The notes under the pieces: generated by a model | The model's input: the letters and a program-made list of their open reading frames with translations, nothing else | Databases searched by the model: none | Told to the model about the DNA's origin: nothing | Assembly (NCBI GenBank): GCA_000004985.1 | Contig: GG738908.1 | Strand: one strand, 5' to 3' | Source of the DNA: Naegleria gruberi | Lineage: Eukaryota | Length of the DNA: 64,000 bases | Position numbers and translations under genes: made by a program | Shown: piece after piece, positions 1-64,000 of the stretch | How the letters are laid out: the number at the start of each line of letters is the position of its first letter | Numbering within the stretch: the first letter of the stretch is position 1

Positions 1-477
1 GGCTTGAGCTTGCCTCTTTCGCAATCCAATACTACAATGACCAAAAATATTGGCACTTTTATTTACATGGGACCTGAATCTATCAGTTCAAACACAACAA
101 GTAATTCAGGTGTTGACAAATCTCAAAGAGCTCCCAAAGTTGATGTGTACAGCTTTGCTATTATTATGTGGGAGCTATTCTTTGAGGTATCTCCATATTC
201 TCAATCGGAGAAGGTTAATTATGTATTACAACATTCAATAGGTGATATAATTGCACGAGTTTTACAAGGAGAAAGACCAAGTATTCCATTTCAAAATGAA
301 ATTGAGCTCGAGGAATGGTTACTATTGTATCCAGTACGTGAAAACCTATCAAAAGAAGCACTTGTGAAGAGTATTCTTAAGTATTGTAATATTGTCAGGC
401 AGTGTTGGCATTCAAATCCAATGGAGAGGCCTTCGTTTTCACAAATAATTCAATTATTGAATGGTTTGACGAATTGA
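1..477 (+). CDS. C-terminal fragment of a protein kinase (TKL/receptor-like kinase family); the gene continues upstream of the window
   Basis: ORF 4..477 shows kinase subdomains VIII-XI: GTFIYMGPE, DVYSFAIIMWELF, CWHSNPMERPSF. It is paralogous to the C-terminus of the kinase at 63038..63475 (DVYSFSIIMYELF ... CWSQDPNQRPNF). Stop at 475-477. Confidence 0.7.
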   Translation, partial: GLSLPLSQSNTTMTKNIGTFIYMGPESISSNTTSNSGVDKSQRAPKVDVYSFAIIMWELFFEVSPYSQSEKVNYVLQHSIGDIIARVLQGERPSIPFQNEIELEEWLLLYPVRENLSKEALVKSILKYCNIVRQCWHSNPMERPSFSQIIQLLNGLTN

Positions 478-743
478 TTTATACCGTTACAAAATAAATA
501 TTGTGAAAATTAAAAATCCACCGCAAAAAATAAAACAACAACATAACTTTGATGCAAGCCATTTCATCATCTTCTTTTATAATAACAGTTACTTGGCAAG
601 AAGGAGATAAAAAGAAATAGAATTTGTAGTTCATATTCCATTGTAGTTTGAAAACCGCCTTTTTGAGAAGAGGTTTGGATTCATAGATATGATAACTACA
701 ATCGCCATGAACCTCCAAATACTAATAAGAAAAATTATCGTAA

Positions 744-1327
744 ATGTCTCATGCAATTGGTGTATTGTTATTGTTCATTATTTGTATGATGGTAAGTAGA
801 GTTGCAACCATAAATTAATTTATTCTTCGTGATGATAACAGAGTGTTTTGAGCAATGTTCTCGGCTCAGCCTCATCATCTTCATTATCGGGATGTGTAAC
901 AGATGTCTATTCAATTCCCTATGAAATGTTTGCGAGTCGAATTATTGTTAATAAGGATCAAGATTTGCAATACAAAGTCAAGATTGTAAAGAAGGCTAGT
1001 AATACAAGGAGCAGTAATCTTCTCTCCTCTGATAATACATTGGTAGAGCTCAAGATTGCCTATGATGCTGGATTGAGCGGTGTTGGATCTGTTGGCTATT
1101 CTTTCAATGACACATTAGGATCCATCGTTTTAGAAATCAAATCCAATACTAATGATAATAGTAATAATAATAATAATAATACTGATATCAGCAATCCTAA
1201 CAATTCAACCATTTTCAATTCAACACAACCTGTAAATAATTCATCCAACAATAGTAATTCAACAACAACAACTAATCCTCAAACAAGTACAAATCCAACA
1301 AAACCTTCACCCACCATATTATGGTAA
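744..1327 (+). CDS. Small secreted Asn/Ser/Thr-rich (mucin-like) protein, two exons
   Basis: Proposed structure join(744..791, 842..1327). Exon 1 encodes a signal-peptide-like MSHAIGVLLLFIICMM, followed by a GTAAGT donor at 792. A 50-bp AT-rich intron ends ...ACAG at 841. Exon 2 is the track ORF 848..1327, with poly-N and an S/T/P-rich tail (NDNSNNNNNNTD..NPTKPSPTILW). The splice model is inferred. Confidence 0.45.
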
Positions 1328-1770
1328 AACCGAAAAAGTCTTTGGTTGTTTCATGTGCATCATCGAATAGAGGATTTGTGGAGGGTGTCATTGTTAAATT
1401 GATGAAGAATGGTCTATTCCTTATCTATTCATCAGTTGCATTGTTGTTATTGGGTATTTTCAATTCCATTCATATTACCCAAACAAGAAATGGATTAATA
1501 TTCTCAATGATAGTGTTGGTAATTGCATTTATTGTAATGGGAGGTCAAGTATCACATGCAGTCACAGATCAAGTTTCAGAGATGAAAAGTGGTCTTTCTT
1601 GTGCCATTCCAACTATTACCATCACTGTTCCATCCACATTTGAAATAGATTTAAAACAGGAGGATCCTTCACTTTCACCTGAATTCAAAACAGAAGTGAA
1701 CTTTCTTCCAAAACAAATACAGCTTCATTTCAAAATGGAAGAAATGGATATCAAGGCGAAGAGGCTCTAA
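1321..1770 (+). CDS. Putative small membrane protein (149 aa, two hydrophobic segments)
   Basis: 149-codon ORF with GC content above the flanking intergenic DNA and two TM-like stretches (LFLIYSSVALLLLGIFNSI; LIFSMIVLVIAFIVMGG). No recognisable domain. It cannot be an upstream exon of the 1782 ORF because frame 0 has TAA at 1767 and there is no AG acceptor before 1782. Confidence 0.3.
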   Translation: MVKPKKSLVVSCASSNRGFVEGVIVKLMKNGLFLIYSSVALLLLGIFNSIHITQTRNGLIFSMIVLVIAFIVMGGQVSHAVTDQVSEMKSGLSCAIPTITITVPSTFEIDLKQEDPSLSPEFKTEVNFLPKQIQLHFKMEEMDIKAKRL

Positions 1771-1781
1771 CCATCTCTACT

Positions 1782-4700
1782 ATGTATATTGACAACTGGA
1801 ATGAAATGAATGGACAAACATTCTATGAAGATGATGTTTTATTTGTTGGTTTCTCTGGAACCAGTTTCGAGGGAAGAACGTTAATGAGATTCAGCAACTT
1901 GCAAGGTAAATTACCAGTTGGTGCCTATATTAGCTCTGCATCATTGGATTTGACCTATGTAGCCTGGGTGAAAGGATGTAAGATTAGAGTCAATTATTTG
2001 AATAATACTTGGGTTGTGGCCAAGAAAACAGGTTGGAGATTTAGAAATTACGACCAGAAACTGGAATGGATTAGTGCAGGAGGAGATGTATTATCTAATT
2101 CTTATTCTGTTATGGAAAGTGGAATGAGTGATGATGGAAATCAAATCAAATCCATAGCTCTGGATCCTTATATTGTACAATCGTGGTTTGATGATAATTC
2201 AAAGAATAATGGCGTCATGATTAGCGAGGTTATAGGAACCACCATCAAACCAACAATCTTCGGAGGAAACTCTACTATTAGCTTCAGACCAAGATTAACA
2301 ATAACCTACCAATTACAACCAACCAAGCCTCCACAATACCCAATGGTTTTAGGCTTATTACCACTGAGAATATTTGTACAATCCAAGACTGTTAATTGCT
2401 CACAAATTGATTGTGGCGATGATGATACTGGATCTGGAGCTATCAATGCTCCTTTCAGATCCCTCGCGAAGGCCATCACATTTGCACAACCAAATGATAT
2501 TATTTTGTTGAGAGAGGGTGTTCATGCAGGTAATGTTCAAATTACAAGAAGAAATATTACCATTCAGTCCTACTCAAATGAGAAGGCAATCATTGCTAGC
2601 CCTGTGAATGACCCATCCATTGCAATAGCTCTCTATTTTAGAAGAGATTCTTCGTATTCTACTCTGAGAAATGTAGAACTTGTGGGAGGTTTTGATTATG
2701 CAATCAGATTAGAGTCCAGTATTGATTGGGGTGGAAATAACCTGAAATATGGAGCATCTAATATTGTTATTGAAAATTGTAAGATACACGGTAGTGGCTA
2801 TCACCTAATTAAGATTGACTCTCTTTGTGAGAATGTAAATATTAGAAATAATGAACTTTTTGATGCTGGTAAAAGAGTTAGAACTGGTGGAAGTGCTATT
2901 GTTTGCTATGATACTTTCATGACCAGAATCCAGGATAATTACATTCACCACACTATGGGCGCAGCAGTAATGATCAAGTCAGGTGCCAGAAATTCAATAA
3001 TTGAAAGAAATTATATTAACAAAATTTATGGAGCTGGTATTTTAGTTGGTTTTTATGAGACTGGAGAGTATTTTAGTGATCCAAGCCAGAATCCTCTCTA
3101 TTATCAAGCCGTTAATACCATTGTGAGAAACAATATTCTGAATGATATTTCTGGAGCTGGAATAGGACTTTATTCTGCAAAAAATACACTTATCCTATTC
3201 AACACTATTTGGAAAGCTGCAAAAGATAACCAGGCAGGTATTTTAATTAATGTTGTTCAAACATGGGTCAGTAACAGCTACTCGCCTATTGTACCTTGTA
3301 CCAATGTTACAATCATGAATAATATCATTGGTACAGCTACTGAAAGAATTATAGAGATTCGAACACTCACTAGCTATGTTGATGATTCAGTTGTTGGAGG
3401 ACTAGAGGGTAATATGAATGTATCTTTCAATATTTACTATTCCATGAAGAATGCTAATGGAGTGAATGGTCTCTTTTCTGATCAGAGAAATACTATTGGT
3501 TATGTTGGAGGATTCTCAGGATGGCAAACTAAATATCAGGATTATGGAAGTGTTGAAGGAAATCCTCTAATTGATCCAATAGCTTATTATCCCACCTCAA
3601 CTTCAAATGCTATCGGAAAAGGAATGTATATTCCCTCCACAATCTCAGATTACTTTGGAAGACCAATGAAATCCAAGTTGGTGACTATTGGTGCCTTACA
3701 GTTCCTCAATGATGGTTTCGAAGATGATCCAACCATGAAATATTCCATTACTAACATTATTTACAATCCTTCATTTAATGGAACTGTTCCACCAAAAGAT
3801 GTGCCAACTTGGGCACCTCCAACCACATACAGAACTATTTACGTATCTGCAACCAATGGTAACGACAATTCAGGAAATGGTACCATTGTCAATCCTTTTA
3901 AAACCATCAAAAAGGTTACTGATTCCTCTTTCGCAAAGGATAATGATATTGTAATTGTGAGAGGTGGTATTTATCAAGAAGGAGCCATTCGTATATCTTC
4001 AACCAATTATACTATCAAATCTTATGAGAATGAGATTGTCACGATTGTTAGTGATATTAACAATGGTAATATTTTATGGGGAATTAAAACCTTTTCCAAA
4101 TTTGTAACCATTGAAGGGTTGGAAATTGTTGGTTCATTCTACTATGGACTAATGATTGACTCTTCAGATGTTACCATAAGAAAGGTCAAGATTCATGATA
4201 CAGGTTCAGATTGTATTAAACTTTCTCCTTTCACCAAGAGAATTTCCATTCTCCAGAGCGAAATTTACCATTGTGGAAAGAGAAAAACCTATCAAGCAGG
4301 TAATCCAAATCAAGATTCAGCAAGTGGTGATGGCATTCGATGTGTTAATGTAGATGATGTATTCATTAGTAGAAATTACATTCACGATCTCACTGGAACA
4401 GCCATAAAAACTCAAGGAGGAGGTCTTAGGGCTATAATTGAGAGAAATCTCATTCTTAATATTGGAGGCTTAGGAATTACTTTAGGATTTTATGAAGAAA
4501 CTTCCTATATGGATCCAACACAGAATGTATACTACTATGAAGCTATTGAAGGATTAGTGAGGAATAATATTATAGTCAATGTGCAAGGATGTGGTGTAGG
4601 TCTCTATGCATCGAAAAATTCTAGAGTTTTACACAATACCATTGTGAGTTCAGCCCTTTCGATGCAAGTTCCTATTTTATTGGCTGCTAGTCCTCATACA

Positions 4701-7622
4701 ATCAATAGCGTAGAGATTGCAGGTCAGAGTAATCACAATCCAATGGTTAAGAATAATATTGTGCAAGTTTCAGAATCTGGTATAACTCAGACAATTTATG
4801 AAATCAGAGTTCAGGATGGAGATGCTTTGGATAACTCTAAACTAGATTCAAATTTCAATATTTATTACAGTAATTTCAATAATTACCATGGAAACTCTTT
4901 GGCGAATATCAATTTTATGGATAGAAGATTATCAAGCTACCTGTTTACTTCTGATTTTCATTTATGGAGAGCTCATATTCAATCTGATTACAACTCGTCT
5001 ATAACTGATCCAAAACTTGATTTCAATTTGAACATTGGAGAAGACAGTCCAGCTAGAAATACAGCACCTCTTCTTTCTGAAGTTTCTGAAGATTTCTATG
5101 GTAATTCAAGATCAGAAAACAATAATGACATTGGTGCCCTATTATTCACAACTGATTTGTCAAATTCTTCGTACTATCCTCCTGTAGTTGGAAGTTTATT
5201 ATTGAAGAGTGGTAAAAACGTATGCTCTGGAAATATGAGCTCGTTTGAAACTCCTAGAACCTACTATGTACATAATATTGAGGGTTCGGACACTGATTGT
5301 TTGGGAACTTTTGACATGCCCTTCAAAACTATTCAACAGGCACTCGCGGTAGCTTCTCCCTTCAGTAATATAACGATAAGGTACACTGGAGTGTCCTACA
5401 ATGAATCGTTATCTATCAAGACACCCTATTTGAGAATTTCAACATTTGAGAATGATCCATACGAGGCATTGATTCTTTCTTCAATTTATTCACCATCTAT
5501 TCTTCATACTTTGAGATTTGAATCAACTGCTTTCGGTTGTTCTCTTAGTAGATTACATCTTCAAGGAGGATATTTCTATACTCTTAAAGTAGATGCAGAT
5601 AATATTCAAGTAGATCGCTCAATTATTCACTATTGCGGTACTAAATGTGTGTTTGCCTTAAATGCTGATAATTTCACACTCACCAACAGCGAAGTGTATG
5701 ATTCTGGAATGAGAGATCCAAGCGAAGGTGAAGGAGTTCATGCGGTTGTTTCCCATAACTTTGAATGTAAGGACAACTATGTTCATGACATTACTGCCGA
5801 TGCTATCAAATTAGAAGGAGGGTCATCTCACGCAATAATTGCTGGTAATGCTATTTCTAATGCAGATAGAGGTATTCTAGTTGGTGGAAGAATTGATAAT
5901 TTGGATTTATTTGAAAAATCTAATACTCATCTTTATGAAACGTATAATTCTTCGGTTTATAATAATATTATTTCAAACACATTTGGAGTTGGAATTGCAA
6001 TGTATGGAGCTAAGCAATGTGAAATTTATTTCAATACCATTCTGAATACATGTATTACTAACACACAAGGAGCAGCCATTCATTTGGCTAGTACGAAACA
6101 TAGAAATTTAGTTATTACTCCAGTTGACTCCCTAGTTATTGTAAACAATATTGTTTATAATAGCGATCCAAGCAATGCAGGTGCCATGATTAGAATTGAT
6201 GAAGGTCTTGAGGGTTTTTCAGCATCCATCACTGGATCTGTCGTAATGAACAATAACCTGTATTATTCCAACAAATCATCCGTGTTTGTGGATGGAAGAA
6301 AGGCAACTAAATTTTCAGGAAACTTTAATATTTGGAAAACTCAAATCTCCAACTACTTTGGAAATGGAAACGAAGTCAACAGCTTGAACGTAGCTCCATT
6401 ATTAGATACTGATAATCTTTCTCCAAAGGGCTCTTCACCTGTGATATCTTCTGGACAAATTTCTTCAATAACTCAATCCATAACAAGCGATTTTTATGGC
6501 AATGTCAGAGATTCAATTAATTCTTCTGATATTGGTGCCATAGTGGGTGATGCTCTCATTGTTTCCAAATCAAAGCCAAGAACTATTCCACTGAATATTT
6601 CTAAGATTGCCCTCTCCAAAAGTTCAAACATTGTTAGATATCCTCCAAGCGGAAAGCAATCAACATGGTTTGTTCCTGGCTATACAACAGTTGACGATCC
6701 ATCCCTGTTTGATTTGTCCAATTGTTCTATCTATCCTTCTGATAATCCATGGAATCAAGATATTTCCAATCTACCTGTTCATCCTCGATCTGATGCCTTC
6801 ATTAATAATGTACCAAAGAAGTTTCTTCATGCAGACTTTGGAACGACATACGATGGTGCACTGAATGGTATTCCTTATGTAATTGTAACCAAAGATCAAG
6901 AAAAAGTTGGAATTACTCTGACTTCCTATGCTTCTGAATCTGATCCAGGTCCATATCCATTTCCAGAAGGAGCTCCTATTGAGGGAGGCCCTAATTCTAA
7001 TGGAGATCGACATATAATTGTATTGGAAAAGGATAGTTGTAAGCTGTACGAAACTTGGAGAACTTTCCCTATTTTGAAACAGTATCGTGAATCAGAGGGA
7101 GGAAACTTTTTCACAGCCGAATGTGGAGCTATTTTCGATTTGAAGTCAAACAATTTAAGACCACTTGGATATACTTCATCTGATGCGGCTGGTTTACCTG
7201 TTTATCCAGGACTTGTAAAGTATGACGAAATTGTTGTAAAGAAACAACTCAATCATGCTGTCAGATTCACAGTAATGACAAGTCAGAAAGCTTACATCTT
7301 ACCAGCTACTCACTTTGCCTCCTCAAATACGAATCCAAATATCATGCCAATGGGATTGAGATTGAGAATGAAGGCAACCTATGATTGTTCTCTCTTATCA
7401 GAGGAAATTCAAGTAATTTGCGCAGGATTGAAAAAGTTTGGCATGATTTTGGCAGACAATGGTGGAGATTTTTATGTTTCAGGATCTCCACATCCATTGT
7501 GGGATGATAATCACCTCAATGATATGAAGAAGATTCCATCTCTTGCCTTTGAAGTTGTCTACACTGGAAAGACATGTATTGATCCTAGTTGTAACACATG
7601 GAGAGATGAAATTATCAATTAA
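1782..7622 (+). CDS. Intronless 1946-aa protein with three tandem right-handed parallel beta-helix modules (DUF1565/pectate-lyase-like, PbH1 repeats) plus a C-terminal globular domain of about 430 aa
   Basis: Single 5.8-kb ORF. Three modules each begin with a DUF1565-like signature: G.D..GSG..NAPFRSLAKAI.FAQPNDIILL.EGVH; NGNDNSGNGTIVNPFKTIKKV...DNDIVIVRGGIY; EGSDTDCLGTFDMPFKTIQQALAVASP. These are followed by NxI/NN..I beta-helix rungs (e.g. NIVIENCKIHGSGYHLIKID). There are many NxT/S sites and no N-terminal signal peptide. The internal small ORFs 6607..7153 are alternative-frame noise. Confidence 0.8.
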   Translation: MYIDNWNEMNGQTFYEDDVLFVGFSGTSFEGRTLMRFSNLQGKLPVGAYISSASLDLTYVAWVKGCKIRVNYLNNTWVVAKKTGWRFRNYDQKLEWISAGGDVLSNSYSVMESGMSDDGNQIKSIALDPYIVQSWFDDNSKNNGVMISEVIGTTIKPTIFGGNSTISFRPRLTITYQLQPTKPPQYPMVLGLLPLRIFVQSKTVNCSQIDCGDDDTGSGAINAPFRSLAKAITFAQPNDIILLREGVHAGNVQITRRNITIQSYSNEKAIIASPVNDPSIAIALYFRRDSSYSTLRNVELVGGFDYAIRLESSIDWGGNNLKYGASNIVIENCKIHGSGYHLIKIDSLCENVNIRNNELFDAGKRVRTGGSAIVCYDTFMTRIQDNYIHHTMGAAVMIKSGARNSIIERNYINKIYGAGILVGFYETGEYFSDPSQNPLYYQAVNTIVRNNILNDISGAGIGLYSAKNTLILFNTIWKAAKDNQAGILINVVQTWVSNSYSPIVPCTNVTIMNNIIGTATERIIEIRTLTSYVDDSVVGGLEGNMNVSFNIYYSMKNANGVNGLFSDQRNTIGYVGGFSGWQTKYQDYGSVEGNPLIDPIAYYPTSTSNAIGKGMYIPSTISDYFGRPMKSKLVTIGALQFLNDGFEDDPTMKYSITNIIYNPSFNGTVPPKDVPTWAPPTTYRTIYVSATNGNDNSGNGTIVNPFKTIKKVTDSSFAKDNDIVIVRGGIYQEGAIRISSTNYTIKSYENEIVTIVSDINNGNILWGIKTFSKFVTIEGLEIVGSFYYGLMIDSSDVTIRKVKIHDTGSDCIKLSPFTKRISILQSEIYHCGKRKTYQAGNPNQDSASGDGIRCVNVDDVFISRNYIHDLTGTAIKTQGGGLRAIIERNLILNIGGLGITLGFYEETSYMDPTQNVYYYEAIEGLVRNNIIVNVQGCGVGLYASKNSRVLHNTIVSSALSMQVPILLAASPHTINSVEIAGQSNHNPMVKNNIVQVSESGITQTIYEIRVQDGDALDNSKLDSNFNIYYSNFNNYHGNSLANINFMDRRLSSYLFTSDFHLWRAHIQSDYNSSITDPKLDFNLNIGEDSPARNTAPLLSEVSEDFYGNSRSENNNDIGALLFTTDLSNSSYYPPVVGSLLLKSGKNVCSGNMSSFETPRTYYVHNIEGSDTDCLGTFDMPFKTIQQALAVASPFSNITIRYTGVSYNESLSIKTPYLRISTFENDPYEALILSSIYSPSILHTLRFESTAFGCSLSRLHLQGGYFYTLKVDADNIQVDRSIIHYCGTKCVFALNADNFTLTNSEVYDSGMRDPSEGEGVHAVVSHNFECKDNYVHDITADAIKLEGGSSHAIIAGNAISNADRGILVGGRIDNLDLFEKSNTHLYETYNSSVYNNIISNTFGVGIAMYGAKQCEIYFNTILNTCITNTQGAAIHLASTKHRNLVITPVDSLVIVNNIVYNSDPSNAGAMIRIDEGLEGFSASITGSVVMNNNLYYSNKSSVFVDGRKATKFSGNFNIWKTQISNYFGNGNEVNSLNVAPLLDTDNLSPKGSSPVISSGQISSITQSITSDFYGNVRDSINSSDIGAIVGDALIVSKSKPRTIPLNISKIALSKSSNIVRYPPSGKQSTWFVPGYTTVDDPSLFDLSNCSIYPSDNPWNQDISNLPVHPRSDAFINNVPKKFLHADFGTTYDGALNGIPYVIVTKDQEKVGITLTSYASESDPGPYPFPEGAPIEGGPNSNGDRHIIVLEKDSCKLYETWRTFPILKQYRESEGGNFFTAECGAIFDLKSNNLRPLGYTSSDAAGLPVYPGLVKYDEIVVKKQLNHAVRFTVMTSQKAYILPATHFASSNTNPNIMPMGLRLRMKATYDCSLLSEEIQVICAGLKKFGMILADNGGDFYVSGSPHPLWDDNHLNDMKKIPSLAFEVVYTGKTCIDPSCNTWRDEIIN

Positions 7623-8150
7623 AAGTTTCTTTTTAAGATGAAAAAAGGTGACAGAAGGATCAGGTCGATCTCTTTTCACAGCAATCCAATCTTCCTGACT
7701 TCTGCCACCCATATAGTATATTGGTATATTTCTTTTGCTGAATAGATTGCTGATAATCTTGTTGAAGCAAATGATTTACAATCATGACAACAACAGTAGA
7801 GATTGAACCATTTTGGTTTTCCTTTAATTTGTTTTTGAAAATATCCAAATTGAACTTTCATTAAGGTTGGTTTATAATCTTTCCAACCATTACAACAGGA
7901 TTCCTTGTCTGGTTCATCTTTTACATCCCAAATAAATTGACTTTGTGTTCATTACATTCCTGTAACATGAACAGGTTGCAATAGTTTCAAAGTTGTGTAA
8001 CAAATGAAACGTTGAGATTTTATTAAGGACCTTATTTCATTTCTAATTGAAAACTGATATTTGAGGAGATAAAATGGATCTTATTTGATGTTTCTTATCG
8101 GTGTTATTCTTTACAAAAATATAATACCATAAGAGCGATTATAGCGCAAC

Positions 8151-9791
8151 ATGAAACTAAAGGATCGAGATTCTAATAACCAATCGGACAACCAGGAGTG
8201 TGAAAAGAATGAATTCGAAAAAATGTCGCAAGAGAATGAAGAGGAGATTGTTATTGTTGGTAGTAGTAGCTTGGAGCAGGAGGAAAACGGCATGAAGAGA
8301 ATATTTAGTTGGATTTCGTCTCGTTTAAAATCTGAAAAAACTAACAATGGACCAAAACTTTATTCCAAACGATGGGGAATTTTATTAATTTATGGCTTGA
8401 CTTTATTAATTTCCATCATGTACCAATCCACATTTTCGTCCATAAGGTATTTAGTCAACTTTCTAATAGAAATTACAACTAACTGAATAATAATTAGCAC
8501 CATAGCAATGCAATATTACAAAATTCCAAACCAAAACTGGAAAATCAACATGATGACCCTCATTTACATGATCCTAAACATTCCCGCCTCAATCACAGGT
8601 TCCTTCCTCACCAAAAAGTTTGGCCTCAGATTTGGCATGATTCTCGTGGCGTGGTTAAATTTCATTGGTGGTTGCATTCGATGTTTAGGATACAAAAAGG
8701 GAAACGAAACATTCTTTTGGATTGCATTTGGTGGTCAGATTTTCTGTGCCCTAGCTCAACCATTGGCCTTAAATAGTGCAACACTTTTGGCATTTAATTG
8801 GTTTGGTGAGAAGGAGAGAACTGTTGTGTCTGTGGTTAGTGTATTGATGGCCATATTTGGAGGTGGTGCTTCTTTTGCAATTGGTCCAAGTTTACTAACT
8901 GCTGGATCGACGGATATGTCAGGTTCTGAATTTGGAATGTTGACTTTTTTGGGAGCTCAGGTTTTGATTGCCACGATGAATTTATTGTTGGTTGTAGTAT
9001 TTTTCAAAGCAAATCCTCCAACGCCACCTATTCTACTCAAGAGCTCAAAATCAGAAGAAACCATTGCTTCCATCAATAGTGAGCCAGCAATGGAGGACGA
9101 AAGTAGTCGAAAGAATGACGAAACTTTATCACTAATTGACATTGGCACAAAACAAACATTCTTTGAAGGTGTCAAATCAATCATCACAGACATTCATTTC
9201 ATCAACTTGGCTCTTGCCTTTACCTTTGTCAATTCTGTATTTAGCTCATTCGCCTCAATTCTAAATCAAGTAATTCAATCGAAAGGATACACACCATTCG
9301 ATGGTTCCAAATTCAACATAATCATGATGGTTTGCAGTGTGATTGGATCCATCGTCATGGGAATTCTCTTTGACAAGACGAAACGTTACAAACTCATTGC
9401 CATGATGAGCAGTTTATTAGCAACTTTTGGATTTGCATGTTTTGCAACTGTCATGATTTGGAATCGATCTGATTTTCTATTTGGAATGGGTTTATTTTCT
9501 CATTTGTTTATTGGGCTATTTGCCATTCCAACACTTCCTCTCATTGCACAAATGATTGCTGACGTGACCTTTCCAGTCTTACCTTCCACTTCGGCTGCTC
9601 TTGCTGGAGGTTTTGGAACTGTTTGTGCTGGAATTTATTTGATTATTATTAATTTTATTCAGGAATATGTTTCGAATGAAACTTCTTCGATTGTGATATT
9701 GTGGATGGATGTTGGAATGATGCTAATGTGTTTTATCATGTTGAGTTTATTTAGAGGAAAATTCAAAAGAACACTTTCAGAAAAATCCTAA
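8151..9791 (+). CDS. Major facilitator superfamily transporter (FLVCR/MFSD7-like), two exons
   Basis: Proposed structure join(8151..8446, 8498..9791). Exon 1 ends ...RWGILLIYGLTLLISIMYQSTFSSI at a GTATTT donor (8447). A 51-bp in-frame intron removes the TGA at 8484 and ends at AG 8496-8497. Exon 2 encodes 12-TM-like segments (GMILVAWLNFIGGCIRCLG; GGGASFAIGPSLL; AGGFGTVCAGIYLIII). Confidence 0.75.
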
Positions 9792-9908
9792 TTCTTAATT
9801 TCCTAAAATAGTAATAGTTTCAAATTTATTGAAAATTGAACTAATTGTAAATTAATTGTAATATATTATAAATGGATGCTTGACCATCAATATTGCTAAA
9901 ATTGCGAA

Positions 9909-10205
9909 TTATTTCCTTATCTTCCTATTATATTCAATTATGAAATCTTGAATTTTAATGTAAATATTATCCTGAACTGCATAATCATGAACCTCTTCAA
10001 ATCCCTCAACATAATCTGATTCATCATATTTGCTGGGATTTACTTGAGAAAGACCCATTTCTTCGACTAGATCTTCAATTTGCTTTACAATGCAATTGAT
10101 TTTGTAAAATTCCAAGTCGAGTGGGAGAGAATTTCTCTCTGTCAGGTGATTTAAAACTTGGTTTAGAACCCTTTCGACTGCCTTGTCGCCGGCACTGCTG
10201 AACAT
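9909..10205 (-). CDS. Hypothetical small acidic protein (98 aa)
   Basis: ATG-initiated ORF lying between the MFS gene and the 3' end of the PARP gene. It has coding-like composition but no domain I can recognise. Confidence 0.35.
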   Translation of the reverse strand: MFSSAGDKAVERVLNQVLNHLTERNSLPLDLEFYKINCIVKQIEDLVEEMGLSQVNPSKYDESDYVEGFEEVHDYAVQDNIYIKIQDFIIEYNRKIRK

Positions 10206-10465
10206 GGCGAAACATTTTTTTGAATCGTTTCAATTGTTGTTCTTCTTGATTAGTAGAAATTTATGGTAAAATTACAAATATGGATAATTTCTTTTTTAGA
10301 TATTTTCAAAAAACATAATTTAATAATAAATTGAACTAGTAGGAATGTAAATTATTGGTCATCTGAAATGATCTTGTTGATAAGATTTGATATTTATTTT
10401 GTGTTGAGATGTGAACTAATTCTCTCACATCGTGAAGTGAAATCAATAATTCTTTGATTGCTTCC

Positions 10466-13400
10466 TTATTGTCTCTTATATTTAATAATAAATTCAGGAT
10501 AACATTGACATTTATCATAGACAATGAATTCTCTATATGAATTAGTTGAAGTATTTGATTGACCAATAACACTATCATAAACTCTATTGTTACTTCCTGA
10601 AATTTCAGGTGGTCTTCTCTGATTATTCATCACTTGTTTTGTGAAATGAATTTGTCTTCCCATTACAACTCTACATAATAATAGAGTATATTCATTGGAA
10701 TGATCAGGTGTACAATATTGATCACTCTTTGAACAATATTCTGCAAAATAAATACCTGCTCCAAATAATCCATTTAAATTTGCAACTCTTTCATCAAATC
10801 CATGTTCTGCAATTGTATTCACAAATTCAGGTTTTGTTCCATGCCATAAATATTTTTCATTCATATTAGAATTTAATCCAATTGTTTTCATCCATTCAAA
10901 TGATTTTGATGTTTTTGAAATATTTTCAGTTTGAACTTGAAGTGAATTAATTGAATCTTGATATGAAATTAAATGATTCATTCTTGATTTGAATGAAGTG
11001 AAAAGTGTTGAATTTTCAATTCTTGAAACACTTGAAACAATTAATTTAGAATAATTAATTCTTGATAATTGATCTCTTCCAGATCCAAGTGTTGCAGAAT
11101 TACACGATACATTCATAATTTCTTGCATTGTATCTTTTAAATATTGTGTAACATCAACAGTGTAATATCTTTTCGAATAAGTTTGGAATGTGTTTCTTTT
11201 CCAATAACTTGGAAGTGAAATTGTTAATTGTTTGGATTTTGATTCTTTAATTTCCTTTTCCATCTTCTCAATTTCAATTTCTTTTTGTTTCAAATTTTGT
11301 AATTTCTTTGAAATTTCTTCACTTTTCTTTGACTTTGAATTTGAAAATTGTTTCTTTTCCTTTTCTAGATTTAAAATTTCAATTTTCAAATTTTCATGAT
11401 TTTTTTTCATTTTCAATTCAAATTCATTCAATTGATTCTGATAATCTTTCAATTCCTTTGATTGATTTTCCATTAATTGAACATGTTTCTGAATTTTAAC
11501 TTCATCTAATAATGTTCCTTTCAAAAAGAATTCATTTGCAAGTGCATCAGATGCAAATGGTCTCAAATTTACATCTGAATTCAAACATTCATCACATAAA
11601 TTATTCAATGATTTGAATTGTTTCAATTCTTGTTCTTTCATACAATTTTTAATTGTTTTACCAAATGCAAACATGTCAGATTTAAATGTTGCTGATGTTT
11701 TTCCATTCACTAATTCAGGTGCTAAATAATCCAATGTACCAGCAATTCCACTTGTTCTTGTGAATAAATTCATTGTTCTACTTGTTATATCTAAACTAAT
11801 ATCAAAATCACCTAAAATAATTGGATAATATTCTGTGATCATNNNNNNNNNNNNNNNNNNNNNNNNNNNNNNNNNNNNNNNNNNNNNNNNNNNNNNNNNN
11901 NNNNNNNNNNNNNNNNNNNNNNNNNNNNNNNNNNNNNNNNNNNNNNNNNNNNNNNNNNNNNNNNNNNNNNNNNNNNNNNNNNNNNNNNNNNNNNNNNNNN
12001 NNNNNNNNNNNNNNNNNNNNNNNNNNNNNNNNNNNNNNNNNNNNNNNNNNNNNNNNNNNNNNNNNNNNNNNNNNNNNNNNNNNNNNNNNNNNNNNNNNNN
12101 NNNNNNNNNNNNNNNNNNNNNNNNNNNNNNNNNNNNNNNNNNNNNNNNNNNNNNNNNNNNNNNNNNNNNNNNNNNNNNNNNNNNNNNNNNNNNNNNNNNN
12201 NNNNNNNNNNNNNNNNNNNNNNNNNNNNNNNNNNNNNNNNNNNNNNNNNNNNNNNNNNNNNNNNNNNNNNNNNNNNNNNNNNNNNNNNNNNNNNNNNNNN
12301 NNNNNNNNNNNNNNNNNNNNNNNNNNNNNNNNNNNNNNNNNNNNNNNNNNNNNNNTGTTATCACTTTCAGTGTAAATTCCTTCAATTTCAATAATATTTG
12401 AATGTTTTAACTTGTTTGTAATTNTCAATTCCTTTTCTAAACCTTCAATTGATTTCTTATCTTTTAAATTATATTGTTTAATTATATGTTTTTTATCATT
12501 TAAATCAATTCCAATAAAAACATTATGATTTCCATTCCAATTTTGAATTGGTTTAATTTCTTTAAACATTTCAGGTGTCATTTCATTAATATTTAAATTA
12601 GATAATAAATCACTTGCCATGTTTGATTTAATATCAAATCCAATTGTCGTTAATTGAAGAAATTTCATTTTAATTTCATTTAATTTTTGAATATTTTCCT
12701 TCAAATTAGATTTTAATTCAATTAAATTAAATTCTTTAATTTGAATTTCATCTTTAATATCATTCATTTCATCTTCATTATTAACATGTTTCAATTCATC
12801 TTTTAATCCTTCAATATCTAGATTTAACATATTTAAATTTCTTGTAATTCTTGTTTTTTGTCTTTGAATGGTTTTAAATTGTTCAGATAAATTTGAATAA
12901 TTATTCATAATATTTATAATATTTTGTAACATTTCATATTTTTCAATTATATATGGAATTGTTTCTTGAATTAATAATTTACAATTTAATTCTTGTTTTT
13001 GATAATAATTATATAATTCTAAAATATTCATTTGATCATTGTCTGAAATTAATACTTTACAATTTGATAATATATTATTTAAATATAATTCTTCTTGTTC
13101 TGATAATTCCATTGCTTTTTGTAAATTATTTGAAAATTGTGTCAAATCAATTTCATTACAATAATTGATAGAGTTTACAATATTTGATAATTGTTTTGTA
13201 ACTTGTTGTAATATTGTTTTAGTTTCATTTCCAAATTTATTATGAGTTGGAACTATATTAATACTGTTTATATTCTTAATAGATTGTTCACTCATTTCAA
13301 TACTGTCAAATAATTCTTGTTTAATAAATTGAGAATTAAATTCATTAAATAATTCTAATTTTTCACTTAATACTTCTAAATAAGATTGTAATTTAAATAA

Positions 13401-14954
13401 ATATTTTTGATTATTAATAAATTCCAATATAGTTCTAATATTATTCATTAAATTATTAATAGTTAATAAATGTTCATTATTTTCAATATTATAATTATTA
13501 CTTGTTAATCTTTCAATTAAATTACAACAATTATTTAAATTATTACAAATTGTTAAATATTCATCTTGAAATTCTTTCTTAATTTGAATAGAAGAAGAAA
13601 ATGATTGAATCGATTCAAATTGTTTTTCAACTTTTCTTCTATTATTATCAACTTGTTGGTTGAGTGAACATAATTTTGAAAATGTTTCAGATGTGATTAT
13701 GAATGATTGTTTTTTCTCTAATTCTTTTCTTTCTCTTTCTATTTTTAGTAAACATTCTTTTTCAATTCTTTCCTTTTCAATTCTTTCCATTTCTAATTTT
13801 TTAATTCTTTCTCTTTCTAATCTTTCCATTTCTAGTTGGTTAAATTTTAATTGTTCCGATTGTTCTTTTAATAGTTGTTGTTCTTTTTCCATGTCACTTT
13901 TAATTGTTTGAATATTAATTCCATTCACTGACCATGTGTAATTTATGTTAATATTTGGATGTTGAAGTAATTGTTTAACAATTTCTAAATGCCCATTTTG
14001 GCAAGCAGTGTATAATGGTGGCTAATATATAAAAATAAAAATTAAATTAAATATTAAATACTTACAAACTAATATTATAAATATAAAAATTAAATTAAAT
14101 ATTAAAATACTTACTTTCTAATATTATAAATAAAATTAAATTAAATATTAAAATACTTACACGCTAATATTATAAATATAAATATAAATTAAATATTAAA
14201 ATACTTACACCCAAATTAACATCAATTGTTTTACATGATAATAATAATTTAACAATTTCTAAATAACCATTTTGGCAAGCAGTGTATAATGGTGTCTAAT
14301 ATTATAAATATAAAATTAAATTAAATATTAAAATACTTACATCCTAATATTATAAATAATATTAAATTAAATATTAAAATACTTACAAACTAATATTATA
14401 AATATAAAATTAAATTAAATATTAAAATACTTACATCCTAATATTATAAATATAAACTAAAATTAAATATTAAAATACTTACAACCTAATATTATAAATA
14501 ATATTAAATTAAATATTAAATTACTTACATCCTAATATTATAAATAATATTAAATTAAATATTAAAATACTTACAAACTAATATTATAAATATAAAATTA
14601 AATTAAATATTAAAATACTTACAACCTAATATTATAAATAATATTAAATTAAATATTAAAATACTTACATCCTAATATTATAAATAATATTAAATTAAAT
14701 ATTAAAATACTTACAAACTAATATTATAAATATAAATTAAATATTAAAATACTTACACCCAAATTAACATCAATTGTTTTACATGATAATAATAATTTAA
14801 CAATTTCTAAATGTCCTTTTTGGCAAGCAATAATTAACATGGTACAACCTTCTGATTTATTATTAACATCTTGTTCATTAAAATAATTATTAAATTCATC
14901 AATTTTGCCGTCTCTCGCAGCATCAAGCGCCTTCTGAAAATCTCGTGTGGCCAT
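10466..14954 (-). CDS. Ankyrin-repeat – long coiled-coil – protein-kinase – PARP-catalytic-domain protein (copy A; interrupted by an assembly gap)
   Basis: Exon 1 (14954..14757) encodes MATRDF..TMLIIACQKGHLEIVKLLLSCKTIDVNLG (ankyrin) and ends at a GTAAGT donor. A 735-bp intron (14756..14022) is built from tandem 47-bp units. Exon 2 starts at 14021 (PPLYTACQNGHLEIVKQLL) and runs through about 430 aa of coiled coil (LEMERLERERIKKLEMERIEKERIEKE...) into a kinase domain: IKQYNLKDKKSIEGLEKEL..KLKHSNIIEIEGIY [N gap 11843..12355] ..ILGDFDIS..GTLDYLAPE. More coiled coil follows, then a PARP catalytic domain (LWHGTKPEFVNTIAEHGFDE..GLFGAGIYFAEYCSKSDQYC..YREFIVYD) with the H-Y-E triad intact. Stop is at 10466. 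Confidence 0.8.
11843..12355. other. Assembly gap (513 N) inside the kinase domain of PARP-gene copy A
   Basis: Run of N characters. The ORFs made of X residues (11835..12401, and parts of 10466..12391 and 11808..13928) are artefacts of this gap. Confidence 0.99.
14022..14756 (-). repeat. Tandem array of about 14 intron-like 46-47-bp units inside intron 1 of PARP-gene copy A, with an embedded 87-nt exon-like ankyrin duplicate (14209..14295)
   Basis: On the gene strand each unit reads GTAAGTATTTTAATATTTAAT(A/T)TT..TATAATATTAG followed by 3 nt. On the plus strand this shows as ACTTAC recurring every 46-47 bp at 14068..14756. The segment 14295..14209 is flanked by ATTAG| and |GTAAGT and encodes an in-frame TPLYTACQNGYLEIVKLLLSCKTIDVNLG (29 codons). 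Confidence 0.85.
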
Positions 14955-15560
14955 TTTTTTAAATTTGTTTTTGTCTACACGTCAAAGGAGAAATGACGAG
15001 TGACTTGACTGAACAATAAATTTGACAGCTCGATCAATGTCAACAATGAAGATCTGTTGGTGATAGAACGAACATAAGACCACTCCACACTGCTAAAACC
15101 CACGAGGGCAATCATTCAGCATGATTAAACAGGAAGATTGGCAACTTCAACAATTGTTGCCATCATTTACTCACAAAAATCTAATAAAAGCGTGAATTCT
15201 TCTCCTTCAATCGCAACAACAATACCACAATATTTAAAAACTCGTGCAATATTCATCAATTTCATTCAATTAAATATTTATATAGTATCGAATCCTTGCG
15301 AGAGAAGACCTTTCTACTACTATTGAATCTTACAACAATCTGATTCAACACTTTAAAACCTTGCTTAAATAAACATAATTTTTTAATAAGATTAAATGGT
15401 GATGGGATTATTTTACACAGTTATTGTGAAGAATTATTTTAGGAGAGTTGTCTCTGTGAAAAGAGATAAAGGTAGAGTAAATTATTGTAAATGATGTCAG
15501 ACGTAACAAGACGAATAAGTGGTGGTGGTGGTGAACAAGTAAGGATTCTCTCATTGTAAA

Positions 15561-17062
15561 TTACAACATGTTCATATCTTTCATATAATCTACGATAATA
15601 CTGTTTTTGACATCATCCAAAACTTTTTTCATTGTACCTGTATCTGTGGCACAAGTTATGTGATGATAAAGTTGACGTCCTGTCTTTGAACTTTGAGATT
15701 TGGCAGCTCCAGCTCGAGAAATGAATTGATCCATAATGTAAGTTCTGGCCTTACCAACATCTCGTCCACCTGTATATTCAGGGAAACACTTGTCCAAATC
15801 CTTAACTTTGATTTTCTCTTCAAACAAGTCATTCTTATTGAAGAAAATAATAAGTGGAGTTGTTTTAAAGTAACGAGATTGACAAATTTCAGTAAAAAGA
15901 GTCAATGATTCAATCATACGATTCATATCCTTATCTTCAAATAAAACTTGATCGTATTCACTCAATGCAGCAACGAAAATAATTGCTGTAACATCATCAA
16001 AACAGTGAATCCTTTTTAAAATAACATCAATTGACATTAATTAACAATGATGATGAATGGTAAATAAACAGTTTTCACACAAGTGACAATAACCATCAAT
16101 AACAATATAGATCAAAGATTTAGCCAAATAGTATGTTAATTAACAAGACACAATAACAAAAACTAACCATTTTCTTCTTTCGTTTCTTTGACCACCAACG
16201 TCAATCATCTTGAATTTGTATCCTTCAATACTAAAATCTGCTTCTACGATACCAACTGTCTTGACTCTTGAACGGAGAACATCTTGTTGGGTTGGTTGAT
16301 AATTGTTACTTGTCAATCTTTCAATATCTCTCAAATAACTATTACAAAATAACATAAAAACATTATATTCGAAACACATTCGAAACCAATAGAAACTTAC
16401 TATTCAGCAGAATCATTCAATTGATATTCACTTCTTCTCCTATAAGCTTCTTGAATACCAGCATCAGACCACAGTAATTTAATATCCTTTCCGAGTTCAG
16501 GTGAAATTATACTTCCAGCATTGAGAATAATTTGTTGTTCTGGAATTCTGGTAAACTTTTCTGCACGTTCGATATTTGATGAATTTGAAAATGAAATTTG
16601 TGGATTCAGAGTTTGCATTGCTTCGATCAAAACTCTGATGGATTGTAAAGTATTTCCATAGATAACATCTTTGAAACGTATACATTCTTCTGGTGTGTAG
16701 CCTTTGTGGTGAATAATTTTCATTTGTTTAAAGATGGTGGATTTCCCTGATTCACCTATTGTTGTTGATATTTAGATTAGTTTCGTCATGTTTAGTTTTG
16801 TTGTTGTTGTTGTTGATATTTAGATATTATACGATAAATAATCATTGGTATTATTCAATTATTGGTATTGTTATTCACAATCGTTCACAAAAAGTATGGA
16901 CGAAACACTTAAGAATATATCACACGAAACTAAACTAAACTTACCAGCTCCTAGTAACAAAAGTTTCAACTCTGACTTTTGTTTTTGATTATCCCTAGTC
17001 AATTTAGCATTAATTTCCTTGTTTTTGGTGGATTCTGCTGATTGTTCTTTAAAGCAAGGCAT
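15561..17062 (-). CDS. Heterotrimeric G-protein alpha subunit, four exons
   Basis: Proposed structure join(17062..16945, 16755..16401, 16338..16168, 16011..15561), giving 364 aa. Exon 1: [16 protein letters not shown]. The G codon is split by a 189-bp intron (GTAAGT..AATAG), and exon 2 continues [27 protein letters not shown] 62-bp intron precedes exon 3 ([20 protein letters not shown]). A 156-bp intron (GTTAGT..AAAAAG) precedes exon 4 ([35 protein letters not shown]..). G1-G5 motifs are present. The C-terminus ...DYMKDMNML is unusual. Confidence 0.85.
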
Positions 17063-17838
17063 CGTTTGATGTGTTAAAAATTTTAGTCTAGATTCGAATA
17101 GTAATAAATTGTTGTTGTAGTAATATTTGATGAGAGATAAAATATTCTTGTTGTTGAGACTGTTGTGGACGTTTTGATTTTTTTTTCTTTCTGCTTGTTC
17201 ACAAGTCACCTGACAGCTGTCAAGGCGAGAAAATTAAACGGGAAAGAGGCAAACAGTCTATCGGCATTCCTGCTGAAAAATATTGCCAATAATTACCCAG
17301 CATGAGATTTACTTTGGAATAATTGTAACGAATTTTTGAATATCTCTCATCTTCTCAGTTGACTAATTTAAATATATTTAAAAAATATTTAATATTTAAA
17401 AATTGGCAAATTGATGATGGTTGGTAATCAAGTGGCAACAAGAGTAAAGGTTGAAAGGTTTCAACAACTATTCTAATTGATAATACTAAACTGAAAATCA
17501 TTTCCTTATTCAAAACCTTCCGCATAGTTTCCATAAATGGGACTTGTTACAATGAGCAAAGAATTATTCCAATAACTGCATTATTCAAGATTCAAAGATG
17601 AAGCTGAAATGTTGAATGTTCTTGTCATTTCCCGCCAAATTACTACAATTCAAAATGAAAAAAAGCAAACAACAACAAGGCTTTGAGTGTTTGATGGTTT
17701 GTTGTCATTAGCCCTTGAGATTTAGATATTGAGACGAAAATCCGCAAAGAAAATAATTATCTAGTTAATTAATTAGTAAAATTGAAAAATTACAAAAATG
17801 TGTGTTTTATATTGGAAGAAGTATTTGTTCAGTGAAAT

Positions 17839-18858
17839 TTAGAAAATTCTGAATTGTAAATTGGTGCTATTAGTCTTTTTGTTGTTGTTATTATTATTAT
17901 TGTTATTGTTATTGTTGTTTGGCAATGGTACGAATTTCATAACAATAGCAAAGATGCAACCACCCAAGATGGCCAAAGCAACTAACAAACACAAAACAGC
18001 ACAACACTTATCAGTTTGAATTCTCCTCATGAAACTGGTAATTTCCTTTTGAGCTCTTTTCACATTGCTTCCGAGAGCATCCATTTCTTCATCAATTCTC
18101 CTCAATTGGTCTCTTTGTTGTCTCAGTAAATCAGCAGAATCAGTTGCCAAAGCAATAGTTTCCTCTGATTTCTTATTCAAACGATCGATAATGTCCAAAC
18201 ATTCCTTCTGAGTTGAAAATACTTCAGAAAATAATTCCTTTTCAATTTCATCGTGCCTTTGACGTTGTTCCTGTGTCAGATTGGCATTTCCCTTGTACAT
18301 ATTTGTCACATCAGCATCACTGTTTCTCTTAACTTCCACAACATCATCTTCTTCAATGGCATTGGATGAATTCTTTCCTTCATTCAATTTGTTTGCAAAT
18401 GTAAAGAAACCTTCCTTTTTACGAACACCACCACTATTTGTTGCTGATGATGATGAATTTGATGTTAAATTGGAATTTGTTGATTCTAAAGCAGAGTTAT
18501 TTGATGATTTACCATCATTCAACCCCTTTGCTTTAGTTTCAATAAATGTTTTTGATTGTTTGTAACTTGCTCTCAACTTGGCAATAATTTCCTTGTGTTT
18601 CTTCTTGGTATCGGATACTTGATTTTCAACGGATGGATCATTCTTTGTCAAGTTATTAATCTTGTTATATAATTTCCTACATTTTTCCAATAATTCTTCA
18701 ATAGTTTCGGATAGTGTGGAAATTTGTGAGGAAATAAAATTTGGATCCGATTGATTGGTAATGTTTAGACGACGAAGAGTGGTGATGTTTTCTTCAATCT
18801 TTGACTCGACACTTTCCAACTCGTGTGTGTAGGTTGAAAGTTTTTCGAGACTGCTCAT
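17839..18858 (-). CDS. Syntaxin-like Q-SNARE (t-SNARE) with a C-terminal TM anchor and a poly-Asn luminal tail
   Basis: 339-aa single-exon ORF. N-terminal helical region, a SNARE heptad motif (IALATDSADLLRQQRDQLRRIDEEMDALGSNVKRAQKEITSFMRRIQ), a TM segment (CCAVLCLLVALAILGGCIFAIVM), then LPNNNNNNNNNNNNNKK. Confidence 0.7.
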   Translation of the reverse strand: MSSLEKLSTYTHELESVESKIEENITTLRRLNITNQSDPNFISSQISTLSETIEELLEKCRKLYNKINNLTKNDPSVENQVSDTKKKHKEIIAKLRASYKQSKTFIETKAKGLNDGKSSNNSALESTNSNLTSNSSSSATNSGGVRKKEGFFTFANKLNEGKNSSNAIEEDDVVEVKRNSDADVTNMYKGNANLTQEQRQRHDEIEKELFSEVFSTQKECLDIIDRLNKKSEETIALATDSADLLRQQRDQLRRIDEEMDALGSNVKRAQKEITSFMRRIQTDKCCAVLCLLVALAILGGCIFAIVMKFVPLPNNNNNNNNNNNNNKKTNSTNLQFRIF

Positions 18859-19037
18859 TTTTTGTTGATTTTTTTGACTGGGATGACAGATGACTTGAAG
18901 CCAAATTTCGAATTGATTTCGAATGAATTATTAGAATTTTAATTATTAAATAAATTATTCTCTACATGGAATTGAAACTTGAAAAATTCAGCTTTGTAAG
19001 AAGGATTGTTAATAATTCTTGTTTTAGTAAAATGAAT

Positions 19038-19156
19038 GGCTACGGCCATATCACGATGAATGCACCTCATCCCGTCCGATTTGAGAAGTTAAGCATCGTC
19101 GAGCCACATCAGTACTGAGGTTGGAGACAACTTGGGAACCTGTGGTGCTGTAGTCT
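19038..19156 (+). rRNA. 5S ribosomal RNA gene (dispersed copy)
   Basis: GGCTACGGCCATATCACGATGAATGCACCTCATCCCGTCCGATTTGAGAAGTTAAGCATCGTCGAGCCACATCAGTACTGAGGTTGGAGACAACTTGGGAACCTGTGGTGCTGTAGTCT matches the universal 5S consensus (GCCATA.C, GAA.GCACC..ATCCCGTC.GA.CT, GAAGTTAAGC, AGTACT, GGGAA). Helix I pairs 5' GGCTACGG with 3' CTGTAGTC. It is followed at once by the Pol III terminator TTTTT (19156-19160). Confidence 0.85.
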
Positions 19157-20472
19157 TTTTCATGCTTCATATCTTTGAATCTCTTTATCTCTTACAGAAT
19201 GGATAAATTGCAGCATTTCTAACGGTGCCAATTAAGGCACTGAAAAAGAGCAAAAATAAAAAAACGAAAAAAAAAGCAAACAATAAGTTGAAGCGATATT
19301 AAGCTGCAACAATAGCGGAGGGAATTTCTTACTGCTTATTATTGTAGGCTATTTTGTTATGGATGGTTTTCCGTTCATGTTTTGAATCATGAAGAAGAAT
19401 ATTTTGTAATAGGTTTTTAAGTGGAACAAGAACAATAATAATGGAGAGACTCGGATGAAGGTTAATGCTGGAGACTCGGATCCAATTCTCTCATCATCGA
19501 TGTTGATTGATTCCCTCCCTATTAATAATAACAATCAATCGTGTTGGGGTAGAGTAATTATTTCAAAATTGTAGAATTGTTGTTGTTCGGAGAAGGAGAG
19601 GGAACATTTGGGTGCAACAATTAAGGACAAGGGATTCTATTGGATTTGGTAAATTTGGAAATCCGAGAAGAGGAAATTTGTTCAGATTGGATTTAGAGAA
19701 GGGCATATATGGATTTTTCAGACAATTCAATTCTTCAATGTGTAAACAACATGGATGTGAGATATTTTCACATACTCGTATGTATATAAAGCTTACAACA
19801 GATTTGGAGTTAATACAAACACAAAAGAGATGGATAGGTGCCACCAAATTACATTTCATTGGGTGGAAGAAATGGAGTATTATTAATGAGCAACTCTATT
19901 AAGTGAATGAAAAACAATACATATGGAATTAGATTTTATTTGGGAATTGAGGAGACAGATAGGGAGGATTATTTTACCTGAACCTTTTTCAAGGGTTCAC
20001 TTCTTTGGAATTGGGGGAAAAACTCATCACAATCTACAAGGGTCCAAGCAATTTCGGAACGTTTGGTTTTCCTATGAAAAATTATTCTTGCAGCTGTTTA
20101 ATGATAGAATGACTTAGAAGACTATTTCAGATTTACAAAATGTGACAGATAGTCTCCAATATCAAAACTCCTTGCAAATTATGCACAGCAATAGCATAAA
20201 AATGAAATTAGCTTGATATTCTCGTTTCAAGATTGGTCTTCAACCATTATTCTAAAAGGTTTCTGCAAACGAATTTCAGAACTTTGTACTTCTCTCGAAC
20301 AAACAACTGCAAATTCTGTGGACCAGAGAAAATGAGCAATCTTCGTGGAACAGTTTCGTAATTTTGTTGTGACCATGTCTGAAAGTGGAGTAGTGCAAAG
20401 ATGTTAGACAAGATTTTGGATTGAACAGAGATTTGAAATGGAAGAGAGAAAAACTGAAACATGTTCGATTTA

Positions 20473-23400
20473 TTAAGCAGTATTTTGAGTTCTTTGATTT
20501 GTTTTCTTGTGGAATAAAACTGTTCCGTAGTGTTGATTACCCATTACAATATTGCCATGATCCATTGGTATTTCATCTTTTCCAGTAAGTGTGGGCACAA
20601 TACTAACCATGCTTGGTATTGTTCTGTGTTTATCACCCCAACCTTTCTTCAGCTTGGTACCTATGTAAAATAAGACAAATATTGCCACCAATATAATCAC
20701 CAAAACAACCACAACAGAAATAACTGCTCCTATGATAATGGAGGCAAATTGAGCGTTTGCATCCACAACAGAACAATCAGATCCCAAAAATCCTGATAAA
20801 CATTGACATACACCATCCAAACAAATTCCATTCAAACTGCAATGATTTGGACAGGTAACATTTGCACAGGAAGCTGGGTTGGATTCACATGCATCAGCAG
20901 CAACTGCATTAGCACTAGCCATTGCAAAGGAAGTGTCACCAGTTGAAATTACATCGAACAAACAAGTCTGATAGAAAGTTCCAGTTAAACCAAGATTTGT
21001 GCAAATCTTTTTAGCAAGTTCGTTCAAGGTTTGATTTTCGGATGTGGCAGAAATAGCTGGTTCAAAATCGACAATGTTAATTGAGTTGTACGTTTCATCT
21101 GCTGTATAAATGAAATAGGATTCGCTTTGTGGCACTCTCCAGCTCTCTCCAAATCGTTTATGAATATCTGTGGCAGATGGATCATTCAATACAAGACCAT
21201 TCCTCAAAGTAAATTCATTGGATGCATTACCATCTAGTGTTCCATATAAACCTCCCTTTTCAGTTCCTGTAAAGTTAGTGTCCTTTGCAGGTGAGAAGGA
21301 GACACTAAGCCACTTGATTCCATCATTTTTCAATCTGAGCTGGCCTGAAAAGATTCCAGAAAACTTGATTAAAATTACTTTGAATGGAATGGAAGTGTCG
21401 TTCACCTTGTAAGAATTCACTGGATCCTTCTCTTCAACAATAGTAGCACCTCCATTCAATACATAGACTGGTTGTGAAGGTGGTTTGTAAGCGAGAGCAG
21501 TTTGTTGAATTTGTGGAATTTCATTAGTATCAGGATCTCTTTGATATTTGATTTGATCATAAAAGTTTTGTAAATCTTTTGGTATTTCAAGTGTTGCATT
21601 ATTTTCCACTGCTTGAACATTAACAACAGTTTCCTTGAGGTCTACAACTTGTCCATTGACATATACTACCACATCATTCGTTCCATCTGAAGAAACTTCA
21701 ACTGTATCAGTTCCACTTTGGAATGAAATAGCTTTCATGCAAGAGGTCTTGGAGTCCTTAGTACATTTAAGCAATCTTCCTTGCATGGTAAATTCAGTTA
21801 GATTTGTACAAGTAAAACTCTCCCAATGAATTGAAAGAGTACAACAGACCATCCACAGTTCTCAAGTGGATATCCCCAAAGGCAAGTACTCTGTTGAAAA
21901 GTTCAAACTCTTCAATCTTGTTGCACTTTGCTCCTGCAAAACCTGGGAAGCAACTGCAGATATTTGGGCCAACACAGGTTCCGTGCTCTGAACACCAGTC
22001 TTTATGAGCACAATGGAATTTAGAACAGTCATCGCCCATCCAGCCCCATCTACAAACACAATCATTCAATCCAACACATTTTCCTCTCTTTGCTCCTCCA
22101 CAATTTGAATAATTTGCACACAGTGAGTTGTCAAAAGTAATACAATCCAACTCTGGTGGAACATATGTAGCATCTTGGACGAAGATTGTTGAATACGAGT
22201 CAACTTTCAAGTACACCATGTTTGATTTGCAATCATACGATGTTTCTCCATCAGTTCTATTGGATGGGGATAGAATATATTCCTTATTTGGGCTAACAAT
22301 GTTAATAGAGATAGGGCCCCATGCACTGAACTTGAATCCCAAACTTATACCATATTTTCCTAACCAAGATATTTCAATCTTCTCTGGGGTACCAACAACT
22401 CCTAGCCATTCAACAGTATAACTGTTTGTGATATTATCCAAATATAGAGCTCTGTACTGCCATTCTCCTCCAGTTGTTAATTCTCCCAACAAATTTTCAG
22501 TTTGAAGATTTGATGTAGAGTTAATTCTTGTTTGATCGACAGAGTTTGTAATAGCTGGTGAGACAAACTCCAACTTGGACCAATTTACAGTCTCGTCACA
22601 CATGTATGCATTCCATGCTGAAACGTAAAAGCACTTATCAAAATCTACCATAATATTGTTTGCTGGAATGACTCTAGAATTGACTCTATTGAATCCGGCA
22701 GGAACAGTAATGTTATAGGATAAGCAACCATCTAGATCGATAATAATAGAGTGTTTGTAATTATCGTGTAGACCATTACTCTTACCAACCAATAGATATA
22801 TGACGTTAGAGTTGTGGAACTTTAAATTCTTGACGAGGTAATCGCCTTGAACCATTCTTGCCATCTTATCATTCTTAATACTAATAGCATTTGCTTTTCT
22901 GTTGCAATTATCAACAAAATTGAAAAACTCAATTCCGTCCAAAGTCATTGGTTTTCCGTCTCTGTGAAATTCTACACCAACAATTGGTTGGGTTCTGTAA
23001 TTTGCATAGGATCTGTGATAGGTAGAATTTGGATTTTTGTAATTACCACAAGAATAACAACCATAAGCACAACTACCAGTATTTCCCTTATTTCCAGACT
23101 CTCCAATGAAAATGCAGTCTTTGGCTGTGAACTTGTCTTGGTTGATCACATTGAAAGTATAACCAATAGGATTATCTGCATAGATACTATCCTTCATGGC
23201 TATTTCTCCTTGCACATAGGCAAATTGTCCTTGTACCTTATTTCTATAAGAGACGAGTTTTGTAAATTCGGCTACGGCCCAAGGATTTTCGGCACTACCA
23301 CACCTAATCTTTTGGAAGATTTCTAATCTAGGATCGGTACAAACAAAGAAATCGTGCCATAAATTGAGACCATGCTGTCTATTACTATGAACTGTGTTGT

Positions 23401-25868
23401 TGTAAAATTTTCCCCAATACCATCTGCTGGGTTGGATGTAAGGAGACATACTTGGACCTAAACTGTAAGGTTCTAATTGATACCAAATTCCATGACCTTC
23501 ACTACCAGCAGCTCTATTGTTGATAAGAGTATTGTGAGGATTAGTCATCCAGAATGTTGCTGGGGAAGCATCATGATTGGTAGGACTTAGAATAGCTCTC
23601 GAGTCTGGGATGGCTTTTGTTACAAGTCCCAAACAATTCTCAATAATATTTCCCTCTTCAACTGCATCTTCCAAAAAGAAAGTATGTCCAAAAACATTGT
23701 AAGCAACAATACCCTCAGCGTGTAAGTTATTCACGCCGTGGAATGTAATTCCTCTCTGATAGGTGTCGTGGATTGATAACTTTTTAACATAGGAAGTTGA
23801 AGCATTGTTAAACAAGTGGAAGTGAACTGGATATCTGAAAAATGTGTAAATAAATTGAATTCAATTTTTGAATAACTTACCTTCCCAAAGTTCCTGCCTG
23901 ACCACATCTCCTAAATTCTGCATTATTCAATCTGATGTACTTGGCTGTTCTCATGTAAATAGTGTGACATCCGAACAAGCTGTTATCACTACTTTCATCT
24001 CCTTGCACCTTAATGTTGTGTGTCAATAAGGCGACTTCAGCTCTCTGGTCAAACTCTACAACCGTACCATCTGCTTTTGTGTAGTATTCAGTTTCAGCGT
24101 AGTGACCATAAACAAGTGGTGAGTGCAATTCAAAAGCTGTTCCACTAATTCTTCTGGTGATAAATCTTCTCTCGGCCTGATACAAGTCATAATCTGTCGA
24201 TGCAATCACAATCTCATCACCCACATCCCACAATGTCTCTTGAGCGAGGTAAATGATGTTATCTCCAACTTTTGATGATTGTTTCAATAAAGTCCAAGTT
24301 ACCTCATGTCTCTTTCCATGCAAACTCAAGACGCCTCCACTCATCACAGCAATATTCTTGTTACCAACACCCTTATCACTCAATGGTGTCTTCTCTCCAT
24401 ACAGAGTGATTGTTGCTTTGTGTTGATATGGTGTTGACTCGTTACCGATTTGGAGAGAACCAGTAACAACCATACTGTTCATTTGTAATTGAAGATCAAG
24501 AGTTTCATTTCCGTAATCATTATTATCAAATATGAGACATCCATAAACCATGACTGTATCCAATTTAGGTGGGCTGACATCTAGAATAATTGTCTTGTCA
24601 GATGGAATTGTCACAAATGAAGCAGATGCAAGAGTTTTACAGGTTGTGTTCTTATAACTTGTTTTACATATTGGATTGTTTTCAACATAGTAGGTTGTTG
24701 AACAATTTTCAGACATTGAATCATTGGAACAATAAACGAAAGAGAAGGAACATGAAGGCATTGTAAAACTTGTAGTATTAAGCCCATTTAGCCCCATCTC
24801 ACATAATGAACAATTTGTTCCACTATCTGTAAAATTGCAAATGTCAGTTAAATTCATAGCCACTCTTTCTGTACAATTTACCTCAGTGTCATTAAATGAA
24901 TCACAAATGGTAAGGGAATAGCTACTTTCGCATTCGACAATTTGCTGAGTTGAAGGACATTTTACAGTTTCATTTGATACGGTGCTATAATTCGAATAGG
25001 TAGAGTTCACTAATTCTGGGAAATATTCTGACCATTTCACAGTCTCTGAAGGACAATTATCACCAATTCCAGTTCCATAAGGATCTGTTGTGGTTTTGGT
25101 AAAAATTATTGCTTGTTTTCCAACTCCATAAGCATTATATCCTTTAAATTTGTTATAGGGAAGAACTCTGAAACTGTATGTTACATTCTGATCCAAATTA
25201 AATCTAGTGTATGTTTCAGCTTGGTGAGTCTTGTACATTACAGTTACATATCCCAAAGAATTGAGAGTTGACATTTGTATTTGATAGTAACAAATAACAT
25301 TTGTCGTATCATTTGATAATTTCCACCTCAGCTCAATACTAAAATAAGTTGGTATTGCCACAAAATTTTCAACAATTGAAATGTTGGCAGCTGTTGAAAA
25401 TCTATTAGTAATATTTCCATCAGATGGATCTGACAAATCCGAGAGTAAATACCTCCTTGGAGCTCCCTGTCCAATCGACCAATAACAACAAGGGTCTCCT
25501 AGTTCATCACCATTTGTTAGACCATCTCCATCTGAGTCCATCAAGCAAAATGTTTCATCCCAAACATACTTATTCTTTGCAAAGTCCTTTGCAAACTTGG
25601 TCATTGTCCCATTCTTGAAGAAGATATTAGTAAAGAGTTGTGAGTCAGGATAGATTGCACCATTTGGTAGTTTTGTGATATCAAAATCTGCATATAAACT
25701 CGATAAGGGTTTTGAATACGTCGAAGGCAATTGGCTCACCAATAGAAGAATATATACAATGATAGAAGAACAATACAAAAACCATGATATCTTATCATAT
25801 CGGCTTGTTCTTATTGAGGAGTAAGATGATGAATAGTCCGAGTAGGACCTCTGTTCTCTCCTCATCAT
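20473..25868 (-). CDS. Giant type-I membrane protein: G8/CEMIP-TMEM2-fibrocystin-like domain, right-handed beta-helix, tenascin-type EGF repeats, VWD domain, EGF, TM and a short cytoplasmic tail
   Basis: Exon 1 (25868..23881) starts MMRREQ with a signal anchor (ISWFLYCSSIIVYILLLVSQL) and ends ...GQAGTLG(R), where the codon is split at a GTAAGT donor. A 46-bp intron spans 23880..23835. Exon 2 begins (R)YPVHFHLFNNAST, the hallmark GRYP(V/I)HFH motif of G8-adjacent domains, then runs through beta-helix and EGF repeats (CVGLNDCVCRWGWMGDDCSKFHC..CSEHGTCVGPNICSCFPGFAGAKC) and the VWD start (AFGDIHLRTVDGLLYSFNSLGEFYLYKSN). The VWD continues in the -1/+1 frame ORF 21852..20473 (..MQGRLLKCTKDSKTSCMKAISFQSGTDTVEVSSDG..VVYVNGQVV), then EGF (CPNHCSLNGICLDGVCQC), a TM and the tail. 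There is a frame discontinuity near 21800-21850. Confidence 0.7.
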
Positions 25869-26209
25869 ATTTTGTTTTTCAATGATAGTTAGTATTATAT
25901 ATTTACTAGATAATTAACAAGTAACAATTTCTCGCGAGCAATAGTTTTCTCTTATTACCCAATGAACAAGATAATCCCTTCCTAGTACTTTTTTTTAATA
26001 ATGTCTATTCATTAATAACCGGCAATTTACGGTTTTTTGATTCTTGTTGATGGTATCTCTTCTAATCATCTGATAAATAGTAATAGATGCAATTGATGAA
26101 ATGAAAAAAATATTCATTGAGCGGGAAGATTGGTTTGAGGCTTTCTGATGAACAGCTTCGGGATGATAATATTTAATTTTTATCAGTTGAATTTGCTGTT
26201 CATTATTTA

Positions 26210-28814
26210 TTAAGCAATATTGATGGAGGATATTTCGATTTTATCGTTCAGATGAGAAATTCCTTTAAGGGATTTTTGAAGAGTGGTATGATAATTGTGG
26301 AGAGCCTGAGCCAAGTTTTGACTCTTCTGATTGGTGAGAGTATCAAGAATAGTAAGCAAACGATTCGTAATAATTTGATCCTCTGGATACTTATTCAAAT
26401 GATCTTGAAGAATATTGACCGATTCTTGGATTCGGTCCAGAACTTGAGAATCAGACATCGAAGAAACAGTCTTTGGATCAAAGATTGCAAAGGCAGCTTC
26501 AAAATCTTTGAACTTTTTGTTTGCTTTTTGCTGTTCCAGTTCATACATCCATTCTGATAGGTATCAATTTGTAATGAATTGAATTAGTGAAATTATTAAT
26601 TACTAACAAACTTACCATCTTTTTCATAACTATTCTCCTTAATGACTTCATAGACAACTGTTGGAGTTTTGCCTTCGCTATTCTCCAAAACAAATCTTTC
26701 GACAGGTCTCACAACAAATGCAGAAGTGGCCTCAGTGCAAACACTCTCACTATCTGCAAGGATCTTACAACCAAGTGAACAACCTAGAATGGAGAGGTTC
26801 TTTGAATTGGTAACCATTGGACCGACGATTGAGTAATATCTCAAATTGTTTGTTCCCAAATTACCCACATTGGCCATTCCAGAGCTAATACCGATAGAAT
26901 AACTTGATAATTTACCAAGGTTGTCCAAAACTTTGGAAACCTTGAGAGCACTTTCCATAGCTGCCAAGTTTTGTTTCTTCTTACAATCAGCAAATGAGAG
27001 TTGGAATTCTTCAACTGATAGGATTTGCAAATCAGCTTGCAAACTCTTTGCCAAAACACTCAATCCTGATGCTACCTTTGCAAATAAATTCGTTACTTCC
27101 AAAGGATTTAACTTTCCAAATTCATTCAAATGAATGTAGACGATACTGACTGGCTTGATGGAAAGACCCAATTTGAATAATCCACCACCAGATTTCAAGT
27201 CATGTTTGGAAGATTTCAGAGAGCTGTGGGCTGAGCTTCTATTAGAGAGTGAATGTCTGCTCTCTTTCATGCTTTCATTATTCTTATCCGTTTGTGATTG
27301 CTCCTGTTCAGCCTTCTCCATATTTCTCAACTGATTGAAAATTGTCTCTGGTAAGAAACTCTTAAATTCATTCAACCAATTCACCATTTCGTGTAAGTCT
27401 TCATAAATTCTATTGACTTCCCTAAATTTACTTGAAATAAAGTTGACATTCTCCAAATCAAACTTCTTAATGAGGAAGAATTGACTTTCCAAATATCTCA
27501 ATGGTTGAGTTATTAAATATCCGATACCAATACTGAGAATCAAACCAACAATCACCACTGCTACTGCCACACCAACAGATATACCAGTGTTAATATTGGT
27601 AGTCTTGGCAATATCACTCTTGTAAACAACAAGGAAAACATTCCATCTGATATTTTCTAAAGAGAAGGATAATCTGGAAATTAGATAATCGACTCCCTTA
27701 CTAGTGAATTCAAAATCTGAGGGAGAAGATGTCAGATTTGAGTACTTGGCAGCTATTCCTGACATGAGAGCTCCAGAATCTTTGGCAATTAGATCAAATA
27801 TCTTGACACGAGACTTGCTGTCAGCTGCTGTGGTGTTAATCGAGCCTCCAATGACGAAGTCATTCGTTTCTGAAACGAGTACATAACCGTCTCCAATTAG
27901 AGTTAATGTTTTAAGGAACTTTTCAATATTCAACAATGACAAGTTGACCTTTGAAATACCAATTGTCTTTTTTGTTCCGTTCAATGCCAGCAAGTATGGA
28001 TCATACAATTTTACAGAATAATAAATACAAGTTGTTGAATTGACAACAGTGTAAGGCAATCCATAAACCCTATCCGTTTGATACAAATCAAAAAAGTTGA
28101 AACTTGTAACCCAATATGCCAATGAAGTAATTACAAAAGGAGTTGTCTGATTGACCACCAAATTAATAAAAGATCCATCAGTTTCATTTGCATACCATTG
28201 TTCAACTCCAATATATCCCTTCGGTTTGACATAATAAGTGAACGATTGTTTTGGTTTTCCATCGGGAAAGATTGTCAAATTGAAATAGGTATTCACCTCA
28301 TCTGGAAAGAACAACCCAACAGCTGATGGATAGAATATCTGATTCTTGGAAAATAAGTAACTCAAATCAGGTTTTCTTCCAATGAGTCCTCTATTGAAAT
28401 CTTCAGCCAAAACTCGAGCCAAGTGAGCTGAAGGAGAAATTTCTCCCTTCAAGAAGGCCATTACATTCTCTCCAACTTTATGGATTAAATCAGTAGAAAG
28501 TGAGTCCAATGCTTGAGTGGAACCAATATACGAAGCTAACCAAATGAAGAAGGAACAGGTAATGAGGAGAATGATCATAATGATAATGATGGTCAATCGC
28601 ATGGAGAACCAACCTTCCATTTTGGTTGGAATTTTTGGTTTGACCTTTTGTCCAGAGACGAGTTCTTCATTTTCATGATTGAGGCCAGCAGAAGAACCCT
28701 ATTGTTGATTTCAGTTTCGAATAGTGCAATTTGTAGTGCATTTAGTCAGTTGCTTTGAAATGTATTGTTACTTACAGAAAACTCTGAAGGTGATGCAGGT
28801 GCAATTTTAGACAT
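26210..28814 (-). CDS. Membrane receptor with an extracellular Cache/CHASE-like domain between two TM segments, a coiled coil, and a C-terminal degenerate class-III nucleotidyl-cyclase homology domain; three exons
   Basis: Proposed structure join(28814..28776, 28698..26616, 26553..26210). Exon 1: MSKIAPASPSEFS. A 77-bp intron precedes exon 2, which encodes GSSAGLNHEN..KMEGWFSMRLTIIIIMIILLITCSFFIWLA (TM1), an extracellular region of about 300 aa, TM2 (ISVGVAVAVVIVGLILSIGIGYLI), a coiled coil, and a cyclase-like core (VSIVYIHLNEFGKL...SIGISSGMANVGNLGTNNLRYYSIVGPMVTNSKNLS). A 62-bp intron (26615..26554, GTAAGT..TATCAG) precedes exon 3 (E)WMYELEQQKANKK.., stop at 26210. Confidence 0.65.
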
Positions 28815-29443
28815 TTCTTTGATATTGAATCTCTAAGACATTAGAACTAAACTTCATCTGCCAAATTGTTAAGTGACAGCAATCACTAACCATCAATACA
28901 GAGATACTTCTCTTACATCATTCAAAATTGCCTTGAACAGTAGTGACAATTTTTGGCGCCAATTCGAATGGCCATTTTCGTTTTGCATCTCGAAATAATG
29001 TGAAGTGAAGTGATGGGAAATATTTACAACTAAGGTTCACCCGCGTCGATACAATCAATATTCGCCTTAGTATGGAGATGAATACATTTTGTTATTGAAT
29101 TGGAGCTCTGGATAAATTGTTTTGTGGGTTACTATTAACATATTTTAATTATTTGTTATTCAATAGTTTCGCGCCAAGCTAAAACCGTTACATAAATGAA
29201 AATCTTTAGATAAAATATTTTGAAAATAAATAAATTTATTATTAAAAGAATAAAAAATAGCATCACAGGACGGACTTAGGCCTTCCTTCGTGAAAGAGGC
29301 AACTCCACGTATGTTTTTGATAACAACAAGACTTTAACATTTCCTTTAACACAACCAATATTCACAATTGGGGAATTTTTATTGTTTAAATTATAGACTA
29401 CTTGATGATGGACTATTTACATGGAAGATATACACTAGGAAAT

Positions 29444-29764
29444 TTAAGGAATGGTGGTGATTGTTGGCTGTCCTATTGATGTCGTATGAATATGATCAAT
29501 TGGATCCTTGGTAAATGAGGATGATTTTCTCATCATGATTGCCAATATCAACATTCCAGCAATACCACTCAAACATACCAGAAAACTACCAATGGCAAAG
29601 ACAATCTCTGCAGCTCCAACATTGTATGAAACTTGAGAGTTTGGTGAATTGGTAATGGTAATCAAACCAAATATCATCAAGCAAATGAAGGCTAAACAAG
29701 TGAGTGATGAAGTTACTCCAAAAGCAATCATCATTAATTTACTACGTTCTGCGTCGAGGGCCAT
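29444..29764 (-). CDS. Hypothetical small membrane protein (106 aa, two TM segments)
   Basis: ATG-initiated ORF with two hydrophobic helices (MMIAFGVTSSLTCLAFICLMIFGLITI; IVFAIGSFLVCLSGIAGMLILAIMM). No domain recognised. Confidence 0.35.
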   Translation of the reverse strand: MALDAERSKLMMIAFGVTSSLTCLAFICLMIFGLITITNSPNSQVSYNVGAAEIVFAIGSFLVCLSGIAGMLILAIMMRKSSSFTKDPIDHIHTTSIGQPTITTIP

Positions 29765-29931
29765 TTTTTAATATTGGGTTTGAAGGATATTTCATTGAGG
29801 ATGTAGTTGGATTTATCCAAAATTGCATTGTTGCAATTTGGAAAGTATCCATTTATTGATTCTTCTCATTTCTGTGGATGTCACGAAATCGTCATCTGGT
29901 AAATTTCCAATTTTGGTACATGATTTTCAAG

Positions 29932-31817
29932 TTATTGATCTTTCACATAGGCGACCCAATTGGTGTTGTAATCGTTCCAATTAGATTTGTTGTTATGTTT
30001 TCTTATTAATCTGCCATATGCTCTATCATACATGTCCCACAAAACTTCATGCTTTTTGGCATCCAACTTGTCATAATTCATAGATTTGATAAATTCCTCA
30101 AATTCAATCTTTCCCACACGGTAATATTTTGGTTTGAGTCCCAATTTGAATAGCAAGTATCTGGACAACTTCATTTCACCAATGGCAGTACACAACTTAC
30201 AAGGCGACTTGATGACATTGGCCAAGTGAAATTTGAGCGACATATCCTGAATACCCTTCTTGGTTTCATCTGACATTCTCTGTTTGAAATATTCGTTAAA
30301 CTTTTGATCGTCATCACAATAAGGTTTGATATGTTGTGCCATCTCTGTTGGTGATTTAAAATCATGAATGCTAATGAAACTATCTTTTGGAAAACCATAC
30401 TCATTGATATTGGGAGCACCTCGATAGATTGACACTAGCTTTCCACCCAATCCCAAAGGAGTGAAACCTTCAAAGAACTTTTCAGTAATGTAATCATCCA
30501 ACATGCTATTTTCAAATGCTAGATAGAATTTGCAACTTCTTGCCAATTCTGCAACCTTTCCTCCTTGTTCATGAGCATTTCTTCCACATCCTTTCCAAAA
30601 CAGCAGAATATTAGCACTTGATTCAGGTATTTGAAAATCAAAGTCAACTTACCACCATATTGTCTAACTGGAAGGACATTGCTAATTTCCTTCACAACAT
30701 CCATTCTCTCCTTGACACAATTACTGATGAATGCACAAATGCAATGTGGAGGAATTCTAGAACTATCTCTAAATTCAAAATCCATTTTCGTATAGAAATA
30801 GGTTGTCCAAATACTACACTGTGCACTCCAACACATTGTCATGTCCATGTGAGATTGGTCATTTCTGGCATGTGGTTCAATTTCTCTAAGAGCATTAGGT
30901 TCGTTACAGAGAAATACATTGATTGGTCGCATGGCCAACCAAGTTTTCAAAGCAAATTCCTTATCAAATTGTTGTGACAATTCAACACTTGACAAATCTG
31001 AATTTGATTTTACAAAATTGTCAATTTCCTCTTGGACTTTTCTTTCCTCCTCAACTTTTTCCAATCCAAGACCTCTATCTCTATATTCCAAATGTTCAAT
31101 ATTGGCATCGAGACTAATTCCTTCTGCCTTTCCACTTGTGAAATAACTTCTCGAGTCTTCATATGGAAAAACTTGACATGCAGTTTGTTTACAGTGAGCT
31201 TGATTGTACTTTCTAAAGAAACCAAACCAATTCGGTCTCGTAGTCTGCTCCTCACCGAAACCATATTGAATTAACTGGGTTTTTACACTTGGATCGAATT
31301 TGTAGCCACCTATGGATTGAGTATTGGTCAACTTGTCCAAATACCAACCATAGGTTCCTTCCTTTGACTGTTCATAGGACAACATGTTTTGTGCCAATCT
31401 AAAGAATGGAGAATGGCTCTCTAGTAGTGGATTCTCACTTAACTCTTCTAATTCAGTTATTTTCAATGAAGGTTGTTGTTCGAGTGAAACTTTCTCTGGA
31501 TGAATCGAAGTCGAATCCACTCTACTCTTTCTACTCAATATGAATACGATGAAAACAACGTAGAAAGATGAAAAGATGAATAGAGAGGCTTTCCAAGGTG
31601 TAATTTTCATTTTTTTGTTTCGATAAGTGATAAGGTTAATGTTCCAACCTCCATGGAGGATTGTAAACAGTTGAAAATAGGGAATGTTATTCTGGATTTT
31701 TGACTTTTGTTCTATGGAGGATACATGGTCAGAAACAGACTCGTCTATTGAGAGTTTGGATTCCAAAGAGGTCTTGGAAAGTTTTGGTAAGTTCTTATTC
31801 GAGTTGAGTTCTGTCAT
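29932..31817 (-). CDS. Alpha-1,3/4-fucosyltransferase (glycosyltransferase family 10), type-II membrane topology, two exons
   Basis: Proposed structure join(31817..30653, 30590..29932). Exon 1: MTELNSNK.., a signal anchor (ASLFIFSSFYVVFIVFIL), a stem and the catalytic domain, ending ..PVRQYG(G) at a GTAAGT donor. A 62-bp intron spans 30652..30591. Exon 2 begins GCGRNAHEQGGKVAELARSCKFYLAFENSMLDDYITEKFFEG, the GT10 signature motif. Confidence 0.8.
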
Positions 31818-32046
31818 TTGAACAAACAATCAAAATAAACTTTGTGCGAAACAATTCAACAAAAAATCAAGATGAGTGATTCTAATCCTTCACACTTTAA
31901 GTTTTGGGGAACAGATTGGGGAATTTGCTTTAAAGTTCTTAGAGGTCAAACAGATGATACGAATATTAATCCTGAAGATAAACTTTACAAAATATAAGCT
32001 ATTCATCAACGGTATTGTTTAATATTTTGTAAATGAATTCCATCAT

Positions 32047-33094
32047 TTAAAAGAGAAAATAAAACAATATGGCAAATATCCAATAAATATTGACAACTGA
32101 CATTCCAGTTGTGGATGCATCATTTCGTGCAGTAATATTCATGGTGGTAAATGTTGAGAATGCATATGGTTGATTAATGAACACAACTGAACAATTCTTG
32201 CAATTAGCTCTATTACTATCCAACCAAGAAAGGAAAGTGACAGCATTATAAACGACAGCATGTACTTTCTTATCAAGGATTAATTTCCATTGAGTTTCTG
32301 GAGTTCCAAAGGAAATGTACTGAGCTGCTGGTAAATTAGTTTTGACATCGATTTCATAAGTAGTTCCTGCGTATGTGGCAACAATGACATTTGACTGATT
32401 GAGACTCTTGTAGGTCGATAATTCAAGTTGTGGATCAAGTTCTGTTCTAAGGAATGCTTTACTAGTTGTTCCCCAAGGACATTGAAAATGAACTGCTTTT
32501 CTTCTGGCATCATTTTGTTCAACATTGACACTAATCACGTCACCTGCCAAAATTCAAGTTCAACAAAGATCCAAATTACTTACAAATTCCAGAATTGACA
32601 GCATTCTTCATTGTGTCAAAGAATCCAAGAGCTGTGGTATTCACATATTTGACATAGGTCTGTAATTTACTTCCGTAATGATTGTTAATTTTCTTGACAA
32701 GTGTGTTGGCAACTAAAAGTCTGGCATCTTGGAATGGATAACCCAGACCACCTAGATCGATGCACATGACTAGTCCAGTACGGTCAGTGAATGGATTTTT
32801 GGTTGGCCAAGAAACTGGAGTATAGGTACACTGTCAGGTGTCAAATCGAATATTTAGTTTCAATATTTTGACATTTGTACTTACTTGTGGCACTTGGAAA
32901 TACATCAGTTTGAAGAAGGCATCCATGAAGGTTGTATCTGTTATCATTTCTTGAGTGGCAGCGTCAATAGCATCAGAATAATCTTGAGTGACAGGTACAG
33001 CGTGTGTTTCGTATTCCTGCCCAATAGTTACTTGGCAGTTTAGCAATAAAACACTGCATAGAATAAGTAAAGATAGCAATATTGAATATTTCAT
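32047..33094 (-). CDS. Secreted protein with an N-terminal signal peptide and a C-terminal hydrophobic GPI-anchor-like tail, three exons; function unknown
   Basis: Proposed structure join(33094..32885, 32830..32584, 32543..32047). Exon 1: MKYSILLSLLILCSVLLLNCQ (signal) ...FQVPQ, then GTAAGT. A 54-bp intron precedes exon 2 (CTYTPVSWPTKNPFTDRTGLVMCIDLGGLGYPFQDARLL...NSGIC), a 40-bp intron precedes exon 3 (DVISVNVEQNDARRKAVHFQCPWG...NDASTTGMSVVNIYWIFAILFYFLF*). Confidence 0.5.
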
Positions 33095-34340
33095 TGTTAT
33101 AATGTTGTTGTTTTTTATGATTTTTATTTCAATTGACAGCTTTTGAATTTTGACAGGCCAAGCTCTTAGTAGTGAATATTCTTAATGTTTCTTAAAAGAA
33201 CTAAATACCGCTCTGCATTTCGTTATAAGAGTTCCTTAACTGTCGTTGCTAAAGTAATCAATTACCAAATTTGTATAATTATAAATGTCAGCAATCATTG
33301 ATAAGAAAGTGAGCGGATCATTAAATTGTCTTTCTCGTTGTGATACGACCAGCTTGGTATGGTGTTGATATCTTTAAAAACGCAAGTACATTGTTATTTC
33401 GTCCACTTTCCAATAACATTATGCAAGTCAATGAACCAAACGAGTTGTAATTAATGCATTAAAGTGTTGATACTATGGCTATAAGGCAACATTTATATCA
33501 TGATTGCAAATGATGTGAAAAAATAAACATTGACATTTGTGAAAATTTCGGACGAAAGTGGTTTACTAGCACAAAATGTTCAATGAAACATTTATAAACC
33601 TTCAGTTCCAAAAATATTGAATCATTTTCAAATTGTAAAGAAATTTGAAATTTATTCTTGTAAAATTTGTGTCTGCCTTCTCGATTAGTTGTTTGAATGG
33701 TTTCTTCCTCCTTCTTTGATGTTTCTCGACAAGTTAAAATACATGTATTCATTTAATCTTTTGCCTTTCATATAAACTCTATATCAATTTGATTCGCATA
33801 TTCAATGCATCTATTGCTTCAATCATGTGAATTGGCGCCAAAATTGATGATGATGAAAACCTTAATCAAAAAAAAATACTCAAACAAGATCACACCATGC
33901 GATTTATTCTCTCTAGTTGTCAACAGCCGACGGAGAAGATGAATTTGTATTATTTAAAAAATTAGCAATAGTAGTAGTAGTGGATCTTGGACTGATGGTT
34001 TTGTGAAGAAAATAGTATCATGATTTCAATCCTAAGGGAAAAGAAGAACAGGAGAGACAATGGTCCGAAGTGTGCACCGATCCAAACATAACTTTCTTGT
34101 TCTCTCCTAAATTTCAAAAAACATTCCTCCTCGCTTGACAAAAGTCTTGGTTCTGCTTTTTCATTATATTTTAATGATTGCAATAATATTATTATTATTT
34201 AAACACCTGATTGCTTGGTGACCTTACGGAAAGGAATTTGGTGGGAATTCTAATAATCATTACTTTGGTTAAATAATGGTCATCATTTTCAATGTTGGCA
34301 TTGATAGAGCTGTCAAATTATTAAAGTCAAATCAAAAAAA

Positions 34341-37070
34341 ATGGCAGGAGATTTTCGGAAGGCGTTTTATGCTGCGGAAAAAGGCAAAATTGATGAATTT
34401 AATAATTATTTTAATGAACAAGACGTTAATAAATCACAGAGAGGTGTTACCATGTTATATATTGCTTGCCAAAATGGACATTTAGAAATTGTTAAATTAT
34501 TATTATCATGTAAAACAATTGATGTTAATTTGAGTGTAAGTATTTTAATATTTAATTTAATTTTATATTTATAATATTAGACTGTAAGTATTTCAATGTT
34601 TAATATTTTTTATATTTAAAATATACATTAGACTGTAAGTATTTGATATTTAATATTATTTTATATTTTTAATATTAGTATGTAAGTATTTTAATATTTA
34701 ATATTTTTTATATTTTTAATATTAGTATGTAAGTATTTAATATTTAATATTATTTTATATTTATAATATTAGACCGTAAGTAATTAATATTTAATTTGAT
34801 ATTATTTATGTTTATAATATTAGTTTGTAAGTATTTAATTTTATTTATATTAATAATATTAGATGGTAAGTATTTTAATATTTAATATTATTTTATTTTT
34901 AATATTAGACACCATTATACATTGCGTGCCACTATGGACATTTAGAAATTGTTAAAGAATTACTTCAACATCCAAATATTGAAATAGATAGCGAATTGTC
35001 AGTGAATGGAATTAATATTCAAACAATTAAAAGTGACATGGAAAAGGAACAACAAATATTACAAGAACAAATAGAACAAAAAAAGTTGAAACAACTAGAA
35101 ATGGAAAGATTAGAAAGAAAAAGAATTACAAAATTAGAAATGGAAAGAATTGAAAAAGAACGTTTATTAAAAATAGAAAGAGAAAGAAAAGAATTTGAGA
35201 AAAAGCAACCATTCATAATCACATCTGAAACACTTTCAAAATTATGTTCACTCAACCAACAAGTAGATAATAATAGAAGAAAAGTTGAAAAACAATTTGA
35301 ATCAATTCAATCATTTTCTTCTTCTATTCAAATTGAGAAAGAATTTCAAGATGAATATTTAAGAATTTGTGATAATTTAAATAATTGTTGTAATTTAATT
35401 GAAAAATTAACAAGTAATAATTATAATATTGAAAATAATGAACATTTGTCAACTATTAATAATTTAATGAATAATATTAGAACTATATTGGAATTTATTA
35501 ATAATCAAAAATATTTATTTAAATTACAATCTTATTCAGAAGTATTAAATGAAAAATTAGAATTATTTAATGAATTTAATTCTCAATTTATTAAACAAGA
35601 ATTATTTGACAATATTGAAATGAGTGAACAATCTATTAAGAATATAAAAAGTATTAATATTGTTCCAACTCATAATAAATTTGGAAATGAAACTAAAACA
35701 ATATTACAACAAGTTACAAAACAATTATCAAATATTGTAAACTCTATCAATAATTGTAATGAAATTGATTTGACACAATTTTCAAATAATTTACAAAAAG
35801 CAATGGAATTATCAGAACAAGAAGAATTATATTTAAATAATATATTGTCAAATTGTAAAATATTAATTTCAGACAATGATCAAATGAATATTTTACAATT
35901 ATATAATTATTATCAAAAACAAGAATTAAATTGTAAATTATTAATTCAAGAAACAATTCCATATATAATTGAAAAATATGAAATGTTACAAAATATTATA
36001 AATATTATGAATAATTATTCAAATTTATCTGAACAATTTAAAACTATTCAAAGACAAAAAACAAGAATTNAAGAAATTTAATTGTGANNNNNNNNNNNNN
36101 NNNNNNNNNNNNNNNNNNNNNNNNNNNNNNNNNNNNNCATGAAAATTTGAAAATTGAAATTTTAAATCTAGAAAAGGAAAAGAAACAATTTTCAAATTCA
36201 AAGTCAAAGAAAAGTGAAGAAATTTCAAAGAAATTACAAAATTTGAAACAAAAAGAAATTGAAATTGAGAAGATGGAAAAGGAAATTAAAGAATCAAAAT
36301 CCAAACAATTAACAATTTCACTTCCAAGTTATTGGAAAAGAAACACATTCCAAACTTATTCGAAAAGATATTACATTATTGATGTTACACAATATTTAAA
36401 AGATACAATGCAAGAAATTATGAATGTATCGTGTAATTCTGCAACACTTGGATCTGGAAGAGATCAATTATTAAGAATTAATTATTCTAAATTAATTGTT
36501 TCAAGTGTTTCAAGAATTGAAAATTCAACACTTTTCACTTCATTCAAATCAAGAATGAATCATTTAATTTCATATCAAGATTCAATTAATTCACTTCAAG
36601 TTCAAACTGAAAATATTTCAAAAACATCAAAAACATTTGAATGGATGAAAACAATTGGATTAAATTCTAATATGAATGAAAAATATTTATGGCATGGAAC
36701 AAAACCTGAATTTGTGAATACAATTGCAGAACATGGATTTGATGAAAGAGTTGCAAATTTAAATGGATTATTTGGAGCAGGTATTTATTTTGCAGAATAT
36801 TGTTCAAAGAGTGATCAATATTGTACACCTGATCATTCAAATGAATATACTCTTTTATTATGTAGAGTTGTAATGGGAAGACAAATTCATTTCACAAAAC
36901 AAGTGATGAATAATCAGAGAAGACCACCTGAAATTTCAGGAAGTAATAATAGAGTTTATGATAGTGTTATTGGTCAATCAAATACTTCAACTAATTCATA
37001 TAGAGAATTCATTGTCTATGATAAATGTCAATGTTATCCTGAATTTATTATTAAATACAAGAGACAATAA
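34341..37070 (+). CDS. Ankyrin-repeat – coiled-coil – (kinase region missing or in gap) – PARP-catalytic-domain protein (copy B, inverted paralog of 10466..14954)
   Basis: Exon 1 (34341..34535): MAGDFRKAFYAAEKGKIDEFNNYFNEQDVN..TMLYIACQNGHLEIVKLLLSCKTIDVNLS, then GTAAGT. A 373-bp intron (34536..34908) is made of eight 47-bp intron-like units. Exon 2 from 34909: TPLYIACHYGHLEIVKELLQHPNIEID, then coiled coil that is near-identical to copy A. After ..TIQRQKTRI comes a 50-N gap (36088..36137), then HENLKIEILNLEKEKK.. and the PARP domain, which differs from copy A at only a few residues (e.g. SKTFEWMK against SKSFEWMK). Stop at 37070. About 80 bp of 3' flank are also shared with copy A. Confidence 0.8.
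34536..34908 (+). repeat. Tandem array of eight 46-47-bp intron-like units forming intron 1 of PARP-gene copy B
   Basis: Units read GTAAGTATTT(T/C/G)A(A/T)(T/G)TTTAATATT(A/T)TTTTATATTT(A/T)TAATATTAG, each followed by exactly 3 nt (ACT, ACT, TAT, TAT, ACC, TTT, ATG). The first exon-2 codon is ACA. Confidence 0.85.
36088..36137. other. Assembly gap (50 N) at the position where copy A carries its kinase domain
   Basis: Run of N characters. The adjacent base at 36070 is also N. Whether copy B lacks the roughly 1.5-kb kinase region cannot be decided from this sequence. Confidence 0.99.
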
Positions 37071-37705
37071 GGAATCAATCAAAGAATTATTAATTTCACT
37101 TCACTCCCTGATGTGAGAGAATTACATCTCAACACAAAATAAATATCAACAAATTTATAAAGTTATGGATCGTGAATTTGGTGAAAAGAATTAAGGAAGG
37201 CTGCAATTAGTTCTCTGATGGAGTAAAACTCTCCGTATGGAAGTACAACGCTTTGTTGTAATTTGACTTTAAATTTCTACTAATTAATTGCATTGTAAAA
37301 CTAATCGATCTCAAATAAATCCTACAAATAGGATGAATCAGATTCGAATTGAGGGTGTTGAAGACGTTCCTGATTACAGTTTCAGTGAAATTTCAATCAA
37401 AACATTTCGTTGCTGATTAGGAAATGCTTTTCTTAGTCATTTCGAATATTTCTTTACTAATGGCCAATGAAAGAAACACAACAGAAGTAGGAGAAACAAA
37501 GTACTACCCAAGAGGTGGTATCTTTAAGCCATCAACGTAATATCCGACTTTACCCGCTCTTGATGGGATGAAAGTAAGAAAAAATGTCGAAACGAAATGA
37601 GACGAAACTCTCGCTCATTCAACACAACAAATCATCAGACGAAACTTATCAAGTTCATATAAAATCATCATCAACGGAGAAAGGAAACATTTCAAGATTT
37701 TTCTT

Positions 37706-39703
37706 TTGGATTCGGAAGAAATTAATTCGAATAAGAAAATTTGGATTTCGTTTATAATAGTTTCGATTATGTTCGGAGGATTAGTTTTATTATTAATGAA
37801 TGATTCATTCATTACGAACGGATCAGATTTTATTCGAAAGGATTCGTTTGAAATTTCTACATCCAATCACGAACTGAAATTAATAGAAATTTATTCCAAT
37901 ACCACTTCTTCTACTGAAATACGAAACGATTCATCAATTTGTCATCCAATTTTATTAGAAATGGGAGCCGAAAGTTCTTTAGGTCTTTGTGATGATCAAG
38001 TTTCGTCCAAAACCATCGCAGCAATCTTTCTCTTTGCCCACACCATCCTCGTTATTGTCACTCTCTCTGGCCTTCTCTACAAATTATGGAAATTACGAAA
38101 CGACATTTCGAATAGAGAAGCCAACTTTCTAACCATTACCAGAAATCCACTTTTAATGACATTAGGCTCCTTAATTGGATGGAGCTATAGTCTTGTAATG
38201 ATGGGAAGAGTACTCATTGGACGAAAGGTTTATCCATGTTTCTTATTCATGTTTGTTTTCTATATGGCAGTTCCTGGATTGGCAAGTACGATCATTATCA
38301 GATGTTTGAGATTGATAATTTTATCGAGGATGAATGAATTGAAAGTCAAGATTGGGAATAGAGAGATGAAGAGTGTGCCGAATCAAGTGAATGATAAATT
38401 GGAAAGGAAATATTCGAATGTTGTTGTGGATGGTGGAGTGGTGGTTGAAAGTGAATTGAAAGTTGTGAGCTCTGTAACGAGTACGAGTACTCAGCAAGAT
38501 GCAATTAATTCTTCTCTTGACAATGTGTCAGAAAGTGAGAGTGCTTGCACAATTTCAGCAATTCCACCAAGTATAGAGCCACAATCAATGAATATTACAT
38601 TGGAAGATTCTGTGAGTGTAAATCAACCTGGATATTCGAAATGGGAATCATTTGAAAGAAGATGGCTCATGAAAATGTACAAATTTCTAATTAGTTCCAA
38701 ATTCATAGCCATCTGGTATGCATCCATTGCAATTATACATATTGGAATTTACATTATCATTGGAGCATTTGATTATTTCAATTTCGAGAATGGTGTTAAC
38801 AATTTTTCCATTGAAGAACGACGATCCATGTCATTTGTGTACGATACTCGAATTTTCTCAGTTGGAGGATGTGGAATTAGTTTCAATTCAGTTTTAATTT
38901 TTGTCATTTATTTGGCAGTTTATGGAATTGTGGCCATTGTCATGTCCATTTATAGTTTTCTGGTCAAGAAGGATATTTGGAAAGTTAAAACAGAGCTCAT
39001 CCTCATTACACTCAATTGGTTAATCTTTTCAATTCTGTACGGAGTTTTTTCAATCATTGAAGTGTTGAGCATTCTCGTTGATTATTTCTTTCCAACAGTT
39101 GCTTTTATTTTACTGGCATGTGTCATTGACACGTTTGTTTCATGCACCATTCCAGTATTTTTCTATCAACGTTCCAAGAACTCTAAAGTAGCCAACACTC
39201 GACAAGTTTCCACCTCCAACATGCTTTCTAAAATACTATTTGATAAGAAATGGAATGAGGAATTCTTAATCTTTTCAGAGAAGAGTTATTGTCCAGAAAA
39301 TTTAATGTGTTGGAATTCTATTGAGATTTTTAGAGAATCTTCTGAGAAATTGAGAAGGAAACATATAATTAGTATTCTGGAAACTTATTTATTGGAAGGA
39401 TCTCCTTTGGAACTCAATGTTCAACGTCAAATATTTAATAATTTTGAAAATATCACGTCAATTGTCAGATCAATCAAAGCTCAAGAAGCAGAATTGAAAC
39501 GCTTAGCAGAGGAGAATAATAAGGTTGTGGGAACAGCTGTGGTAGCTCTGCAACGTAGAAAGTCAATGAAAATCATTCAAATTCCAACAAATTTATTCGA
39601 TTCCATTCAGAAACATTGTGAAATTAATATGGCTGATTGTTTTGATAGATTTTATGTGCAACATTGGCAGAAATTATGCATGGAATTGGATGTAGAGGAG
39701 TGA
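37706..39703 (+). CDS. Seven-transmembrane receptor with a C-terminal RGS domain (7TM-RGS, AtRGS1/GprK-like), paralog 1, intronless as far as visible
   Basis: Signal/TM (IWISFIIVSIMFGGLVLLLM); a Cys-containing ectodomain (NDSSICHPILLEMGAESSLGLCDDQ); seven hydrophobic helices (IAAIFLFAHTILVIVTLSGLL ... FFPTVAFILLACVIDTFVSCTIPVFFY); then an RGS domain (EFLIFSEKSYCPENLMCWNSIEIFRESSEKLRRKHIISILETYLLEGSPLELNV). The true start is uncertain because the first in-frame codon in the track is TTG. Confidence 0.75.
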   Translation: MDSEEINSNKKIWISFIIVSIMFGGLVLLLMNDSFITNGSDFIRKDSFEISTSNHELKLIEIYSNTTSSTEIRNDSSICHPILLEMGAESSLGLCDDQVSSKTIAAIFLFAHTILVIVTLSGLLYKLWKLRNDISNREANFLTITRNPLLMTLGSLIGWSYSLVMMGRVLIGRKVYPCFLFMFVFYMAVPGLASTIIIRCLRLIILSRMNELKVKIGNREMKSVPNQVNDKLERKYSNVVVDGGVVVESELKVVSSVTSTSTQQDAINSSLDNVSESESACTISAIPPSIEPQSMNITLEDSVSVNQPGYSKWESFERRWLMKMYKFLISSKFIAIWYASIAIIHIGIYIIIGAFDYFNFENGVNNFSIEERRSMSFVYDTRIFSVGGCGISFNSVLIFVIYLAVYGIVAIVMSIYSFLVKKDIWKVKTELILITLNWLIFSILYGVFSIIEVLSILVDYFFPTVAFILLACVIDTFVSCTIPVFFYQRSKNSKVANTRQVSTSNMLSKILFDKKWNEEFLIFSEKSYCPENLMCWNSIEIFRESSEKLRRKHIISILETYLLEGSPLELNVQRQIFNNFENITSIVRSIKAQEAELKRLAEENNKVVGTAVVALQRRKSMKIIQIPTNLFDSIQKHCEINMADCFDRFYVQHWQKLCMELDVEE

Positions 39704-39870
39704 GGAGGAGAGGACTAGAGTTTGTTTTTATGAATTACCCCATTAAGATGACTTGTGGCCATAGCTGTCACTTGTCCATATTTGTAATTTATTAATATGC
39801 ACTTTGCGAAGACGAACGAAGAATAAGGTGGAAGATCTGATGCGCCAAGTCCGTCAAAATATTGAAAAAA

Positions 39871-41792
39871 ATGCCCAACTGCCATTCACTTGGCAGCTGC
39901 CACACGTCACTTGACATTCAAAAACCAAAAACAAGATTTTTCATCTCTCTATCTCTTCTCATCATGATGACGATGAATTTTCCAACAAACGCATCAATTT
40001 TGAATACAACCATCATCAACACTGAATTACGAAATGATTCGTCAGTTTGTCATCCAATTTTATTAGAAATGGGAGCCGAAAGTCAGTACGGATTATGTGA
40101 TGACCAAACACCTTCAAAAGCACTTGCTGGAATCTTTCTCGGATTGCACACAATTTTGGAAATAGTTTCGTTTATTGGACTTTCGTATAAATTATGGAAA
40201 GTAAAAAGGTCAACCAGCAATGAAGCCAATTTTCTGACCATTACCAGAAATCCACTTCTCATGATTTTGGGCTCATTGGTCGGATATATCTATAGCATTA
40301 TCATGATGGTTAGAATTTTAATTGGACGAAAGATTTTTCCATGTTTCTTATTCATGTTTTGTTTTTATATGGCAGTTCCAGGATTGGCAAGTACGATCAT
40401 TGTCAGATGTTTGAGAACTATTACATTATCGAGGATGAATGAATTGAAAATCAAGATTGGTAATCGAGAAATGAAAGATTTGAAAAATGTCGAGTTGAGT
40501 GTGATGAGTTCTGTACAGATTGATGCAGTTTCGTCTAGTACGGAAACTTCTGAGAGTAATGTTTCACAAACTAATGTTTCATTTTCGGTTGAAAGTAATG
40601 CTACTGGATCACATTCTGGAACTTTGGAAAGTGGAAATCAAATGGTCAACCAGCAAGTTACTTTGGAAGATTCTGTCAGTGTGAATCAACCAGGAATTAC
40701 CAAATGGGAGAATTTTGAAAAGAAGGTCTTGATGAAGGTTTACAAATTCCTGATCAGTACCAAATTTGTAGTATTGTGGTATTCAATGATTGCCATCGTT
40801 CACATTGGAATTTATATCATTATTGGCGCAGTTGACTATGTGAATTATGATAAGAATATTGCACTTTCGTATGCTGAAAAAAAGTCCTCGTCCTTTGTTT
40901 ACGATACCAGAATATTCACAACCAATGGATGTGGTATCAGTTTCAATAGTGTTCTCATTATTATTGCCTATTTGGTGTTTTATGGAAGTTTTGCAATTGT
41001 GATTATTGGATATAGTTTTTTAATTAAGAGAGATATTTGGAGAGTCAAGATTGAGTTGTATATTATTGTGATTTGTTGGATTTTATTGATTATTCTGTAT
41101 GCTGTCTTTTCAGTTATTGACATTTTGAGTACCTTGTAAGTAATATAGTAGTAGTAGTAGAATGATTAACATTTGACAGGGTTGATTATTATTTTCCAAC
41201 CTTTTTGTTTATTTTGATTGGCTGTATGATTGATACATTCATGAGCGTGACAGTTCCTGTCTTTTTCTATCAAAAGGCAACAATAGATAATAGATATTCT
41301 CAATCTTCTAGAACTAACATACTTGTCAAGTGTCTATTCAATAAGAAGTGGAATGATGAATTTTTACTCTTCTCTGAAAAGAGCTATTGTCCAGAAAATT
41401 TGATGTGTTGGAATGCCGTTGAGCAATTTAAGAGAGCTCCTGAAAAACTGAGAAGAAAACTCATTAAGGTCATTATGGAGACCTATCTTATCGAAGGTTC
41501 TCCACTCGAACTCAATATTCAACGAAATATGTTCAATAATTTTGAAGATATTTCAGCCATCACTGATTCTATTAAGAGACAAGAGAATGAAATGAAAAGA
41601 CTTGTCGCAGAGAATAATATCGTGGTTGGAACGATCAAAAAGAGAAGATCTATGAAAATGATTTCAATTCAACCAAATATTTTGGATAGAGTTCAGAAAC
41701 AATGTGAAGTGAACATGGTTGACTGTTTTGATAGATTTTATATTCAGTATTGGCAAGATATGTGTAAAGATTTGGAATCTGATGAGAATTAA
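39871..41792 (+). CDS. Seven-transmembrane receptor with a C-terminal RGS domain, paralog 2, two exons
   Basis: Proposed structure join(39871..41135, 41180..41792). ATG at 39871 (MPNCHSLGSC..) with the same ectodomain motif (NDSSVCHPILLEMGAESQYGLCDDQ). Exon 1 ends ..DILST(L) at a GTAAGT donor (41136). A 44-bp intron (gtaagtaatatagtagtagtagtagaatgattaacatttgacag) has no counterpart in paralog 1. Exon 2: VDYYFPTFLFILIGCMIDTF..FSEKSYCPENLMCWNAVEQFKRAPEKLRRK (RGS). Confidence 0.75.
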
Positions 41793-42097
41793 TGTTGTGA
41801 TGAAATATGAAGAGGAAAATAGGATTTAAAATTTGGTGAAAATACGTTCGAAGTGATTGACAAGCTAACGAGCTCCAAATATTTATTTGAAATATAAGGT
41901 AATTGAATTACATCATTGGCTTGTGGTCTTTCTGTGGAATTCTTATTCAAAATGAGAGAACAATTTAATTAATTCTTTCGAATAGAGGTTAGGTTCTTCC
42001 ATTCTTTCAGTAAGCCATTGTTGAACGTGTTCTGGATCTTTGGTAAGATATTGTTCACTAGTAGAGACAAAAATAAATAAAAATATTTTTATACCTT

Positions 42098-45000
42098 TTA
42101 CATATTTGTTTCATGATCATCTAGCCATTGATAATTGAGTTCCTTTTCCTGTTCCATAATTTGAATCATTTCGGTACTGCTGATTCTTCCATTCTCTCCA
42201 GCAGAAGATCTTCCACTTCTTCTGTACATTTCCAAATCAATTAAATAGCATTGCAATACTGTATCAATAACAGTTTGGAAAATTGTAATAAACAATGAGC
42301 TGACAAGTACACTCATAGCAAAAACAATAACCAGCAACATAAAGCTATGATTCACATCAAGCCATTCCTTTCCTGAAAAGACAATTTCAAACAAGCCATA
42401 ATTACCTTGTTCATTGTAGGCATTGGTTATCTTTCCAACAACACTTGTGAATTCCTCAAGTGATTTATCTTGGGCATGAATGATAATATAAGCCACAGCA
42501 ACACTAATAATGGCGACTAACATTTTCATACAAAACATGATCCAATCGGTAATCCATTCCAGAACTGCAATAAATGTAATATTCTTACGCATCAGCTTGG
42601 TAGAACTGAGTGAGGAGTGGAAGAATGTTGTACCAAAAATGGCACAGTGAATCAAACTGTTTCTAGCAAAGAATTCCATGAATTTTTCAATGTACTTGAG
42701 AATAACAAATAGAATTCTATGGATAAATCTTGTTAAGAAATTATTTCTAAAATTGTTAATAAATCTAACAATAAAGAATTGACTCTCAACTGCTTGTTCA
42801 ACAGTGCTCTTTTCACTTTGATATCCCATCAAGGAAAGGGATGTCTTGATAACCAGTATCAAATATTTCACAAGTCCAACAAATAAACTAGCAAGTGCAA
42901 TACTTCCTGCATTGTAGTACATGACAAATAATGAAGCTTGAAGAACTGGAAGCTTTAGACACATGAGCGTCTTTTCATAGCTGTCAAATATTGCAGAGCT
43001 TGATTCACCTCTTCTTGCTGCTGTTATAGTTCCAGAAACGTTTCCAAACTTGAAATAGAAGGTAGAGGTAACACGAGCAACAACAATAGTAACAAAACTC
43101 AACAAGAATTGAGTAATCCAGAAGAAACCAAGCAAGTAGTATGCAAACCATCCTTTCAAGAGATGGGACTGCAAAGTTAAAATAAAGCTTGTTGGATTGG
43201 AGAGTGATTGCATCTTTTCAGTAAGGGTATTACCTGTGGCAATATTACTTGTAACTTTTCCAGCCAAAGATGAAGCATCTGTAATTCCAGCGGCTGTCAG
43301 TTCATTGGTGAGCAAGAGGGCAACAACACAGAACCACCAAACACAGAAAATAATGCCTCCAATAAAGATTGCAATAGGCAGTACTGTAAACATTTGAGGC
43401 ACTGTCGTAATAATCATGGCACTCTCCTTAATGATAGAAACTGATCTGGATAATGTCTTTTTCCAATAATTCCAGAAAATAAATGTGAACAACAAATTTG
43501 TAAAGAGTAAGAATAAACCACTGCCCAAGTAGAGAGAATTTTCCCAAGTTAAATCAGCAATAGTGGAAGAGAATTTCTGGGACCATCTTGATGAGCCAGA
43601 TACATTGAAATGTAGATCAGATCCTCCTTCAACAAGTAACATGATGGACAAGGAGAACCATGCAAGAATGAGTAGGGCAACGGTACCATAAATCAAAGGC
43701 TTGGCCAATACCCTCAACAAGACAACTGTAATAAATGATACAGCAGCAGTAATTGTAACTGAGATGAGAATAATTTTCCAACTATTATACAACATGGTAA
43801 CACTCTTAATGATAAACTTTTCCAAGAAGGAAGGCATCAAACCAGATAATTCTTGAATATTAATTTCCTTTCCAATATTTGAAATGGTTGGTAAATTATC
43901 AATATAAGGACCAATAGTTGCACTGAAATATGAAGCAGGTGATATAGTAGTAATATGTCGTATCAAATTGGAGAGGGCTGACTTTTGTTGTTCAAACATT
44001 TCTTCAGTCATTTCGAAACCTGAAATTGTTTGAAGACTGGACTTGGTATTCAAATTGTTTTGCAATTTAGCCAAATTAGCTGCTTGTTCAAAGAATGCAA
44101 ATGAAGACGGTGTAGGAATGCAACGTCCCATCACTGAAAAGTAGGTTTGATCTTGAGGAACTTCGAAATAGACAGGTTCTGCTTTCTTTTCCTTGGAGAG
44201 GAAGAAACGTTTAGCAGCACACAAGTTCTTCTTTTTGATAATGACTTTGGTGACATTTTCTGTAATGGTTTCATTTCCTACAATCTTTTTAACTTGTTCG
44301 GTAATTTCAGTCTTATCGAACCAGGTTTTTCTCAAGGAGAGAGGGCATTCATCCGATACAAATGACAAACTTTCTGTTGATTGAGATGAGAATTCATCAC
44401 GAACATCAAGGTCCTTATTGTTCAAATTCTTTGAATTATCAATAGTCTTGACAGCACTTGGGCAACTCTCCACACAAATACCTCCATGTTTAATCCAAGT
44501 TTCAAATGGTACTGTTGATTTGGCAAGGTCATACTTTTCCTTTCCAAAGAATGCATCCTTTTCATTCATAATCCACAAATATTTACGTGATGAAAGATCT
44601 TCCTTCCAATAGTTTTTATCAACCATAGAATCAGCAAATTGAAGTGCTCTATTTTGAATAGATAAACTATCGAGAGATCCATCATCTTTAGAATAATCAA
44701 CACCACAAGCTCTTCCCAAATAATCAATCGGATAGAAGAAACGTGTCATTTCCCTCTTTGATGGAATAAAGTAATTAAAGAATGAAATATTGTCGTCTAA
44801 TGATGATGGATTGTTGTTGTTACTATTTACAGAGGAAGTAAGAAGGTCGGCAACACTGGCTTTTAAAAGATTCATCTCTGCCCCTTGATTATGTTCCTTC
44901 AATTGTGCTGAAATGTACTCTCTTCTCTTTACTATAGCCTCCAAAGCAATAGCAATCATACCAATACAGAAGAGGATAAACACAATAAGGAAGAGAATAT

Positions 45001-45370
45001 CTCTACATGGACGATTTTGATGGAATTCATAAGTGTACTTTTTAACGAGGAGACTATTACTCTTTCTATTGTTATTACCAAGAAGTGATTCTTCATCAGA
45101 GTCTGAATCAAAGTCTAGTGATGGTTTAGGAATGGTAGCAGAAGGTCTTCCGCCATTGTTATTATTATGAGATGATGTGTTATTGTTATTATTTGCAGAG
45201 TTTGTAGTTTTGTTAGTTGTATGATTGTTATTAGTTGAAGTTTGTTGTTGTTGGTTTGTTTGATTAATCTTTGTATTGACCAATTCAACTTCCCTCGATA
45301 GATATTCTAACAACTCTTCTGGAGAAGGAGTTGGATATAAATTGTTATTATTATTGCCTTGTTGACTCAT
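42098..45370 (-). CDS. Choline-transporter-like (CTL/SLC44/Pns1 family) membrane protein with a long poly-Asn/Gln N-terminal extension
   Basis: 1090-aa single ORF. N-terminus MSQQGNNNNNLYP..QQQTSTNNNHTTNKTTNSANNNNN. A first TM (ILFLIVFILFCIGMIAIAL), a large extracellular loop, then a multi-TM core with CTL-conserved blocks (WFAYYLLGFFWITQFLLSFVTIVVARVTSTFYF; RNSLIHCAIFGTTFFHSSLSSTKLMRKN). Confidence 0.7.
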   Translation of the reverse strand: MSQQGNNNNNLYPTPSPEELLEYLSREVELVNTKINQTNQQQQTSTNNNHTTNKTTNSANNNNNTSSHNNNNGGRPSATIPKPSLDFDSDSDEESLLGNNNRKSNSLLVKKYTYEFHQNRPCRDILFLIVFILFCIGMIAIALEAIVKRREYISAQLKEHNQGAEMNLLKASVADLLTSSVNSNNNNPSSLDDNISFFNYFIPSKREMTRFFYPIDYLGRACGVDYSKDDGSLDSLSIQNRALQFADSMVDKNYWKEDLSSRKYLWIMNEKDAFFGKEKYDLAKSTVPFETWIKHGGICVESCPSAVKTIDNSKNLNNKDLDVRDEFSSQSTESLSFVSDECPLSLRKTWFDKTEITEQVKKIVGNETITENVTKVIIKKKNLCAAKRFFLSKEKKAEPVYFEVPQDQTYFSVMGRCIPTPSSFAFFEQAANLAKLQNNLNTKSSLQTISGFEMTEEMFEQQKSALSNLIRHITTISPASYFSATIGPYIDNLPTISNIGKEINIQELSGLMPSFLEKFIIKSVTMLYNSWKIILISVTITAAVSFITVVLLRVLAKPLIYGTVALLILAWFSLSIMLLVEGGSDLHFNVSGSSRWSQKFSSTIADLTWENSLYLGSGLFLLFTNLLFTFIFWNYWKKTLSRSVSIIKESAMIITTVPQMFTVLPIAIFIGGIIFCVWWFCVVALLLTNELTAAGITDASSLAGKVTSNIATGNTLTEKMQSLSNPTSFILTLQSHLLKGWFAYYLLGFFWITQFLLSFVTIVVARVTSTFYFKFGNVSGTITAARRGESSSAIFDSYEKTLMCLKLPVLQASLFVMYYNAGSIALASLFVGLVKYLILVIKTSLSLMGYQSEKSTVEQAVESQFFIVRFINNFRNNFLTRFIHRILFVILKYIEKFMEFFARNSLIHCAIFGTTFFHSSLSSTKLMRKNITFIAVLEWITDWIMFCMKMLVAIISVAVAYIIIHAQDKSLEEFTSVVGKITNAYNEQGNYGLFEIVFSGKEWLDVNHSFMLLVIVFAMSVLVSSLFITIFQTVIDTVLQCYLIDLEMYRRSGRSSAGENGRISSTEMIQIMEQEKELNYQWLDDHETNM

Positions 45371-46013
45371 ATTATATAATTATTATTATTTACAAAGTAA
45401 TATGTACAGATTCATAAATTTACAAATTGTAGCTTCTTGTTGAAATCTTCTCAGAGTACAAGTCTTTGCTTATTATTATTTAGCTTGTTGAAGAAGAGGT
45501 CAAACCAGCTTGGTCCACGTTTGTTGTACAATTTTGATGAAGATAATCGGAACGCTGGAGAGATGATGAACAATGAAGAAGGCAAATTTTATTAAAAATA
45601 AAAAAAATAACGTGATGATGTTGTTCTATTAATAAAACATTCTATTTTTTGCTTTGGTATGAAGTTTGATGATGAAAATTTAAAAAGATTACATTAGTGT
45701 TTTTGTTTCCGGAATAATAATATTTATTTGAATCTTATTGTGAGTCTATTTAATGATTAATATTGAATTTTTGTAGACAAAAGATTAAGAATGGCATATT
45801 TGTGATATTCTTAGTTAAATATTGCTTTGTTAGGTATCTGGTCGAGTATTCTCTTTTCTTTGGAATATTGGGACCAGTTGGAGGTATCATATTTTCCTGA
45901 TGGATTAACTTTTTTCAATCCAAAATGAAATTTTGATTTGTACAATTTACTTTTTTATAATTATTCTAGCTCAAATTAGTAATTTGGTTGATGACACATT
46001 AATGGTAAATAGA

Positions 46014-47294
46014 TTAATTAATCACTGTTAGTTTCAAGTCAGCAAAGTAATGACATGTTGTGGCACAAATTATTTTCAAATTTTCATTGAAATATACTAG
46101 ACACTTGCTTGCAATTTTCCTATTGTAAATCACATAATACGAACTGCCACAATCCACACTCATTTCATAACTTTGTGGACTAGCTCTTCCAAATGAGTAG
46201 TACCAACACTCTTGTGGTTCACTGTTAAACTTGTACTTTCTTCCAAAATTGGAACCTCCAATACCAAGAAATCCAAATTCATTGACAAAAGTTGTTGAAC
46301 TTCCACCACACAAAATACTTTTCGGTTTAAATACATGATTACTTGATAGGTTTCCTTCATATACAATTGGAGAAACTGAATCATTCAATGGTTGTAAGGG
46401 AAATGATGGAAAATTCAATTTGGTCAAAAATTTCTCTATAAAATTATAATCGAATCCACATTGAGAATATAAATTAAAACCACACGTATAGACTTGACCA
46501 TTCTCTAATAGGATACACGTATGAAAAATTCCACATTTCATTTGCTTAATTCGTTCGCCCTTAAATGGCGTATCCATTTCAGAGAAACGGTCCTTTGATA
46601 TTTGACCATTTTGAACACTGAATGTATCATCACCATGAGTGAGAATATGATGAGAGCCATCCTCTTTCTCATACACAACAAATGTGGAATATCCACTCAG
46701 TGCAGATGTTACATATTTCTTATCTGTGAAATCCAATCTCAAGTCAACTTGCTCAATTATACCATTCGAGGTTGTTCTGAAATAATAAATCATGGAATCA
46801 TTTCCGTACACAATCATGTGAGAAGATGAAGGTCCACATACAATTTCCCTAATTTCAATTCCATCATCCATAAATTTCTTACAACTATTCGAATATCCAA
46901 TTGAAGTTTCGAATGTCAAAATTAAATTATTCTTCATTTGTAAAACAATAAATTCGAGATTGGAATAAACATTTTCCACTTGATAGCAATTTCCTAACTC
47001 CATCATTTCCATAGCAAGTTTATAATTCAATAAATAGAAATCTTGATTATTGACACATTGATTGAAATATTCGGAACAACAGATTGAGCTTGAAAACTTG
47101 ACAAAAAGATCTTCTTCCATCAAGGTAGTATGATGTTTCGGCCACAATCTCACAACAAAGCAAGTTCCTCCACAAATAACACTCCGAATATCTTTCGAAT
47201 AATTATTAGAAACCGGTCCGAGATGACAAGGTTCAAAATCATGAGCATCAGGATTTCTAATTCCCAATGTCAGTAGTGGTATTGTATTTTGCAT
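46014..47294 (-). CDS. RCC1-repeat (beta-propeller) protein
   Basis: 426-aa single ORF with repeated RCC1-like blades (ICGGTCFVV; IVCGPSSSHMIVYGNDSMIYYF; KCGIFHTCILLENGQVYTCGFNLYSQCG; ILCGGSSTTFVNEFGFLGIGGSNFG). Confidence 0.55.
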   Translation of the reverse strand: MQNTIPLLTLGIRNPDAHDFEPCHLGPVSNNYSKDIRSVICGGTCFVVRLWPKHHTTLMEEDLFVKFSSSICCSEYFNQCVNNQDFYLLNYKLAMEMMELGNCYQVENVYSNLEFIVLQMKNNLILTFETSIGYSNSCKKFMDDGIEIREIVCGPSSSHMIVYGNDSMIYYFRTTSNGIIEQVDLRLDFTDKKYVTSALSGYSTFVVYEKEDGSHHILTHGDDTFSVQNGQISKDRFSEMDTPFKGERIKQMKCGIFHTCILLENGQVYTCGFNLYSQCGFDYNFIEKFLTKLNFPSFPLQPLNDSVSPIVYEGNLSSNHVFKPKSILCGGSSTTFVNEFGFLGIGGSNFGRKYKFNSEPQECWYYSFGRASPQSYEMSVDCGSSYYVIYNRKIASKCLVYFNENLKIICATTCHYFADLKLTVIN

Positions 47295-47502
47295 GATCGC
47301 AGAAGTGATATTTTTTATATTTAAATATTTTGAAAATGGCCAAAATTATTCTTGTGAAATTGAGAGAAGGAAATGTTGTGCTAATACCAAATCAATTTTG
47401 CTTTCATTGCTAGATGTATCAAGGTTATGTTTTTCTTCATCTGAAGATTGGTCAGACGAATTATTGATATATTGGAATATTCCTGTAGAACTATCAGACT
47501 GT

Positions 47503-50500
47503 TTATTGAATGAAAATGAAAGCAAGAATCAATGAAAACAATACAATGAAATAGAATTTGGAGGAAGATGCTTGGTTGACTGATTGTTGAGCTAAAGTTG
47601 GTGAAATGGCAAAATCAGTCAAGTGAACAGTTCTACATTTGACTCTGGTATTACTAATCTTGATAGATTCCAATCCAATTGATGAGAATTGTGATGATTG
47701 AGTATTGTAGAATTGACACAAACCCATCATTGTAGAATTCATTAAAGAAATGTCAACTTCAAACTCAATTGGGGAAGTGAGGTCTGAAATTTCGAGTTCA
47801 GTACCATTAGAAAGAATGTTAATTGAAATAATGGAAGAAACCAAATCAGTCTTGATGTGAGAGTAAATATTTTGTGAAATGATTGATAAGGAAATTGAAA
47901 CAGAAGCACTGGAATCTAATTGATATTTGGAAGAAAGCAACTTTTTCAAAGAATCCTTTGGTAAGCTCAAGGAAGAAAGTCCAATTTGAGAAGGTGAGAA
48001 ATTAAAGTTGTCAATTGTGCTCTTTACAACAGCTGTCTTGACAAGATTTGAAACTGAGACGCTCGATTGTCCATCAACCAATGACATGGCTGCTCCAACT
48101 TGACTAGCATCAATGACCTTCTTTAATTGAGAAGCAAAATTAGAATTTGATGTGGAAACAGTTGAAACCAATTGAGAAACTGTCTTGACAATGGAAGTTC
48201 TATCAGTAGATTGTAAGTTTTGCTTCAAAGATGTAGAAATACTCGACAATAAATTCAAAGTCTTTTGAGCTGTGTCTGATGTAATTTCTGATGGTTGATT
48301 GGTTAATCTTTCCAAAAGTCCAATCTTTGCGGTGTCAGAATCAGTTGAAGCAATAATTTGAGTCAAAATGTTACTTCTGATTGATGTCTTTTCAGTAGTT
48401 GTAAGCTTGGAATTGAGTAATGAATTGGCAATTTCCAAAGAACTCAATGAAGTGCTGCTAATCAAAGAGTTGACAAGTGAGCTAACTTCTTGAGCTGACA
48501 TGGTAGTAGTTGGATCTTGAATGGTCAAAACTTTAGTTTTTTCAACTGTTGTAAAAGCAGCATCTCTGACTGCAAAGAAAATTGTCACTTGTCCAGAGCT
48601 GAAAGTAGGAAGAGTAAATGTTGGGGATGTTGAGCTAGCACTCAATTCAGCAACATAAACTTTGCTATTTTCTTGAGTATAATAACCAAATGAATAGAGC
48701 ATGGTAAATGATTCTGGATCCGTGGCAACCAAACTAGCTCTTAAACTTGTCTTGACAGCAAGTGCAGAACTAATTTCCAATCCACTAGTAGCATTGACAA
48801 CCTTGAATGATGAAATAGTTGGTGATCTGTTAATGGTAATCTTTAAATCTTTTGAAACGGATACAGATCCAGTAGCAGAAACACGAGTAGCATTCAATCT
48901 GAAAGTATAAGTTGCTCCTTCTGTTAAACTATTTGCCTTAATGGCTAAATCTTTCTTGTCAGTTCCAGCAACTGAAATAGTTTCCAAATTGACTGCAGTT
49001 CCAGAAACTTGAGTCCACTTGTAGCTCAATGAAGAATACGCACTCAATGATGAAATTGTAGATTTGAAAACAATGTCCATCGATCCAGGAGTATAAACAG
49101 TTTGTCCAGAGGTGAAAGTTGGTGAACTGATAACAGCATCGAATGACAAATCACAACTTCCATAAACATAATTGGCTGGACAGGTACAAATATTTGGACC
49201 AGTACATTGTCCAAATCCACAACCACCCTTAGAGGAACAATCAAATACGTTACAATCACTTCCAGTATATCCTGACTTGCAAGTACAAACATTAGGTGAA
49301 GTACATGTACCATTTCCATTACAATTATTGAGAGTGGTACAAGTTGGAGTGTTACAACTAGCTCCTGTATATCCAGATTGACAAGTACAGACATTAGGAC
49401 CAGTACATTGACCACGATTCATGCAATTCGAAACCAAATTACAACTATATTGATTACAGGTACTTCCCTTATAACCAGCTTTACATAAACAAGTATTAAT
49501 GGCAAGACAATCACCATTTCCATTACAATTATTCACTCCAGCACATGATGGAGTTTCTCCAGGACGAACAGCTCTCAAGTAATTGCTAGTACATGCAGAG
49601 TTTTCACCCTGAGTGAGAAGATAGCCAACCGATGGATAATAATACTTGTATCCATTTGAATCTACTGCCTTAATATAATATTTTCTACAAGCAGTTCCAG
49701 AAGAAAGTCTAGTAGTATTATATTCGAAAGTTCCTGCATTCAAAGACGAATCAGTATACATACTCGATGTTGGAATACTCATTGGATATTCCACATCATT
49801 AATAAAAATGGAAACATTCAATGGAGCTACTCCCTTTCCCAAATCTGCCTTATGATAATAATTAGCAAGGAATGTAACTGTATCTGTGGCAAACGTAATA
49901 TGTGTAGCAGCAACGATTGGATTTGAAATACCATGTGAACCTGAGGCAAAATTCTGTGTCCAATAATCACTGAAACCTGTGGCTGCAACCTTTGGATAAT
50001 GTCCAACTCCAAGAAGGGTATATGAGCTTCCAAGAATGTTGGCTCTGTGTCCATCAGAATTAATCCAAGCCATGGTTACAGAAAGAGGACTTGTCTGTCC
50101 AGCTGCAATATTTTCAGCCATTGCTGCTGGTTTAGTGTAAAAAGTAGCAACTCTGGTGAAGGTTAGAGTTCCATCACATGAATTATGTTGAAAACAAGGT
50201 ACAGTTGCCATGTCTTTCGAATGGAATCGTCCAGATTCTACCAAATTGAAATGTTCGAAAAGTGGAGGCAAACCAGTGGTTTCCAATGACTTTTCTGCTT
50301 GGAATAAATTCAAGAATCTGGTCTTGAATCCTGAAGGAGACATTCTAGCCCAATTTGTTAAAACATGGACCGTCTTTTCGACATATCTCGAATAAGTGTA
50401 AACTAAATCAGAAAGTGCATTCACACCAACTTGATCACCAATTCCATAAAATTCCCAATTACCATTATCTGTGCTGCCATTGTTGGTTGAAGCACCACCA

Positions 50501-50685
50501 TCATTAGCAAAAGTGGCCATGACAGCACGTTTGTTTTTGGCAAATTTCAAATTGCTGTCAAATGCCATCGAAGGAGGATTTTGTGAAATGACAGATAGAG
50601 GTTCATGTTCTGCCAACACCAGAAAGAGGGAGGATAATACCAACACTACCAAGAGTGCATAATGCAACCTGTTACTCAACAACAT
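47503..50685 (-). CDS. Secreted/type-I membrane protein: CAP (SCP/PR-1-like) domain, 4-5 tenascin-type EGF repeats, a long Ser/Thr-rich mucin-like stalk, and a C-terminal TM
   Basis: Signal peptide (MLLSNRLHYALLVVLVLSSLFLVLA). CAP-like block (GQTSPLSVTMAWINSDGHRANILGSSYTLLGVGHY...YWTQNFA). EGF repeats (CNGNGDCLAINTCLCKAGYKGSTCNQYSC..CMNRGQCTGPNVCTCQSGYTGASCNTPTC..CNGNGTCTSPNVCTCKSGYTGSDCNVFDC). An S/T-rich region of about 500 aa, then a C-terminal TM (FYFIVLFSLILAFIFIQ). Confidence 0.75.
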   Translation of the reverse strand: MLLSNRLHYALLVVLVLSSLFLVLAEHEPLSVISQNPPSMAFDSNLKFAKNKRAVMATFANDGGASTNNGSTDNGNWEFYGIGDQVGVNALSDLVYTYSRYVEKTVHVLTNWARMSPSGFKTRFLNLFQAEKSLETTGLPPLFEHFNLVESGRFHSKDMATVPCFQHNSCDGTLTFTRVATFYTKPAAMAENIAAGQTSPLSVTMAWINSDGHRANILGSSYTLLGVGHYPKVAATGFSDYWTQNFASGSHGISNPIVAATHITFATDTVTFLANYYHKADLGKGVAPLNVSIFINDVEYPMSIPTSSMYTDSSLNAGTFEYNTTRLSSGTACRKYYIKAVDSNGYKYYYPSVGYLLTQGENSACTSNYLRAVRPGETPSCAGVNNCNGNGDCLAINTCLCKAGYKGSTCNQYSCNLVSNCMNRGQCTGPNVCTCQSGYTGASCNTPTCTTLNNCNGNGTCTSPNVCTCKSGYTGSDCNVFDCSSKGGCGFGQCTGPNICTCPANYVYGSCDLSFDAVISSPTFTSGQTVYTPGSMDIVFKSTISSLSAYSSLSYKWTQVSGTAVNLETISVAGTDKKDLAIKANSLTEGATYTFRLNATRVSATGSVSVSKDLKITINRSPTISSFKVVNATSGLEISSALAVKTSLRASLVATDPESFTMLYSFGYYTQENSKVYVAELSASSTSPTFTLPTFSSGQVTIFFAVRDAAFTTVEKTKVLTIQDPTTTMSAQEVSSLVNSLISSTSLSSLEIANSLLNSKLTTTEKTSIRSNILTQIIASTDSDTAKIGLLERLTNQPSEITSDTAQKTLNLLSSISTSLKQNLQSTDRTSIVKTVSQLVSTVSTSNSNFASQLKKVIDASQVGAAMSLVDGQSSVSVSNLVKTAVVKSTIDNFNFSPSQIGLSSLSLPKDSLKKLLSSKYQLDSSASVSISLSIISQNIYSHIKTDLVSSIISINILSNGTELEISDLTSPIEFEVDISLMNSTMMGLCQFYNTQSSQFSSIGLESIKISNTRVKCRTVHLTDFAISPTLAQQSVNQASSSKFYFIVLFSLILAFIFIQ

Positions 50686-51084
50686 GTTTGCCCTTCAGAT
50701 GTCGTTATTTTTTTTGAATGATTTTAAAGCTGTCACCAATATCGCAGGGTTGTTGGCCAAAAACAAGTGAAAAGGATGATTTTGCGGGGTCAACACTCAC
50801 CTTTCATAGAGTTTACAATTGTTGATCCATGACAAATCATTAAACTCTATAAATGGAAAGTGAAAAAATTACAAAACGATTTCAAAACGTTAAATATTCA
50901 ATTCTTAAGTAAGTGGCAATTTAATTTGCATTTTATTTAATAACCTTATTAAACTTTCTCTAATATTTACTCTCCCTACAATAAAATCCCAATTTTTGAC
51001 AGAACGATCAATCACATCAAATAATTCTTCTAATTCATCTTTTCTAATTAAACTCTCCAATTTGTAGGCATAAATTGGTCGAAA

Positions 51085-51222
51085 TCAATGAGAACATTGT
51101 TGAGTGAAACCTTCCCAGGAATTCCCACTTTCCCAATGTCTGTTACAATCGGTGCAGTGATAATAGCCGTATTTTCTTGTTGGATTTGAGTTATTGTAAG
51201 TTTTCTTGAATTTGTGAGTCAT
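51085..51222 (-). CDS. Tiny ORF (45 aa) resembling the first half of a 3CxxC/ZAR1-type zinc finger; possibly a gene fragment or pseudogene
   Basis: MTHKFKKTYNNSNPTRKYGYYHCTDCNRHWESGNSWEGFTQQCSH* matches the start of the zf-3CxxC pattern (KYGYYHC.DC...WES...W). It stops before the second CxxC pair. The same frame is open again downstream of the TGA. A TATAAAAAAAA box lies about 40 bp upstream. Confidence 0.25.
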   Translation of the reverse strand: MTHKFKKTYNNSNPTRKYGYYHCTDCNRHWESGNSWEGFTQQCSH

Positions 51223-51497
51223 TGTGCTTTTTAATTTGTTTTTGAAAATTGTTTTTTTTATAGAAAATTTCACAATTCCTAACCTTAATTAGGTTCATGC
51301 TTTTTTATGAAAACTGATCAATTCAAGTCCATTGTAAACAGCAATACAATTTTTTTGTAATCTTGAACAACCCCTCTCAAATCCTCAACAAGCATTCACA
51401 ACTCCTCTTCACCGCACTCCTCAGAATTGGCGGCAATTAACAAGCAATAAAAAGCAAATTCCTTCGAAAAATTAACCGCCCAACACTTTGAAAAAAA

Positions 51498-53143
51498 ATG
51501 CAAACCATCTTGATGGTGTTATTGGCTGTGGTGGTATTGATTGCTACCTTTGTGGTGAGGCGATTGTTTTCCCTCCATAAAATCCACTCGAAAATTAAGC
51601 ACATTCCGGGGGTGATGCAAGTATTCGAACTTTCTCCGATAAGAATTCCCTTCTTGTCCACTCATCTCTATCTAACAAGTGATGAGGATTTGGATAAGGC
51701 TTGTTTGTTGTATGGAGATGCAGAAACTCAAACTTTGAGTATTGCTACTTCTACTACACCACTCGTTTTTATTAGTGATCCGAAAATGTTGAAGGAATAT
51801 TTCATTACTAAGGGTCATTTGTTTGAGAAACCAGGATATGAGGTGGTGAATTTCTTTGGAGAGGATAATATTTTGACAGCTACTAATACTGAAAAATGGA
51901 AGAAACATTACAAGATTTGTTCGGCAGCTTTCACACCAAAGAATTTAATGTATGTGTGTAAGGTTGCTGACAAGTCTTGTGATTTATTGTTTGAAATTTG
52001 GAATGAGAGATTGAAAGAGAATGGATCTATGATTTTGGATGTAAATGAATATTCGAATCTTACATTGGGTAAGTAATTTCGTAGCTCAATGAGTTACTGA
52101 TCTGAGTCGATCTGTTATATCATAACACAACCTTGGTTGAATAGACGTTTTGGGAAAAGCTGCTTTTAACATTGATTTTGGTTTTTATTCCAATAATGAA
52201 GAGGGTAGATACTTTAGACAAAGTATGGAGAAACTAATTTCACCGCAAGCTGTTCTTTCTTTTGCTTTCTTTGGGAATATTCCTTTCTTATTCAAGTTAG
52301 CAAACAGAGTGATGGGTGTTCAAGCAGCCACTGATCATTGCAGCGATTATTTAGACAAGATAATTGAGCAGAGAAAGAAGCTATTGTCTACTGGTGAAAT
52401 TTTGGATACTGATGAAGGAAGTGATTTACTGACACTACTTGTTGGAGCTAATGTAAAGGAAGAAACCATTACAAATAATCAATTGAAGAGTAATACACTG
52501 TTGCTATCAACGGCTGGACACGAAACAACTGCTAAAACATTGTCTTGGTAAGTTTTAAAGATGCTATTGAAATTTCATTAACCAAATTAGGGTTTCTTAT
52601 CGTTTATCTAAACATCCAGAAATTCAAAGTAAATTATGGAAAGAAGTTGATGAAGTATTGCAAGGTAGAAATCCAACCTATGCCGATCTTCCATCTTTGC
52701 CATATGTCAATGCGATTATCACTGAATCTTTAAGATTGAATCCACCTGTATATCACTTGGGAAGAATTGCCACTAAAAATCTCACCCTTGGAAAGTATGA
52801 TATTCCAAAAGGAACTATGGTTCAAGCTTTCATGTCACGAGTTCAACAGAGAGAAGATATTTGGGAAAATGCCAAAGAATTCATACCAGAAAGATTCCTC
52901 GATCCAAAAGTGAAAGACAGTTATCAGCACAACTTTACGTATGCTGCATTTAGTTTGGGAAATAGACAATGTTTAGGAAAGCATTTTGCCATTTTGGAGG
53001 CTGCCACTATTTTGTGTAAATTAGCTCAAAAGTATGAATTCAAATTGTTGAATGATGAGAGTGTTGATCCAGTGGGTGTTTTCAAATTGCCAGTTGCCAA
53101 ACCAACATCAAACATGAAGGTTCAAGTCTCTTTGAGAAAGTAA
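51498..53143 (+). CDS. Cytochrome P450 monooxygenase, three exons
   Basis: Proposed structure join(51498..52068, 52145..52547, 52591..53143), giving 508 aa. N-terminal membrane anchor (MQTILMVLLAVVVLIATFVV). A 76-bp intron (GTAAGT..GAATAG) and a 43-bp intron (GTAAGTTTTAAAG..AAATTAG). I-helix AGHETT, ExxR (ESLRL), and the heme-binding loop FSLGNRQCLGKHFA. Confidence 0.85.
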
Positions 53144-53290
53144 ATAATTAAATATTATTAAACATTATTCATTGAAAGTTTTTGGACAATTTCATCTACA
53201 GATATTCTCTCTTTAAAACTTGAAAAAGAGTTATATTCCCTCATCATAATATTTCGTCTTACAATTTTATTATAATATATGTACACATAC

Positions 53291-54841
53291 TCAAGCAGCA
53301 CTGACTATTTCAGGAGTAACTCTTCTTGTGATTCTAACCTTTAAATTAGGGGAAGGTTTATGGACAGGACTTTGGATTGCAACAATTGGATCCTTCTCCA
53401 AATCATTCAACAATTCAAATTCGAATCTCTGAATCATTTTGGTCAATATCATGCAAGATTCCAATAGAGAAAACTTCTTTCCCAAACAAGCACGATTTCC
53501 CATACTGAATGGAACAAATGTAAAGTTGTGGAATGACGATTCTCTGAATTGTGGATCCACAAATCGATCAGCAATGAATTCGGTTGGTTTCTCCCAAACA
53601 TCAGGTCGTTTCATCAAGTATCCAAATAGGGTAGCTACATGAGTTCCCTTAGGAATTGAAAAATTACCCAATGTCGTATTCTTGACTGCAACACGAGATA
53701 GAATTTGAACTGCTGGATGAAGTCTGAAAGATTCCATAAGGACAGAGTTGACCAAATGAAGATTTGGAAAATCATCAATTGTTGGATCTCTTCTTCCAAT
53801 CGTTTTGGAAATTTCATTATAGAGCTCTTGTTGAATTGTTGGATTTTTGGAAATTTCAAAGGTTGTCCATTGTAAAAGTGTGGAAGTCGTATCATGACCT
53901 GCAAAACTCATTATTACACTGTTACTCTTCAGCTCATCATCAGTAATTAGCTTTTCTGTCATGTTTGCCTTCACCAATAATGTCAAAATGTCATTCATGT
54001 CATTAATCAATGGTTTGTCTTCCAACAATTTTTTTCTACTTTGAATCATTTCATCCAAAGATTTGCTACAGGTTTCCAAATGTCCATGAATGCCAACTAT
54101 CTTTGACATGATTGTTTGTAATTTTCCATTTCCAAATAGACGACGAATTGCCAAAGCTTTCATTGAGAATGTTTGTTGTAAACTTGTCTTGAAAGCTTTT
54201 CCTTCTTGATTGGAGGAGAATATTCCAAAATCGAGATTGAAACCTGCCTTACCAAGTACATCCAAAGTAATATCTGAAAAGTCATCATTCGAAAGCATGA
54301 CACCACTTTCGTCCTTGCTCCATCTTTCGAATAATAATTCTGCAGATTGACAAGCAACTTGACAAACATAGATTAAATTCTGAGGTGAGAATGCTGGACT
54401 GCAAACTTTAAAGTGTCTTTTCCATCTTTCGTTATTCACAGCACTCACAATATTTTCACCAAACATGGTAATAAATTTAAAATCAGGTTTTTCATAGCAA
54501 TTTGCTTTTAGAATGAAGAATTCCTTGAATAGTTTCGGATCACTGATTAAAACTATTGGAGCATCCTTTGTAACGATTCGAGCAGTTTTAGTTTCATCAT
54601 TCGAATAAGAATCGACTACATTTTCAATTTCCTTGACTGAACCAAAGTAATAGTAGGGAGAAAGAAGAGGAATTCTGAATGGAGAAAGTTCCAATAATTG
54701 GAAAACTCCTGGAATGTTCGATACCTTGCTGTATTGCTTGTACAATCTGAAAGCAAAATACGAAACCAAACTAATGACTGTTAGCAACAAGATTAAACCA
54801 AATGATTGCCAACTGTTTAAACTATAAAGGTATGTTAGCAT
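53291..54841 (-). CDS. Cytochrome P450 monooxygenase, intronless paralog of 51498..53143, convergent with it
   Basis: 516-aa single ORF. Anchor (GLILLLTVISLVSYFAF), AGHDTT, ESFRL, FSMGNRACLGKKFS. It is collinear with the plus-strand P450 across both of that gene's intron positions, with no interruption. Confidence 0.85.
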   Translation of the reverse strand: MLTYLYSLNSWQSFGLILLLTVISLVSYFAFRLYKQYSKVSNIPGVFQLLELSPFRIPLLSPYYYFGSVKEIENVVDSYSNDETKTARIVTKDAPIVLISDPKLFKEFFILKANCYEKPDFKFITMFGENIVSAVNNERWKRHFKVCSPAFSPQNLIYVCQVACQSAELLFERWSKDESGVMLSNDDFSDITLDVLGKAGFNLDFGIFSSNQEGKAFKTSLQQTFSMKALAIRRLFGNGKLQTIMSKIVGIHGHLETCSKSLDEMIQSRKKLLEDKPLINDMNDILTLLVKANMTEKLITDDELKSNSVIMSFAGHDTTSTLLQWTTFEISKNPTIQQELYNEISKTIGRRDPTIDDFPNLHLVNSVLMESFRLHPAVQILSRVAVKNTTLGNFSIPKGTHVATLFGYLMKRPDVWEKPTEFIADRFVDPQFRESSFHNFTFVPFSMGNRACLGKKFSLLESCMILTKMIQRFEFELLNDLEKDPIVAIQSPVHKPSPNLKVRITRRVTPEIVSAA

Positions 54842-56074
54842 TTTTTATATTAATTCTATTCTAATCTTTCATGCTAATCAAAATCTTTTAAGAAAAATGT
54901 CGGCGGACAATTTTCAAAGTCCTCTTTGATTGAATTTCAGTTGAGGACTAAGAATCGTAATGTAGATAGTAAATTTCTAAATAAAGTACATATTATTGTT
55001 GGAAATGAGATAACCAGTGTATATTCAATCTAAATCCTAGGTCTTTTGTTGAAGTTTCGAATAGAAATCAATTACAGATCTGGACGAATCAAGTTGATTC
55101 AAATGAGAAAAGTACCAAGTTTACAATTCTCATAATTGAACGTTTAATATTCCAAAAGACCTTTTCCATTCCCAAATGAGTAAACTTCCCCTTTCGTCTA
55201 TTTTACAATATTTATGAAAATTAAATAGTGGTCGATTGAAGAAAAAACTCTCATAAAAAAACAAAACAACTCATCTCTTACAATTACCATGATTACTGTT
55301 GGTCAACCTTGCTTTTTCACCAAGTGTGTAAGTTTCGTATATCACTTTCCAGTAAAGAAATATTTTCACACAGGTCAATTAGGAGAATTACAACAAATCA
55401 TCATCTACAGTTTCAAGATTACCTACCAATATGTGTGTTTCGTCTACAGTAAGAAGATTTAACCTTCAATCTTTCTAATTTTCCTGTAAATCATCACCTC
55501 AGGAAACACTCAAGTGCCAGATGTTTTAAACGAGAAATATTTCGAATAGGAAACAATCTCCATGCGCTATCTTTCAATTATCTGGCTAGACTATTGCATG
55601 CCTGTACCTACACGTTGAATTTGCATACTTTCCTTTACAATCGAATAGTTTTTTACTTTCCTCTAGTTTCGAACATGATAAAACTTCCTTAATCATTCTC
55701 TTTCCAATAACTATGTCTATCCAATATCAGTAATATGCATTAATAGAAAGCATGTTAATGTAGAAACCATTCGAATATGTGAAAATTGTCTCCTCGCTCA
55801 CTACCTTACTAAGAAAGATGAACAATTTCGAATAGAATCAATTTATCGAACAGGCAAAATAAACGAAAATCATGAAGCGCATTGTGAAGAGACAATAAAG
55901 TTTCGTTCAAATTAATTTTTTCAACTTACTTTTATAGTATTAAACAACGTCCAAAAATAGTTACCCCACAAATTTGGGAGGAACCAAAATTTGGAAAAAA
56001 AATTTGGTGAGCTTTAAAAAGTGGTGGACAATCCCAGCAAAAACTATTCGATTGTACTTTAAAAAAACAAACAA

Positions 56075-57151
56075 ATGCCTTCTAACAACAATTTCTCTCT
56101 AATTTCACTTCTTTCCTTTACAATTTTACTTTCTCTCGCCAATTTCACCCTTTCGAATAACAATAACTTAAAGATTGCTTCCTTTAATACTGCTCTAGTA
56201 CCTGGCACACCAGTCAATGTCAAGAAAATCATAGAAACCATACCAAAAGACCTCGATGTAGTCTTTCTCCAAGAAGTTTGGCTCCAATCTCATTCCCACC
56301 TAATTGCTGAAGAGCTGAAATCCTCATATCCATACTCCTTCCATGGACACAAGGAAGTTTTGAATGAAGCATCTTGTACGGATGATTCATTCCATAGATT
56401 CGCTCTTCCTTTCCTTCATTGTGTCCGTGAAAATAATTTGACACTTTCGTGGACAACTTTGGGACCATGTGCTGAATTTTTGAGTCGAGCTGCCTATGGA
56501 AATTTTAAATGTATATCCTGTGTCCTGACATCTATCGTTGAGAATAAGAATATGGCCAATTGTTACACTCCTGGACACACAGGTCAGGAATTTCTCTATG
56601 ACGGCTCCAATGGATTGATGGTTCTGAGTAAGACACCAATCTCACGTGCCAATTACACTTCCTATCCTTCATTTTTATTGAGTAGAGGATTATTAGAGAT
56701 GTGTATCAATGGTTTATATATTATGGAATCACACTTTCCTTTTAATTTTGGGATTGACTTGCCAGTAATGTATCAACCAGAGTTTTCTAGGATGGTTATC
56801 ATGAAGAGACCTAATATCTTGGTTGGCGATTTGAATAGTGGACCAATGACGCAACCAGAAGGTTATGAGACACTTGCTGGATATGGATATCAGTCAATTG
56901 ATCCAAATAAGGCAACTTTTTGTGTGAATGGATTAAATTGGGAAAGTGGCGATTGTTCTGATGATCCAGAAAGAAATACTGGAATGGATCATATCATGGT
57001 TGATAAATTTAGTAGAATTTTGGAATGGAATTTCAATAATTCCTTCAAACTCCAATTATTTGGAGACTCAACTCCAACTCCGAGTGATCATTTGGGTATC
57101 ACAACTGAGCTGAATTATAATATGGCTAGAAAACATCCATATTGTGTCTAA
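56075..57151 (+). CDS. Secreted endonuclease/exonuclease/phosphatase (EEP) family protein (sphingomyelinase/nuclease-like)
   Basis: Signal peptide (MPSNNNFSLISLLSFTILLSLANFTLS). EEP motifs VVFLQEVW, GDLNSGP and SDHLG. Cys-rich. Single exon. Confidence 0.65.
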   Translation: MPSNNNFSLISLLSFTILLSLANFTLSNNNNLKIASFNTALVPGTPVNVKKIIETIPKDLDVVFLQEVWLQSHSHLIAEELKSSYPYSFHGHKEVLNEASCTDDSFHRFALPFLHCVRENNLTLSWTTLGPCAEFLSRAAYGNFKCISCVLTSIVENKNMANCYTPGHTGQEFLYDGSNGLMVLSKTPISRANYTSYPSFLLSRGLLEMCINGLYIMESHFPFNFGIDLPVMYQPEFSRMVIMKRPNILVGDLNSGPMTQPEGYETLAGYGYQSIDPNKATFCVNGLNWESGDCSDDPERNTGMDHIMVDKFSRILEWNFNNSFKLQLFGDSTPTPSDHLGITTELNYNMARKHPYCV

Positions 57152-57201
57152 ATAAACTAAAATAACACCTAGGTTTCTTTGAAATTCATTTACTTCTGAA
57201 A

Positions 57202-57269
57202 GTTTGTTGTAATTCGAAACTGAAAACAGTTTCTTCCTAAATTTTGTTGTAATTCGAAACTGAAAAGAT
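57202..57269 (+). repeat. Direct repeat of a 21-23-bp motif, TTTGTTGTAATTCGAAACTGAAAA, two copies 40 bp apart; a third variant copy at 57910..57935
   Basis: Copy 1 at 57202-57229 and copy 2 at 57242-57269 are identical over 23 nt. 57910-57935 reads TTTTGTTGTAATACGAAACTGAAAC. The copies lie 5' and 3' of the F-box gene 57323..57781. Confidence 0.6.
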
Positions 57270-57322
57270 TAAATTCAAACACTGATGAACTTTGCATGAT
57301 CTAAATTAAATCAAAAAAAAAA

Positions 57323-57781
57323 ATGTCATCATTTAGTGATTTGCCTCCAGAGGTGCTCATTGAGATTTTCAACTTTCTCTCCATAAAACACCTCGGAACG
57401 ATATTACAAATCGATCGGTCAACTCATAATATTGTAATGAATTCCAGAATTTTTTGGAGAAATTTATGGAATGAATATTACAATCGTCTTTTAATTCCAA
57501 ATATGATGCTGGAGATTTTGGAGAAGAAATTTGATGAAAATACAAATTCACCACAACAATTTATTGACTTGATAGAAATGAAGAAGGAAATGAAAGATGG
57601 AATTCTCAAGATTTTATCAGATTTGGAATTGGATCGAAAAGAGTGTGAAAAATCGAGGGAAGAACATGAGCAAGAGTATGGATATGATGAAACCTCATTG
57701 TGGTGGATGGAAATTATTAATGGAATTGAAAGGGATATGGAGCACTATGAGAATTTATTGAAATTGTTACAAGTTGACTAA
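57323..57781 (+). CDS. Small F-box protein (152 aa)
   Basis: F-box consensus at the N-terminus (DLPPEVLIEIFNFLSIKHL). A-rich start context (AAAAAAAAAAATG). Confidence 0.6.
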   Translation: MSSFSDLPPEVLIEIFNFLSIKHLGTILQIDRSTHNIVMNSRIFWRNLWNEYYNRLLIPNMMLEILEKKFDENTNSPQQFIDLIEMKKEMKDGILKILSDLELDRKECEKSREEHEQEYGYDETSLWWMEIINGIERDMEHYENLLKLLQVD

Positions 57782-57895
57782 ATATATATTTAATATTTTA
57801 CAATGCAATTAATTTTTCCCCTGTACTCAAATATATATCATCATACTGATATTTAATTGTAACAGAGTAAGAAATTGAAATTGTTGTTTATTCAA

Positions 57896-58825
57896 TTAAA
57901 TGTAATTATTTTTGTTGTAATACGAAACTGAAACATTCATTCCAAATCTAACATTTGCATACAATATATGAATATGATCGAGTTTTACACTTCTCAACTC
58001 TTTCATTTCACTAATTGCCTTGGAACCTTCCCTTTCAATATTTTCATTTCCATGAATGTATAAAGTTTTCAAGTTGACCAAGTTACTGAGATACTTTGCA
58101 CCCTGAGTTTGAATTTGATTGTGATCAATGGTGAGGAGAGTTAGATTTTGCATTTTTCCAATAAATTTGGCGCCTTCATCTCCAATTTCGTTTAGTCTAA
58201 TGTTTAGGTTTGTTAATTGGTTCAATTGACTAAGTGATTTGGCTCCTTCATCATTAATTCGATTGCAACTAATATTAAGAATAGTTAATTTTTGCAGTTG
58301 ACTAATTGATTTTTCGCCTTCAAAATCACCAAGTAAATTATTGGAAATGTCTAGCTCTGTTAAATTTTTCAGTTGACCAATAAATTCTGCTCCTTGATAA
58401 ATGCCATTTATAGAAATATTTAACGATGTTAAATGTTCCAATTGACTAATTGATTTGGCTCCTTGAATTCCAATATTGTTATGATTTAGAGTAAGTTTTG
58501 TTACATTTTTCATCTTTCGTAAACTTTCGACTAGTTTCTTCCTTTCGAATAAAACTTGTTCAGCAAACTTGACCATTTCAAAACAATTTAAAAATTCGCT
58601 GTTATCAATCAACGTTTCCATCTCATCACTGATCACATTAAATTCAATGGAAAATTTCGAATAGTTTCGGATAACATTCATCCATTGTTTGGAGACGAGT
58701 ATACAATTCAACAAGACAAATTTATAATCATCAGATAAATAGGAAAATATTTCTGTGCAAATTTCATCAGGAAATAATTTGTGGCTGTCTTGTTTTTCCA
58801 TTTTTTTTAAAGTTTCTAATAACAT
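57896..58825 (-). CDS. F-box / leucine-rich-repeat (RNI-like LRR) protein
   Basis: N-terminal F-box-like (LFPDEICTEIFSYLSDDYKFVLLNCILVSKQW), followed by eight or more 24-residue LRRs (LTLNHNNIGIQGAKSISQLEHLTSLNISINGIYQGAEFIGQLKNLTELDISNN...). Confidence 0.65.
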   Translation of the reverse strand: MLLETLKKMEKQDSHKLFPDEICTEIFSYLSDDYKFVLLNCILVSKQWMNVIRNYSKFSIEFNVISDEMETLIDNSEFLNCFEMVKFAEQVLFERKKLVESLRKMKNVTKLTLNHNNIGIQGAKSISQLEHLTSLNISINGIYQGAEFIGQLKNLTELDISNNLLGDFEGEKSISQLQKLTILNISCNRINDEGAKSLSQLNQLTNLNIRLNEIGDEGAKFIGKMQNLTLLTIDHNQIQTQGAKYLSNLVNLKTLYIHGNENIEREGSKAISEMKELRSVKLDHIHILYANVRFGMNVSVSYYNKNNYI

Positions 58826-59227
58826 TTTTAAACTAATTTCCTGTGACCTAGTTCATAAAAATAATATCTGATGAGAAATGAGAAAATCAAGGCACCAAAT
58901 GCGAGAAAAGTAATTTGGTTGAATTTCGAAGAAATTAAGGAAAAGGGCCGACTTTTGGCGGGAGAATCATGTGCTTCGTACACCATTATCAATGTCCTTA
59001 GTTGACCATTTTTGAATAATTTCGAAGGATTAAAAGTAATATCGATTAGCGAACTATCAATAATTTAAACAATTTCTGTGCTAAATGCAAGTTTTCACAC
59101 TCGGTATGCGAAACTGTGTGAAAATGCAATAATTGAGCAAAAATTGAATTAATTGGTTGAGAATTAATAGAAAAAAATAAGAACACTTGAAAGATAGAAA
59201 AAGTGATATTGAAAGTTTTTAAAAAGT

Positions 59228-60239
59228 GTGAAAATGAATGAGATTTTGCAGTTGACTCACGAATCGATCAAACATTTGGATGTTTTCATGTCGAATTATG
59301 TTCCTTACATGAAATCTAATATATCAACAGATTATCCAGATGATAAATTATCAGAATTGAATTTCTTTGATGGTGGAATGGTGAAATTGTGGATTTTCAT
59401 GTTGGAGAATTATTCACTCACGATGGTGACAATTGTCTTGCCATTTGTCATTTTGTTTTTGAATTATTTCATTCCTAGTGGATTGATGTGGTTGGTAGAG
59501 TGGTGCGACTTTGATTTTCTGAGGAAATATAAGATTCAACCTGTAAGTAGTTAAATTTTTATTGGAAACCTTGACGAAACTATTTCAGAAAAGGAAAAAT
59601 AGTGGAATGAAGATTGTTAAGGCAACATTCTATTTGTTATTCATTTACTTTTTGGTGATTCTTCCAATGTATGCAGTTGCTTTTCACTTTCTTACTCAAA
59701 TTGACTACTTTAGTCTCGAAGTTTCGAATATCCCAAATTGGAAAGTTCTTCTCCTTCAATTAGCTTTCTGTTTCTTCATGGAAGACACAGCTCACTACTG
59801 GTTCCATAGGTGGCTTCACACACCATGGGCCTATCACGTCATCCACAAAATCCATCACGAATTCGAATCTCCAACCATACTTTCCACTAGTTTCGCTCAT
59901 CCCTTAGAAATCTTAATACTTGGATTCGCCACCTTTCTAGGACCTCTTCTTCTCCGTCCACATTTCCTTACCCTTTTAATCTTTGTCAACCTTAGACAAT
60001 TGGCAGCTTGTGAAACTCATTCGGGCTTTGATTTCCCATTTTCTCCGAATAATTTGGCGCCAAACTTAATTGGAGGTGCAGATTTTCATGATTTTCATCA
60101 TCGTAGATGTAGTGGAGTATTTTCATCGAATTTCATGTGGTGGGATATTTGGTGTGGAACTTGTGGTGGATTCTTTGAGTGGAAACTCAAACAACAAAAG
60201 AAGAAACTAGCCGAATCGAATAAAATTCATCAAGAATAA
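59228..60239 (+). CDS. Fatty-acid-hydroxylase-superfamily enzyme, ERG25/SC4MOL-like sterol C4-methyl oxidase (sterol desaturase family), two exons
   Basis: Proposed structure join(59228..59542, 59589..60239). A 46-bp phase-0 intron (GTAAGTAGTT..TATTTCAG). Three histidine boxes (HRWLH, HKIHHE, HDFHH), plus HYWFHRWLHTPWAYHVIHKIHH. Confidence 0.8.
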
Positions 60240-60352
60240 CCTTGTAAGCATCAGTGTTCAATACTAAACACTTGACAAATATGGAACTTTATAGTTCAAT
60301 CCGGAGTTGTACTATTTCGGAGTTCACTTCCGTTAGCCACAAATTAAAAAAA

Positions 60353-63300
60353 ATGTCATCACCACAACATGCAACCCTGCTTCTCGCCTTTTTNNNNNNN
60401 NNNNNNNNNNNNNNNNNNNNNNNNNNNNNNNNNNNNNNNNNNNNNNNNNNNNNNNNNNNNNNNNNNNNNNNNNNNNNNNNNNNNNNNNNNNNNNNNNNNN
60501 NNNNNNNNNNNNNNNNNNNNNNNNNNNNNNNNNNNNNNNNNNNNNNNNNNNNNNNNNNNNNNNNNNNNNNNNNNNNNNNNNNNNNNNNNNNNNNNNNNNN
60601 NNNNNNNNNNNNNNNNNNNNNNNNNNNNNNNNNNNNNNNNNNNNNNNNNNNNNNNNNNNNNNNNNNNNNNNNNNNNNNNNNNNNNNNNNNNNNNNNNNNN
60701 NNNNNNNNNNNNNNNNNNNNNNNNNNNNNNNNNNNNNNNNNNNNNNNNNNNNNNNNNNNNNNNNNNNNNNNNNNNNNNNNNNNNNNNNNNNNNNNNNNNN
60801 NNNNNNNNNNNNNNNNNNNNNNNNNNNNNNNNNNNNNNNNNNNNNNNNNNNNNNNNNNNNNNNNNNNNNNNNNNNNNNNNNNNNNNNNNNNNNNNNNNNN
60901 NNNNNNNNNNNNNNNNNNNNNNNNNNNNNNNNNNNNNNNNNNNNNNNNNNNNNNNNNNNNNNNNNNNNNNNNNNNNNNNNNNNNNNNNNNNNNNNNNNNN
61001 NNNNNNNNNNNNNNNNNNNNNNNNNNNNNNNNNNNNNNNNNNNNNNNNNNNNNNNNNNNNNNNNNNNNNNNNNNNNNNNNNNNNNNNNNNNNNNNNNNNN
61101 NNNNNNNNNNNNNNNNNNNNNNNNNNNNNNNNNNTATTGATGGTATCAATTCTTTCACAATTACTGGCTCTACATTTGCAAACAATTCCAAATTACACAT
61201 GACAACTGTTTTCAGCTCTACCTTGAGAGGTTTGACTTTTGAGGGAAATGAAAATGTTCTTTCTGCGAAAGGAATTGGTTCTTTTACATTGGAGCATTCA
61301 AATTTTACTCGCAATGGTAATCCAATTTATATTTCAGGAAATCAATTGACAAATCAATTTAGAAAAATTAGTTTTTGTTTATTTGAGGACAATTGGTCAA
61401 CCAGCAATGGTCTTATAACATTGGAACAGTTTCCCACACATGTGGAATTTAACAATTTCAGAAATAATTGGGCAGTGAATGGAGGAATAATTTATGCAAC
61501 TAGTTCCATAATTACTTTGGATAAAAATCAGTTTGTGGATACTTATGCAAGATTCATTGAAGGTTGTTTAGTTGATAATTGTGGAAATGGAGGAATTGCC
61601 TATATTTCTAATACTATTTTGTACATGTCCAATCTCATTATTCAAAATACTCAAGCAATTAGAGGAGGAATTGTTTATTCTGAGGGAAATTCTCGAATTC
61701 AAACCCAAAATTGTGATATTTCAGATAATATTGCTTCTTTGGCTGGTAATTTATTTTACTTTGGAGATGTTATTGATTTTAATGCCCAAAATTATTCGAA
61801 ATCTGACCTGAGTTCGAGGAAAACAACTCGAGCACTTTGGAGAACGGAATCTAGTCAACCTTACGATAATCAACGAATTGCCATCCAACCCGGGCAAACA
61901 ATACAATTGGATTTTGAGTATTTTGACATGTTTGACAACAGATTCAATAGAACAAATTCTGCTCCAATTATTAAGGCAAGTGATTCATCCAACATTCTTG
62001 TATCCCTCGTTTCAATTGATCCACTTTCCAATACTGACTTTAAATTCTTCTTGCAAGTGTCAGAAACTTCAAAAAGCTCAAATATTTCAGTATATCTCCC
62101 ATTCCATGACTTTACATTTGAGATTGATATTGATATTATTGGATGCCCTTTTGATTATGGTTTATCACCACTTTTAAATTCACACTACAACGTGTGTGTC
62201 TATAGAGGTTATATTATAATTGTATTCTCCTCTATTGGCATTGCAATCATTCTACTGGTTGCAATTTATTTATTGATCTATGTTGTTAAGAGATTACTCA
62301 AATTGAGAAAGAAGGAAATGACTGAAAAGGAAATTGCACAAAAGATTATTGATAAGAATTTTGTTTTTTCTATCAATACTGATAATGAGCACACTCCATT
62401 ATTATCAAAACTGGAAGTTGCCAAGATTAGTAATATCTTAATTCCAATTGAGGATATTGAAATCATCAAAAGAATTGGAGAAGGAGCTAATGGTACTGTA
62501 TACTTAGCTAAATGGCAAGGAAATCGTGTAGCTCTAAAAAGTTTAAAATTCGAAAGGGATAGCACTGACTTTGAAAATGAAGCATCTCTCCTTAATAATT
62601 TGAGACATCCTTCTATTGTGAGATTTTATGGAATTGTAGTGTCTTCTTCAGTTAAATACATGGTTACAGAGTTTGTGGAAAATGGAAGTTTGGATGCAGC
62701 CATTCATAATTCCAAAATTGGAAAGAAGAAACTTGATTTACAAACAAAATTACAAATTTTGAGAGGAATTGCAAATGGAATGAACTATCTTCATAATTTG
62801 AAAACTCCATGTCTTCACAGAGATTTGAAATGTCAAAATATTCTTCTCAATTCCAACATGGAACCAAAGGTTACAGATTTTGGATTGTCAAAATTGACTT
62901 TAAATTCAATGACATTGACTTGCAATATTGGAACAGCTCTTTACATGGTAAGTTTTCAAATTTAAGAGAGTTAAACCGAGTCAATCATTGTAAAGTCTCC
63001 TGAATTATTTGGAAGTGGTTACAAAATTTCATACAAATTGGACGTTTACAGTTTCTCCATCATCATGTACGAATTATTCTTTGAGGAAACTCCATTCTTT
63101 AGCTCATCAGCCAAGATGAGAAAATTTATCATTTCATCCACTGAACAATCACCAGAAGATGATCATGATACAATGAATTTTGGTTTTGCAATTCCAGTAA
63201 AAGTTTCGAAAGGAGAACGGCCAATGCTTCCCTGGACTAATGATGAGGAATGTGAAATGTGGATTAAGGAATTTATAGAACCCTATGAAGGAGGAGGAGG

Positions 63301-63475
63301 AGGAAATAATAGTAGTAGCAAAAGATCTTCATCCCTATTGAAAGTATTGCAAGTTAGCTTACAATATATTAACTTGATGAAGGAATGTTGGAGTCAGGAT
63401 CCAAATCAAAGACCGAACTTTTCCCAAATTGAGACGGAATTATTCAACATGATCAATGAAATTTCCAACCAATAA
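60353..63475 (+). CDS. Receptor-like TKL protein kinase with a PMP-like/right-handed beta-helix ectodomain, a single TM and a C-terminal kinase domain; two exons, ectodomain interrupted by an assembly gap
   Basis: Proposed structure join(60353..62947, 62996..63475), with N gap 60394..61134. Likely start MSSPQHATLLLAF (signal) in an AAAAAAAATG context; the track ORF begins further upstream at 60254. The ectodomain has PMP/GGA(I/L)-type repeats (NGGIIYATSSIITLDKNQF; GNGGIAYISNTILYMSNLIIQNTQAIRGGIVYSEGNS). TM: IIIVFSSIGIAIILLVAIYLLIYVV. Kinase: IGEGANGTVYLAKW..VALKSL...HRDLKCQNILL..KVTDFGLSKL..GTALYM, then a 48-bp intron (GTAAGT..GTAAAG, 62948..62995), then SPELFGS..DVYSFSIIMYELF..CWSQDPNQRPNF. 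Confidence 0.75.
60394..61134. other. Assembly gap (741 N) inside the ectodomain of the receptor kinase gene
   Basis: Run of N characters. The X-only ORFs 60289..61314 and 60369..61202 are gap artefacts. Confidence 0.99.
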
Positions 63476-63549
63476 ATTATTCTCCTTCAACTATTTAATA
63501 TATTTAATATATTTAAAATTTAATACTTAATATTTAATTATTAAAAAAA

Positions 63550-64000
63550 ATGTTTAAACAACAAATAGTGAAAAGAACATTATCAAGCAGACTGCTTTGT
63601 ACCCTCATTAAACAATCCAAATCATCATCATCTCTAGTTATTAATCCTTCCCTTTCATTCCGTAATTTTTCTCTCATCAACAATAAGAATACAACACAAA
63701 CAACAACATCAACATCAAACTCTAAAAACGAACCTCCACAAACAACATCAAACAACACTAACACTACTACTGGTGAGGATAAACAAGTCTTTCTATCACT
63801 TGATCCGGAAACTAGAACTCTCACACTTGCCAATGAAAGAAATTTAAAAGTAGCCTTGAAGGAAACTCAAGAAAAGGTTTCAAAGGTTACGCAAACTTTT
63901 AGAACATTATTGCAGAATGCTTGGATTTTCAAGGCTTTTTCTATAATTTGTGTGTTGGGATTGTTGGTTTTGGAGGAGTACTTTAAATTGTCTCGTGTTG
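63550..64000 (+). CDS. 5' part of a gene running off the window end: N-terminal presequence-like region, S/T/N-rich linker and one TM segment; function unknown
   Basis: ATG in an AAAAAAAATG context. About 150 stop-free codons to the window edge, which is very unlikely by chance at this AT content. MFKQQIVKRTLSSRLLCTLIKQSK looks like a mitochondrial-type presequence. A hydrophobic helix WIFKAFSIICVLGLLVL follows. The antisense ORF 63534..63833 is rejected. Confidence 0.4.
   Translation, partial: MFKQQIVKRTLSSRLLCTLIKQSKSSSSLVINPSLSFRNFSLINNKNTTQTTTSTSNSKNEPPQTTSNNTNTTTGEDKQVFLSLDPETRTLTLANERNLKVALKETQEKVSKVTQTFRTLLQNAWIFKAFSIICVLGLLVLEEYFKLSRV

What the first reader, a model, noticed from the sequence alone, without database searches (positions are those of the whole stretch)
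1782..7622. 5.8-kb intronless ORF with three bacterial-type DUF1565-like beta-helix modules in an intron-rich genome (candidate horizontally acquired gene family)
Most neighbouring genes carry short introns, but this 1946-codon ORF has none. Its three modules each start with the GxDxNxGxxxxPFxTIxxAxxxAxxxDxIxxxxGxY signature, which is typical of bacterial or archaeal right-handed beta-helix proteins (DUF1565 / pectate-lyase superfamily). Codon usage is host-like (AT-rich), so any transfer would be old. There is no signal peptide at the annotated ATG. A related PMP-like beta-helix forms the ectodomain of the receptor kinase at 60353..63475, which suggests that the fold has been recruited into signalling receptors in this genome.
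Basis: partly seen in the sequence, partly recalled or inferred. Interest (0 to 1): 0.65.

Follow-up and report, generated by a model that had tools for sequence, protein, structure and literature searches.

The report
Naegleria giant beta-helix surface protein gene
The long open reading frame is real and belongs to a Naegleria gruberi gene for a huge cell-surface protein, probably sugar-polymer-degrading, that is built from bacterial-type parts. The same protein design also occurs in a malawimonad and in Volvox-like algae, and this copy's 5' end carries two reading-frame breaks.

Summary
The 1946-codon ORF (1782..7622, +) is real. The window is Naegleria gruberi NEG-M. The gene is longer than reported. 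Orthologues in N. fowleri, N. lovaniensis and a metagenomic heterolobosean extend about 240 aa upstream. That part maps to 744..1781: a signal-peptide mini-exon, a 50-nt intron, a conserved N-region and two hydrophobic segments. In this assembly it is spread over three frames by two -1 frame breaks.

Bacterial affinity of the parts is supported. A Naegleria-specific transfer is not: colinear orthologues exist in Gefionella, Volvox and Edaphochlamys, and the eukaryotic C-domains share derived characters. Codon usage is host-like.

The receptor-kinase ectodomain at 60-63 kb shows no detectable relationship to this protein.

Best reading: a surface-anchored, multi-modular glycan-degrading enzyme, anciently assembled from bacterial domains, and possibly a recent pseudogene in NEG-M.

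The parts
744..791 (+). Exon 1: ATG plus 15 codons (MSHAIGVLLLFIICMM), the start of a signal peptide
   Evidence: Sequence read directly. KD hydropathy maximum 2.56 over aa 1-28 of the spliced product. N. fowleri has an equivalent 5' mini-exon followed by a GTAAGT intron.
792..841 (+). 50-nt spliceosomal intron (GTAAGT...ACAG), phase 0
   Evidence: Sequence read directly. Splicing joins frame 0 to the frame-2 ORF, whose product aligns with N. fowleri aa 16 onward. The equivalent intron is in L038.
842..1318 (+). Frame-2 coding segment: the rest of the signal peptide, a conserved roughly 100-aa N-terminal region (CVTDVYSIPYEMF...) and an S/T/N/P-rich linker
   Evidence: tblastn of N. lovaniensis and N. 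fowleri N-termini gives 902..1306 in frame +2, 36-40% identity.
1306..1327 (+). Frame break 1 (frame 2 to frame 1, a -1 shift), with a TAA stop at 1325-1327 in frame 2
   Evidence: Orthologue alignments switch frame here. About 20 nt separate the two alignments, which is too few for an intron. A longer intron that removes part of the low-complexity linker was not excluded.
1327..1722 (+). Frame-1 coding segment with two hydrophobic, transmembrane-like segments (about 1411..1476 and 1492..1545), followed by the conserved CAIPTITI...EDPSLSPEFKTEV motif
   Evidence: tblastn 1327..1734 in frame +1, 38-41% identity. KD windows reach 2.12 and 2.55. Two hydrophobic segments sit at the same place in P0001-P0003.
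1712..1722 (+). Frame break 2 (frame 1 to frame 0, a -1 shift)
   Evidence: The orthologue sequence ...FKTEVSF.PQQYTTSFQNGRDGY is fully accounted for by frame 1 up to ...FLPKQ and frame 0 from TASFQNGRNGY. This leaves no room for an intron.
1719..2342 (+).
   Evidence: NCBIfam NF033679: 33.8 bits (cut-off 34), E 3e-8, profile positions 10-164 of 164. Seven of 8 eukaryotic orthologue domains match, best E 9e-12. The CBM96 link comes from PMC9971899.
2343..3764 (+). Beta-helix module 1 (aa 188-661): DUF1565-type N-cap, helix core with NYIHH at aa 386, and a C-terminal cap (DYFGRP...IGALQF)
3780..5201 (+). Beta-helix module 2 (aa 667-1140), with NYIHD at aa 865
5202..6596 (+). Beta-helix module 3 (aa 1141-1605), with NYVHD at aa 1332; its cap gives a weak choice-of-anchor Q match at aa 1545-1586
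6597..6725 (+). Linker, predicted disordered
   Evidence: pLDDT below 50 for residues 1-70 of the model of 6462..7619.
6726..7583 (+). C-terminal domain (aa 1649-1934), a member of a very large uncharacterised bacterial secreted-protein family. Invariant motifs: HxDFGT, GDRH, YE, TSxDAAGL, HAxRFT, PAxHxA, PMGxRxRxK, ADNG
7584..7622 (+). Short Cys-containing tail (TGKTCIDPSCNTWRDEIIN) and the stop codon
   Evidence: The Cys after 'TG' is present in all 13 eukaryotic C-domains and absent from the bacterial ones shown.

Best explanation
This is the Naegleria gruberi copy of a giant (about 2275 aa when repaired) secretory, membrane-anchored, multi-modular carbohydrate-active protein.

Inferred mechanism:
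- A signal peptide takes the protein into the secretory pathway.
- Two adjacent hydrophobic segments form a membrane hairpin, which leaves both the small N-terminal region and the roughly 2000-aa body outside the cell.
- The DNRLRE (CBM96-like) domain binds an acidic polysaccharide.
- The three pectate-lyase-fold beta-helix modules each keep the same NY[IV]H[DH] motif. They bind and probably cleave or modify uronic-acid-type or other extracellular polysaccharides, such as bacterial capsule or biofilm matrix met during feeding.
- The C-terminal domain is a second, still uncharacterised, probably catalytic glycan-active unit.

Origin: the domains are of bacterial derivation, but the fused architecture was assembled once, long ago, in eukaryotes. 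It is now patchily present in Heterolobosea, a malawimonad and volvocine algae.

Status in this assembly: the 5' part that encodes the signal peptide and anchor is cut off from the body by two -1 frame breaks. This allele is therefore either a very recent pseudogene or carries assembly errors.

Shown: the domain anatomy, the homologies, the fold of module 2, the distribution and the frame breaks. Inferred: the topology, the substrate class, catalysis and the direction and timing of transfer.
For: - Organism: window 56075..57148 is identical to N. gruberi XP_002671103.1.
- Orthologues: N. lovaniensis 66%, N. fowleri 65%, and a JGI metagenome eukaryotic contig 49%.
- Upstream continuation, intron and frame breaks.
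- Hydrophobic segments, 21 N-x-S/T sequons and 26 Cys.
- Domains: Beta_helix 122 bits and DUF1565 cap; DNRLRE, with the CBM96 relation from PMC9971899.
- NY[IV]H[DH] occurs once per module. It lies within a pattern that also retrieved the bacterial relatives.
- C-domain: at least 7998 clusters at E<=1e-3, and 1489 representatives at E<=1e-30 for the module 3 plus C-domain query. About 66 columns are invariant, including His, Asp and Glu residues.
- Bacterial fusions of the C-domain carry typical CAZyme accessory modules or catalytic partners: GH44, galactose-binding-like, malectin, fn3, PKD, BACON and SLH.
- Recent purifying selection on the C-terminal 1335 nt: 10 synonymous against 5 non-synonymous differences to a wild relative.
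- Eukaryotic distribution and colinearity.
- Trees and shared characters.
Against: - No catalytic residues could be assigned.
- The AlgE/AlgG 'DPH' motif is absent. The Pel9A Ca-site and Lys residues were not mapped.
- The C-domain has no fold or sequence relative of known function. Its 'enzyme' status rests on conservation and on its fusion partners.
- Bacterial gene neighbourhoods of the C-domain are not consistent: one of five has beta-helix neighbours.
- Monophyly of eukaryotic C-domains has only 57% NJ bootstrap. The N. gruberi domain is closer in identity to bacteria (60-62%) than to Gefionella (52%) or chlorophytes (41-47%).
- Trees are distance-based, and the bacterial module sample is only 12 sequences, chosen by similarity.
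- No expression data are available, and the frame breaks could mean the gene is dead in this strain.
Confidence: 0.6

Rival explanations
1. One reading: a single, Naegleria-lineage-specific horizontal transfer of a ready-made bacterial gene, later adapted to host codon usage.
For: The C-domain is 60-62% identical to bacterial proteins, more than to other eukaryotes. All domain families are predominantly bacterial or archaeal. The large ORF has no internal intron.
Against: Colinear orthologues covering DNRLRE, module 1 and module 2 (E 1e-133 and 1e-101) occur in Gefionella and Volvox. Eukaryote-specific shared characters are present in the C-domain. Eukaryotic and bacterial modules split at 85% bootstrap. 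No bacterial protein with the fused architecture appeared among the best 150 of 6849 hits or in 12 bacterial module loci.
Confidence: 0.1
2. The protein is a non-catalytic surface adhesin or lectin. The beta-helices and the DNRLRE domain only bind prey or substrate glycans, as in bacterial beta-helix adhesins.
Against: The top 25 fold matches are nearly all lyases, epimerases, hydrolases or phage depolymerases; the main exception is NosD. A conserved His-Asp-containing motif is kept in all three modules and in the bacterial relatives. About 66 columns of the C-domain alignment are invariant. The C-domain occurs fused to GH44 and to carbohydrate-binding modules in bacteria.
Confidence: 0.2
3. 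On functional status: the two frame breaks are real, and the NEG-M copy is a recently inactivated pseudogene, for example through relaxed selection in a long-term axenic laboratory strain.
For: There are two -1 breaks within about 400 nt and none in the following 5.8 kb. The second break leaves no room for an intron. N. fowleri reads the same region in one frame. No exact gene product for the 1946-aa ORF or for the 149-aa frame-1 ORF is on record.
Against: The 5.8-kb body is completely open and retains every invariant C-domain residue. The comparison with a wild relative shows purifying selection, 10 synonymous to 5 non-synonymous. The scaffold is a draft with N gaps, so local base-call errors are possible. 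No independent reads could be examined, and two metagenome scans found nothing.
Confidence: 0.5
4. The region is bacterial contamination or a mis-assembly.
For: The domain families are bacterial-type.
Against: Codon usage and GC3 are host-like. Flanking genes are eukaryotic, and one matches an N. gruberi RefSeq protein exactly. Orthologues lie on a 984-kb N. fowleri contig and a 392-kb N. lovaniensis contig, among eukaryotic genes in N. fowleri. A spliceosomal intron is conserved. A wild relative's metagenome contig is colinear with the ORF's 3' end and the next gene.
Confidence: 0.01

Closest known systems
Right-handed beta-helix polysaccharide lyases and epimerases: PL9 pectate lyase Pel9A (1ru4), alginate epimerase/lyase (8ja4), AlgE4 A-module (2pyg), Vibrio cholerae RbmB (9ozd)
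   Different: Sequence identity is only 14-15%. The AlgE/AlgG DPH catalytic motif is absent, and the Pel9A catalytic and Ca-binding residues were not mapped. Here three modules sit in tandem in one eukaryotic membrane-anchored protein, with an extra unknown domain.
Single-module bacterial secreted beta-helix proteins (DUF1565 cap plus Beta_helix) of Bacteroidota, Planctomycetota, Dehalococcoidia and Peribacteria MAGs
   Same: They are 31-37% identical over almost the whole module (aa 12-443 of 465). They share the [RVL][IV][QR]DN[YM]IH[DH] and GFY[ET]xxEY motifs and the same N-cap.
   Different: They have one module per protein and bacterial sorting or anchoring domains (T9SS tail, SLH, Calx-beta, Big_9). 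There is no DNRLRE or C-domain in the same ORF, and no C-domain within +-6 kb. None is characterised.
DNRLRE domain (NF033679) / CBM96 alginate-binding module
   Same: The N-domain matches nearly the full profile, positions 10-164 of 164. Seven of 8 eukaryotic orthologue domains match, with E down to 9e-12. PMC9971899 reports about 30% identity between CBM96 and DNRLRE domains, and DNRLRE domains in alginate, hyaluronate and pectate lyases.
   Different: The window's own score (33.8) is just under the curated cut-off (34). No hit to any solved structure was found by sequence or profile. Binding specificity is unknown.
Uncharacterised bacterial secreted or lipoprotein family of about 320-350 aa (for example MAG proteins of Nannocystaceae, Polyangiaceae, Pyrinomonadaceae and Ca. 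Schekmanbacteria)
   Same: The C-terminal domain is 60-62% identical to the best of them over about 280 aligned columns, and it keeps every invariant residue.
   Different: In bacteria the domain is usually alone behind a signal peptide or lipobox and a low-complexity linker, or it occurs in 2-3 tandem copies, or with GH44, malectin, GBD, PKD or SLH. In eukaryotes it is fused to, or inserted into, beta-helix modules and has an added Cys tail. No function, Pfam family or structure is known.
   Same: Both are expected to form parallel beta-helices.
   Different: No Pfam PMP or Beta_helix hit in the kinase ectodomain at E<=0.1, and no significant similarity to this ORF. A family relationship is not supported.

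Membership tests
Pfam PF13229 Beta_helix (right-handed parallel beta-helix repeats) | Whole-protein score above the gathering cut-off (25.9 bits) | tested here: met
Pfam PF07602 DUF1565 | A match to the 257-position profile above the cut-off (20.3 bits) | tested here: inconclusive
   24.2 bits is above the cut-off, but only profile positions 3-37 (the N-terminal cap) of module 1 are matched. 'DUF1565-like cap' is justified; full membership is not.
NCBIfam NF033679 DNRLRE domain | Score at or above the curated cut-off (34 bits) across the domain | tested here: inconclusive
   The window domain scores 33.8 bits, E 3e-8, profile 10-164 of 164. Seven of 8 eukaryotic orthologue domains match at E<=0.01, best 9e-12.
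NCBIfam NF041518 choice-of-anchor Q domain | Score at or above the cut-off (25 bits) | tested here: not met
   21 bits, E 3e-4, for the module 3 cap only. This is a resemblance of the DF[YF]G...DIGA cap, not membership.
Polysaccharide lyase family 9 (Pel9A type) | The beta-helix fold | tested here: met
Polysaccharide lyase family 9 (Pel9A type) | Ca2+-binding acidic cluster and catalytic Lys base (from established knowledge of PL9) | not tested
   No residue-level superposition was available from the tools.
Mannuronan C5-epimerase / alginate lyase (AlgE, AlgG type) | Catalytic DPH(D/E) motif, YG(F/I)DPH(D/E) in AlgE (from established knowledge) | tested here: not met
Uncharacterised bacterial C-domain family (no database name) | All invariant motifs retained: HxDFGT, GDRH, YE, TSxDAAGL, HAxRFT, PAxHxA, PMGxRxRxK, ADNG | tested here: met
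   About 66 columns are invariant across 30 sequences, including the window's. The HMM score is 465 bits.
Prokaryote-to-eukaryote horizontally transferred gene (operational criteria) | The closest homologues outside the recipient clade are prokaryotic | tested here: inconclusive
   By identity this holds for the C-domain: 60-62% to bacteria against 41-52% to other eukaryotes. By architecture, colinearity and tree it does not, because the closest relatives are eukaryotic.
Prokaryote-to-eukaryote horizontally transferred gene (operational criteria) | Absence from other eukaryotic lineages (patchy or unique distribution) | tested here: inconclusive
   The gene is not unique to Naegleria. It is present in Malawimonada and Chlorophyceae, but among the best 150 hits only these few eukaryotes were recognised. 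The distribution is patchy, not eukaryote-wide.
Prokaryote-to-eukaryote horizontally transferred gene (operational criteria) | The eukaryotic clade is nested within prokaryotic diversity in a supported phylogeny | not testable with these tools
   Only unrooted NJ trees could be built here. Eukaryotes form one group among 273 bacterial C-domains, but rooting and nesting need maximum-likelihood analysis with broad sampling.
Chlamydial PMP-repeat family (link to the receptor kinase 60353..63475) | Pfam PMP-repeat or Beta_helix match, or significant similarity to the ORF | tested here: not met
   Only kinase-type domains, plus a sub-cut-off DUF6019 hit at aa 338-390 (E 0.046), were found in 61220..62965 at E<=0.1. 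The best BLASTP E to the ORF is 0.067. Part of the ectodomain lies in an N gap.

The most novel reading that the evidence does not exclude
The roughly 290-aa C-terminal domain defines a large, entirely uncharacterised enzyme family with a fold not represented in the PDB. It would be a candidate new carbohydrate-active (or cell-wall-active) catalytic family, present in thousands of bacteria. It was captured once by eukaryotes, where it became fused to, or even inserted inside, polysaccharide-lyase-like beta-helix modules. The resulting giant gene then moved between distant eukaryotes (Heterolobosea, malawimonads, volvocine algae), or else is a relic of a very early eukaryotic acquisition.
Probability: 0.35. 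Interest if true: 0.65.

Novelty: new variant of a known kind. Interest (0 to 1): 0.45.

Why it matters
- It corrects the gene structure: the true start, a 5' intron, a signal peptide, a membrane hairpin and two frame breaks. No N. gruberi protein for this locus turned up in the searches run here.
- It shows that what looks like a lineage-specific bacterial import is a multi-domain design shared by three very distant eukaryotic groups. That makes it a useful test case for eukaryote-to-eukaryote transfer against ancient acquisition with loss.
- It singles out a very large, highly conserved bacterial protein family with no Pfam, NCBIfam or structural relative. Its repeated association with glycan-degrading modules makes its function directly testable.
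- N. fowleri has an orthologue, so a giant surface glycan-active protein could bear on feeding or host-matrix interaction. That last point is speculation.

Tried and rejected
- A third homologous-protein search with aa 1-665 returned nothing. It is uninformative, because the word-index searches also missed known relatives: one search missed P0004, and one search missed the Naegleria orthologues.
- The afdb50 library was unavailable.
- The first alignment for the genome scan was too divergent.
- Bacterial gene neighbourhoods of the C-domain showed no consistent partner. Beta-helix neighbours in one lineage are only remotely similar to the modules.
- Viral contigs held only 31-46% identical relatives, so a viral vector has no support.
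- Two degenerate-pattern scans of JGI metagenomes for independent Naegleria copies spanning the frame breaks found nothing.
Whether JGI/NCBI annotate this locus therefore remains unknown.
- Short introns do not explain the frame breaks. This is rejected for break 2 and unlikely for break 1.
- Literature searches found no paper on this protein family.
Full report
**1. Observation**

GC is 0.36, like the flanking coding sequence. GC3 is 0.27. Relative synonymous codon usage correlates at r = 0.92 with the pooled neighbouring ORFs, within the range the neighbours show among themselves (0.57-0.96).

Pfam finds Beta_helix (PF13229) at 122 bits in five stretches. It also finds a DUF1565 match restricted to the cap at aa 212-247, and a weak NosD match. 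NCBIfam adds a DNRLRE domain at the N-terminus and a weak choice-of-anchor Q match at aa 1545-1586.

Self-comparison confirms three homologous modules at aa 188-661, 667-1140 and 1141-1605. They are 27-32% identical pairwise, E 1e-33 to 1e-57. Each starts with G.D..[GC].G....PF and each contains one NY[IV]H[DH] motif.

**2. Organism and true gene limits**

Window 56075..57148 is identical to N. gruberi XP_002671103.1 on a 259-kb scaffold, so the window is the N. gruberi NEG-M draft. It contains N gaps at 11843-12355, 36088-36137 and 60394-61134.

Full-length relatives are N. lovaniensis (2206 aa, 66% identity), N. fowleri (2185 aa, 65%) and a 2074-aa protein (49%) on a JGI metagenome contig. 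That contig also carries Sec5, MFAP1, LITAF and EF-hand genes, so it is eukaryotic.

These relatives are about 240 aa longer at the N-terminus.

Read directly from the sequence, an ATG at 744 opens a 16-codon exon, MSHAIGVLLLFIICMM. It is followed by GTAAGT...ACAG (792..841, 50 nt), and splicing joins in phase to the frame-2 segment. N. fowleri has the equivalent mini-exon and intron.

The spliced and repaired product is about 2275 aa. It has a signal-peptide-like N-terminus and two adjacent hydrophobic segments encoded at about 1411..1476 and 1492..1545. No other hydrophobic segment occurs in the remaining 2000 aa, which carry 21 N-x-S/T sequons and 26 Cys. The two hydrophobic segments are present at the same place in all three orthologues.

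So 'intronless' applies only to the big exon, and the missing signal peptide is explained by the upstream exon.

**3. The frame breaks**

Going from frame 2 to 1 and from 1 to 0 requires two -1 shifts.

- At the second break (about 1719-1722), every residue of the orthologous sequence ...FKTEVSF.PQQYTTSFQNGRDGY is accounted for on one side or the other. An intron is therefore excluded. The cause is a 1-nt deletion or a base-call error.
- The first break (1306-1327) lies at the end of a low-complexity linker. A very short gap makes an intron unlikely, but a longer intron that removes part of the linker was not excluded.
- N. fowleri reads the whole region in one frame.

Two breaks in 400 nt against none in the next 5.8 kb argue against a uniform error rate. 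Set against that, the body is intact and keeps all invariant residues of its C-domain. A 97.3% identical contig from an environmental metagenome (ERZ929261) differs in the last 1335 coding nt by 10 synonymous and 5 non-synonymous changes, which indicates purifying selection until recently.

I could not obtain independent reads over the breaks. A recent pseudogene and an assembly error are about equally likely.

**4. What the parts are**

- **N-domain.** Seven of 8 eukaryotic orthologue N-domains match NF033679 (DNRLRE), best E 9e-12. The window's own domain scores 33.8 bits against a cut-off of 34, over profile positions 10-164 of 164. PMC9971899 reports that the alginate-specific CBM96 module is about 30% identical to DNRLRE domains, and that these occur in alginate, hyaluronate and pectate lyases.
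- **Bacterial module relatives.** Whole-module relatives (31-37% identity over aa 12-443) were found in Bacteroidia, Saprospiraceae, Planctomycetota, Dehalococcoidia, Peribacteria and Gemmataceae MAGs. They are single-module secreted proteins with T9SS tails, SLH, Calx-beta or Big_9/cadherin domains.
- **C-domain (aa 1649-1934).**
These are typically 320-350-aa proteins with a signal peptide or lipobox and a low-complexity linker.
  - The exhaustive search with module 3 plus the C-domain found 6849 representatives at E<=1e-3 and 1489 at E<=1e-30.
  - About 66 alignment columns are invariant: HxDFGT, GDRH, YE, TSxDAAGL, HAxRFT, PAxHxA, PMGxRxRxK, ADNG.
  - There is no Pfam, NCBIfam or PDB-sequence match, even with a profile.
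  - In bacteria the domain also occurs in 2-3 tandem copies, and fused to GH44, a galactose-binding-like domain, malectin, fn3, PKD, BACON and SLH. This pattern is typical of catalytic domains of glycan-degrading enzymes.
  - Gene neighbourhoods gave no consistent partner.

**5. Evolutionary placement**

Among the top multi-domain hits of the exhaustive search are eukaryotic proteins with the same design: Gefionella okellyi (Malawimonada, 2917 aa), Volvox africanus (1662 aa) and Edaphochlamys debaryana (1768 aa). There are also unnamed relatives.

N. gruberi aa 2-1010 aligns colinearly with Gefionella 503-1595 (31% identity, E 1e-133). Aa 1021-1937 aligns with 1974-2914. Aa 1-1017 aligns with Volvox 73-1145 (E 1e-101).

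HMM mapping gives these architectures:

| Lineage | Architecture |
|---|---|
| Gefionella | [fn3 x3][DNRLRE][M1][M2 core][C-domain][M2 cap][M3][C-domain] |
| Chlorophytes | [DNRLRE][M1][M2 core][C-domain][M2 cap] |
| Naegleria | [DNRLRE][M1][M2][M3][C-domain] |

In Gefionella and the chlorophytes, one C-domain is inserted inside a beta-helix module.

In an NJ tree of 286 C-domains, all 13 eukaryotic copies form one group (bootstrap 57%). The Naegleria clade has 100% and the chlorophytes 99%. All eukaryotic copies share a Cys after the terminal 'TG' and lack the Gly of the bacterial 'IPGxAFE'. Naegleria, Gefionella copy 2 and P0128 share a QYR/EYR insertion. Eukaryotic modules separate from the 12 bacterial modules at 85% bootstrap.

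Among the proteins inspected, no bacterial protein combined the module and the C-domain. The simplest reading is that the domains are of bacterial origin and were fused once in a eukaryote. Vertical descent with much loss, or eukaryote-to-eukaryote transfer, then followed. The conserved 5' intron and host-like codon usage show long residence. IMG/VR contigs hold only 31-46% identical relatives, so a viral vector has no support.

**6. The receptor-kinase claim**

The gene at 60-63 kb is broken by an N gap. Its readable ectodomain has GG[AI]-type repeats to the eye. Pfam finds only the kinase domain plus a sub-cut-off DUF6019 hit, and BLASTP against the ORF gives nothing better than E 0.067. tblastn of the ORF finds no paralogue anywhere else in the window. 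'Recruitment of the same fold into receptors' is not supported by sequence.

**7. Mechanism (inferred)**

The signal peptide, membrane hairpin and roughly 2000-aa extracellular body suggest a surface-anchored enzyme. The CBM96-like domain and three lyase-fold modules suggest binding and cleavage, or modification, of acidic extracellular polysaccharides. For a bacterivorous amoeba, bacterial capsule or biofilm matrix is the obvious substrate. For volvocine algae, their own extracellular matrix is. The C-domain probably adds a second, unknown glycan-directed activity. A purely adhesive role remains possible.

**8. Verdict**

It is a new variant of a known kind: a multi-modular beta-helix carbohydrate-active protein built from bacterial-type domains. 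Its most novel component is the uncharacterised C-domain family, together with the unexpected distribution across eukaryotes. Interest is moderate, 0.45.

Noticed in passing
window 10387-14967 and 34328-37149: A large inverted duplication. 10387-11398 matches 37149-36138 at 98% identity, 12833-14387 matches 36081-34535 at 90%, and 14390-14967 matches 34908-34328 at 85%. Both copies are AT-rich, contain assembly gaps (N runs 11843-12355 and 36088-36137) and encode coiled-coil-like ORFs. Tandem repeats lie at 13968-14829.
   Followed up: partly
Any statement about that ectodomain is therefore incomplete.
   Followed up: partly
L038 13262-13264 (N. fowleri VFQX01000007.1): The N. fowleri orthologue model changes frame here, and its module 3 is 34 aa shorter than in N. 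lovaniensis. This is probably an assembly frameshift masked by a false intron in the annotation.
   Followed up: partly
L001 (ENA ERZ929261 contig k127_95565) against window 6286-10588: An environmental metagenome contig is 97.3% identical to the window, so it comes from a wild close relative of N. gruberi NEG-M. Its first 123 nt do not match the window, which suggests a chimeric contig end or a rearrangement.
   Followed up: partly
P0124 aa 1205-2094; P0131 aa 779-1661; P0137, P0160, P0161: In the Gefionella and chlorophyte orthologues, a complete C-domain is inserted inside a beta-helix module. It sits between the helix core (HMM positions up to about 335) and the C-terminal cap (positions from about 336). 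This is a nested-domain arrangement not seen in Naegleria.
   Followed up: partly
P0125-P0130, P0195 (bacterial proteins): Some bacterial proteins carry two or three tandem copies of the uncharacterised C-domain. One 2252-aa protein combines it with Ig-like repeats and a GH44 domain.
   Followed up: partly
window 8151-9791: The next gene downstream encodes an MFS-type transporter (MFS_1 and Sugar_tr hits on the L001 counterpart). It has one 51-nt intron at 8447..8497, inferred from the only GT..AG pairs that keep the frame open.
   Followed up: partly
L005 10750-12333; L006 7566-10967: In one bacterial lineage with many Ser/Thr kinase genes, the stand-alone C-domain gene lies next to one or two Beta_helix / Pel9A-like genes, with a GH123 gene nearby. 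These beta-helix proteins are only remotely similar to the Naegleria modules.
   Followed up: partly

Follow-up and report, generated by a model that had tools for sequence, protein, structure and literature searches.

Two copies of an ankyrin–kinase–PARP gene lie in opposite orientation on a 259-kb scaffold of Naegleria gruberi NEG-M, nearly identical at one end and clearly different at the other. Is such a pair a real duplication, what would keep one end of the genes alike, and how has the other end come to differ? We addressed these questions in a 64-kb stretch of the scaffold, referred to here as the window. The joint explanation that we favour, and consider reasonably probable as a whole, combines a genuine duplication, gene conversion of the 3' parts and tandem arrays of individually spliced units, each made of an intron plus one codon. 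A duplication alone would be routine genome biology; the arrays are the more valuable part of the locus.

Two inverted copies of one gene

When copy A (10387-15053, minus strand) was compared by blastn with reverse-oriented copy B (34285-37149, plus strand), homology far beyond chance appeared in three segments: A 10387-11398 against B 37149-36138 (98.0% over 1017 nt), A 12833-14387 against B 36081-34535 (89.9% over 1575 nt) and A 14390-14967 against B 34908-34328 (84.9%). This comparison bears out the inverted duplication that a preliminary description of the locus had proposed. The pair shows the properties of an inverted segmental duplication, namely opposite orientation, at least 90% identity over at least 1 kb and unique flanks for each copy. 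Both genes follow the order ankyrin, coiled coil, kinase, coiled coil, PARP (Table 1). According to Pfam, A is flanked by a G-alpha gene upstream and an MFS gene downstream, and B by an uncharacterised gene upstream and an RGS gene downstream. The 19.4 kb of unrelated genes between the copies had been said to hold nine genes; Pfam and Rfam instead support about six protein-coding genes and one 5S rRNA gene. These are a G-alpha gene, a SNARE gene, the 5S rRNA gene, a large G8/CEMIP/EGF/VWD gene, an uncharacterised gene, a GT10 fucosyltransferase gene and a second uncharacterised gene.

Could one of the copies be an artefact of assembly, either a misjoined haplotype or a collapsed repeat? N gaps interrupt the kinase region of both copies, as had been noted before; Naegleria is described as a heterozygous diploid (PMC9928731); and parts of the 259-kb scaffold recur on small scaffolds (37 kb and 51 kb). 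Even so, we regard an artefact as extremely improbable. Positions 12425-36069 are gap-free and hold the 5' half of A, the whole 19-kb block and the 5' half of B in one stretch. The 5' halves are 5-19% divergent and unlike in exon number and array structure; the 3' halves differ at 10 substitutions and run into different genes. An allele would have both flanks in common, whereas A and B share neither beyond a few hundred degenerate bases. Because of the gap-free stretch, the differing 5' halves and the distinct flanks, neither a collapsed locus nor a misplaced haplotype could yield this locus, and the earlier judgement in favour of a real duplication holds. A and B go back to a genuine inverted duplication, of no very recent date, in which a functional gene from a small family was copied. 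Exact matches between the arms reach 238 bp. From the sequence, inversion of the intervening 19-kb block between them is plausible, and the locus may be polymorphic for it.

The segment of A without an assembled counterpart in B (11399-12832) encodes the end of the coiled coil, the kinase and the start of the second coiled coil. A clean deletion of the kinase from B was considered and rejected: both B contig ends stop inside homology, in low-quality bases, and the absence of the kinase is an unassembled gap. At the gap in A, the paralogue P0005 (NAEGRDRAFT_70343) has about 75 residues. The near-identity of the 3' parts would also explain why the assembler broke in the kinase region of both copies. 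The two are flagged as N. gruberi genes that are unannotated because of assembly gaps.

Table 1. Coordinates of features in and around copies A and B (positions in the window)
Feature	Position	Strand	Remarks
Degenerate islands, distal 3' flank of A	9972..10277	-	colinear short matches to B 37256-37385, 81-90%
Proximal 3' flank of A common to B	10387..10465	-	79 nt against B 37071-37149, two 5-nt indels
Last exon of A	10466..14021	-	ORFs either side of gap; Pfam Ank, Pkinase, PARP; stop codon 10466-10468; additional single N at 12424
Assembly gap in A kinase domain	11843..12355	.	513 N
Array 2 of A	14022..14208	-	four intron-like units, 43-46 nt; triplets CGT, AAA, TTT
Second ankyrin exon of A	14209..14295	-	87 nt, 29 codons; hybrid
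Array 1 of A	14296..14756	-	ten intron-like units, 39-45 nt; triplets TTT GAT GTT TTT GAT GTT GAT TTT GAT
Exon 1 of A	14757..14954	-	198 nt; ATG 14954-14952; first ankyrin repeat
Island of 5' flank homology of A	15019..15050	-	91% against B 34319-34288
Intervening unique block	14968..34327	.	Pfam for protein genes, Rfam for 5S rRNA; no N
5S rRNA gene	19038-19156		Rfam 5S_rRNA, 105 bits
Exon 1 of B	34341..34535	+	195 nt; first ankyrin repeat
Array of B	34536..34908	+	eight intron-like units, 36-48 nt; triplets ACT ACT TAT TAT ACC TTT ATG
Last exon of B, first part	34909..36087	+	last ankyrin repeat and coiled coil; contig end falls mid-homology; additional single N at 36070
Assembly gap in B	36088..36137	.	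50 N in place of the counterpart of A 11399-12832
Last exon of B, second part	36138..37070	+	second coiled coil and PARP; 99% against A 11398-10466; stop codon 37068-37070
3' flank of B	37071..37385	+	79 nt common to A, then degenerate colinear islands

Domain content and gene family

With Pfam, three ankyrin repeats, a putative protein kinase domain cut short by the gap and a PARP catalytic domain were recognised. The last exon of A encodes the third ankyrin repeat, the coiled coil, the gap-interrupted kinase, the second coiled coil and the PARP catalytic domain; B has one ankyrin repeat, and its exon, fewer. Scores exceed the cut-offs for the ankyrin repeats (PF12796/PF00023; Ank_2 64.8-108.7 bits against 27.3) and for PARP (PF00644; 83.8 bits against 26.7). 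The gap takes out the core of the kinase, leaving in A a C-lobe fragment that scores 24.2 bits, below the cut-off of 31.7 (PF00069); in the paralogue NAEGRDRAFT_70343, HCDIKPEN and DFD motifs are accompanied by a precomputed PF00069 match. The PARP domain is predicted to be catalytic, with the H-Y-E triad retained in alignment to tankyrase-1 (WHGT, GIYFAE and YREFIVY against HGS, GIYFAE and YAEYVIY). Tankyrase-1 is also the best solved match (E=3e-17), and tankyrase likewise carries its ankyrin domain N-terminal to PARP. In contrast to tankyrase, the Naegleria copies have only two or three ankyrin repeats, with a kinase and two coiled coils between ankyrin and PARP; a SAM domain in that position was not found by Pfam. 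The gene family comprises at least four members. A Naegleria fowleri-like homologue (L121) has neither ankyrin repeats nor arrays, and so offers no outgroup for the arrays.

Divergence along the copies and probable gene conversion

A and B are 81-89% identical in nucleotide sequence at the 5' end and become more alike towards the 3' end, where identity reaches 98-100%. Per 100 nt, it is 0.81-0.89 in A 14021-13722, 0.95-0.99 in A 13721-12833 and 0.98-1.00 in the PARP part. The coiled-coil region, previously described together with the PARP region as nearly identical, is not uniformly so; along it, identity climbs from its lowest values. Amino-acid differences follow suit: the last ankyrin repeat and the coiled coil together show 33 over 387 aligned codons, the PARP part 4 over 310. 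The 5' exons do differ, as the preliminary description stated, but most of this divergence comes from tandem arrays of unequal length; A also has an extra ankyrin exon. The common 3' flank of some 80 bp was recovered as 79 nt, but it contains two 5-nt indels, and weaker colinear islands extend further, to about 490 nt past the stop codon of A and about 315 nt past that of B. The distal islands of A overlap an ORF at 9909-10205.

Synonymous differences number 10.7 in 87 sites (12%) in the 5' part and 11.0 in 329 sites (3%) in the 3' part, an approximately 3.7-fold change (Fisher p=0.002). Accordingly graded, dS runs from 0.17 and 0.085 at the 5' end through 0.048 to 0.023 at the 3' end, on a total of about 22 synonymous differences. 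Beyond the stop codon, homology between the flanks fades within 80 bp, leaving 81-90% islands with large indels beside a coding 3' end that is 99% identical; these non-coding flanks are far more diverged than the synonymous sites of the adjoining PARP region. In the 5' half, the third paralogue NAEGRDRAFT_70343, from another scaffold of 371 kb, is equidistant from A and B, the 3' part being compared between A and B alone. Gene conversion had been suggested as the reason for a homogenised 3' part and a diverged 5' part, and the dS gradient, the decaying flanks and the equidistant paralogue argue strongly that it has taken place between A and B. Conversion between the inverted arms would hold the 3' ~3 kb at 95-100% identity, and the ankyrin-coding 5' end would escape homogenisation and evolve fast, largely via its tandem arrays.

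The same gradient might arise after a recent duplication with no gene conversion at all, if the ankyrin end were less constrained or positively selected and repeats were unstable. Consistent with this, dN/dS is highest in exon 1, at 1.7, and declines via 0.55 to 0.24 in the PARP part, and the 100-nt windows with the poorest alignment overlap tandem repeats within the coiled-coil coding sequence. By dN/dS, selection accounts for part of the gradient as well; both copies retain open frames, with values of 0.24-0.55 outside exon 1. Three observations speak against it, however: synonymous divergence differs along the gene as well, the flanks are far more diverged than the synonymous sites next to them, and in the 5' half a paralogue from another scaffold is as close to A and B as they are to each other. 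We therefore hold a history without conversion to be unlikely. Palindrome arms are known inverted segmental duplications homogenised by gene conversion. As in these, high identity is confined to part of the A/B arm and the edges are diverged; unlike them, the present locus pairs small arms of at least 3-5 kb across a 19-kb spacer, and homogenisation ends inside a gene.

Arrays of intron-like units between ankyrin exons

At the sites that encode the loop joining one ankyrin repeat to the next, both copies contain tandem arrays of 36-48-nt intron-like units of the form GTAAGTA…ATTAG, ten and four in A and eight in B. All 22 units have a canonical donor and acceptor and a length judged to be within the intron range of the organism; the other probable introns of the window measure 40-62 nt and have GTAAGT donors. 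Two features are less favourable to splicing of single units: those of 36 and 39 nt fall short of every other window intron, and a TGAC-like branch motif, present in several other window introns, was not found in the unit interiors.

The 22 units are separated by 19 spacers, every one of which is exactly 3 nt long despite at least eight indel events inside the units. The splice sites are invariant, with 0 substitutions in 12 columns against 7.5 expected (P about 5e-4). Unit interiors are 89% alike and have 1% GC, the spacers 36-42% and 23%, respectively, and no stop codon occurs among the 19 spacers. The lengths of exon 1 in each copy and of the second ankyrin exon are divisible by 3. The latter, present in A, is a hybrid of the first and third repeats of that copy: its first 36 nt match the third repeat at 33 of 36 positions and its last 51 nt the first repeat at 51 of 51. 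Array 1 of A contains a three-unit higher-order repeat. The arrays, the hybrid exon and the size of the family were absent from the preliminary description. When metagenome contigs were searched for three acceptor-NNN-donor junctions, more than 120 loci came up; these were (GTAA)n microsatellites or constant-triplet minisatellites, and the pattern proved ill-suited.

Are the spacer triplets spliced in?

We infer with moderate confidence, from sequence features, that every unit is spliced out individually and every 3-nt spacer translated. Copy A mRNA would then read …GTTAATTTGGGT-TTT-GAT-GTT… and copy B mRNA …TTGAGT-ACT-ACT-TAT…. Including the spacer residues raises the Pfam Ank_2 score of copy A from 85.5 to 108.7 bits; copy B scores 64.8 bits with them and 66.1 without. 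A public gene model on the 37-kb scaffold, NAEGRDRAFT_76596, reads DVFDVDFD, second ankyrin repeat, RKF, third repeat, which equals the predicted translation of the A spacers. That model is a chimera with the neighbouring SNARE gene and may be a purely ab initio prediction. The paralogue NAEGRDRAFT_70343 has the short repetitive loops NRD and TDYRDY at matching positions. In the predicted fold of the public model P0050 (mean pLDDT 64, low confidence), spacer-encoded residues fall between helix pairs, a hint that this may be their place in the ankyrin domain.

Alternatively, the whole of each array (461, 187 and 373 nt) could leave the transcript as one long intron between its outermost donor and acceptor, with triplets that never enter the mRNA and internal splice-site pairs that are unused by-products of minisatellite expansion. 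This is a possibility to be taken seriously, if a doubtful one. Tandem Repeats Finder calls the arrays ordinary 46-47-nt minisatellites, the ankyrin profile score of B is not improved by the triplet residues, and two units fall below the length of any other window intron. The footprints of U1 and U2AF also make a 3-nt gap between splice sites sterically awkward; as introns 3 nt apart could not be recognised simultaneously, splicing of single units would need to be sequential. Unused sites, however, should decay like the interiors, and the 12 columns have not changed; nor would one long intron be expected to keep spacers of constant length while the interiors took their indels, or spacers with exon-like GC and no stop codons. 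Leaving out the triplets would further reduce the ankyrin repeats to 29 residues with a 2-residue inter-repeat loop, the canonical repeat being 33 residues, and costs the Ank_2 score of A 23 bits.

Origin of the arrays and known systems

If the units are spliced individually, each would consist of one normal-sized Naegleria intron and exactly one codon. Slippage or unequal crossing-over in the array would then add or remove loop residues codon by codon without ever breaking the frame, and unequal crossing-over between ankyrin exons would add or remove whole repeats, as in the hybrid second exon of A and the lower repeat number of B. The arrays might instead stem from a mobile introner-like intron, or from reverse splicing of a resident intron, inserted between successive pre-existing codons. 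Insertion between different codons does predict triplets no more alike than unrelated sequence alongside units that are 89% alike. Against it, the unit has no copies outside the two paralogues in the 64-kb window at up to 3 mismatches, so that the many near-identical copies in unrelated genes that characterise introners are not seen there; neither terminal inverted repeats nor consistent target-site duplications are visible in the sequence; the three-unit higher-order repeat in array 1 of A includes the triplets, which points to block duplication at the DNA level; and a full-text literature search found no report of introners in Naegleria. Taken together, these observations make insertion quite unlikely. 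A 3-bp target-site duplication was examined as a candidate, and identical flanking triplets occurred at B2 and B4 only. For introners or microexons in Naegleria, or runs of 3-nt exons, the literature yielded only isolated 3-bp exons in animals.

Growth of the arrays by tandem duplication has parallels elsewhere. Intron gain via tandem arrays has reportedly been described in human (by Zhuo et al. in PNAS, 2007, as cited in PMC2812944). In Cryptococcus, introns were gained when tandem repeats carrying an intron expanded (Sharpton et al. 2008, PMC2395259); there, too, the unit carries both donor and acceptor, copy number varies between close relatives, and slippage or unequal crossing-over is the proposed engine. 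The Naegleria unit differs in that its exon part is a single codon and its intron of minimal size, in forming up to ten consecutive units and in having triplets far more diverged than the introns. Schistosoma micro-exon genes encode small secreted proteins with variable products from runs of very short symmetric exons that are multiples of 3 and always in frame (3-81 bp, with introns up to 5 kb; PMC10526429). The exons predicted here from sequence share the symmetry, but each measures 3 nt and is set between introns of about 44 nt; the arrays would contribute a loop to the folded ankyrin domain of a large intracellular enzyme. Recursive splice sites in long animal introns consist of a juxtaposed acceptor and donor, AG/GTAAGT, with an exon of zero length. 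In the arrays, an acceptor is likewise followed almost at once by a strong GTAAGT donor, which would imply stepwise removal; unlike recursive sites of very long introns, the introns here are tiny and 3 nt would be kept at each step. The acceptor never abuts the donor directly, the spacer always being 3 nt.

Possible consequences

If the one-codon exons are truly spliced in, the arrays would represent the densest known intron packing, one intron per codon, and a clear-cut natural example of how tandem duplication multiplies introns. The length of a protein loop would have been changed codon by codon, with 94% of the repeat unit hidden from translation. Such a system would bear on the birth of new introns and on the smallest exon manageable by an intron-defined spliceosome.

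Since every exon in the region is a multiple of three, any donor could pair with any downstream acceptor. A more speculative proposal, which we consider rather unlikely, is that the arrays serve as a splicing-based device for varying a binding loop, coupling a variable ankyrin sensor to conserved kinase and PARP effectors. Each gene could then produce up to 2^9 x 2^3 (A) or 2^7 (B) in-frame variants of the ankyrin hairpin loop, and DNA slippage would reshape the loop repertoire between copies and strains. A sensor/effector layout of this kind would fit a protein engaged in host-pathogen conflict.

Two copies in inverted orientation

Repeat finding and blastn recovered a large inverted repeat formed by two genes, copy A (10387-15053, minus strand) and copy B (34285-37149, plus strand), on either side of 19.4 kb of unrelated genes. 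The three aligned segments (Table) confirm the inverted duplication of an ankyrin–kinase–PARP gene proposed in a preliminary description, whose interpretation proved largely right; across the window, the arms gave no other match except an unrelated tandem pair at 37.9-41.6 kb. In translation, each copy consists of ankyrin repeats, a long coiled coil and a PARP catalytic domain that has tankyrase-1 as its closest solved structure and keeps the H-Y-E triad. Two edges of the protein kinase domain of A are visible, either side of its gap. Both copies look functional. Four window ORFs are letter-for-letter the NEG-M proteins NAEGRDRAFT_73897, 73898, 81644 and 53120, all encoded on one 259,034-bp scaffold, and the GC content of the window is 32.7%.

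Table. Features of the locus and related repeats
Feature	Position	Strand or orientation	Remarks
Aligned segment	A 10387-11398, B 37149-36138	inverted	98.0% identity, blastn
Aligned segment	A 12833-14387, B 36081-34535	inverted	89.9% identity, blastn
Aligned segment	A 14390-14967, B 34908-34328	inverted	84.9% identity, blastn
A array 1	14756-14296	minus	ten units
A middle ankyrin exon	between arrays 1 and 2	minus	87 nt
A array 2	14208-14022	minus	four units
B array	34536-34908	plus	eight units; no middle exon
Coding tandem repeats (15, 24, 39 nt)	13755-13834; 35072-35193		ERLERERIKK… part of coiled coil
98-codon ORF beside A	9909-10205	minus	no Pfam match
Degenerate relic of this ORF	37288-37416	plus	B flank
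RGS-domain gene tandem pair	37706-39703; 39862-41792	plus	right of B; about 79% nucleotide identity
Solitary 5S rRNA gene	19038-19156	plus	Rfam, 105 bits; among protein-coding genes of the block
AT-rich ~48-nt repeats	L053 1502-1598		metagenome contig
AT-rich ~48-nt repeats	L078 11224-11320		metagenome contig
AT-rich ~48-nt repeats	L087 about 816	minus	metagenome contig

The window contains five runs of N. As described earlier, both copies are interrupted at the kinase region (11843-12355 and 12424 in A; 36070 and 36088-36137 in B); the remaining run, a 741-N assembly gap (60394-61134), falls within a long ORF (60254-62965). The interval 12425-36069 is free of N, and thus A's 5' half, the block and B's 5' half were assembled as a single unbroken stretch. 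Divergence between the 5' halves is 5-19%, and their numbers of exons are different, in keeping with the diverged 5' ends noted before; upstream, A is next to a G-alpha gene and B to an unrelated, opposite-strand gene. The 3' halves, 10 substitutions and two indels apart, lead into an MFS transporter gene (A) and RGS genes (B). Alleles of one locus, which would have common flanks, are ruled out, and the duplication is real rather than the assembly artefact that had been considered. A deletion of the kinase from B was considered and rejected: the left contig of B ends in low-quality bases that are still homologous to A, the right one begins mid-homology, and both ends therefore mark an assembly break. 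The longest exact match between the copies (238 bp) reaches right up to B's gap, and near-identity of the kinase regions is the best explanation for the gaps in both.

Small NEG-M scaffolds repeat parts of the 259,034-bp scaffold (window 17839-18858 with 13632-14714; 56075-57151) and are probably alternative haplotypes, Naegleria having been described as a heterozygous diploid (PMC9928731). NAEGRDRAFT_76196, on a 51-kb scaffold, has at least 90% identity to the window's EEP-family gene.

In N. gruberi the family includes at least NAEGRDRAFT_70343, which combines ankyrin, coiled coil and kinase before a frameshift; NAEGRDRAFT_76596, encoded on a 37-kb scaffold; P0002, which has a coiled coil and PARP but lacks a kinase; the PARP-only model P0003; and P0006, a ricin-lectin and PARP protein from the scaffold of the window. 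The public protein set has no entry for A or B (no match at 90% identity), presumably owing to frame disruption by the gaps. A Naegleria fowleri-like contig (ENA ERZ2098899 NODE_869) carries at 2431-7763 a homologue with coiled coil, kinase and PARP, in which no ankyrin repeats or intron arrays were found; ADP-ribosylglycohydrolase ORFs are found immediately upstream of it, which places an ADP-ribose writer beside an eraser.

Divergence gradient and probable gene conversion

Identity between A and B climbs smoothly from 5' to 3', from 0.81-0.89 just past the ankyrin exons to 0.95-0.99 in the remaining coiled coil and 0.98-1.00 in PARP; the near-identity claimed for coiled coil and PARP thus stands for PARP but not for the start of the coiled coil. 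Nei-Gojobori estimates of dS and dN were 0.085 and 0.147 for exon 1, 0.171 and 0.112 for the first 100 codons of the last exon, 0.048 and 0.021 for its next 292 codons, and 0.023 and 0.005 for the second coiled coil and PARP. When the segments are pooled, 87 sites of the 5' part carry 10.7 synonymous differences and 329 sites of the 3' part carry 11.0 (Fisher p=0.002). Beyond the stop codon, 79 nt align well, matching the roughly 80 bp of common 3' flank reported before, followed by short colinear islands of 81-90% identity with large indels between them. Had the duplication been simple and recent, flanks and synonymous sites should show equal similarity. The observed flanks look old next to a 3' gene body that looks young, a pattern characteristic of gene conversion whose tract ends close to the stop codon; the synonymous gradient and the decayed flanks beside a near-identical 3' end support the gene conversion put forward earlier to account for a homogenised 3' part and a diverged 5' part. 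Selection also contributes to the gradient, as dN/dS falls from 1.7 to 0.24 along the gene. In the 5' half, a third paralogue, NAEGRDRAFT_70343 (371-kb scaffold), is as near to A as B is (exon 1 identity: A-B 51/63, A-NAEGRDRAFT_70343 55/63, B-NAEGRDRAFT_70343 52/63).

A 5-residue indel separates the two copies in the coding tandem repeats of the coiled coil, and the 100-nt window of lowest similarity falls at these repeats. The relic of the A-adjacent ORF in B's flank indicates that the original duplication extended ~0.5 kb past the gene. Recombination within the arms would flip the block and leave two hybrid genes intact, which makes an inversion polymorphism of the block plausible.

Intron-like arrays between the ankyrin exons

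On the coding strand, tandem GTAAGTA…ATTAG units, overlooked in the preliminary description, fill the intervals between ankyrin exons. The units are 36-48 nt long, 16 of 22 are distinct, and consecutive units are separated by exactly 3 nt in 19/19 cases (A array 1: TTT GAT GTT TTT GAT GTT GAT TTT GAT; A array 2: CGT AAA TTT; B: ACT ACT TAT TAT ACC TTT ATG). Probable introns elsewhere in the window also have a GTAAGT donor and span 40-62 nt, and each unit thus corresponds to a Naegleria intron of ordinary size. Three levels of variation can be told apart among the units. The 12 splice-site columns carry no substitution, where the interior rate predicts 7.5 (P about 5e-4); the interiors (1% GC) are 89% alike, with no fewer than 20 substitutions and 8 indels; and the spacers (23% GC) are 36-42% alike, with all four bases at each position, constant length and no stop codon. 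The lengths of exon 1 (198 or 195 nt) and of the middle exon (87 nt) are likewise divisible by three, so any donor-acceptor pairing is in frame.

We somewhat favour the reading that the units are, at least sometimes, spliced one by one, leaving the triplets as codons; that each array is a single long intron is possible but appreciably less probable. The spacers are located exactly between '…DVNLG' and 'TPLY…', in the hairpin loop between ankyrin repeats. A canonical ankyrin repeat has 33 residues; without spacer residues the repeats here would have 29, with a 2-residue loop, and with them A's second junction yields a 32-residue repeat, the length at the first junction of NAEGRDRAFT_70343 (GNRDS). 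A multi-repeat ankyrin profile scores A at 108.7 bits with spacer residues versus 85.5 without, and is neutral for B (64.8 versus 66.1). The public model NAEGRDRAFT_76596, '…DVFDVDFD-TPLYTACQNGYLEIVKLLLSCKTIDVNLG-RKF-PPLY…', is identical to the conceptual splicing of A, and its predicted fold (low confidence) places the spacer residues between helix pairs. In this model a SNARE N-terminus (97% identity) is followed by a stretch that matches A at 100%; given such a fusion with the neighbouring gene, it may be ab initio, and it is a precedent for translated triplets, not proof.

In A array 1, three units (45 nt-TTT, 43 nt-GAT, 43 nt-GTT) recur together as a higher-order repeat, which indicates that arrays grow via block duplication at the DNA level. 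The middle ankyrin exon of A is a hybrid, in which 33 of the first 36 nt agree with the third repeat and all of the last 51 nt with the first repeat, as would be expected from unequal crossing-over between ankyrin exons misaligned at their common GHLEIVK motif. B would then be the two-repeat ancestor or else the reciprocal deletion. A's two arrays should have begun as copies of each other after crossing-over; that they now have ten and four units with different triplets implies fast turnover. For the greater divergence of triplets than introns, diversifying selection on a binding loop and insertion of intron copies between pre-existing codons are both candidates.

The duplication itself is an ordinary event, and the interest of the locus lies mainly in the arrays with their putative one-codon exons. 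In Cryptococcus, introns were created through expansion of intron-containing repeats (PMC2395259). Judging by its title, Zhuo (2007), cited in PMC2812944, reported the like for human tandem arrays. Schistosome micro-exon genes have symmetric 3-81-bp exons with long introns between them (PMC10526429), whereas the arrays of A and B would have minimal introns between one-codon exons. A literature search found isolated 3-bp exons reported in animals, and no report of consecutive one-codon exons with minimal introns between them, none for Naegleria. A few metagenome contigs carry AT-rich ~48-nt repeats with TTAG-NNN-GTAAGT and a constant triplet, which might be intron-plus-codon repeats of other eukaryotes or just minisatellites.

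What the first reader, a model, noticed from the sequence alone, without database searches (positions are those of the whole stretch)
10466..14954. Unusual domain fusion: ankyrin repeats + long coiled coil + protein kinase + PARP catalytic domain with an intact H-Y-E triad
The C-terminal domain (LWHGTKPEF..HGFDE..GLFGAGIYFAEYCSKSDQYC..LLLCRVVMG..YREFIVYD) carries the PARP signature His (HGT), the Tyr in GIYFA, and the catalytic Glu in YREFIVYD. That predicts ADP-ribosyltransferase activity. The same polypeptide carries a protein-kinase domain (K..IEG..KLKHSNII, then the gap, then GDFDIS..GTLDYLAPE). The kinase has DFD instead of DFG, and its catalytic loop is hidden in the gap. Two ankyrin-like 29-residue repeats and about 600 aa of coiled coil complete the protein. 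I do not recognise a kinase–PARP fusion as a described family. It could couple phosphorylation and ADP-ribosylation signalling within one scaffold.
Basis: partly seen in the sequence, partly recalled or inferred. Interest (0 to 1): 0.75.

Follow-up and report, generated by a model that had tools for sequence, protein, structure and literature searches.

The report
Ankyrin–kinase–PARP fusion gene in Naegleria
A real but unannotated Naegleria gruberi gene encodes one protein with ankyrin repeats, a long helical region, a protein kinase and a PARP-type ADP-ribosyltransferase, and it belongs to a kinase–PARP family found in several protist lineages that I could not find described in the papers searched.

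Summary
The gene is on the minus strand, with its ATG at 14954 and its stop at 10466-10468. It encodes three ankyrin repeats, about 430 aa of helices, a kinase N-lobe, an assembly gap, a kinase C-lobe, a roughly 100-aa two-helix linker and a PARP domain. The H-Y-E triad is intact (Pfam PARP E 1.5e-23; closest sequence and fold match is tankyrase).

The kinase C-lobe and the PARP domain share one uninterrupted 458-codon ORF. The gap hides about 76 aa. A paralogue, P0001 (84% identical), shows that these carry an intact HCDIKPEN catalytic loop.

The organism is Naegleria gruberi, a heterolobosean and not an amoebozoan.

The fusion is not a one-off. 48 relatives carry Pkinase plus PARP. They come from Naegleria fowleri and N. 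lovaniensis, a kinetoplastid, cryptophytes, Ancyromonas and an amoebozoan, several of them from transcriptomes. DFD in place of DFG is a family signature. N-terminal domains vary (Ank, WD40, LRR, SNase).

I found no paper describing the architecture. Public annotation of this locus is a chimeric fragment.

Enzyme activities and any kinase–PARP coupling are inferred, not shown.

Side finding: both introns are tandem arrays of 36-48-nt mini-introns separated by exactly 3 nt.

Verdict: a new variant of a known kind, of moderate interest.

The parts
14757..14954 (-). Exon 1. It holds the start codon, an N-terminal helix and ankyrin repeat 1, and ends ...DVNLG before a GTAAGT donor.
   Evidence: Translation and splice sites. 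The Pfam Ank stretch covers aa 36-64. Paralogue P0001 starts the same way.
14296..14756 (-). Intron array 1. Ten tandem mini-introns of 39-45 nt, each GTAAGTA...ATATTAG, separated by nine spacers of exactly 3 nt (ttt gat gtt ttt gat gtt gat ttt gat).
   Evidence: Public model P0192 translates the last eight spacers as DVFDVDFD.
14209..14295 (-). Exon 2. Ankyrin repeat 2 (TPLYTACQNGYLEIVKLLLSCKTIDVNLG).
   Evidence: It matches P0192 at 100%.
14022..14208 (-). Intron array 2. Four tandem mini-introns with 3-nt spacers cgt, aaa and ttt.
   Evidence: P0192 reads the spacers as RKF.
13914..14021 (-). Start of exon 3. Ankyrin repeat 3 and its C-terminal cap.
   Evidence: Pfam Ank_3 covers aa 97-122. 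The AF2 model has helices at residues 2-9 and 12-19.
12582..13913 (-). All-helical region of about 430 aa: one 67-residue helix followed by nine helices of 23-47 residues. It is conserved in relatives that lack the ankyrin repeats.
   Evidence: AF2 pLDDT 76. No significant fold match in the PDB. It is 25-34% identical to P0003 and to N. fowleri P0051.
12356..12581 (-). Kinase N-lobe. It has a degenerate glycine loop (NWNGNHNV, 12519-12542), the beta-3 lysine in HIIK (12477-12479) and the alpha-C glutamate (12429-12431).
   Evidence: Pfam Pkinase profile positions 16-72, E 3.7e-4. The family alignment supports the motif assignments. Coordinates.
11843..12355 (.). Assembly gap of 513 N. It hides about 76 aa (about 228 nt), including the kinase catalytic loop.
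   Evidence: The missing stretch in paralogue P0001 is 76 aa and contains HCDIKPEN.
11528..11842 (-). Kinase C-lobe. It has DFD (11801-11809), APE (11714-11722), the alpha-F aspartate and the subdomain XI arginine.
   Evidence: Pfam Pkinase profile positions 137-195, E 2.6e-5. Searches support the motifs and coordinates.
11228..11527 (-). Inter-domain linker of two long helices with coiled-coil-like, K/E-rich composition.
   Evidence: AF2 helices 113-166 and 171-204. Composition and heptad scan.
10469..11227 (-). PARP catalytic domain with its conserved N-terminal extension (PSYW...VDVT...RIEN). H is at 10841-10843, Y at 10748-10750, the SKSDQY motif at 10715-10732 and E at 10529-10531.
   Evidence: Pfam PF00644 E 1.5e-23. 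Best PDB sequence match is tankyrase-1, E 2.7e-17. Foldseek match to tankyrase, E 8e-14. H, Y and E are invariant in alignments A1 and A2.
10466..10468 (-). Stop codon (TAA).
   Evidence: Relatives end at the same position.
34341..37070 (+). Second, head-to-head copy of the same gene. It has one ankyrin exon, an array of eight mini-introns (34536-34908), the helical region, a 50-N gap (36088-36137) where about 1.15 kb including the kinase would lie, and then the linker and PARP domain.
   Evidence: tblastn and blastn. Sequence.

Best explanation
**What it is.** This is a genuine Naegleria gruberi protein-coding gene of about 1,180-1,195 aa that the public annotation misses. It is a member of a conserved, multi-lineage protist family whose core is a helical region, a protein kinase, a two-helix linker and a C-terminal PARP domain, always in that order. 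A variable N-terminal domain precedes the core. Here that domain is three ankyrin repeats.

**Proposed working (inferred, not shown).**
- The ankyrin repeats recruit a partner or target.
- The helical regions drive self-association.
- The PARP domain has a complete NAD+-site signature (H, Y, E, plus the SKSDQY serine and tyrosine) and transfers ADP-ribose from NAD+ to itself or to recruited proteins.
- The kinase is of a distinctive family type, with an HCD catalytic loop, DFD and a degenerate glycine loop that ends in a conserved His. It either phosphorylates the same targets or gates the PARP through dimerisation or autophosphorylation.

**Shown.** Gene structure, domain homology, conservation of the catalytic residues, and recurrence of the architecture.

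**Inferred.** Enzymatic activity, poly- versus mono-ADP-ribosylation, and any functional coupling.
For: - The ORFs are far longer than chance allows, and the splice sites keep the frame.
- Pfam supports Ank and PARP strongly, and the two kinase halves match complementary parts of the Pkinase profile.
- Paralogue P0001 covers Ank, the helical region, a complete kinase (Pkinase 104 bits; HCDIKPEN, DFD, SPE) and the linker. It overlaps both sides of the gap at 84-89% identity.
- The H-Y-E triad aligns to tankyrase-1, and the predicted fold matches tankyrase and PARP12.
- 48 of 49 kinase-bearing relatives have both Pkinase and PARP. Nine that were tested individually pass both Pfam cut-offs.
- Members come from N. 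fowleri, N. lovaniensis, Apiculatamorpha, Hanusia, Hemiselmis, Ancyromonas and Nolandella, several of them as single transcripts.
- In the 49-member alignment the kinase residues H, N, DFD, PE, D and R and the PARP residues H, Y and E are conserved in at least 90% of members.
- Comparing the two window copies, Ka/Ks is 0.24 over the linker plus PARP and 0.55 over the helical region, with no stop codons.
Against: - The catalytic loop of this particular gene is hidden in the gap. The nominal gap length of 513 does not preserve the reading frame, although gap sizes are only estimates.
- Neither kinase half alone reaches Pfam's cut-off.
- Paralogue P0001 appears to be frameshifted before its PARP, so some copies may be decaying.
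- The glycine loop is degenerate, and a few family members lack the catalytic Asp.
- There is no expression or biochemical evidence.
- The AF2 model of the C-terminal half is only moderate (pLDDT 60).
- H-Y-E does not guarantee activity or polymer formation.
Confidence: 0.7

Rival explanations
1. The kinase domain is not a phosphotransferase. It is a nucleotide-binding or dimerisation switch that controls the C-terminal effector, as the pseudokinase does in RNase L or the kinase does in IRE1. ADP-ribosylation would then be the only catalytic output.
For: - The glycine loop is degenerate across the whole family, and DFD replaces DFG.
- Clear pseudokinase members keep an intact PARP: P0006 and P0055 (HGN) and P0177 (HSS).
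- The order of Ank, kinase-like domain and effector resembles RNase L. This comparison comes from my own knowledge and was not tested here.
Against: - Most members, including the closest paralogue, keep the beta-3 Lys, alpha-C Glu, catalytic Asp, Asn and the Mg-binding Asp. That conservation is unexpected for a pure scaffold.
Confidence: 0.25
2. The window gene is a non-functional or mis-assembled copy. On this reading the scaffold join across the gap links halves of different paralogues, or the gap hides disabling mutations. The architecture would then hold for the family but not for this locus.
For: - Both window copies have their assembly gap exactly over the kinase region.
- The 3' halves are 98% identical while the 5' halves are only 84-89% identical.
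- P0001 is frameshifted.
- GC3 is 0.10-0.14, against about 0.30 in neighbouring genes.
- No public protein model covers the PARP half.
Against: - Both flanks of the gap are on the same strand, in the same order, and carry complementary kinase halves.
- The long ORFs are intact in both copies, and Ka/Ks is below 1 in the helical and PARP parts.
- Gaps placed over near-identical repeats are the expected outcome of assembling recent duplicates.
Confidence: 0.15
3. The gene is a recently acquired foreign element, for example from a giant virus, and not a native signalling gene. This would explain its extreme AT-richness.
For: - GC is 19-26% and GC3 is 0.10-0.14, against 34-38% and 0.26-0.36 in ten neighbouring ORFs.
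- The gene is multi-copy.
Against: - A scan of IMG/VR with family patterns found no viral relative.
- Homologues exist in three Naegleria species and in distant protists.
- The gene has spliceosomal introns.
- The N/K/I/E-rich helical composition accounts for part of the AT bias.
Confidence: 0.05

Closest known systems
Tankyrase (PARP5a/b, PARP clade 4)
   Same: - Ankyrin repeats sit N-terminal to a C-terminal PARP domain with H-Y-E.
- It is the closest PDB match by sequence (E 2.7e-17) and by fold (E 8e-14, TM about 0.7 on the target).
- The GIYFAE..SKS.QY NAD+-site motif is nearly identical.
- A self-association module lies between the ankyrin repeats and the PARP domain.
   Different: - This gene has only three ankyrin repeats, where tankyrase has five ARC clusters.
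- It has no SAM domain.
- The tankyrase zinc-binding insertion is absent (gaps in the alignment).
- A kinase domain is inserted.
Unplaced Naegleria gruberi PARP-like proteins 72525 and 80603 of Citarelli et al. 2010 (PMC2964712)
   Same: - They are from the same organism.
- The PARP domain sits at the extreme C-terminus.
- H-Y-E is retained.
- They fall outside the six defined PARP clades.
- They are probably the same PARP subfamily as paralogues P0003, P0005 and P0006.
   Different: - They were described as short proteins with no recognisable N-terminal domains.
- No kinase or ankyrin fusion was reported.
- I did not map those protein IDs onto my hits.
Clade 3 mono-ADP-ribosyltransferase PARPs (PARP12, PARP14, PARP15)
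   Same: - They are the second-best PDB matches, with E values of 5.6e-16 to 6e-9.
- From my own knowledge, they share a P.W...V.V...RIEN-type N-terminal extension of the catalytic domain.
- They are also fused to variable accessory domains.
   Different: - From my own knowledge, those enzymes carry H-Y-I/L/Y triads.
- This family has an invariant Glu.
RNase L / IRE1 (sensor, kinase-like domain and effector enzyme)
   Same: The logic resembles these proteins only in how it might work: an N-terminal repeat sensor (ankyrin in RNase L), then a kinase or pseudokinase domain, then a C-terminal catalytic effector on one chain.
   Different: - The effector here is a PARP, not a KEN RNase.
- No sequence relationship beyond the generic kinase fold was found.
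- No evidence shows that dimerisation activates it.

Membership tests
PARP catalytic domain superfamily (Pfam PF00644) | Profile match above the curated cut-off | tested here: met
   83.8 bits against a cut-off of 26.7, E 1.5e-23, profile positions 21-198 of 199.
PARP catalytic domain superfamily (Pfam PF00644) | H-Y-E catalytic and NAD+-binding triad | tested here: met
   LWHGT, GIYFA and YREFIVY align with tankyrase-1 HGS, GIYFAE and YAEYVIY. The three residues are invariant in A1 and A2 and conserved in at least 90% of the 49 members of A4.
PARP catalytic domain superfamily (Pfam PF00644) | PARP/ART fold | tested here: met
   The AF2 model (pLDDT 60 overall, 70-83 in the core strands) gives Foldseek E 8e-14 against tankyrase-2 and PARP12. 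The model is only moderate in quality.
PARP catalytic domain superfamily (Pfam PF00644) | NAD+-dependent ADP-ribosyl transfer, and whether it is poly or mono | not testable with these tools
   This needs an enzyme assay.
Tankyrase (PARP clade 4) | Long ankyrin array organised in five ARCs | tested here: not met
   Only three ankyrin repeats are present.
Tankyrase (PARP clade 4) | SAM polymerisation domain before the PARP domain | tested here: not met
   There is no SAM hit in Pfam at E of 1 or below. True tankyrases in the hit list carry PF00536 and PF07647.
Tankyrase (PARP clade 4) | Zinc-binding motif inside the catalytic domain | tested here: not met
   The tankyrase segment CPTHKDRSCYICHR aligns to gaps in the query.
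Eukaryotic protein kinase (Pfam PF00069) | Profile match above the curated cut-off | tested here: inconclusive
   The window halves score 20.4 and 24.2 bits, each below the cut-off of 31.7, on complementary parts of the profile. Paralogue P0001 scores 104 bits, and the composite with its 76-aa filler scores 117 bits.
Eukaryotic protein kinase (Pfam PF00069) | Catalytic loop HRD..KxxN | not testable with these tools
   It is hidden in the gap 11843-12355. In paralogue P0001 and N. fowleri P0051 it reads HCDIKPEN.
Eukaryotic protein kinase (Pfam PF00069) | Glycine-rich loop GxGxxG | tested here: not met
   The loop reads NWNGNHNV. The family consensus is [GS][GS][RTN]H.
Eukaryotic protein kinase (Pfam PF00069) | Beta-3 Lys, alpha-C Glu, Mg-binding Asp of DFG, and APE | tested here: met
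   HIIK, EKEL, DFD (the Asp is kept and Gly is replaced by Asp) and APE are all present.
Kinase–PARP fusion family (unnamed; defined here) | Helical region, DFD-type kinase, helical linker and H-Y-E PARP, in that order on one chain | tested here: met
   The window gene aligns end to end with P0051, P0053, P0054 and P0055. 48 of 49 relatives carry both domains. The kinase C-lobe and PARP lie in one ORF.

The most novel reading that the evidence does not exclude
The conserved core of helical region, DFD-kinase, linker and H-Y-E PARP carries swappable repeat or sensor-type N-termini (Ank, WD40, LRR, SNase, DUF4116). It could be a previously unrecognised, ancient eukaryotic sensor–effector family. 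In that reading, ligand- or partner-induced oligomerisation switches on kinase-gated ADP-ribosylation, following RNase L/IRE1-like logic, possibly in stress or anti-pathogen defence. Three observations fit a fast-evolving conflict gene: rapid paralogue turnover in Naegleria, an excess of non-synonymous changes in the ankyrin exon (21 non-synonymous to 3 synonymous), and codon-by-codon length variation of the ankyrin loops through tandem mini-intron and 3-nt microexon arrays.
Probability: 0.15. Interest if true: 0.75.

Novelty: new variant of a known kind. Interest (0 to 1): 0.55.

Why it matters
PARP catalytic domains are known to combine with many accessory domains. A protein kinase on the same chain is not among the architectures in the two evolutionary surveys I read (PMC2964712, PMC4245714).

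Here the combination proves to be a conserved family with its own kinase signature, spread over several deep eukaryotic lineages. That offers a natural system in which two major post-translational modifications are physically coupled.

It also shows that the Naegleria 'orphan' H-Y-E PARPs noted in 2010 are part of a larger multi-domain family, and that the public annotation of this locus is wrong.

If the two activities are coupled, this would be a new signalling logic for ADP-ribosylation. If they are not, it is still a useful correction to the annotation and to the domain-architecture record.

Tried and rejected
- **Fetching other loci.** I tried to fetch the genomic loci of P0001 and P0006, and of a window neighbour, by exact protein look-up. 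None is on record. I therefore could not check whether a PARP follows the frameshift in P0001.
- **Viral origin.** A scan of IMG/VR with family patterns found no relative, so this idea was rejected.
- **Known fold for the helical region.** Foldseek against the PDB gave nothing below E 0.07, only generic long-helix proteins.
- **Tankyrase membership.** Rejected, because there is no SAM domain, no zinc motif and only three ankyrin repeats.
- **Third AT-rich patch at 60-62 kb.** This is an artefact of N bases counted in the denominator. The region holds an unrelated receptor-like kinase.
- **Functional link to neighbouring genes.** The neighbours are an MFS transporter, a beta-helix protein, a G8-domain protein, an RGS protein, a choline transporter, a CAP/EGF protein and a P450. 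Nothing is related.
- **Literature.** Searches for kinase–PARP fusions, for the Naegleria kinome with PARP, and for tandem introns with microexons found nothing relevant. The ADP-ribosyltransferase review I tried to open by a remembered PMC id was not held. These searches cover open-access text only, so absence is not proof.


Full report
**Observation.** The region 10466-14954 holds a minus-strand eukaryotic gene. Translating the minus strand gives an ATG at 14954 and two exons that each end ...DVNLG before a GTAAGT donor. A third, long exon runs to a TAA at 10466-10468 and is interrupted by a 513-N assembly gap (11843-12355) and one N at 12424. The two ORF pieces of the third exon are 555 and 458 codons long. 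The longest ORF in 200 shuffles of the same very AT-rich DNA was 146 codons. The coding call is therefore secure.

**Domains in the window.**
- Pfam finds three ankyrin stretches (Ank_2 E 3.5e-21).
- It finds a C-terminal PARP catalytic domain (PF00644, 83.8 bits against a cut-off of 26.7, E 1.5e-23).
- The kinase is split by the gap. The N-side matches Pkinase profile positions 16-72 (20.4 bits). The C-side matches positions 137-195 (24.2 bits).
- Each half is below the cut-off, but they are complementary, co-linear and on the same strand.
- The kinase C-lobe, a helical linker of about 100 aa and the PARP domain lie in one uninterrupted ORF (11842-10469). That part of the fusion does not depend on any gene model.

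**Organism and paralogues.** The best database hits are Naegleria gruberi proteins.
- P0001 (788 aa, on another scaffold) is 84-89% identical to both sides of the gap. It has Ank, the helical region, a complete kinase (Pkinase 104 bits) and the linker.
- P0001 supplies the 76 residues missing here, including HCDIKPEN. Inserting them between the window halves gives 116.6 bits.
- P0001 ends in a tail that matches another reading frame of this window gene. Its PARP is therefore probably lost from the model through a frameshift. I could not fetch that locus.
- The window holds a second, head-to-head copy at 34341-37070. It is 98% identical over the linker, the PARP domain and about 80 nt of the 3' flank, and 84-89% identical upstream. 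Its own gap sits exactly where the kinase should be.
- Other N. gruberi paralogues are helical–PARP without a kinase (P0003), lectin–PARP (P0005) and helical–pseudokinase–PARP (P0006).

**PARP domain.** The closest solved structures by sequence are tankyrase-1 and tankyrase-2 (E 2.7e-17), then PARP12, PARP15, PARP14 and PARP1.
- In the tankyrase alignment, the His of LWHGT, the Tyr of GIYFA and the Glu of YREFIVY fall on the HGS, GIYFAE and YAEYVIY motifs.
- The SKSDQY serine/tyrosine motif is conserved.
- The tankyrase zinc-binding insertion is absent.
- H, Y and E are invariant in the family alignments and conserved in at least 90% of the 49 kinase-bearing members.
- An AF2 model of the C-terminal 458 aa is of moderate quality (pLDDT 60). 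It matches tankyrase and PARP12 catalytic domains at Foldseek E of about 1e-13.
- The triad supports competence for ADP-ribosyl transfer. It does not settle poly versus mono.

**Helical parts.** An AF2 model of exon 3 up to the gap (pLDDT 76) is all-helical. It has one 67-residue helix and then nine helices of 23-47 residues, followed by the beta-strands and alpha-C helix of the kinase N-lobe. It has no significant fold match. The linker between kinase and PARP is two long helices. 'About 600 aa of coiled coil' is therefore better put as about 430 plus 100 aa of helical, partly coiled-coil-like sequence. The N-terminal helical region is conserved in relatives that have no ankyrin repeats (25-34% identity), so it belongs to the family core.

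**The fusion is a family.** A profile of the segment from kinase C-lobe through linker to PARP was searched against 1.84 billion representative proteins. It gave 774 hits at E of 1e-30 or better. Among the best 150, many match from the kinase C-lobe through to the PARP C-terminus in one stretch.
- Nine that were tested individually pass both the Pkinase and the PARP Pfam cut-offs.
- Of 49 kinase-bearing relatives, 48 have both domains. The exception is the truncated P0001.
- Named sources are:
  - N. fowleri (XP_044563143.1, which has SNase, kinase and PARP);
  - N. lovaniensis;
  - the kinetoplastid Apiculatamorpha;
  - the cryptophytes Hanusia and Hemiselmis;
  - Ancyromonas;
  - the amoebozoan Nolandella;
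  - a partial choanoflagellate sequence.
- Several of these come from transcriptome assemblies, meaning single transcripts.
- N-terminal domains vary: Ank, WD40, LRR, SNase and DUF4116.

**Kinase signature.** The kinase domains of the family share the following:
- an HCD(I/V)KPxN catalytic loop;
- DFD in place of DFG, in at least 90% of members;
- a VxLK beta-3 lysine;
- the alpha-C glutamate;
- a degenerate glycine loop that ends in a conserved His.

A few members have lost the catalytic Asp (P0006, P0055, P0177).

**What is known.**
- Citarelli et al. 2010 listed two N. gruberi PARP-like proteins as unplaced. They described them as short, with PARP at the C-terminus, no known N-terminal domain and H-Y-E retained (PMC2964712).
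- Perina et al. 2014 mention Ank plus PARP combinations in N. gruberi (PMC4245714).
- Neither paper mentions a kinase. My other searches found no description of a kinase–PARP architecture. These searches cover open-access text only.
- The public model for this locus, P0192, is a chimera. It joins the upstream ORF (18858-18217) to part of this gene and stops early.
- No public protein matches either PARP half exactly.

**Mechanism (inferred).** The most economical reading has four parts.
- There is a targeting or sensing N-terminus.
- Helical regions act as self-association modules.
- Two catalytic modules are held in a fixed order.
- I rate a real, intact gene with a catalytically competent PARP as likely. 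I rate an active kinase as more likely than not.

The specific way the two modules are coupled is open. The main rival is that the kinase domain acts as a regulatory switch and not as an enzyme. Mis-assembly or pseudogene status of this particular copy cannot be excluded until the gap is closed. Ka/Ks between the two copies argues against decay: it is 0.24 for the linker plus PARP and 0.55 for the helical region, and both ORFs are intact.

**Side findings.**
- Both introns of copy 1, and the single intron of copy 2, are tandem arrays of complete mini-introns. There are 22 units of 36-48 nt, all GTAAGTA...TAG.
- All 19 spacers between units are exactly 3 nt, even where the units themselves differ by indels.
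- Public models translate the spacers, as DVFDVDFD and RKF in P0192. The NRD and DYRDY segments at the same positions in P0001 may have the same origin.
- Including the spacers raises the Ank_2 score of copy 1 from 85.5 to 108.8 bits. It leaves copy 2 essentially unchanged, 66.1 against 64.9 bits.
- The gene's GC3 is 0.10-0.14, against 0.26-0.36 in ten neighbouring ORFs.
- No viral relative was found.

**Verdict.** The gene is a new variant of a known kind, a PARP with a kinase on the same chain. It belongs to a widespread family that I did not find described, and it is of moderate interest.

Noticed in passing
window 14022-14208 and 14296-14756 (minus strand); 34536-34908 (plus strand): The introns are tandem arrays of 4, 10 and 8 complete mini-introns (36-48 nt, all GTAAGTA...TAG). 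All 19 spacers between them are exactly 3 nt, even where the units differ by indels. Public models P0192, and probably P0001, translate the spacers as 3-nt microexons lying in the loops between ankyrin repeats. I found no paper describing this arrangement. RNA evidence is needed.
   Followed up: partly
window 34341-37070 (plus strand): There is a second, head-to-head copy of the whole gene 19 kb away. It is 98% identical in the 3' half, including about 80 nt of the 3' flank, and 84-89% identical in the 5' half, which suggests gene conversion. Its 50-N gap (36088-36137) sits where about 1.15 kb including the kinase would be. Both copies therefore failed to assemble over the same segment.
   Followed up: partly
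window 10466-14954 and 34341-37070, compared with neighbouring ORFs: Both gene copies are far more AT-rich than their surroundings. GC is 19-26% and GC3 is 0.10-0.14, against GC of 34-38% and GC3 of 0.26-0.36 in ten neighbouring ORFs. This is unexplained. No viral relatives were found.
   Followed up: partly
window 14757-14954 compared with 34341-34535: Between the two copies, the first ankyrin exon has 21 non-synonymous and 3 synonymous differences (Ka/Ks about 1.7). The helical region gives 0.55 and the linker plus PARP gives 0.24. The numbers are small, but they hint at relaxed or diversifying selection on the ankyrin surface.
   Followed up: partly
window 18217-18858 (minus strand) joined to 13632-14672: The public N. 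gruberi model P0192 (391 aa) is chimeric. It fuses an unrelated upstream ORF, across about 3.5 kb, to the microexons and ankyrin exons of this gene. It skips the ATG exon and stops before the kinase. The full-length gene is unannotated.
   Followed up: yes
paralogue P0001 (not in the window); equivalent to window position about 11330: P0001 ends in ...QRKTKKFQRNYKI, which matches another reading frame of this window gene. A 1- or 2-nt indel in an A-rich run therefore cuts off its PARP domain. This is either a sequencing error or a decaying paralogue.
   Followed up: partly
window 13758-13834: A 39-nt tandem repeat (two copies, 86% matching) lies inside the coding sequence and encodes the ERLERERIKKLEMERIEKERIEKE stretch at the start of the helical region. 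It is also present in copy 2 (35072-35193).
   Followed up: no
window about 61135-62965 (plus strand): An unrelated receptor-like protein has beta-helix-like repeats, a transmembrane segment and a canonical kinase (GEGANG, VALK, HRDLKCQN, DFG), and is interrupted by a 741-N gap. It gives a useful contrast within the same genome to the DFD-type kinase. The apparent low GC here was an artefact of the N bases.
   Followed up: partly

What the first reader, a model, noticed from the sequence alone, without database searches (positions are those of the whole stretch)
14022..14756. Intron made of tandemly repeated complete mini-introns (GTAAGT…TAG + 3 nt, period 47) with copy-number difference between paralogs and an embedded in-frame duplicated exon
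The first intron of both PARP-gene copies is an array of 46-47-bp units. Each unit carries a canonical GTAAGT donor and an ATTAG acceptor, followed by exactly three nucleotides before the next GTAAGT. There are eight units in copy B (34536..34908) and about 14 in copy A. Because intron (44 nt) plus 3 nt equals 47, the unit of duplication evidently included the 3' splice junction and the first exon codon. Removing every unit separately would leave strings of 3-nt micro-exons. Removing the array as one intron, or recursively, leaves none. Copy A also contains, at 14295..14209, an exact 87-nt (29-codon) duplicate of an ankyrin repeat flanked by ATTAG| and |GTAAGT. That is a ready-made cassette exon that would add one ankyrin repeat in frame. 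The locus is therefore a natural example of repeat-driven intron expansion and exon duplication.
Basis: seen in the sequence. Interest (0 to 1): 0.7.

Follow-up and report, generated by a model that had tools for sequence, protein, structure and literature searches.

The report
Tandem arrays of complete mini-introns
In two neighbouring copies of a Naegleria gruberi ankyrin-kinase-PARP gene, one short intron has been multiplied head to tail into arrays of 8 and 14 complete 36-48-base introns, each separated from the next by exactly one codon; this is a rare natural test of how the splicing machinery pairs splice sites, but I could not reach any transcript data showing how the arrays are actually spliced.

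Summary
The window is Naegleria gruberi. Two inverted paralogs of an ankyrin/kinase/PARP gene carry head-to-tail arrays of 36-48-nt units at the boundary between ankyrin repeats. All 22 units start with GTAAGTA, contain an invariant TTTAAT (likely branch site) and end in ATTAG. All 19 internal junctions are ATTAG + 3 nt + GTAAGT.

One claim is wrong. The 87-nt "cassette" is not an exact duplicate. It is a chimera of the next exon's head (28/29) and exon 1's tail (56/56), the signature of unequal crossing-over between ankyrin repeats. It is more simply read as an ordinary third ankyrin exon, as a third paralog also suggests.

Splice-signal columns are invariant while other columns vary (P about 1e-3). 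Introns of 40 and 54 nt are supported elsewhere in the window. The 3-nt spacers are exon-like in G+C (23% vs 1.2%) and far more diverged than the introns.

My best reading is a minisatellite whose unit is a functional minimal intron plus one codon, with units most likely spliced one by one. This is inferred, not shown. Any donor-acceptor pairing keeps the reading frame. Removal of the whole array as one intron is not excluded.

It is a new variant of tandem-array-derived introns. No transcript evidence was obtainable.

The parts
14757..14954 (-). Copy A exon 1 (ATG at 14954; 198 nt, 66 codons; ends ...GAT GTT AAT TTG GGT | GTAAGT, phase 0). It encodes the N-terminus and ankyrin repeat 1.
14296..14756 (-). 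Array A1: 10 mini-introns (39-45 nt) with donors at 14756, 14714, 14668, 14622, 14574, 14528, 14482, 14434, 14386 and 14340. The nine 3-nt spacers are TTT GAT GTT TTT GAT GTT GAT TTT GAT. The array contains a three-unit higher-order repeat.
14209..14295 (-). 87-nt in-frame exon (the 'cassette'), TPLYTACQNGYLEIVKLLLSCKTIDVNLG. It is a chimeric ankyrin repeat: nt 1-29 match the head of the next exon 28/29, and nt 32-87 match the tail of exon 1 56/56.
14022..14208 (-). Array A2: 4 mini-introns (43-46 nt) with donors at 14208, 14160, 14114 and 14065. The spacers are CGT AAA TTT. Its first unit (A11) shares a private variant with the first unit of array A1.
12425..14021 (-). Copy A next exon. It starts CCA CCA TTA TAC (PPLY...) and encodes the last ankyrin repeat, a coiled-coil/low-complexity region and the start of the kinase domain. 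It runs into the assembly gap at 11843-12355.
10466..11842 (-). Copy A C-terminal part, covering the kinase C-lobe and the PARP catalytic domain, stop codon included.
34341..34535 (+). Copy B exon 1 (195 nt, 65 codons; ends ...TTG AGT | GTAAGT).
34536..34908 (+). Array B: 8 mini-introns (36-48 nt) with donors at 34536, 34584, 34635, 34682, 34729, 34776, 34827 and 34866. The spacers are ACT ACT TAT TAT ACC TTT ATG. There is no middle exon. Unit B1 is identical to units A4, A8 and A10.
34909..36087 (+). Copy B exon 2 (ACA CCA TTA TAC..., TPLYIACHYGHLEIVK...) up to the assembly gap at 36088-36137.
36138..37070 (+). Copy B C-terminal part with the PARP catalytic domain. It is 98% identical in DNA to copy A.

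Best explanation
The arrays are minisatellites whose repeat unit is a complete, minimal spliceosomal intron plus one codon.

Origin (well supported). A short phase-0 intron sits at the boundary between two ankyrin repeats (...DVNLG | TPLY...). It was duplicated in tandem together with 3 flanking exonic nucleotides, and the array then grew and shrank by in-register unequal exchange or slippage. A separate unequal crossover between the homologous parts of ankyrin repeats 1 and 2 duplicated [exon-1 tail + intron(s) + next-exon head]. That created the chimeric 87-nt middle exon of copy A.

Operation (inferred, not shown). Every unit keeps a perfect 5' splice site, a candidate branch site about 25 nt from its 3' end and a 3' splice site, and its length is within the range this species can splice. 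The spliceosome therefore most likely pairs each donor with the nearest acceptor and removes units one at a time. That leaves one codon per junction. Copy A would gain FDVFDVDFD and RKF around an included third ankyrin repeat, and copy B would gain TTYYTFM. These residues lie in the inter-repeat hairpin loop, which tolerates length change.

Because every spacer is 3 nt with no stop codon, any donor-acceptor combination stays in frame, so changes in copy number are harmless. Retaining a unit gives an immediate stop.
For: Shown:
- Array anatomy is established.
- All 22 units carry GTAAGTA...TTTAAT...ATTAG. The 9 a-priori splice-site columns (GTAAGT, TAG) are all invariant although only 23 of 45 columns are (hypergeometric P = 9e-4). 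There are at least 34 changes in the 27 other columns and none in the 18 signal columns.
- This holds in array B, whose units differ by 9% (pairwise) despite a synonymous divergence between copies A and B of only about 0.08. The array is therefore older than the gene duplication.
- Spacers are exactly 3 nt at 19 of 19 junctions, with no stop codon.
- Spacers have exon-like G+C (13/57), against 7/568 in the non-signal intron interior (Fisher 4e-10; 9e-8 counting distinct units only).
- Two spacers read as primary duplication junctions with different breakpoints. ACT in B is AC (next-exon head) plus T (exon-1 tail). CGT in A2 is C (next-exon head) plus GT (cassette tail). That suggests independent founding events that each carried exactly 3 nt, as a reading-frame filter would produce (inference).
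- Introns this short are supported in the same window. Removing a 40-nt and a 54-nt GTAAGT...CAG segment at 32583..32544 and 32884..32831 gives a 317-aa protein identical to the JGI model. It is collinear, with no gap at either junction, with its N. lovaniensis ortholog.
- Retaining the first unit gives a stop after 10 codons.
- The chimeric make-up of the 87-nt exon is shown. The first units of A1 and A2 share a private variant.
- Paralog NAEGRDRAFT_70343 has three ankyrin repeats with linkers NRD and (T)DYRDY, residues also found among the spacer-encoded amino acids seen here (inference).
- The JGI model NAEGRDRAFT_76596 itself strings the micro-exons together as DVFDVDFD...RKF. That is a prediction, not transcript evidence.
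Against: - No transcript, EST or RNA-seq junction could be examined.
- The protein database holds no transcript-derived copy of this gene.
- Constitutive strings of 3-nt exons are unknown to me. A donor 3 nt after an acceptor should clash sterically if both are recognised at once.
- The shortest units (36 and 39 nt) are below the shortest supported intron here (40 nt).
- The linker peptides are not conserved between paralogs.
- The no-stop observation is uninformative: 0.3 stops are expected among 19 spacers given their composition.
- Exact 3-nt spacing could simply be inherited from one founder.
- The RNA of array A1 can fold into one long AU hairpin that would bring the outer sites together (z = -8). 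This is weaker in B (z = -2.4) and absent in single units.
- The conservation test rests on few independent events, and TTTAAT was identified after the fact.
Confidence: 0.5

Rival explanations
1. Single long intron. Only the first donor and the last acceptor of each array are used. The internal GTAAGT and TTAG sites are silent copies carried along by a recently expanded intronic minisatellite, and the mRNA has no extra codons.
For: - Most units of copy A are very recent copies. Mean pairwise difference is 3.9% and there is a three-unit higher-order repeat, so many sites have had little time to decay.
- 3-nt exons are sterically awkward.
- Array A1 RNA can fold into a long hairpin that juxtaposes the outer sites.
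- Without the spacers the protein still scores as ankyrin repeats.
Against: - Array B is older and more diverged, yet it has lost none of its 8 donors or 8 acceptors and no 3-nt spacing.
- The spacers are not intron-like in composition.
- With identical strong sites, proximal pairing is the usual outcome (established knowledge of duplicated splice sites).
- 40-nt introns are supported in this species.
- The hairpin is not conserved in B or in single units.
Confidence: 0.25
2. Stochastic pairing. Any donor can pair with any downstream acceptor. Each gene then yields a ladder of in-frame isoforms that differ by single codons, and in copy A by inclusion or skipping of the 87-nt exon. No single product dominates.
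For: - All donors and all acceptors are essentially identical in strength.
- Every combination is in frame and free of stops, so there is no selection against mixed use.
- The constraint on internal sites is equally expected under this model.
Against: No direct evidence. Proximity effects usually give a strong preference rather than a flat distribution.
Confidence: 0.2
3. Artefact or decay. The arrays are mis-assembled low-complexity sequence, or the two genes are pseudogenes, so the splice-like motifs have no present function.
For: - This is a draft assembly with N gaps inside both copies.
- dN/dS for exon 1 between the copies is above 1 (1.7, few sites).
Against: - The units carry ordered private variants, and each array is short enough to be spanned by a read or read pair.
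- Two independent loci show the same architecture, and a third paralog's model implies it too.
- Open reading frames are intact on both sides of the gaps, with dN/dS of 0.55 and 0.23 in the rest of the gene.
Confidence: 0.04
4. Repeated intron insertion. Copies of one intron were inserted (by reverse splicing or as an introner-like mobile element) between successive codons of an ancestral loop-coding sequence, rather than the intron plus a codon being duplicated in tandem.
For: The introns are nearly identical while the 3-nt spacers between them are almost unrelated (49-62% vs 4-9% pairwise difference). Insertion into pre-existing codons would predict this.
Against: - The unit occurs nowhere else in the 64-kb window, and no arrays were found in the metagenome scan.
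- Insertion at every third nucleotide is implausible.
- Higher-order repeats copy the spacers along with the introns.
- Spacers ACT and CGT are explained by the flanking exon ends.
- 16 of 19 spacers end in T, like the exon-1 end.
Confidence: 0.03

Closest known systems
Introns born from tandem arrays or internal tandem repeats at exon-intron boundaries. Sources: Zhuo et al. 2007 PNAS, cited in PMC3488318 and PMC2812944 but not readable here; De Grassi & Ciccarelli 2009, PMC2812944.
   Same: - The repeat unit carries splice sites.
- Copy number differs between recently duplicated paralogs.
- The repeats can create new introns and alternative splice patterns.
- The repeats are of minisatellite size (about 30-50 bp).
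   Different: - Here the unit is a whole, signal-complete minimal intron.
- The material left between units is exactly one codon, so every splice combination is in frame.
- The host is a protist with very short introns, not a human gene with long introns.
- Usage of the sites has not been demonstrated here.
Tandem-duplication model of intron gain (Rogers 1989; Drosophila cases in Lehmann et al. 2010, PMC2891723, listed).
   Same: A tandem duplication that spans splice signals generates an additional intron. The spacers ACT and CGT can be read as the duplication junctions.
   Different: The classical model duplicates an exonic AGGT to make a first intron. Here an existing intron, together with 3 nt, is what is duplicated, and this happened repeatedly.
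Recursive splicing at ratchet points (Drosophila Ubx and others; PMC6110457, bioRxiv 10.1101/006163, PMC8605326, listed).
   Same: An acceptor is followed almost immediately by a strong GTAAGT donor inside a long intervening region. Stepwise 5'-to-3' removal is mechanistically plausible.
   Different: At ratchet points the donor abuts the acceptor (a zero-nucleotide exon), so nothing is left behind. Here 3 nt separate them, so each step leaves a codon. Ratchet points serve very long introns, not 45-nt segments.
Stwintrons and complex intervening sequences of fungi (for example Lipomyces, PMC7138796).
   Same: Several U2-type intron units occupy one intron position and can be removed by consecutive reactions. 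Duplication of intron signals is proposed as their origin.
   Different: Stwintron units are nested inside a splice signal of the outer intron. Here the units are side by side and independent.
Microexons (3-30 nt; PMC9929638 and PMC13149111, listed).
   Same: If the units are spliced singly, the spacers are 3-nt exons.
   Different: Known microexons are single and flanked by long introns with dedicated enhancers. A string of up to nine consecutive single-codon exons between minimal introns has not, to my knowledge, been described.

Membership tests
Minisatellite / tandem repeat | Head-to-tail copies of a 10-100-bp unit with variable copy number. | tested here: met
   Tandem Repeats Finder gives period 46-47 with 16.1 and 8.1 copies. 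Unit counts are 14 vs 8 in the two paralogs.
Spliceosomal (U2-type GT-AG) intron, for each unit | 5' GTRAGT, a branch-site-like motif and a 3' YAG, with a length the species can splice. | tested here: met
   GTAAGTA, TTTAAT and ATTAG are invariant in 22 of 22 units. Units are 36-48 nt. Introns of 40 and 54 nt are supported in the same window by ortholog collinearity.
Spliceosomal (U2-type GT-AG) intron, for each unit | Actual excision from the transcript. | not testable with these tools
   No transcript-derived sequence was found. Locus look-ups failed.
Tandem-array-derived introns (Zhuo 2007; De Grassi & Ciccarelli 2009) | The repeat unit at an exon-intron boundary carries splice sites, and copy number varies among recent paralogs. 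| tested here: met
Tandem-array-derived introns (Zhuo 2007; De Grassi & Ciccarelli 2009) | Transcript evidence that the repeat-borne sites are used. | not testable with these tools
   Same limitation as for unit excision above.
Recursive-splicing ratchet point | The acceptor AG is immediately followed by GT, so a 5' splice site is regenerated at the new junction (zero-nucleotide exon). | tested here: not met
   All 19 junctions have 3 nt between AG and GT.
Stwintron | One intron is nested within the donor, branch site or acceptor of another. | tested here: not met
   The units are adjacent and non-overlapping. No splice signal is interrupted.
Introner / introner-like mobile element | Many near-identical intron copies dispersed in unrelated genes. 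| tested here: inconclusive
   In the 64-kb window the unit occurs only in the two paralogs. The metagenome scan gave 11 single chance matches and no arrays. The rest of the genome could not be searched.
Exon duplication by unequal crossing-over between repeats | The new exon is a head/tail chimera of the two flanking exons, and the flanking intron sequence is duplicated with it. | tested here: met
   The head matches the next exon 28/29 and the tail matches exon 1 56/56. The first units of A1 and A2 share a private variant, and the block from the exon tail through 4 units aligns at 91%.
PARP catalytic domain protein with ankyrin repeats | A match to PF00644 and to the Ank families above Pfam gathering scores. 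| tested here: met
   PARP scores 83.8 bits (cut-off 26.7). Ank_2 scores 76.2 bits (cut-off 27.3). The Pkinase fragment scores 24.2 bits, below its 31.7 cut-off, because the domain is cut by the assembly gap.

The most novel reading that the evidence does not exclude
Each mini-intron is spliced on its own, so strings of up to nine consecutive single-codon exons are built into the mRNA. Gain or loss of one repeat unit would then add or remove exactly one residue in an ankyrin inter-repeat loop. That would be a previously undescribed way for intron duplication to tune protein loop length codon by codon. The unusually fast-diverging, exon-like spacers (23% G+C vs 1.2%; 49-62% vs 4-9% divergence) would be the translated, freely evolving or diversifying part.
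Probability: 0.4. Interest if true: 0.8.

Novelty: new variant of a known kind. Interest (0 to 1): 0.6.

Why it matters
If the units are used, this locus is a ready-made natural minigene series, with 4, 8 and 10 identical minimal introns separated by 3 nt in a culturable organism. It bears directly on old questions in splicing:
- how donors and acceptors are paired under intron definition;
- how small an exon can be;
- whether splicing proceeds in the order of transcription.

It would also show that tandem duplication of an existing intron can multiply introns locally while lengthening a protein loop one residue at a time. Together with the chimeric middle exon, it shows how repeat proteins can gain whole repeats by intron-assisted unequal crossing-over. 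If instead the arrays are removed whole, the locus is just a length-polymorphic intron, and the conserved internal signals and odd spacers would remain to be explained.

Tried and rejected
- **Transcript evidence.** The 5.8-billion-protein search returned only the two JGI genome models for this family and no transcript-derived sequence.
- **Locus look-ups.** Exact-product look-ups found nothing for NAEGRDRAFT_70343, NAEGRDRAFT_76596, the N. fowleri homolog and the two exon-1 read-through ORFs. The third paralog's DNA and independent assemblies could therefore not be examined.
- **Related arrays elsewhere.** A metagenome scan with the junction pattern TAATATTAGNNNGTAAGTATTT gave 11 loci, each with one match and no tandem structure. 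These are chance hits.
- **RNA structure as a driver.** Array A1 folds far better than shuffles (z = -8). Array B is weak (z = -2.4) and single units are no better than shuffles. This is a by-product of repeating a unit that contains AAUAUU palindromes and is not a conserved fold.
- **Stop-codon avoidance in spacers.** This test is uninformative. Only about 0.3 stops are expected among 19 spacers given their composition.
- **Rfam.** No RNA family matches the arrays.
- **Literature.** Searches for Naegleria intron arrays, tandem introns or 3-nt exons found no description of this locus or phenomenon. The N. gruberi genome paper and Zhuo et al. 2007 were not readable here.
- **ORF-joining scan.** My heuristic scan for other introns was noisy. 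Only the cases later backed by conserved motifs or an ortholog were used.
Full report
**What the window is.**
- The best protein matches to the spliced product are two 'predicted protein [Naegleria gruberi]' entries. They are XP_002674588.1 / NAEGRDRAFT_70343 and XP_002668491.1 / NAEGRDRAFT_76596.
- A neighbouring gene reconstructed from the window is 100% identical over its full length to another N. gruberi model. The window is therefore N. gruberi nuclear DNA.
- G+C is 32%, and there are assembly gaps at 11843-12355, 36088-36137 and 60394-61134.

**The gene.**
- Two copies lie in inverted, head-to-head orientation. Copy A is on the minus strand (10387-14967) and copy B on the plus strand (34328-37149).
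- The product has N-terminal ankyrin repeats, a long coiled-coil/low-complexity stretch, a protein-kinase domain cut by the assembly gap, and a C-terminal PARP catalytic domain (PF00644, 83.8 bits).
- The copies are recent. Exon 1 is 92% and the following exon 95.5% identical in DNA, and dS is about 0.08 near the arrays and 0.02 at the 3' end. dN/dS is 0.55 and 0.23 outside exon 1.

**Checking the observation.**
- Tandem Repeats Finder reports 14022-14764 (period 46, 16.1 copies, score 864) and 34528-34909 (period 47, 8.1 copies).
- On the coding strand, copy A has exon 1 (14954..14757, 66 codons, phase 0), ten units (14756..14296), an 87-nt open segment (14295..14209), four units (14208..14022) and then the next exon from 14021.
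- Copy B has exon 1 (34341..34535), eight units (34536..34908) and the next exon from 34909.
- Every one of the 22 units begins GTAAGTA and ends ATTAG. Intron parts are 36-48 nt. All 19 internal junctions have exactly three nucleotides before the next GTAAGT.
- The unit's first 21 nt match 17 times with up to 3 mismatches, only in these arrays, against 0 in shuffles.
- The descriptive core of the finding is therefore correct.

**The '87-nt exact duplicate' claim is not correct.**
- The segment is 76/87 identical to the exon-1 tail and 63/87 to the head of the next exon.
- Its nt 1-29 match the next exon's head 28/29. Its nt 32-87 match the exon-1 tail 56/56. Two nucleotides in between are unique.
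- This head/tail chimera is what an unequal crossover within the shared ...ATTTAGAAATTGTTAAA... of ankyrin repeats 1 and 2 would produce. Such a crossover duplicates [exon-1 tail + intron(s) + next-exon head].
- Consistent with that, the first units of the two A arrays (A1 and A11) share a private TTTAT variant. The block 'exon tail + four units' aligns between the two arrays at 91%.
- The segment encodes a well-formed ankyrin repeat and has the same splice sites as its neighbours.
- The third paralog's model has three ankyrin repeats with the same make-up (...LEIVKLLLSCKTIDVNL... twice), and the JGI model for copy A includes the segment.
- I therefore read it as an ordinary middle exon between two arrays, which copy B lacks, rather than as a cassette buried in one intron.

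**Are the internal splice signals only passengers?**
- I aligned the 22 intron parts. Of 45 majority-ungapped columns, 23 are invariant. These include all nine columns that are splice signals a priori (GTAAGT, TAG). The hypergeometric P is 9e-4.
- Adding the seventh donor base, an invariant TTTAAT about 25 nt upstream of the 3' end, and ATTAG gives 18 signal columns with no change. The 27 remaining columns have at least 34 changes, at least 20 of them substitutions. TTTAAT was identified after the fact.
- TTTAAT is a plausible branch site. Other introns in the window have CTAAT-, CTAAA- or TGAAC-like motifs 15-30 nt from the 3' end.
- The test concerns where the differences fall, so the recency of the copies does not explain it.
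- It holds in array B alone (0 vs 24 events). Array B's units differ more from each other (9% pairwise, 78% matches in Tandem Repeats Finder) than copies A and B differ at synonymous sites. The array therefore predates the gene duplication, yet it has lost no donor, acceptor or spacing.

**Can this species splice such short introns?**
- In a secreted solute-binding-like gene on the minus strand, removing a 54-nt (32884..32831) and a 40-nt (32583..32544) GTAAGT...CAG segment gives a 317-aa ORF. Retaining the 40-nt segment gives immediate stops.
- That ORF is identical to the JGI model. It aligns to its N. lovaniensis ortholog (54% identity) with no gap at either junction.
- Units of 43-48 nt are therefore inside the working range of this species. 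The 36- and 39-nt units are slightly below the shortest case I could support.
- A G-alpha gene next door has a conventional 189-nt intron that splits the LLLLGAGESGKST motif.

**The spacers.**
- The spacers are TTT GAT GTT TTT GAT GTT GAT TTT GAT, then CGT AAA TTT, in copy A, and ACT ACT TAT TAT ACC TTT ATG in copy B.
- None is a stop, but only about 0.3 stops are expected given their composition, so that says nothing.
- What is striking is that they are much more diverged than the adjacent introns. Mean pairwise difference is 49% vs 3.9% in A and 62% vs 9.3% in B.
- They also have exon-like G+C: 13/57, against 7/568 in the non-signal intron interior. Fisher's test gives 4e-10, or 9e-8 counting distinct units only.
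- The third base is T in 16 of 19 spacers, like the last base of exon 1 (GGT, AGT).
- ACT equals AC from the head of B's next exon plus T from the end of its exon 1. CGT equals C from the head of A's last exon (CCA) plus GT from the end of the middle exon.
- These read as primary duplication junctions with different breakpoints, each carrying exactly 3 exonic nt (inference). Independent founders all landing on 3 nt would be expected if the spacers reach the mRNA and the frame matters. They would not be expected if the array were always removed whole.
- I regard the hypervariable, exon-like spacers as only partly explained (notebook).

**How it most likely works.**
- Shown: the anatomy, the chimeric exon, the invariance of the signals, the 3-nt register, and the spliceability of about 40-nt introns.
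- Inferred: the spliceosome treats each unit as an intron and pairs each donor with the nearest acceptor.
- That outcome leaves one codon per junction in the loop between ankyrin repeats. Copy A would read ...DVNLG-FDVFDVDFD-TPLY...DVNLG-RKF-PPLY..., and copy B ...DVNLS-TTYYTFM-TPLY....
- The repeats here are only 29 residues, against the canonical 33, with the missing residues at exactly this loop. A few extra residues are therefore structurally plausible (established knowledge of the ankyrin repeat, applied by inference).
- Any donor-acceptor combination stays in frame, so changes in copy number are tolerated.
- The JGI model NAEGRDRAFT_76596 does string these codons together (DVFDVDFD...RKF). 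It is a chimeric prediction that fuses the upstream gene (18858..18217) to the arrays, and it is not transcript evidence.

**Rivals.**
- Removal of each array as a single intron is the main rival (0.25).
- Stochastic pairing that gives a 3-nt ladder of isoforms is a variant of the main reading (0.2).
- Artefact or pseudogene, and repeated intron insertion, are unlikely.
Ratchet-type recursion here leaves 3 nt per step, because the donor does not abut the acceptor.

**Comparison with what is known.**
- The closest described kinds are introns arising from tandem arrays or internal tandem repeats at exon-intron boundaries in recently duplicated human paralogs (Zhuo et al. 2007 is cited there and).
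- The tandem-duplication model of intron gain is also close (Rogers 1989; PMC2891723).
- The locus resembles recursive-splicing ratchet points and fungal stwintrons in placing several splice units at one intron position. It fails their defining features, because the spacing is 3 nt and not 0, and the units are adjacent and not nested.
- I found no description of arrays of complete minimal introns separated by single codons, in Naegleria or elsewhere. The library is incomplete.
- I therefore class it as a new variant of a known kind.

**Verdict.**
- Its evolutionary origin is well supported. Its processing remains untested, because no transcript data could be reached.
- Interest is 0.6. It would rise to about 0.8 if strings of single-codon exons are confirmed, and fall to about 0.25 if both arrays are removed cleanly as single introns.

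Noticed in passing
window 19038-19156 (+): There is a full-length 5S rRNA gene here (Rfam RF00001, 105 bits, E 4e-22). It lies between protein-coding genes, about 180 bp from the start of the gene at 18858..18217.
   Followed up: no
window 18217-18858 (-) joined to 14672 and downstream: The JGI/NCBI model NAEGRDRAFT_76596 (XP_002668491.1, 391 aa) is a chimera. It fuses an unrelated upstream gene across about 3.5 kb to the micro-exons, the 87-nt exon and part of the next exon of copy A. It skips the real exon 1 and stops long before the kinase and PARP domains. Copy B appears to have no model in the database.
   Followed up: partly
window 14757-14812 (-), 14209-14264 (-), 34480-34532 (+): The last ~56 nt of exon 1 (TTAGAAATTGTTAAATTATTATTATCATGTAAAACAATTGATGTTAATTTG...) are identical in copy A exon 1, the middle exon and copy B exon 1. 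The rest of exon 1 differs by about 10% between the copies. This suggests gene conversion or unusually strong constraint next to the arrays.
   Followed up: partly
window 14757-14954 vs 34341-34535: Exon 1 of the two copies shows 21 non-synonymous against 3 synonymous differences (dN/dS about 1.7). The rest of the gene gives 0.23-0.55. The number of sites is small.
   Followed up: partly
window 11843-12355 and 36088-36137: The assembly gaps in both copies fall in the same part of the gene, the protein-kinase domain. In copy B about 420 codons, including the whole kinase domain, are either hidden in a 50-N gap or absent.
   Followed up: no
window 14296-14756 (-): As RNA, array A1 folds into one long AU-rich hairpin (-104 kcal/mol; shuffles -72 +/- 4; z = -8), because each unit contains AAUAUU palindromes. 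Array B gives z = -2.4 and single units give nothing. This is probably a by-product of the repeats, but hairpin-prone DNA could favour slippage and changes in copy number.
   Followed up: yes
window 32544-32583 and 32831-32884 (-): Two very short introns (40 and 54 nt, GTAAGT...CAG) lie in a secreted solute-binding-like gene (317 aa). They are supported by identity to the JGI model and by gap-free alignment to the N. lovaniensis ortholog. They are useful as a lower bound for intron length in this species.
   Followed up: yes
window 37706-39703 and 39862-41755 (+): These are tandem paralogs (67-78% DNA identity) encoding multi-pass membrane proteins. At least the first has an RGS-like C-terminal region, judged from sequence motifs only. 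They lie immediately downstream of copy B.
   Followed up: no
window 12000-14000: G+C drops to 16% across the coiled-coil/low-complexity coding part of copy A, and to 21% at 34001-36000 in copy B. This is far below the 32-37% of neighbouring genes.
   Followed up: no
window 16756-16944 (-): The G-protein alpha-subunit gene next to copy A has a 189-nt intron that splits the P-loop motif LLLLGA|G|ESGKST. The intron has an ACTAATC branch-site-like motif 22 nt from its 3' end.
   Followed up: partly
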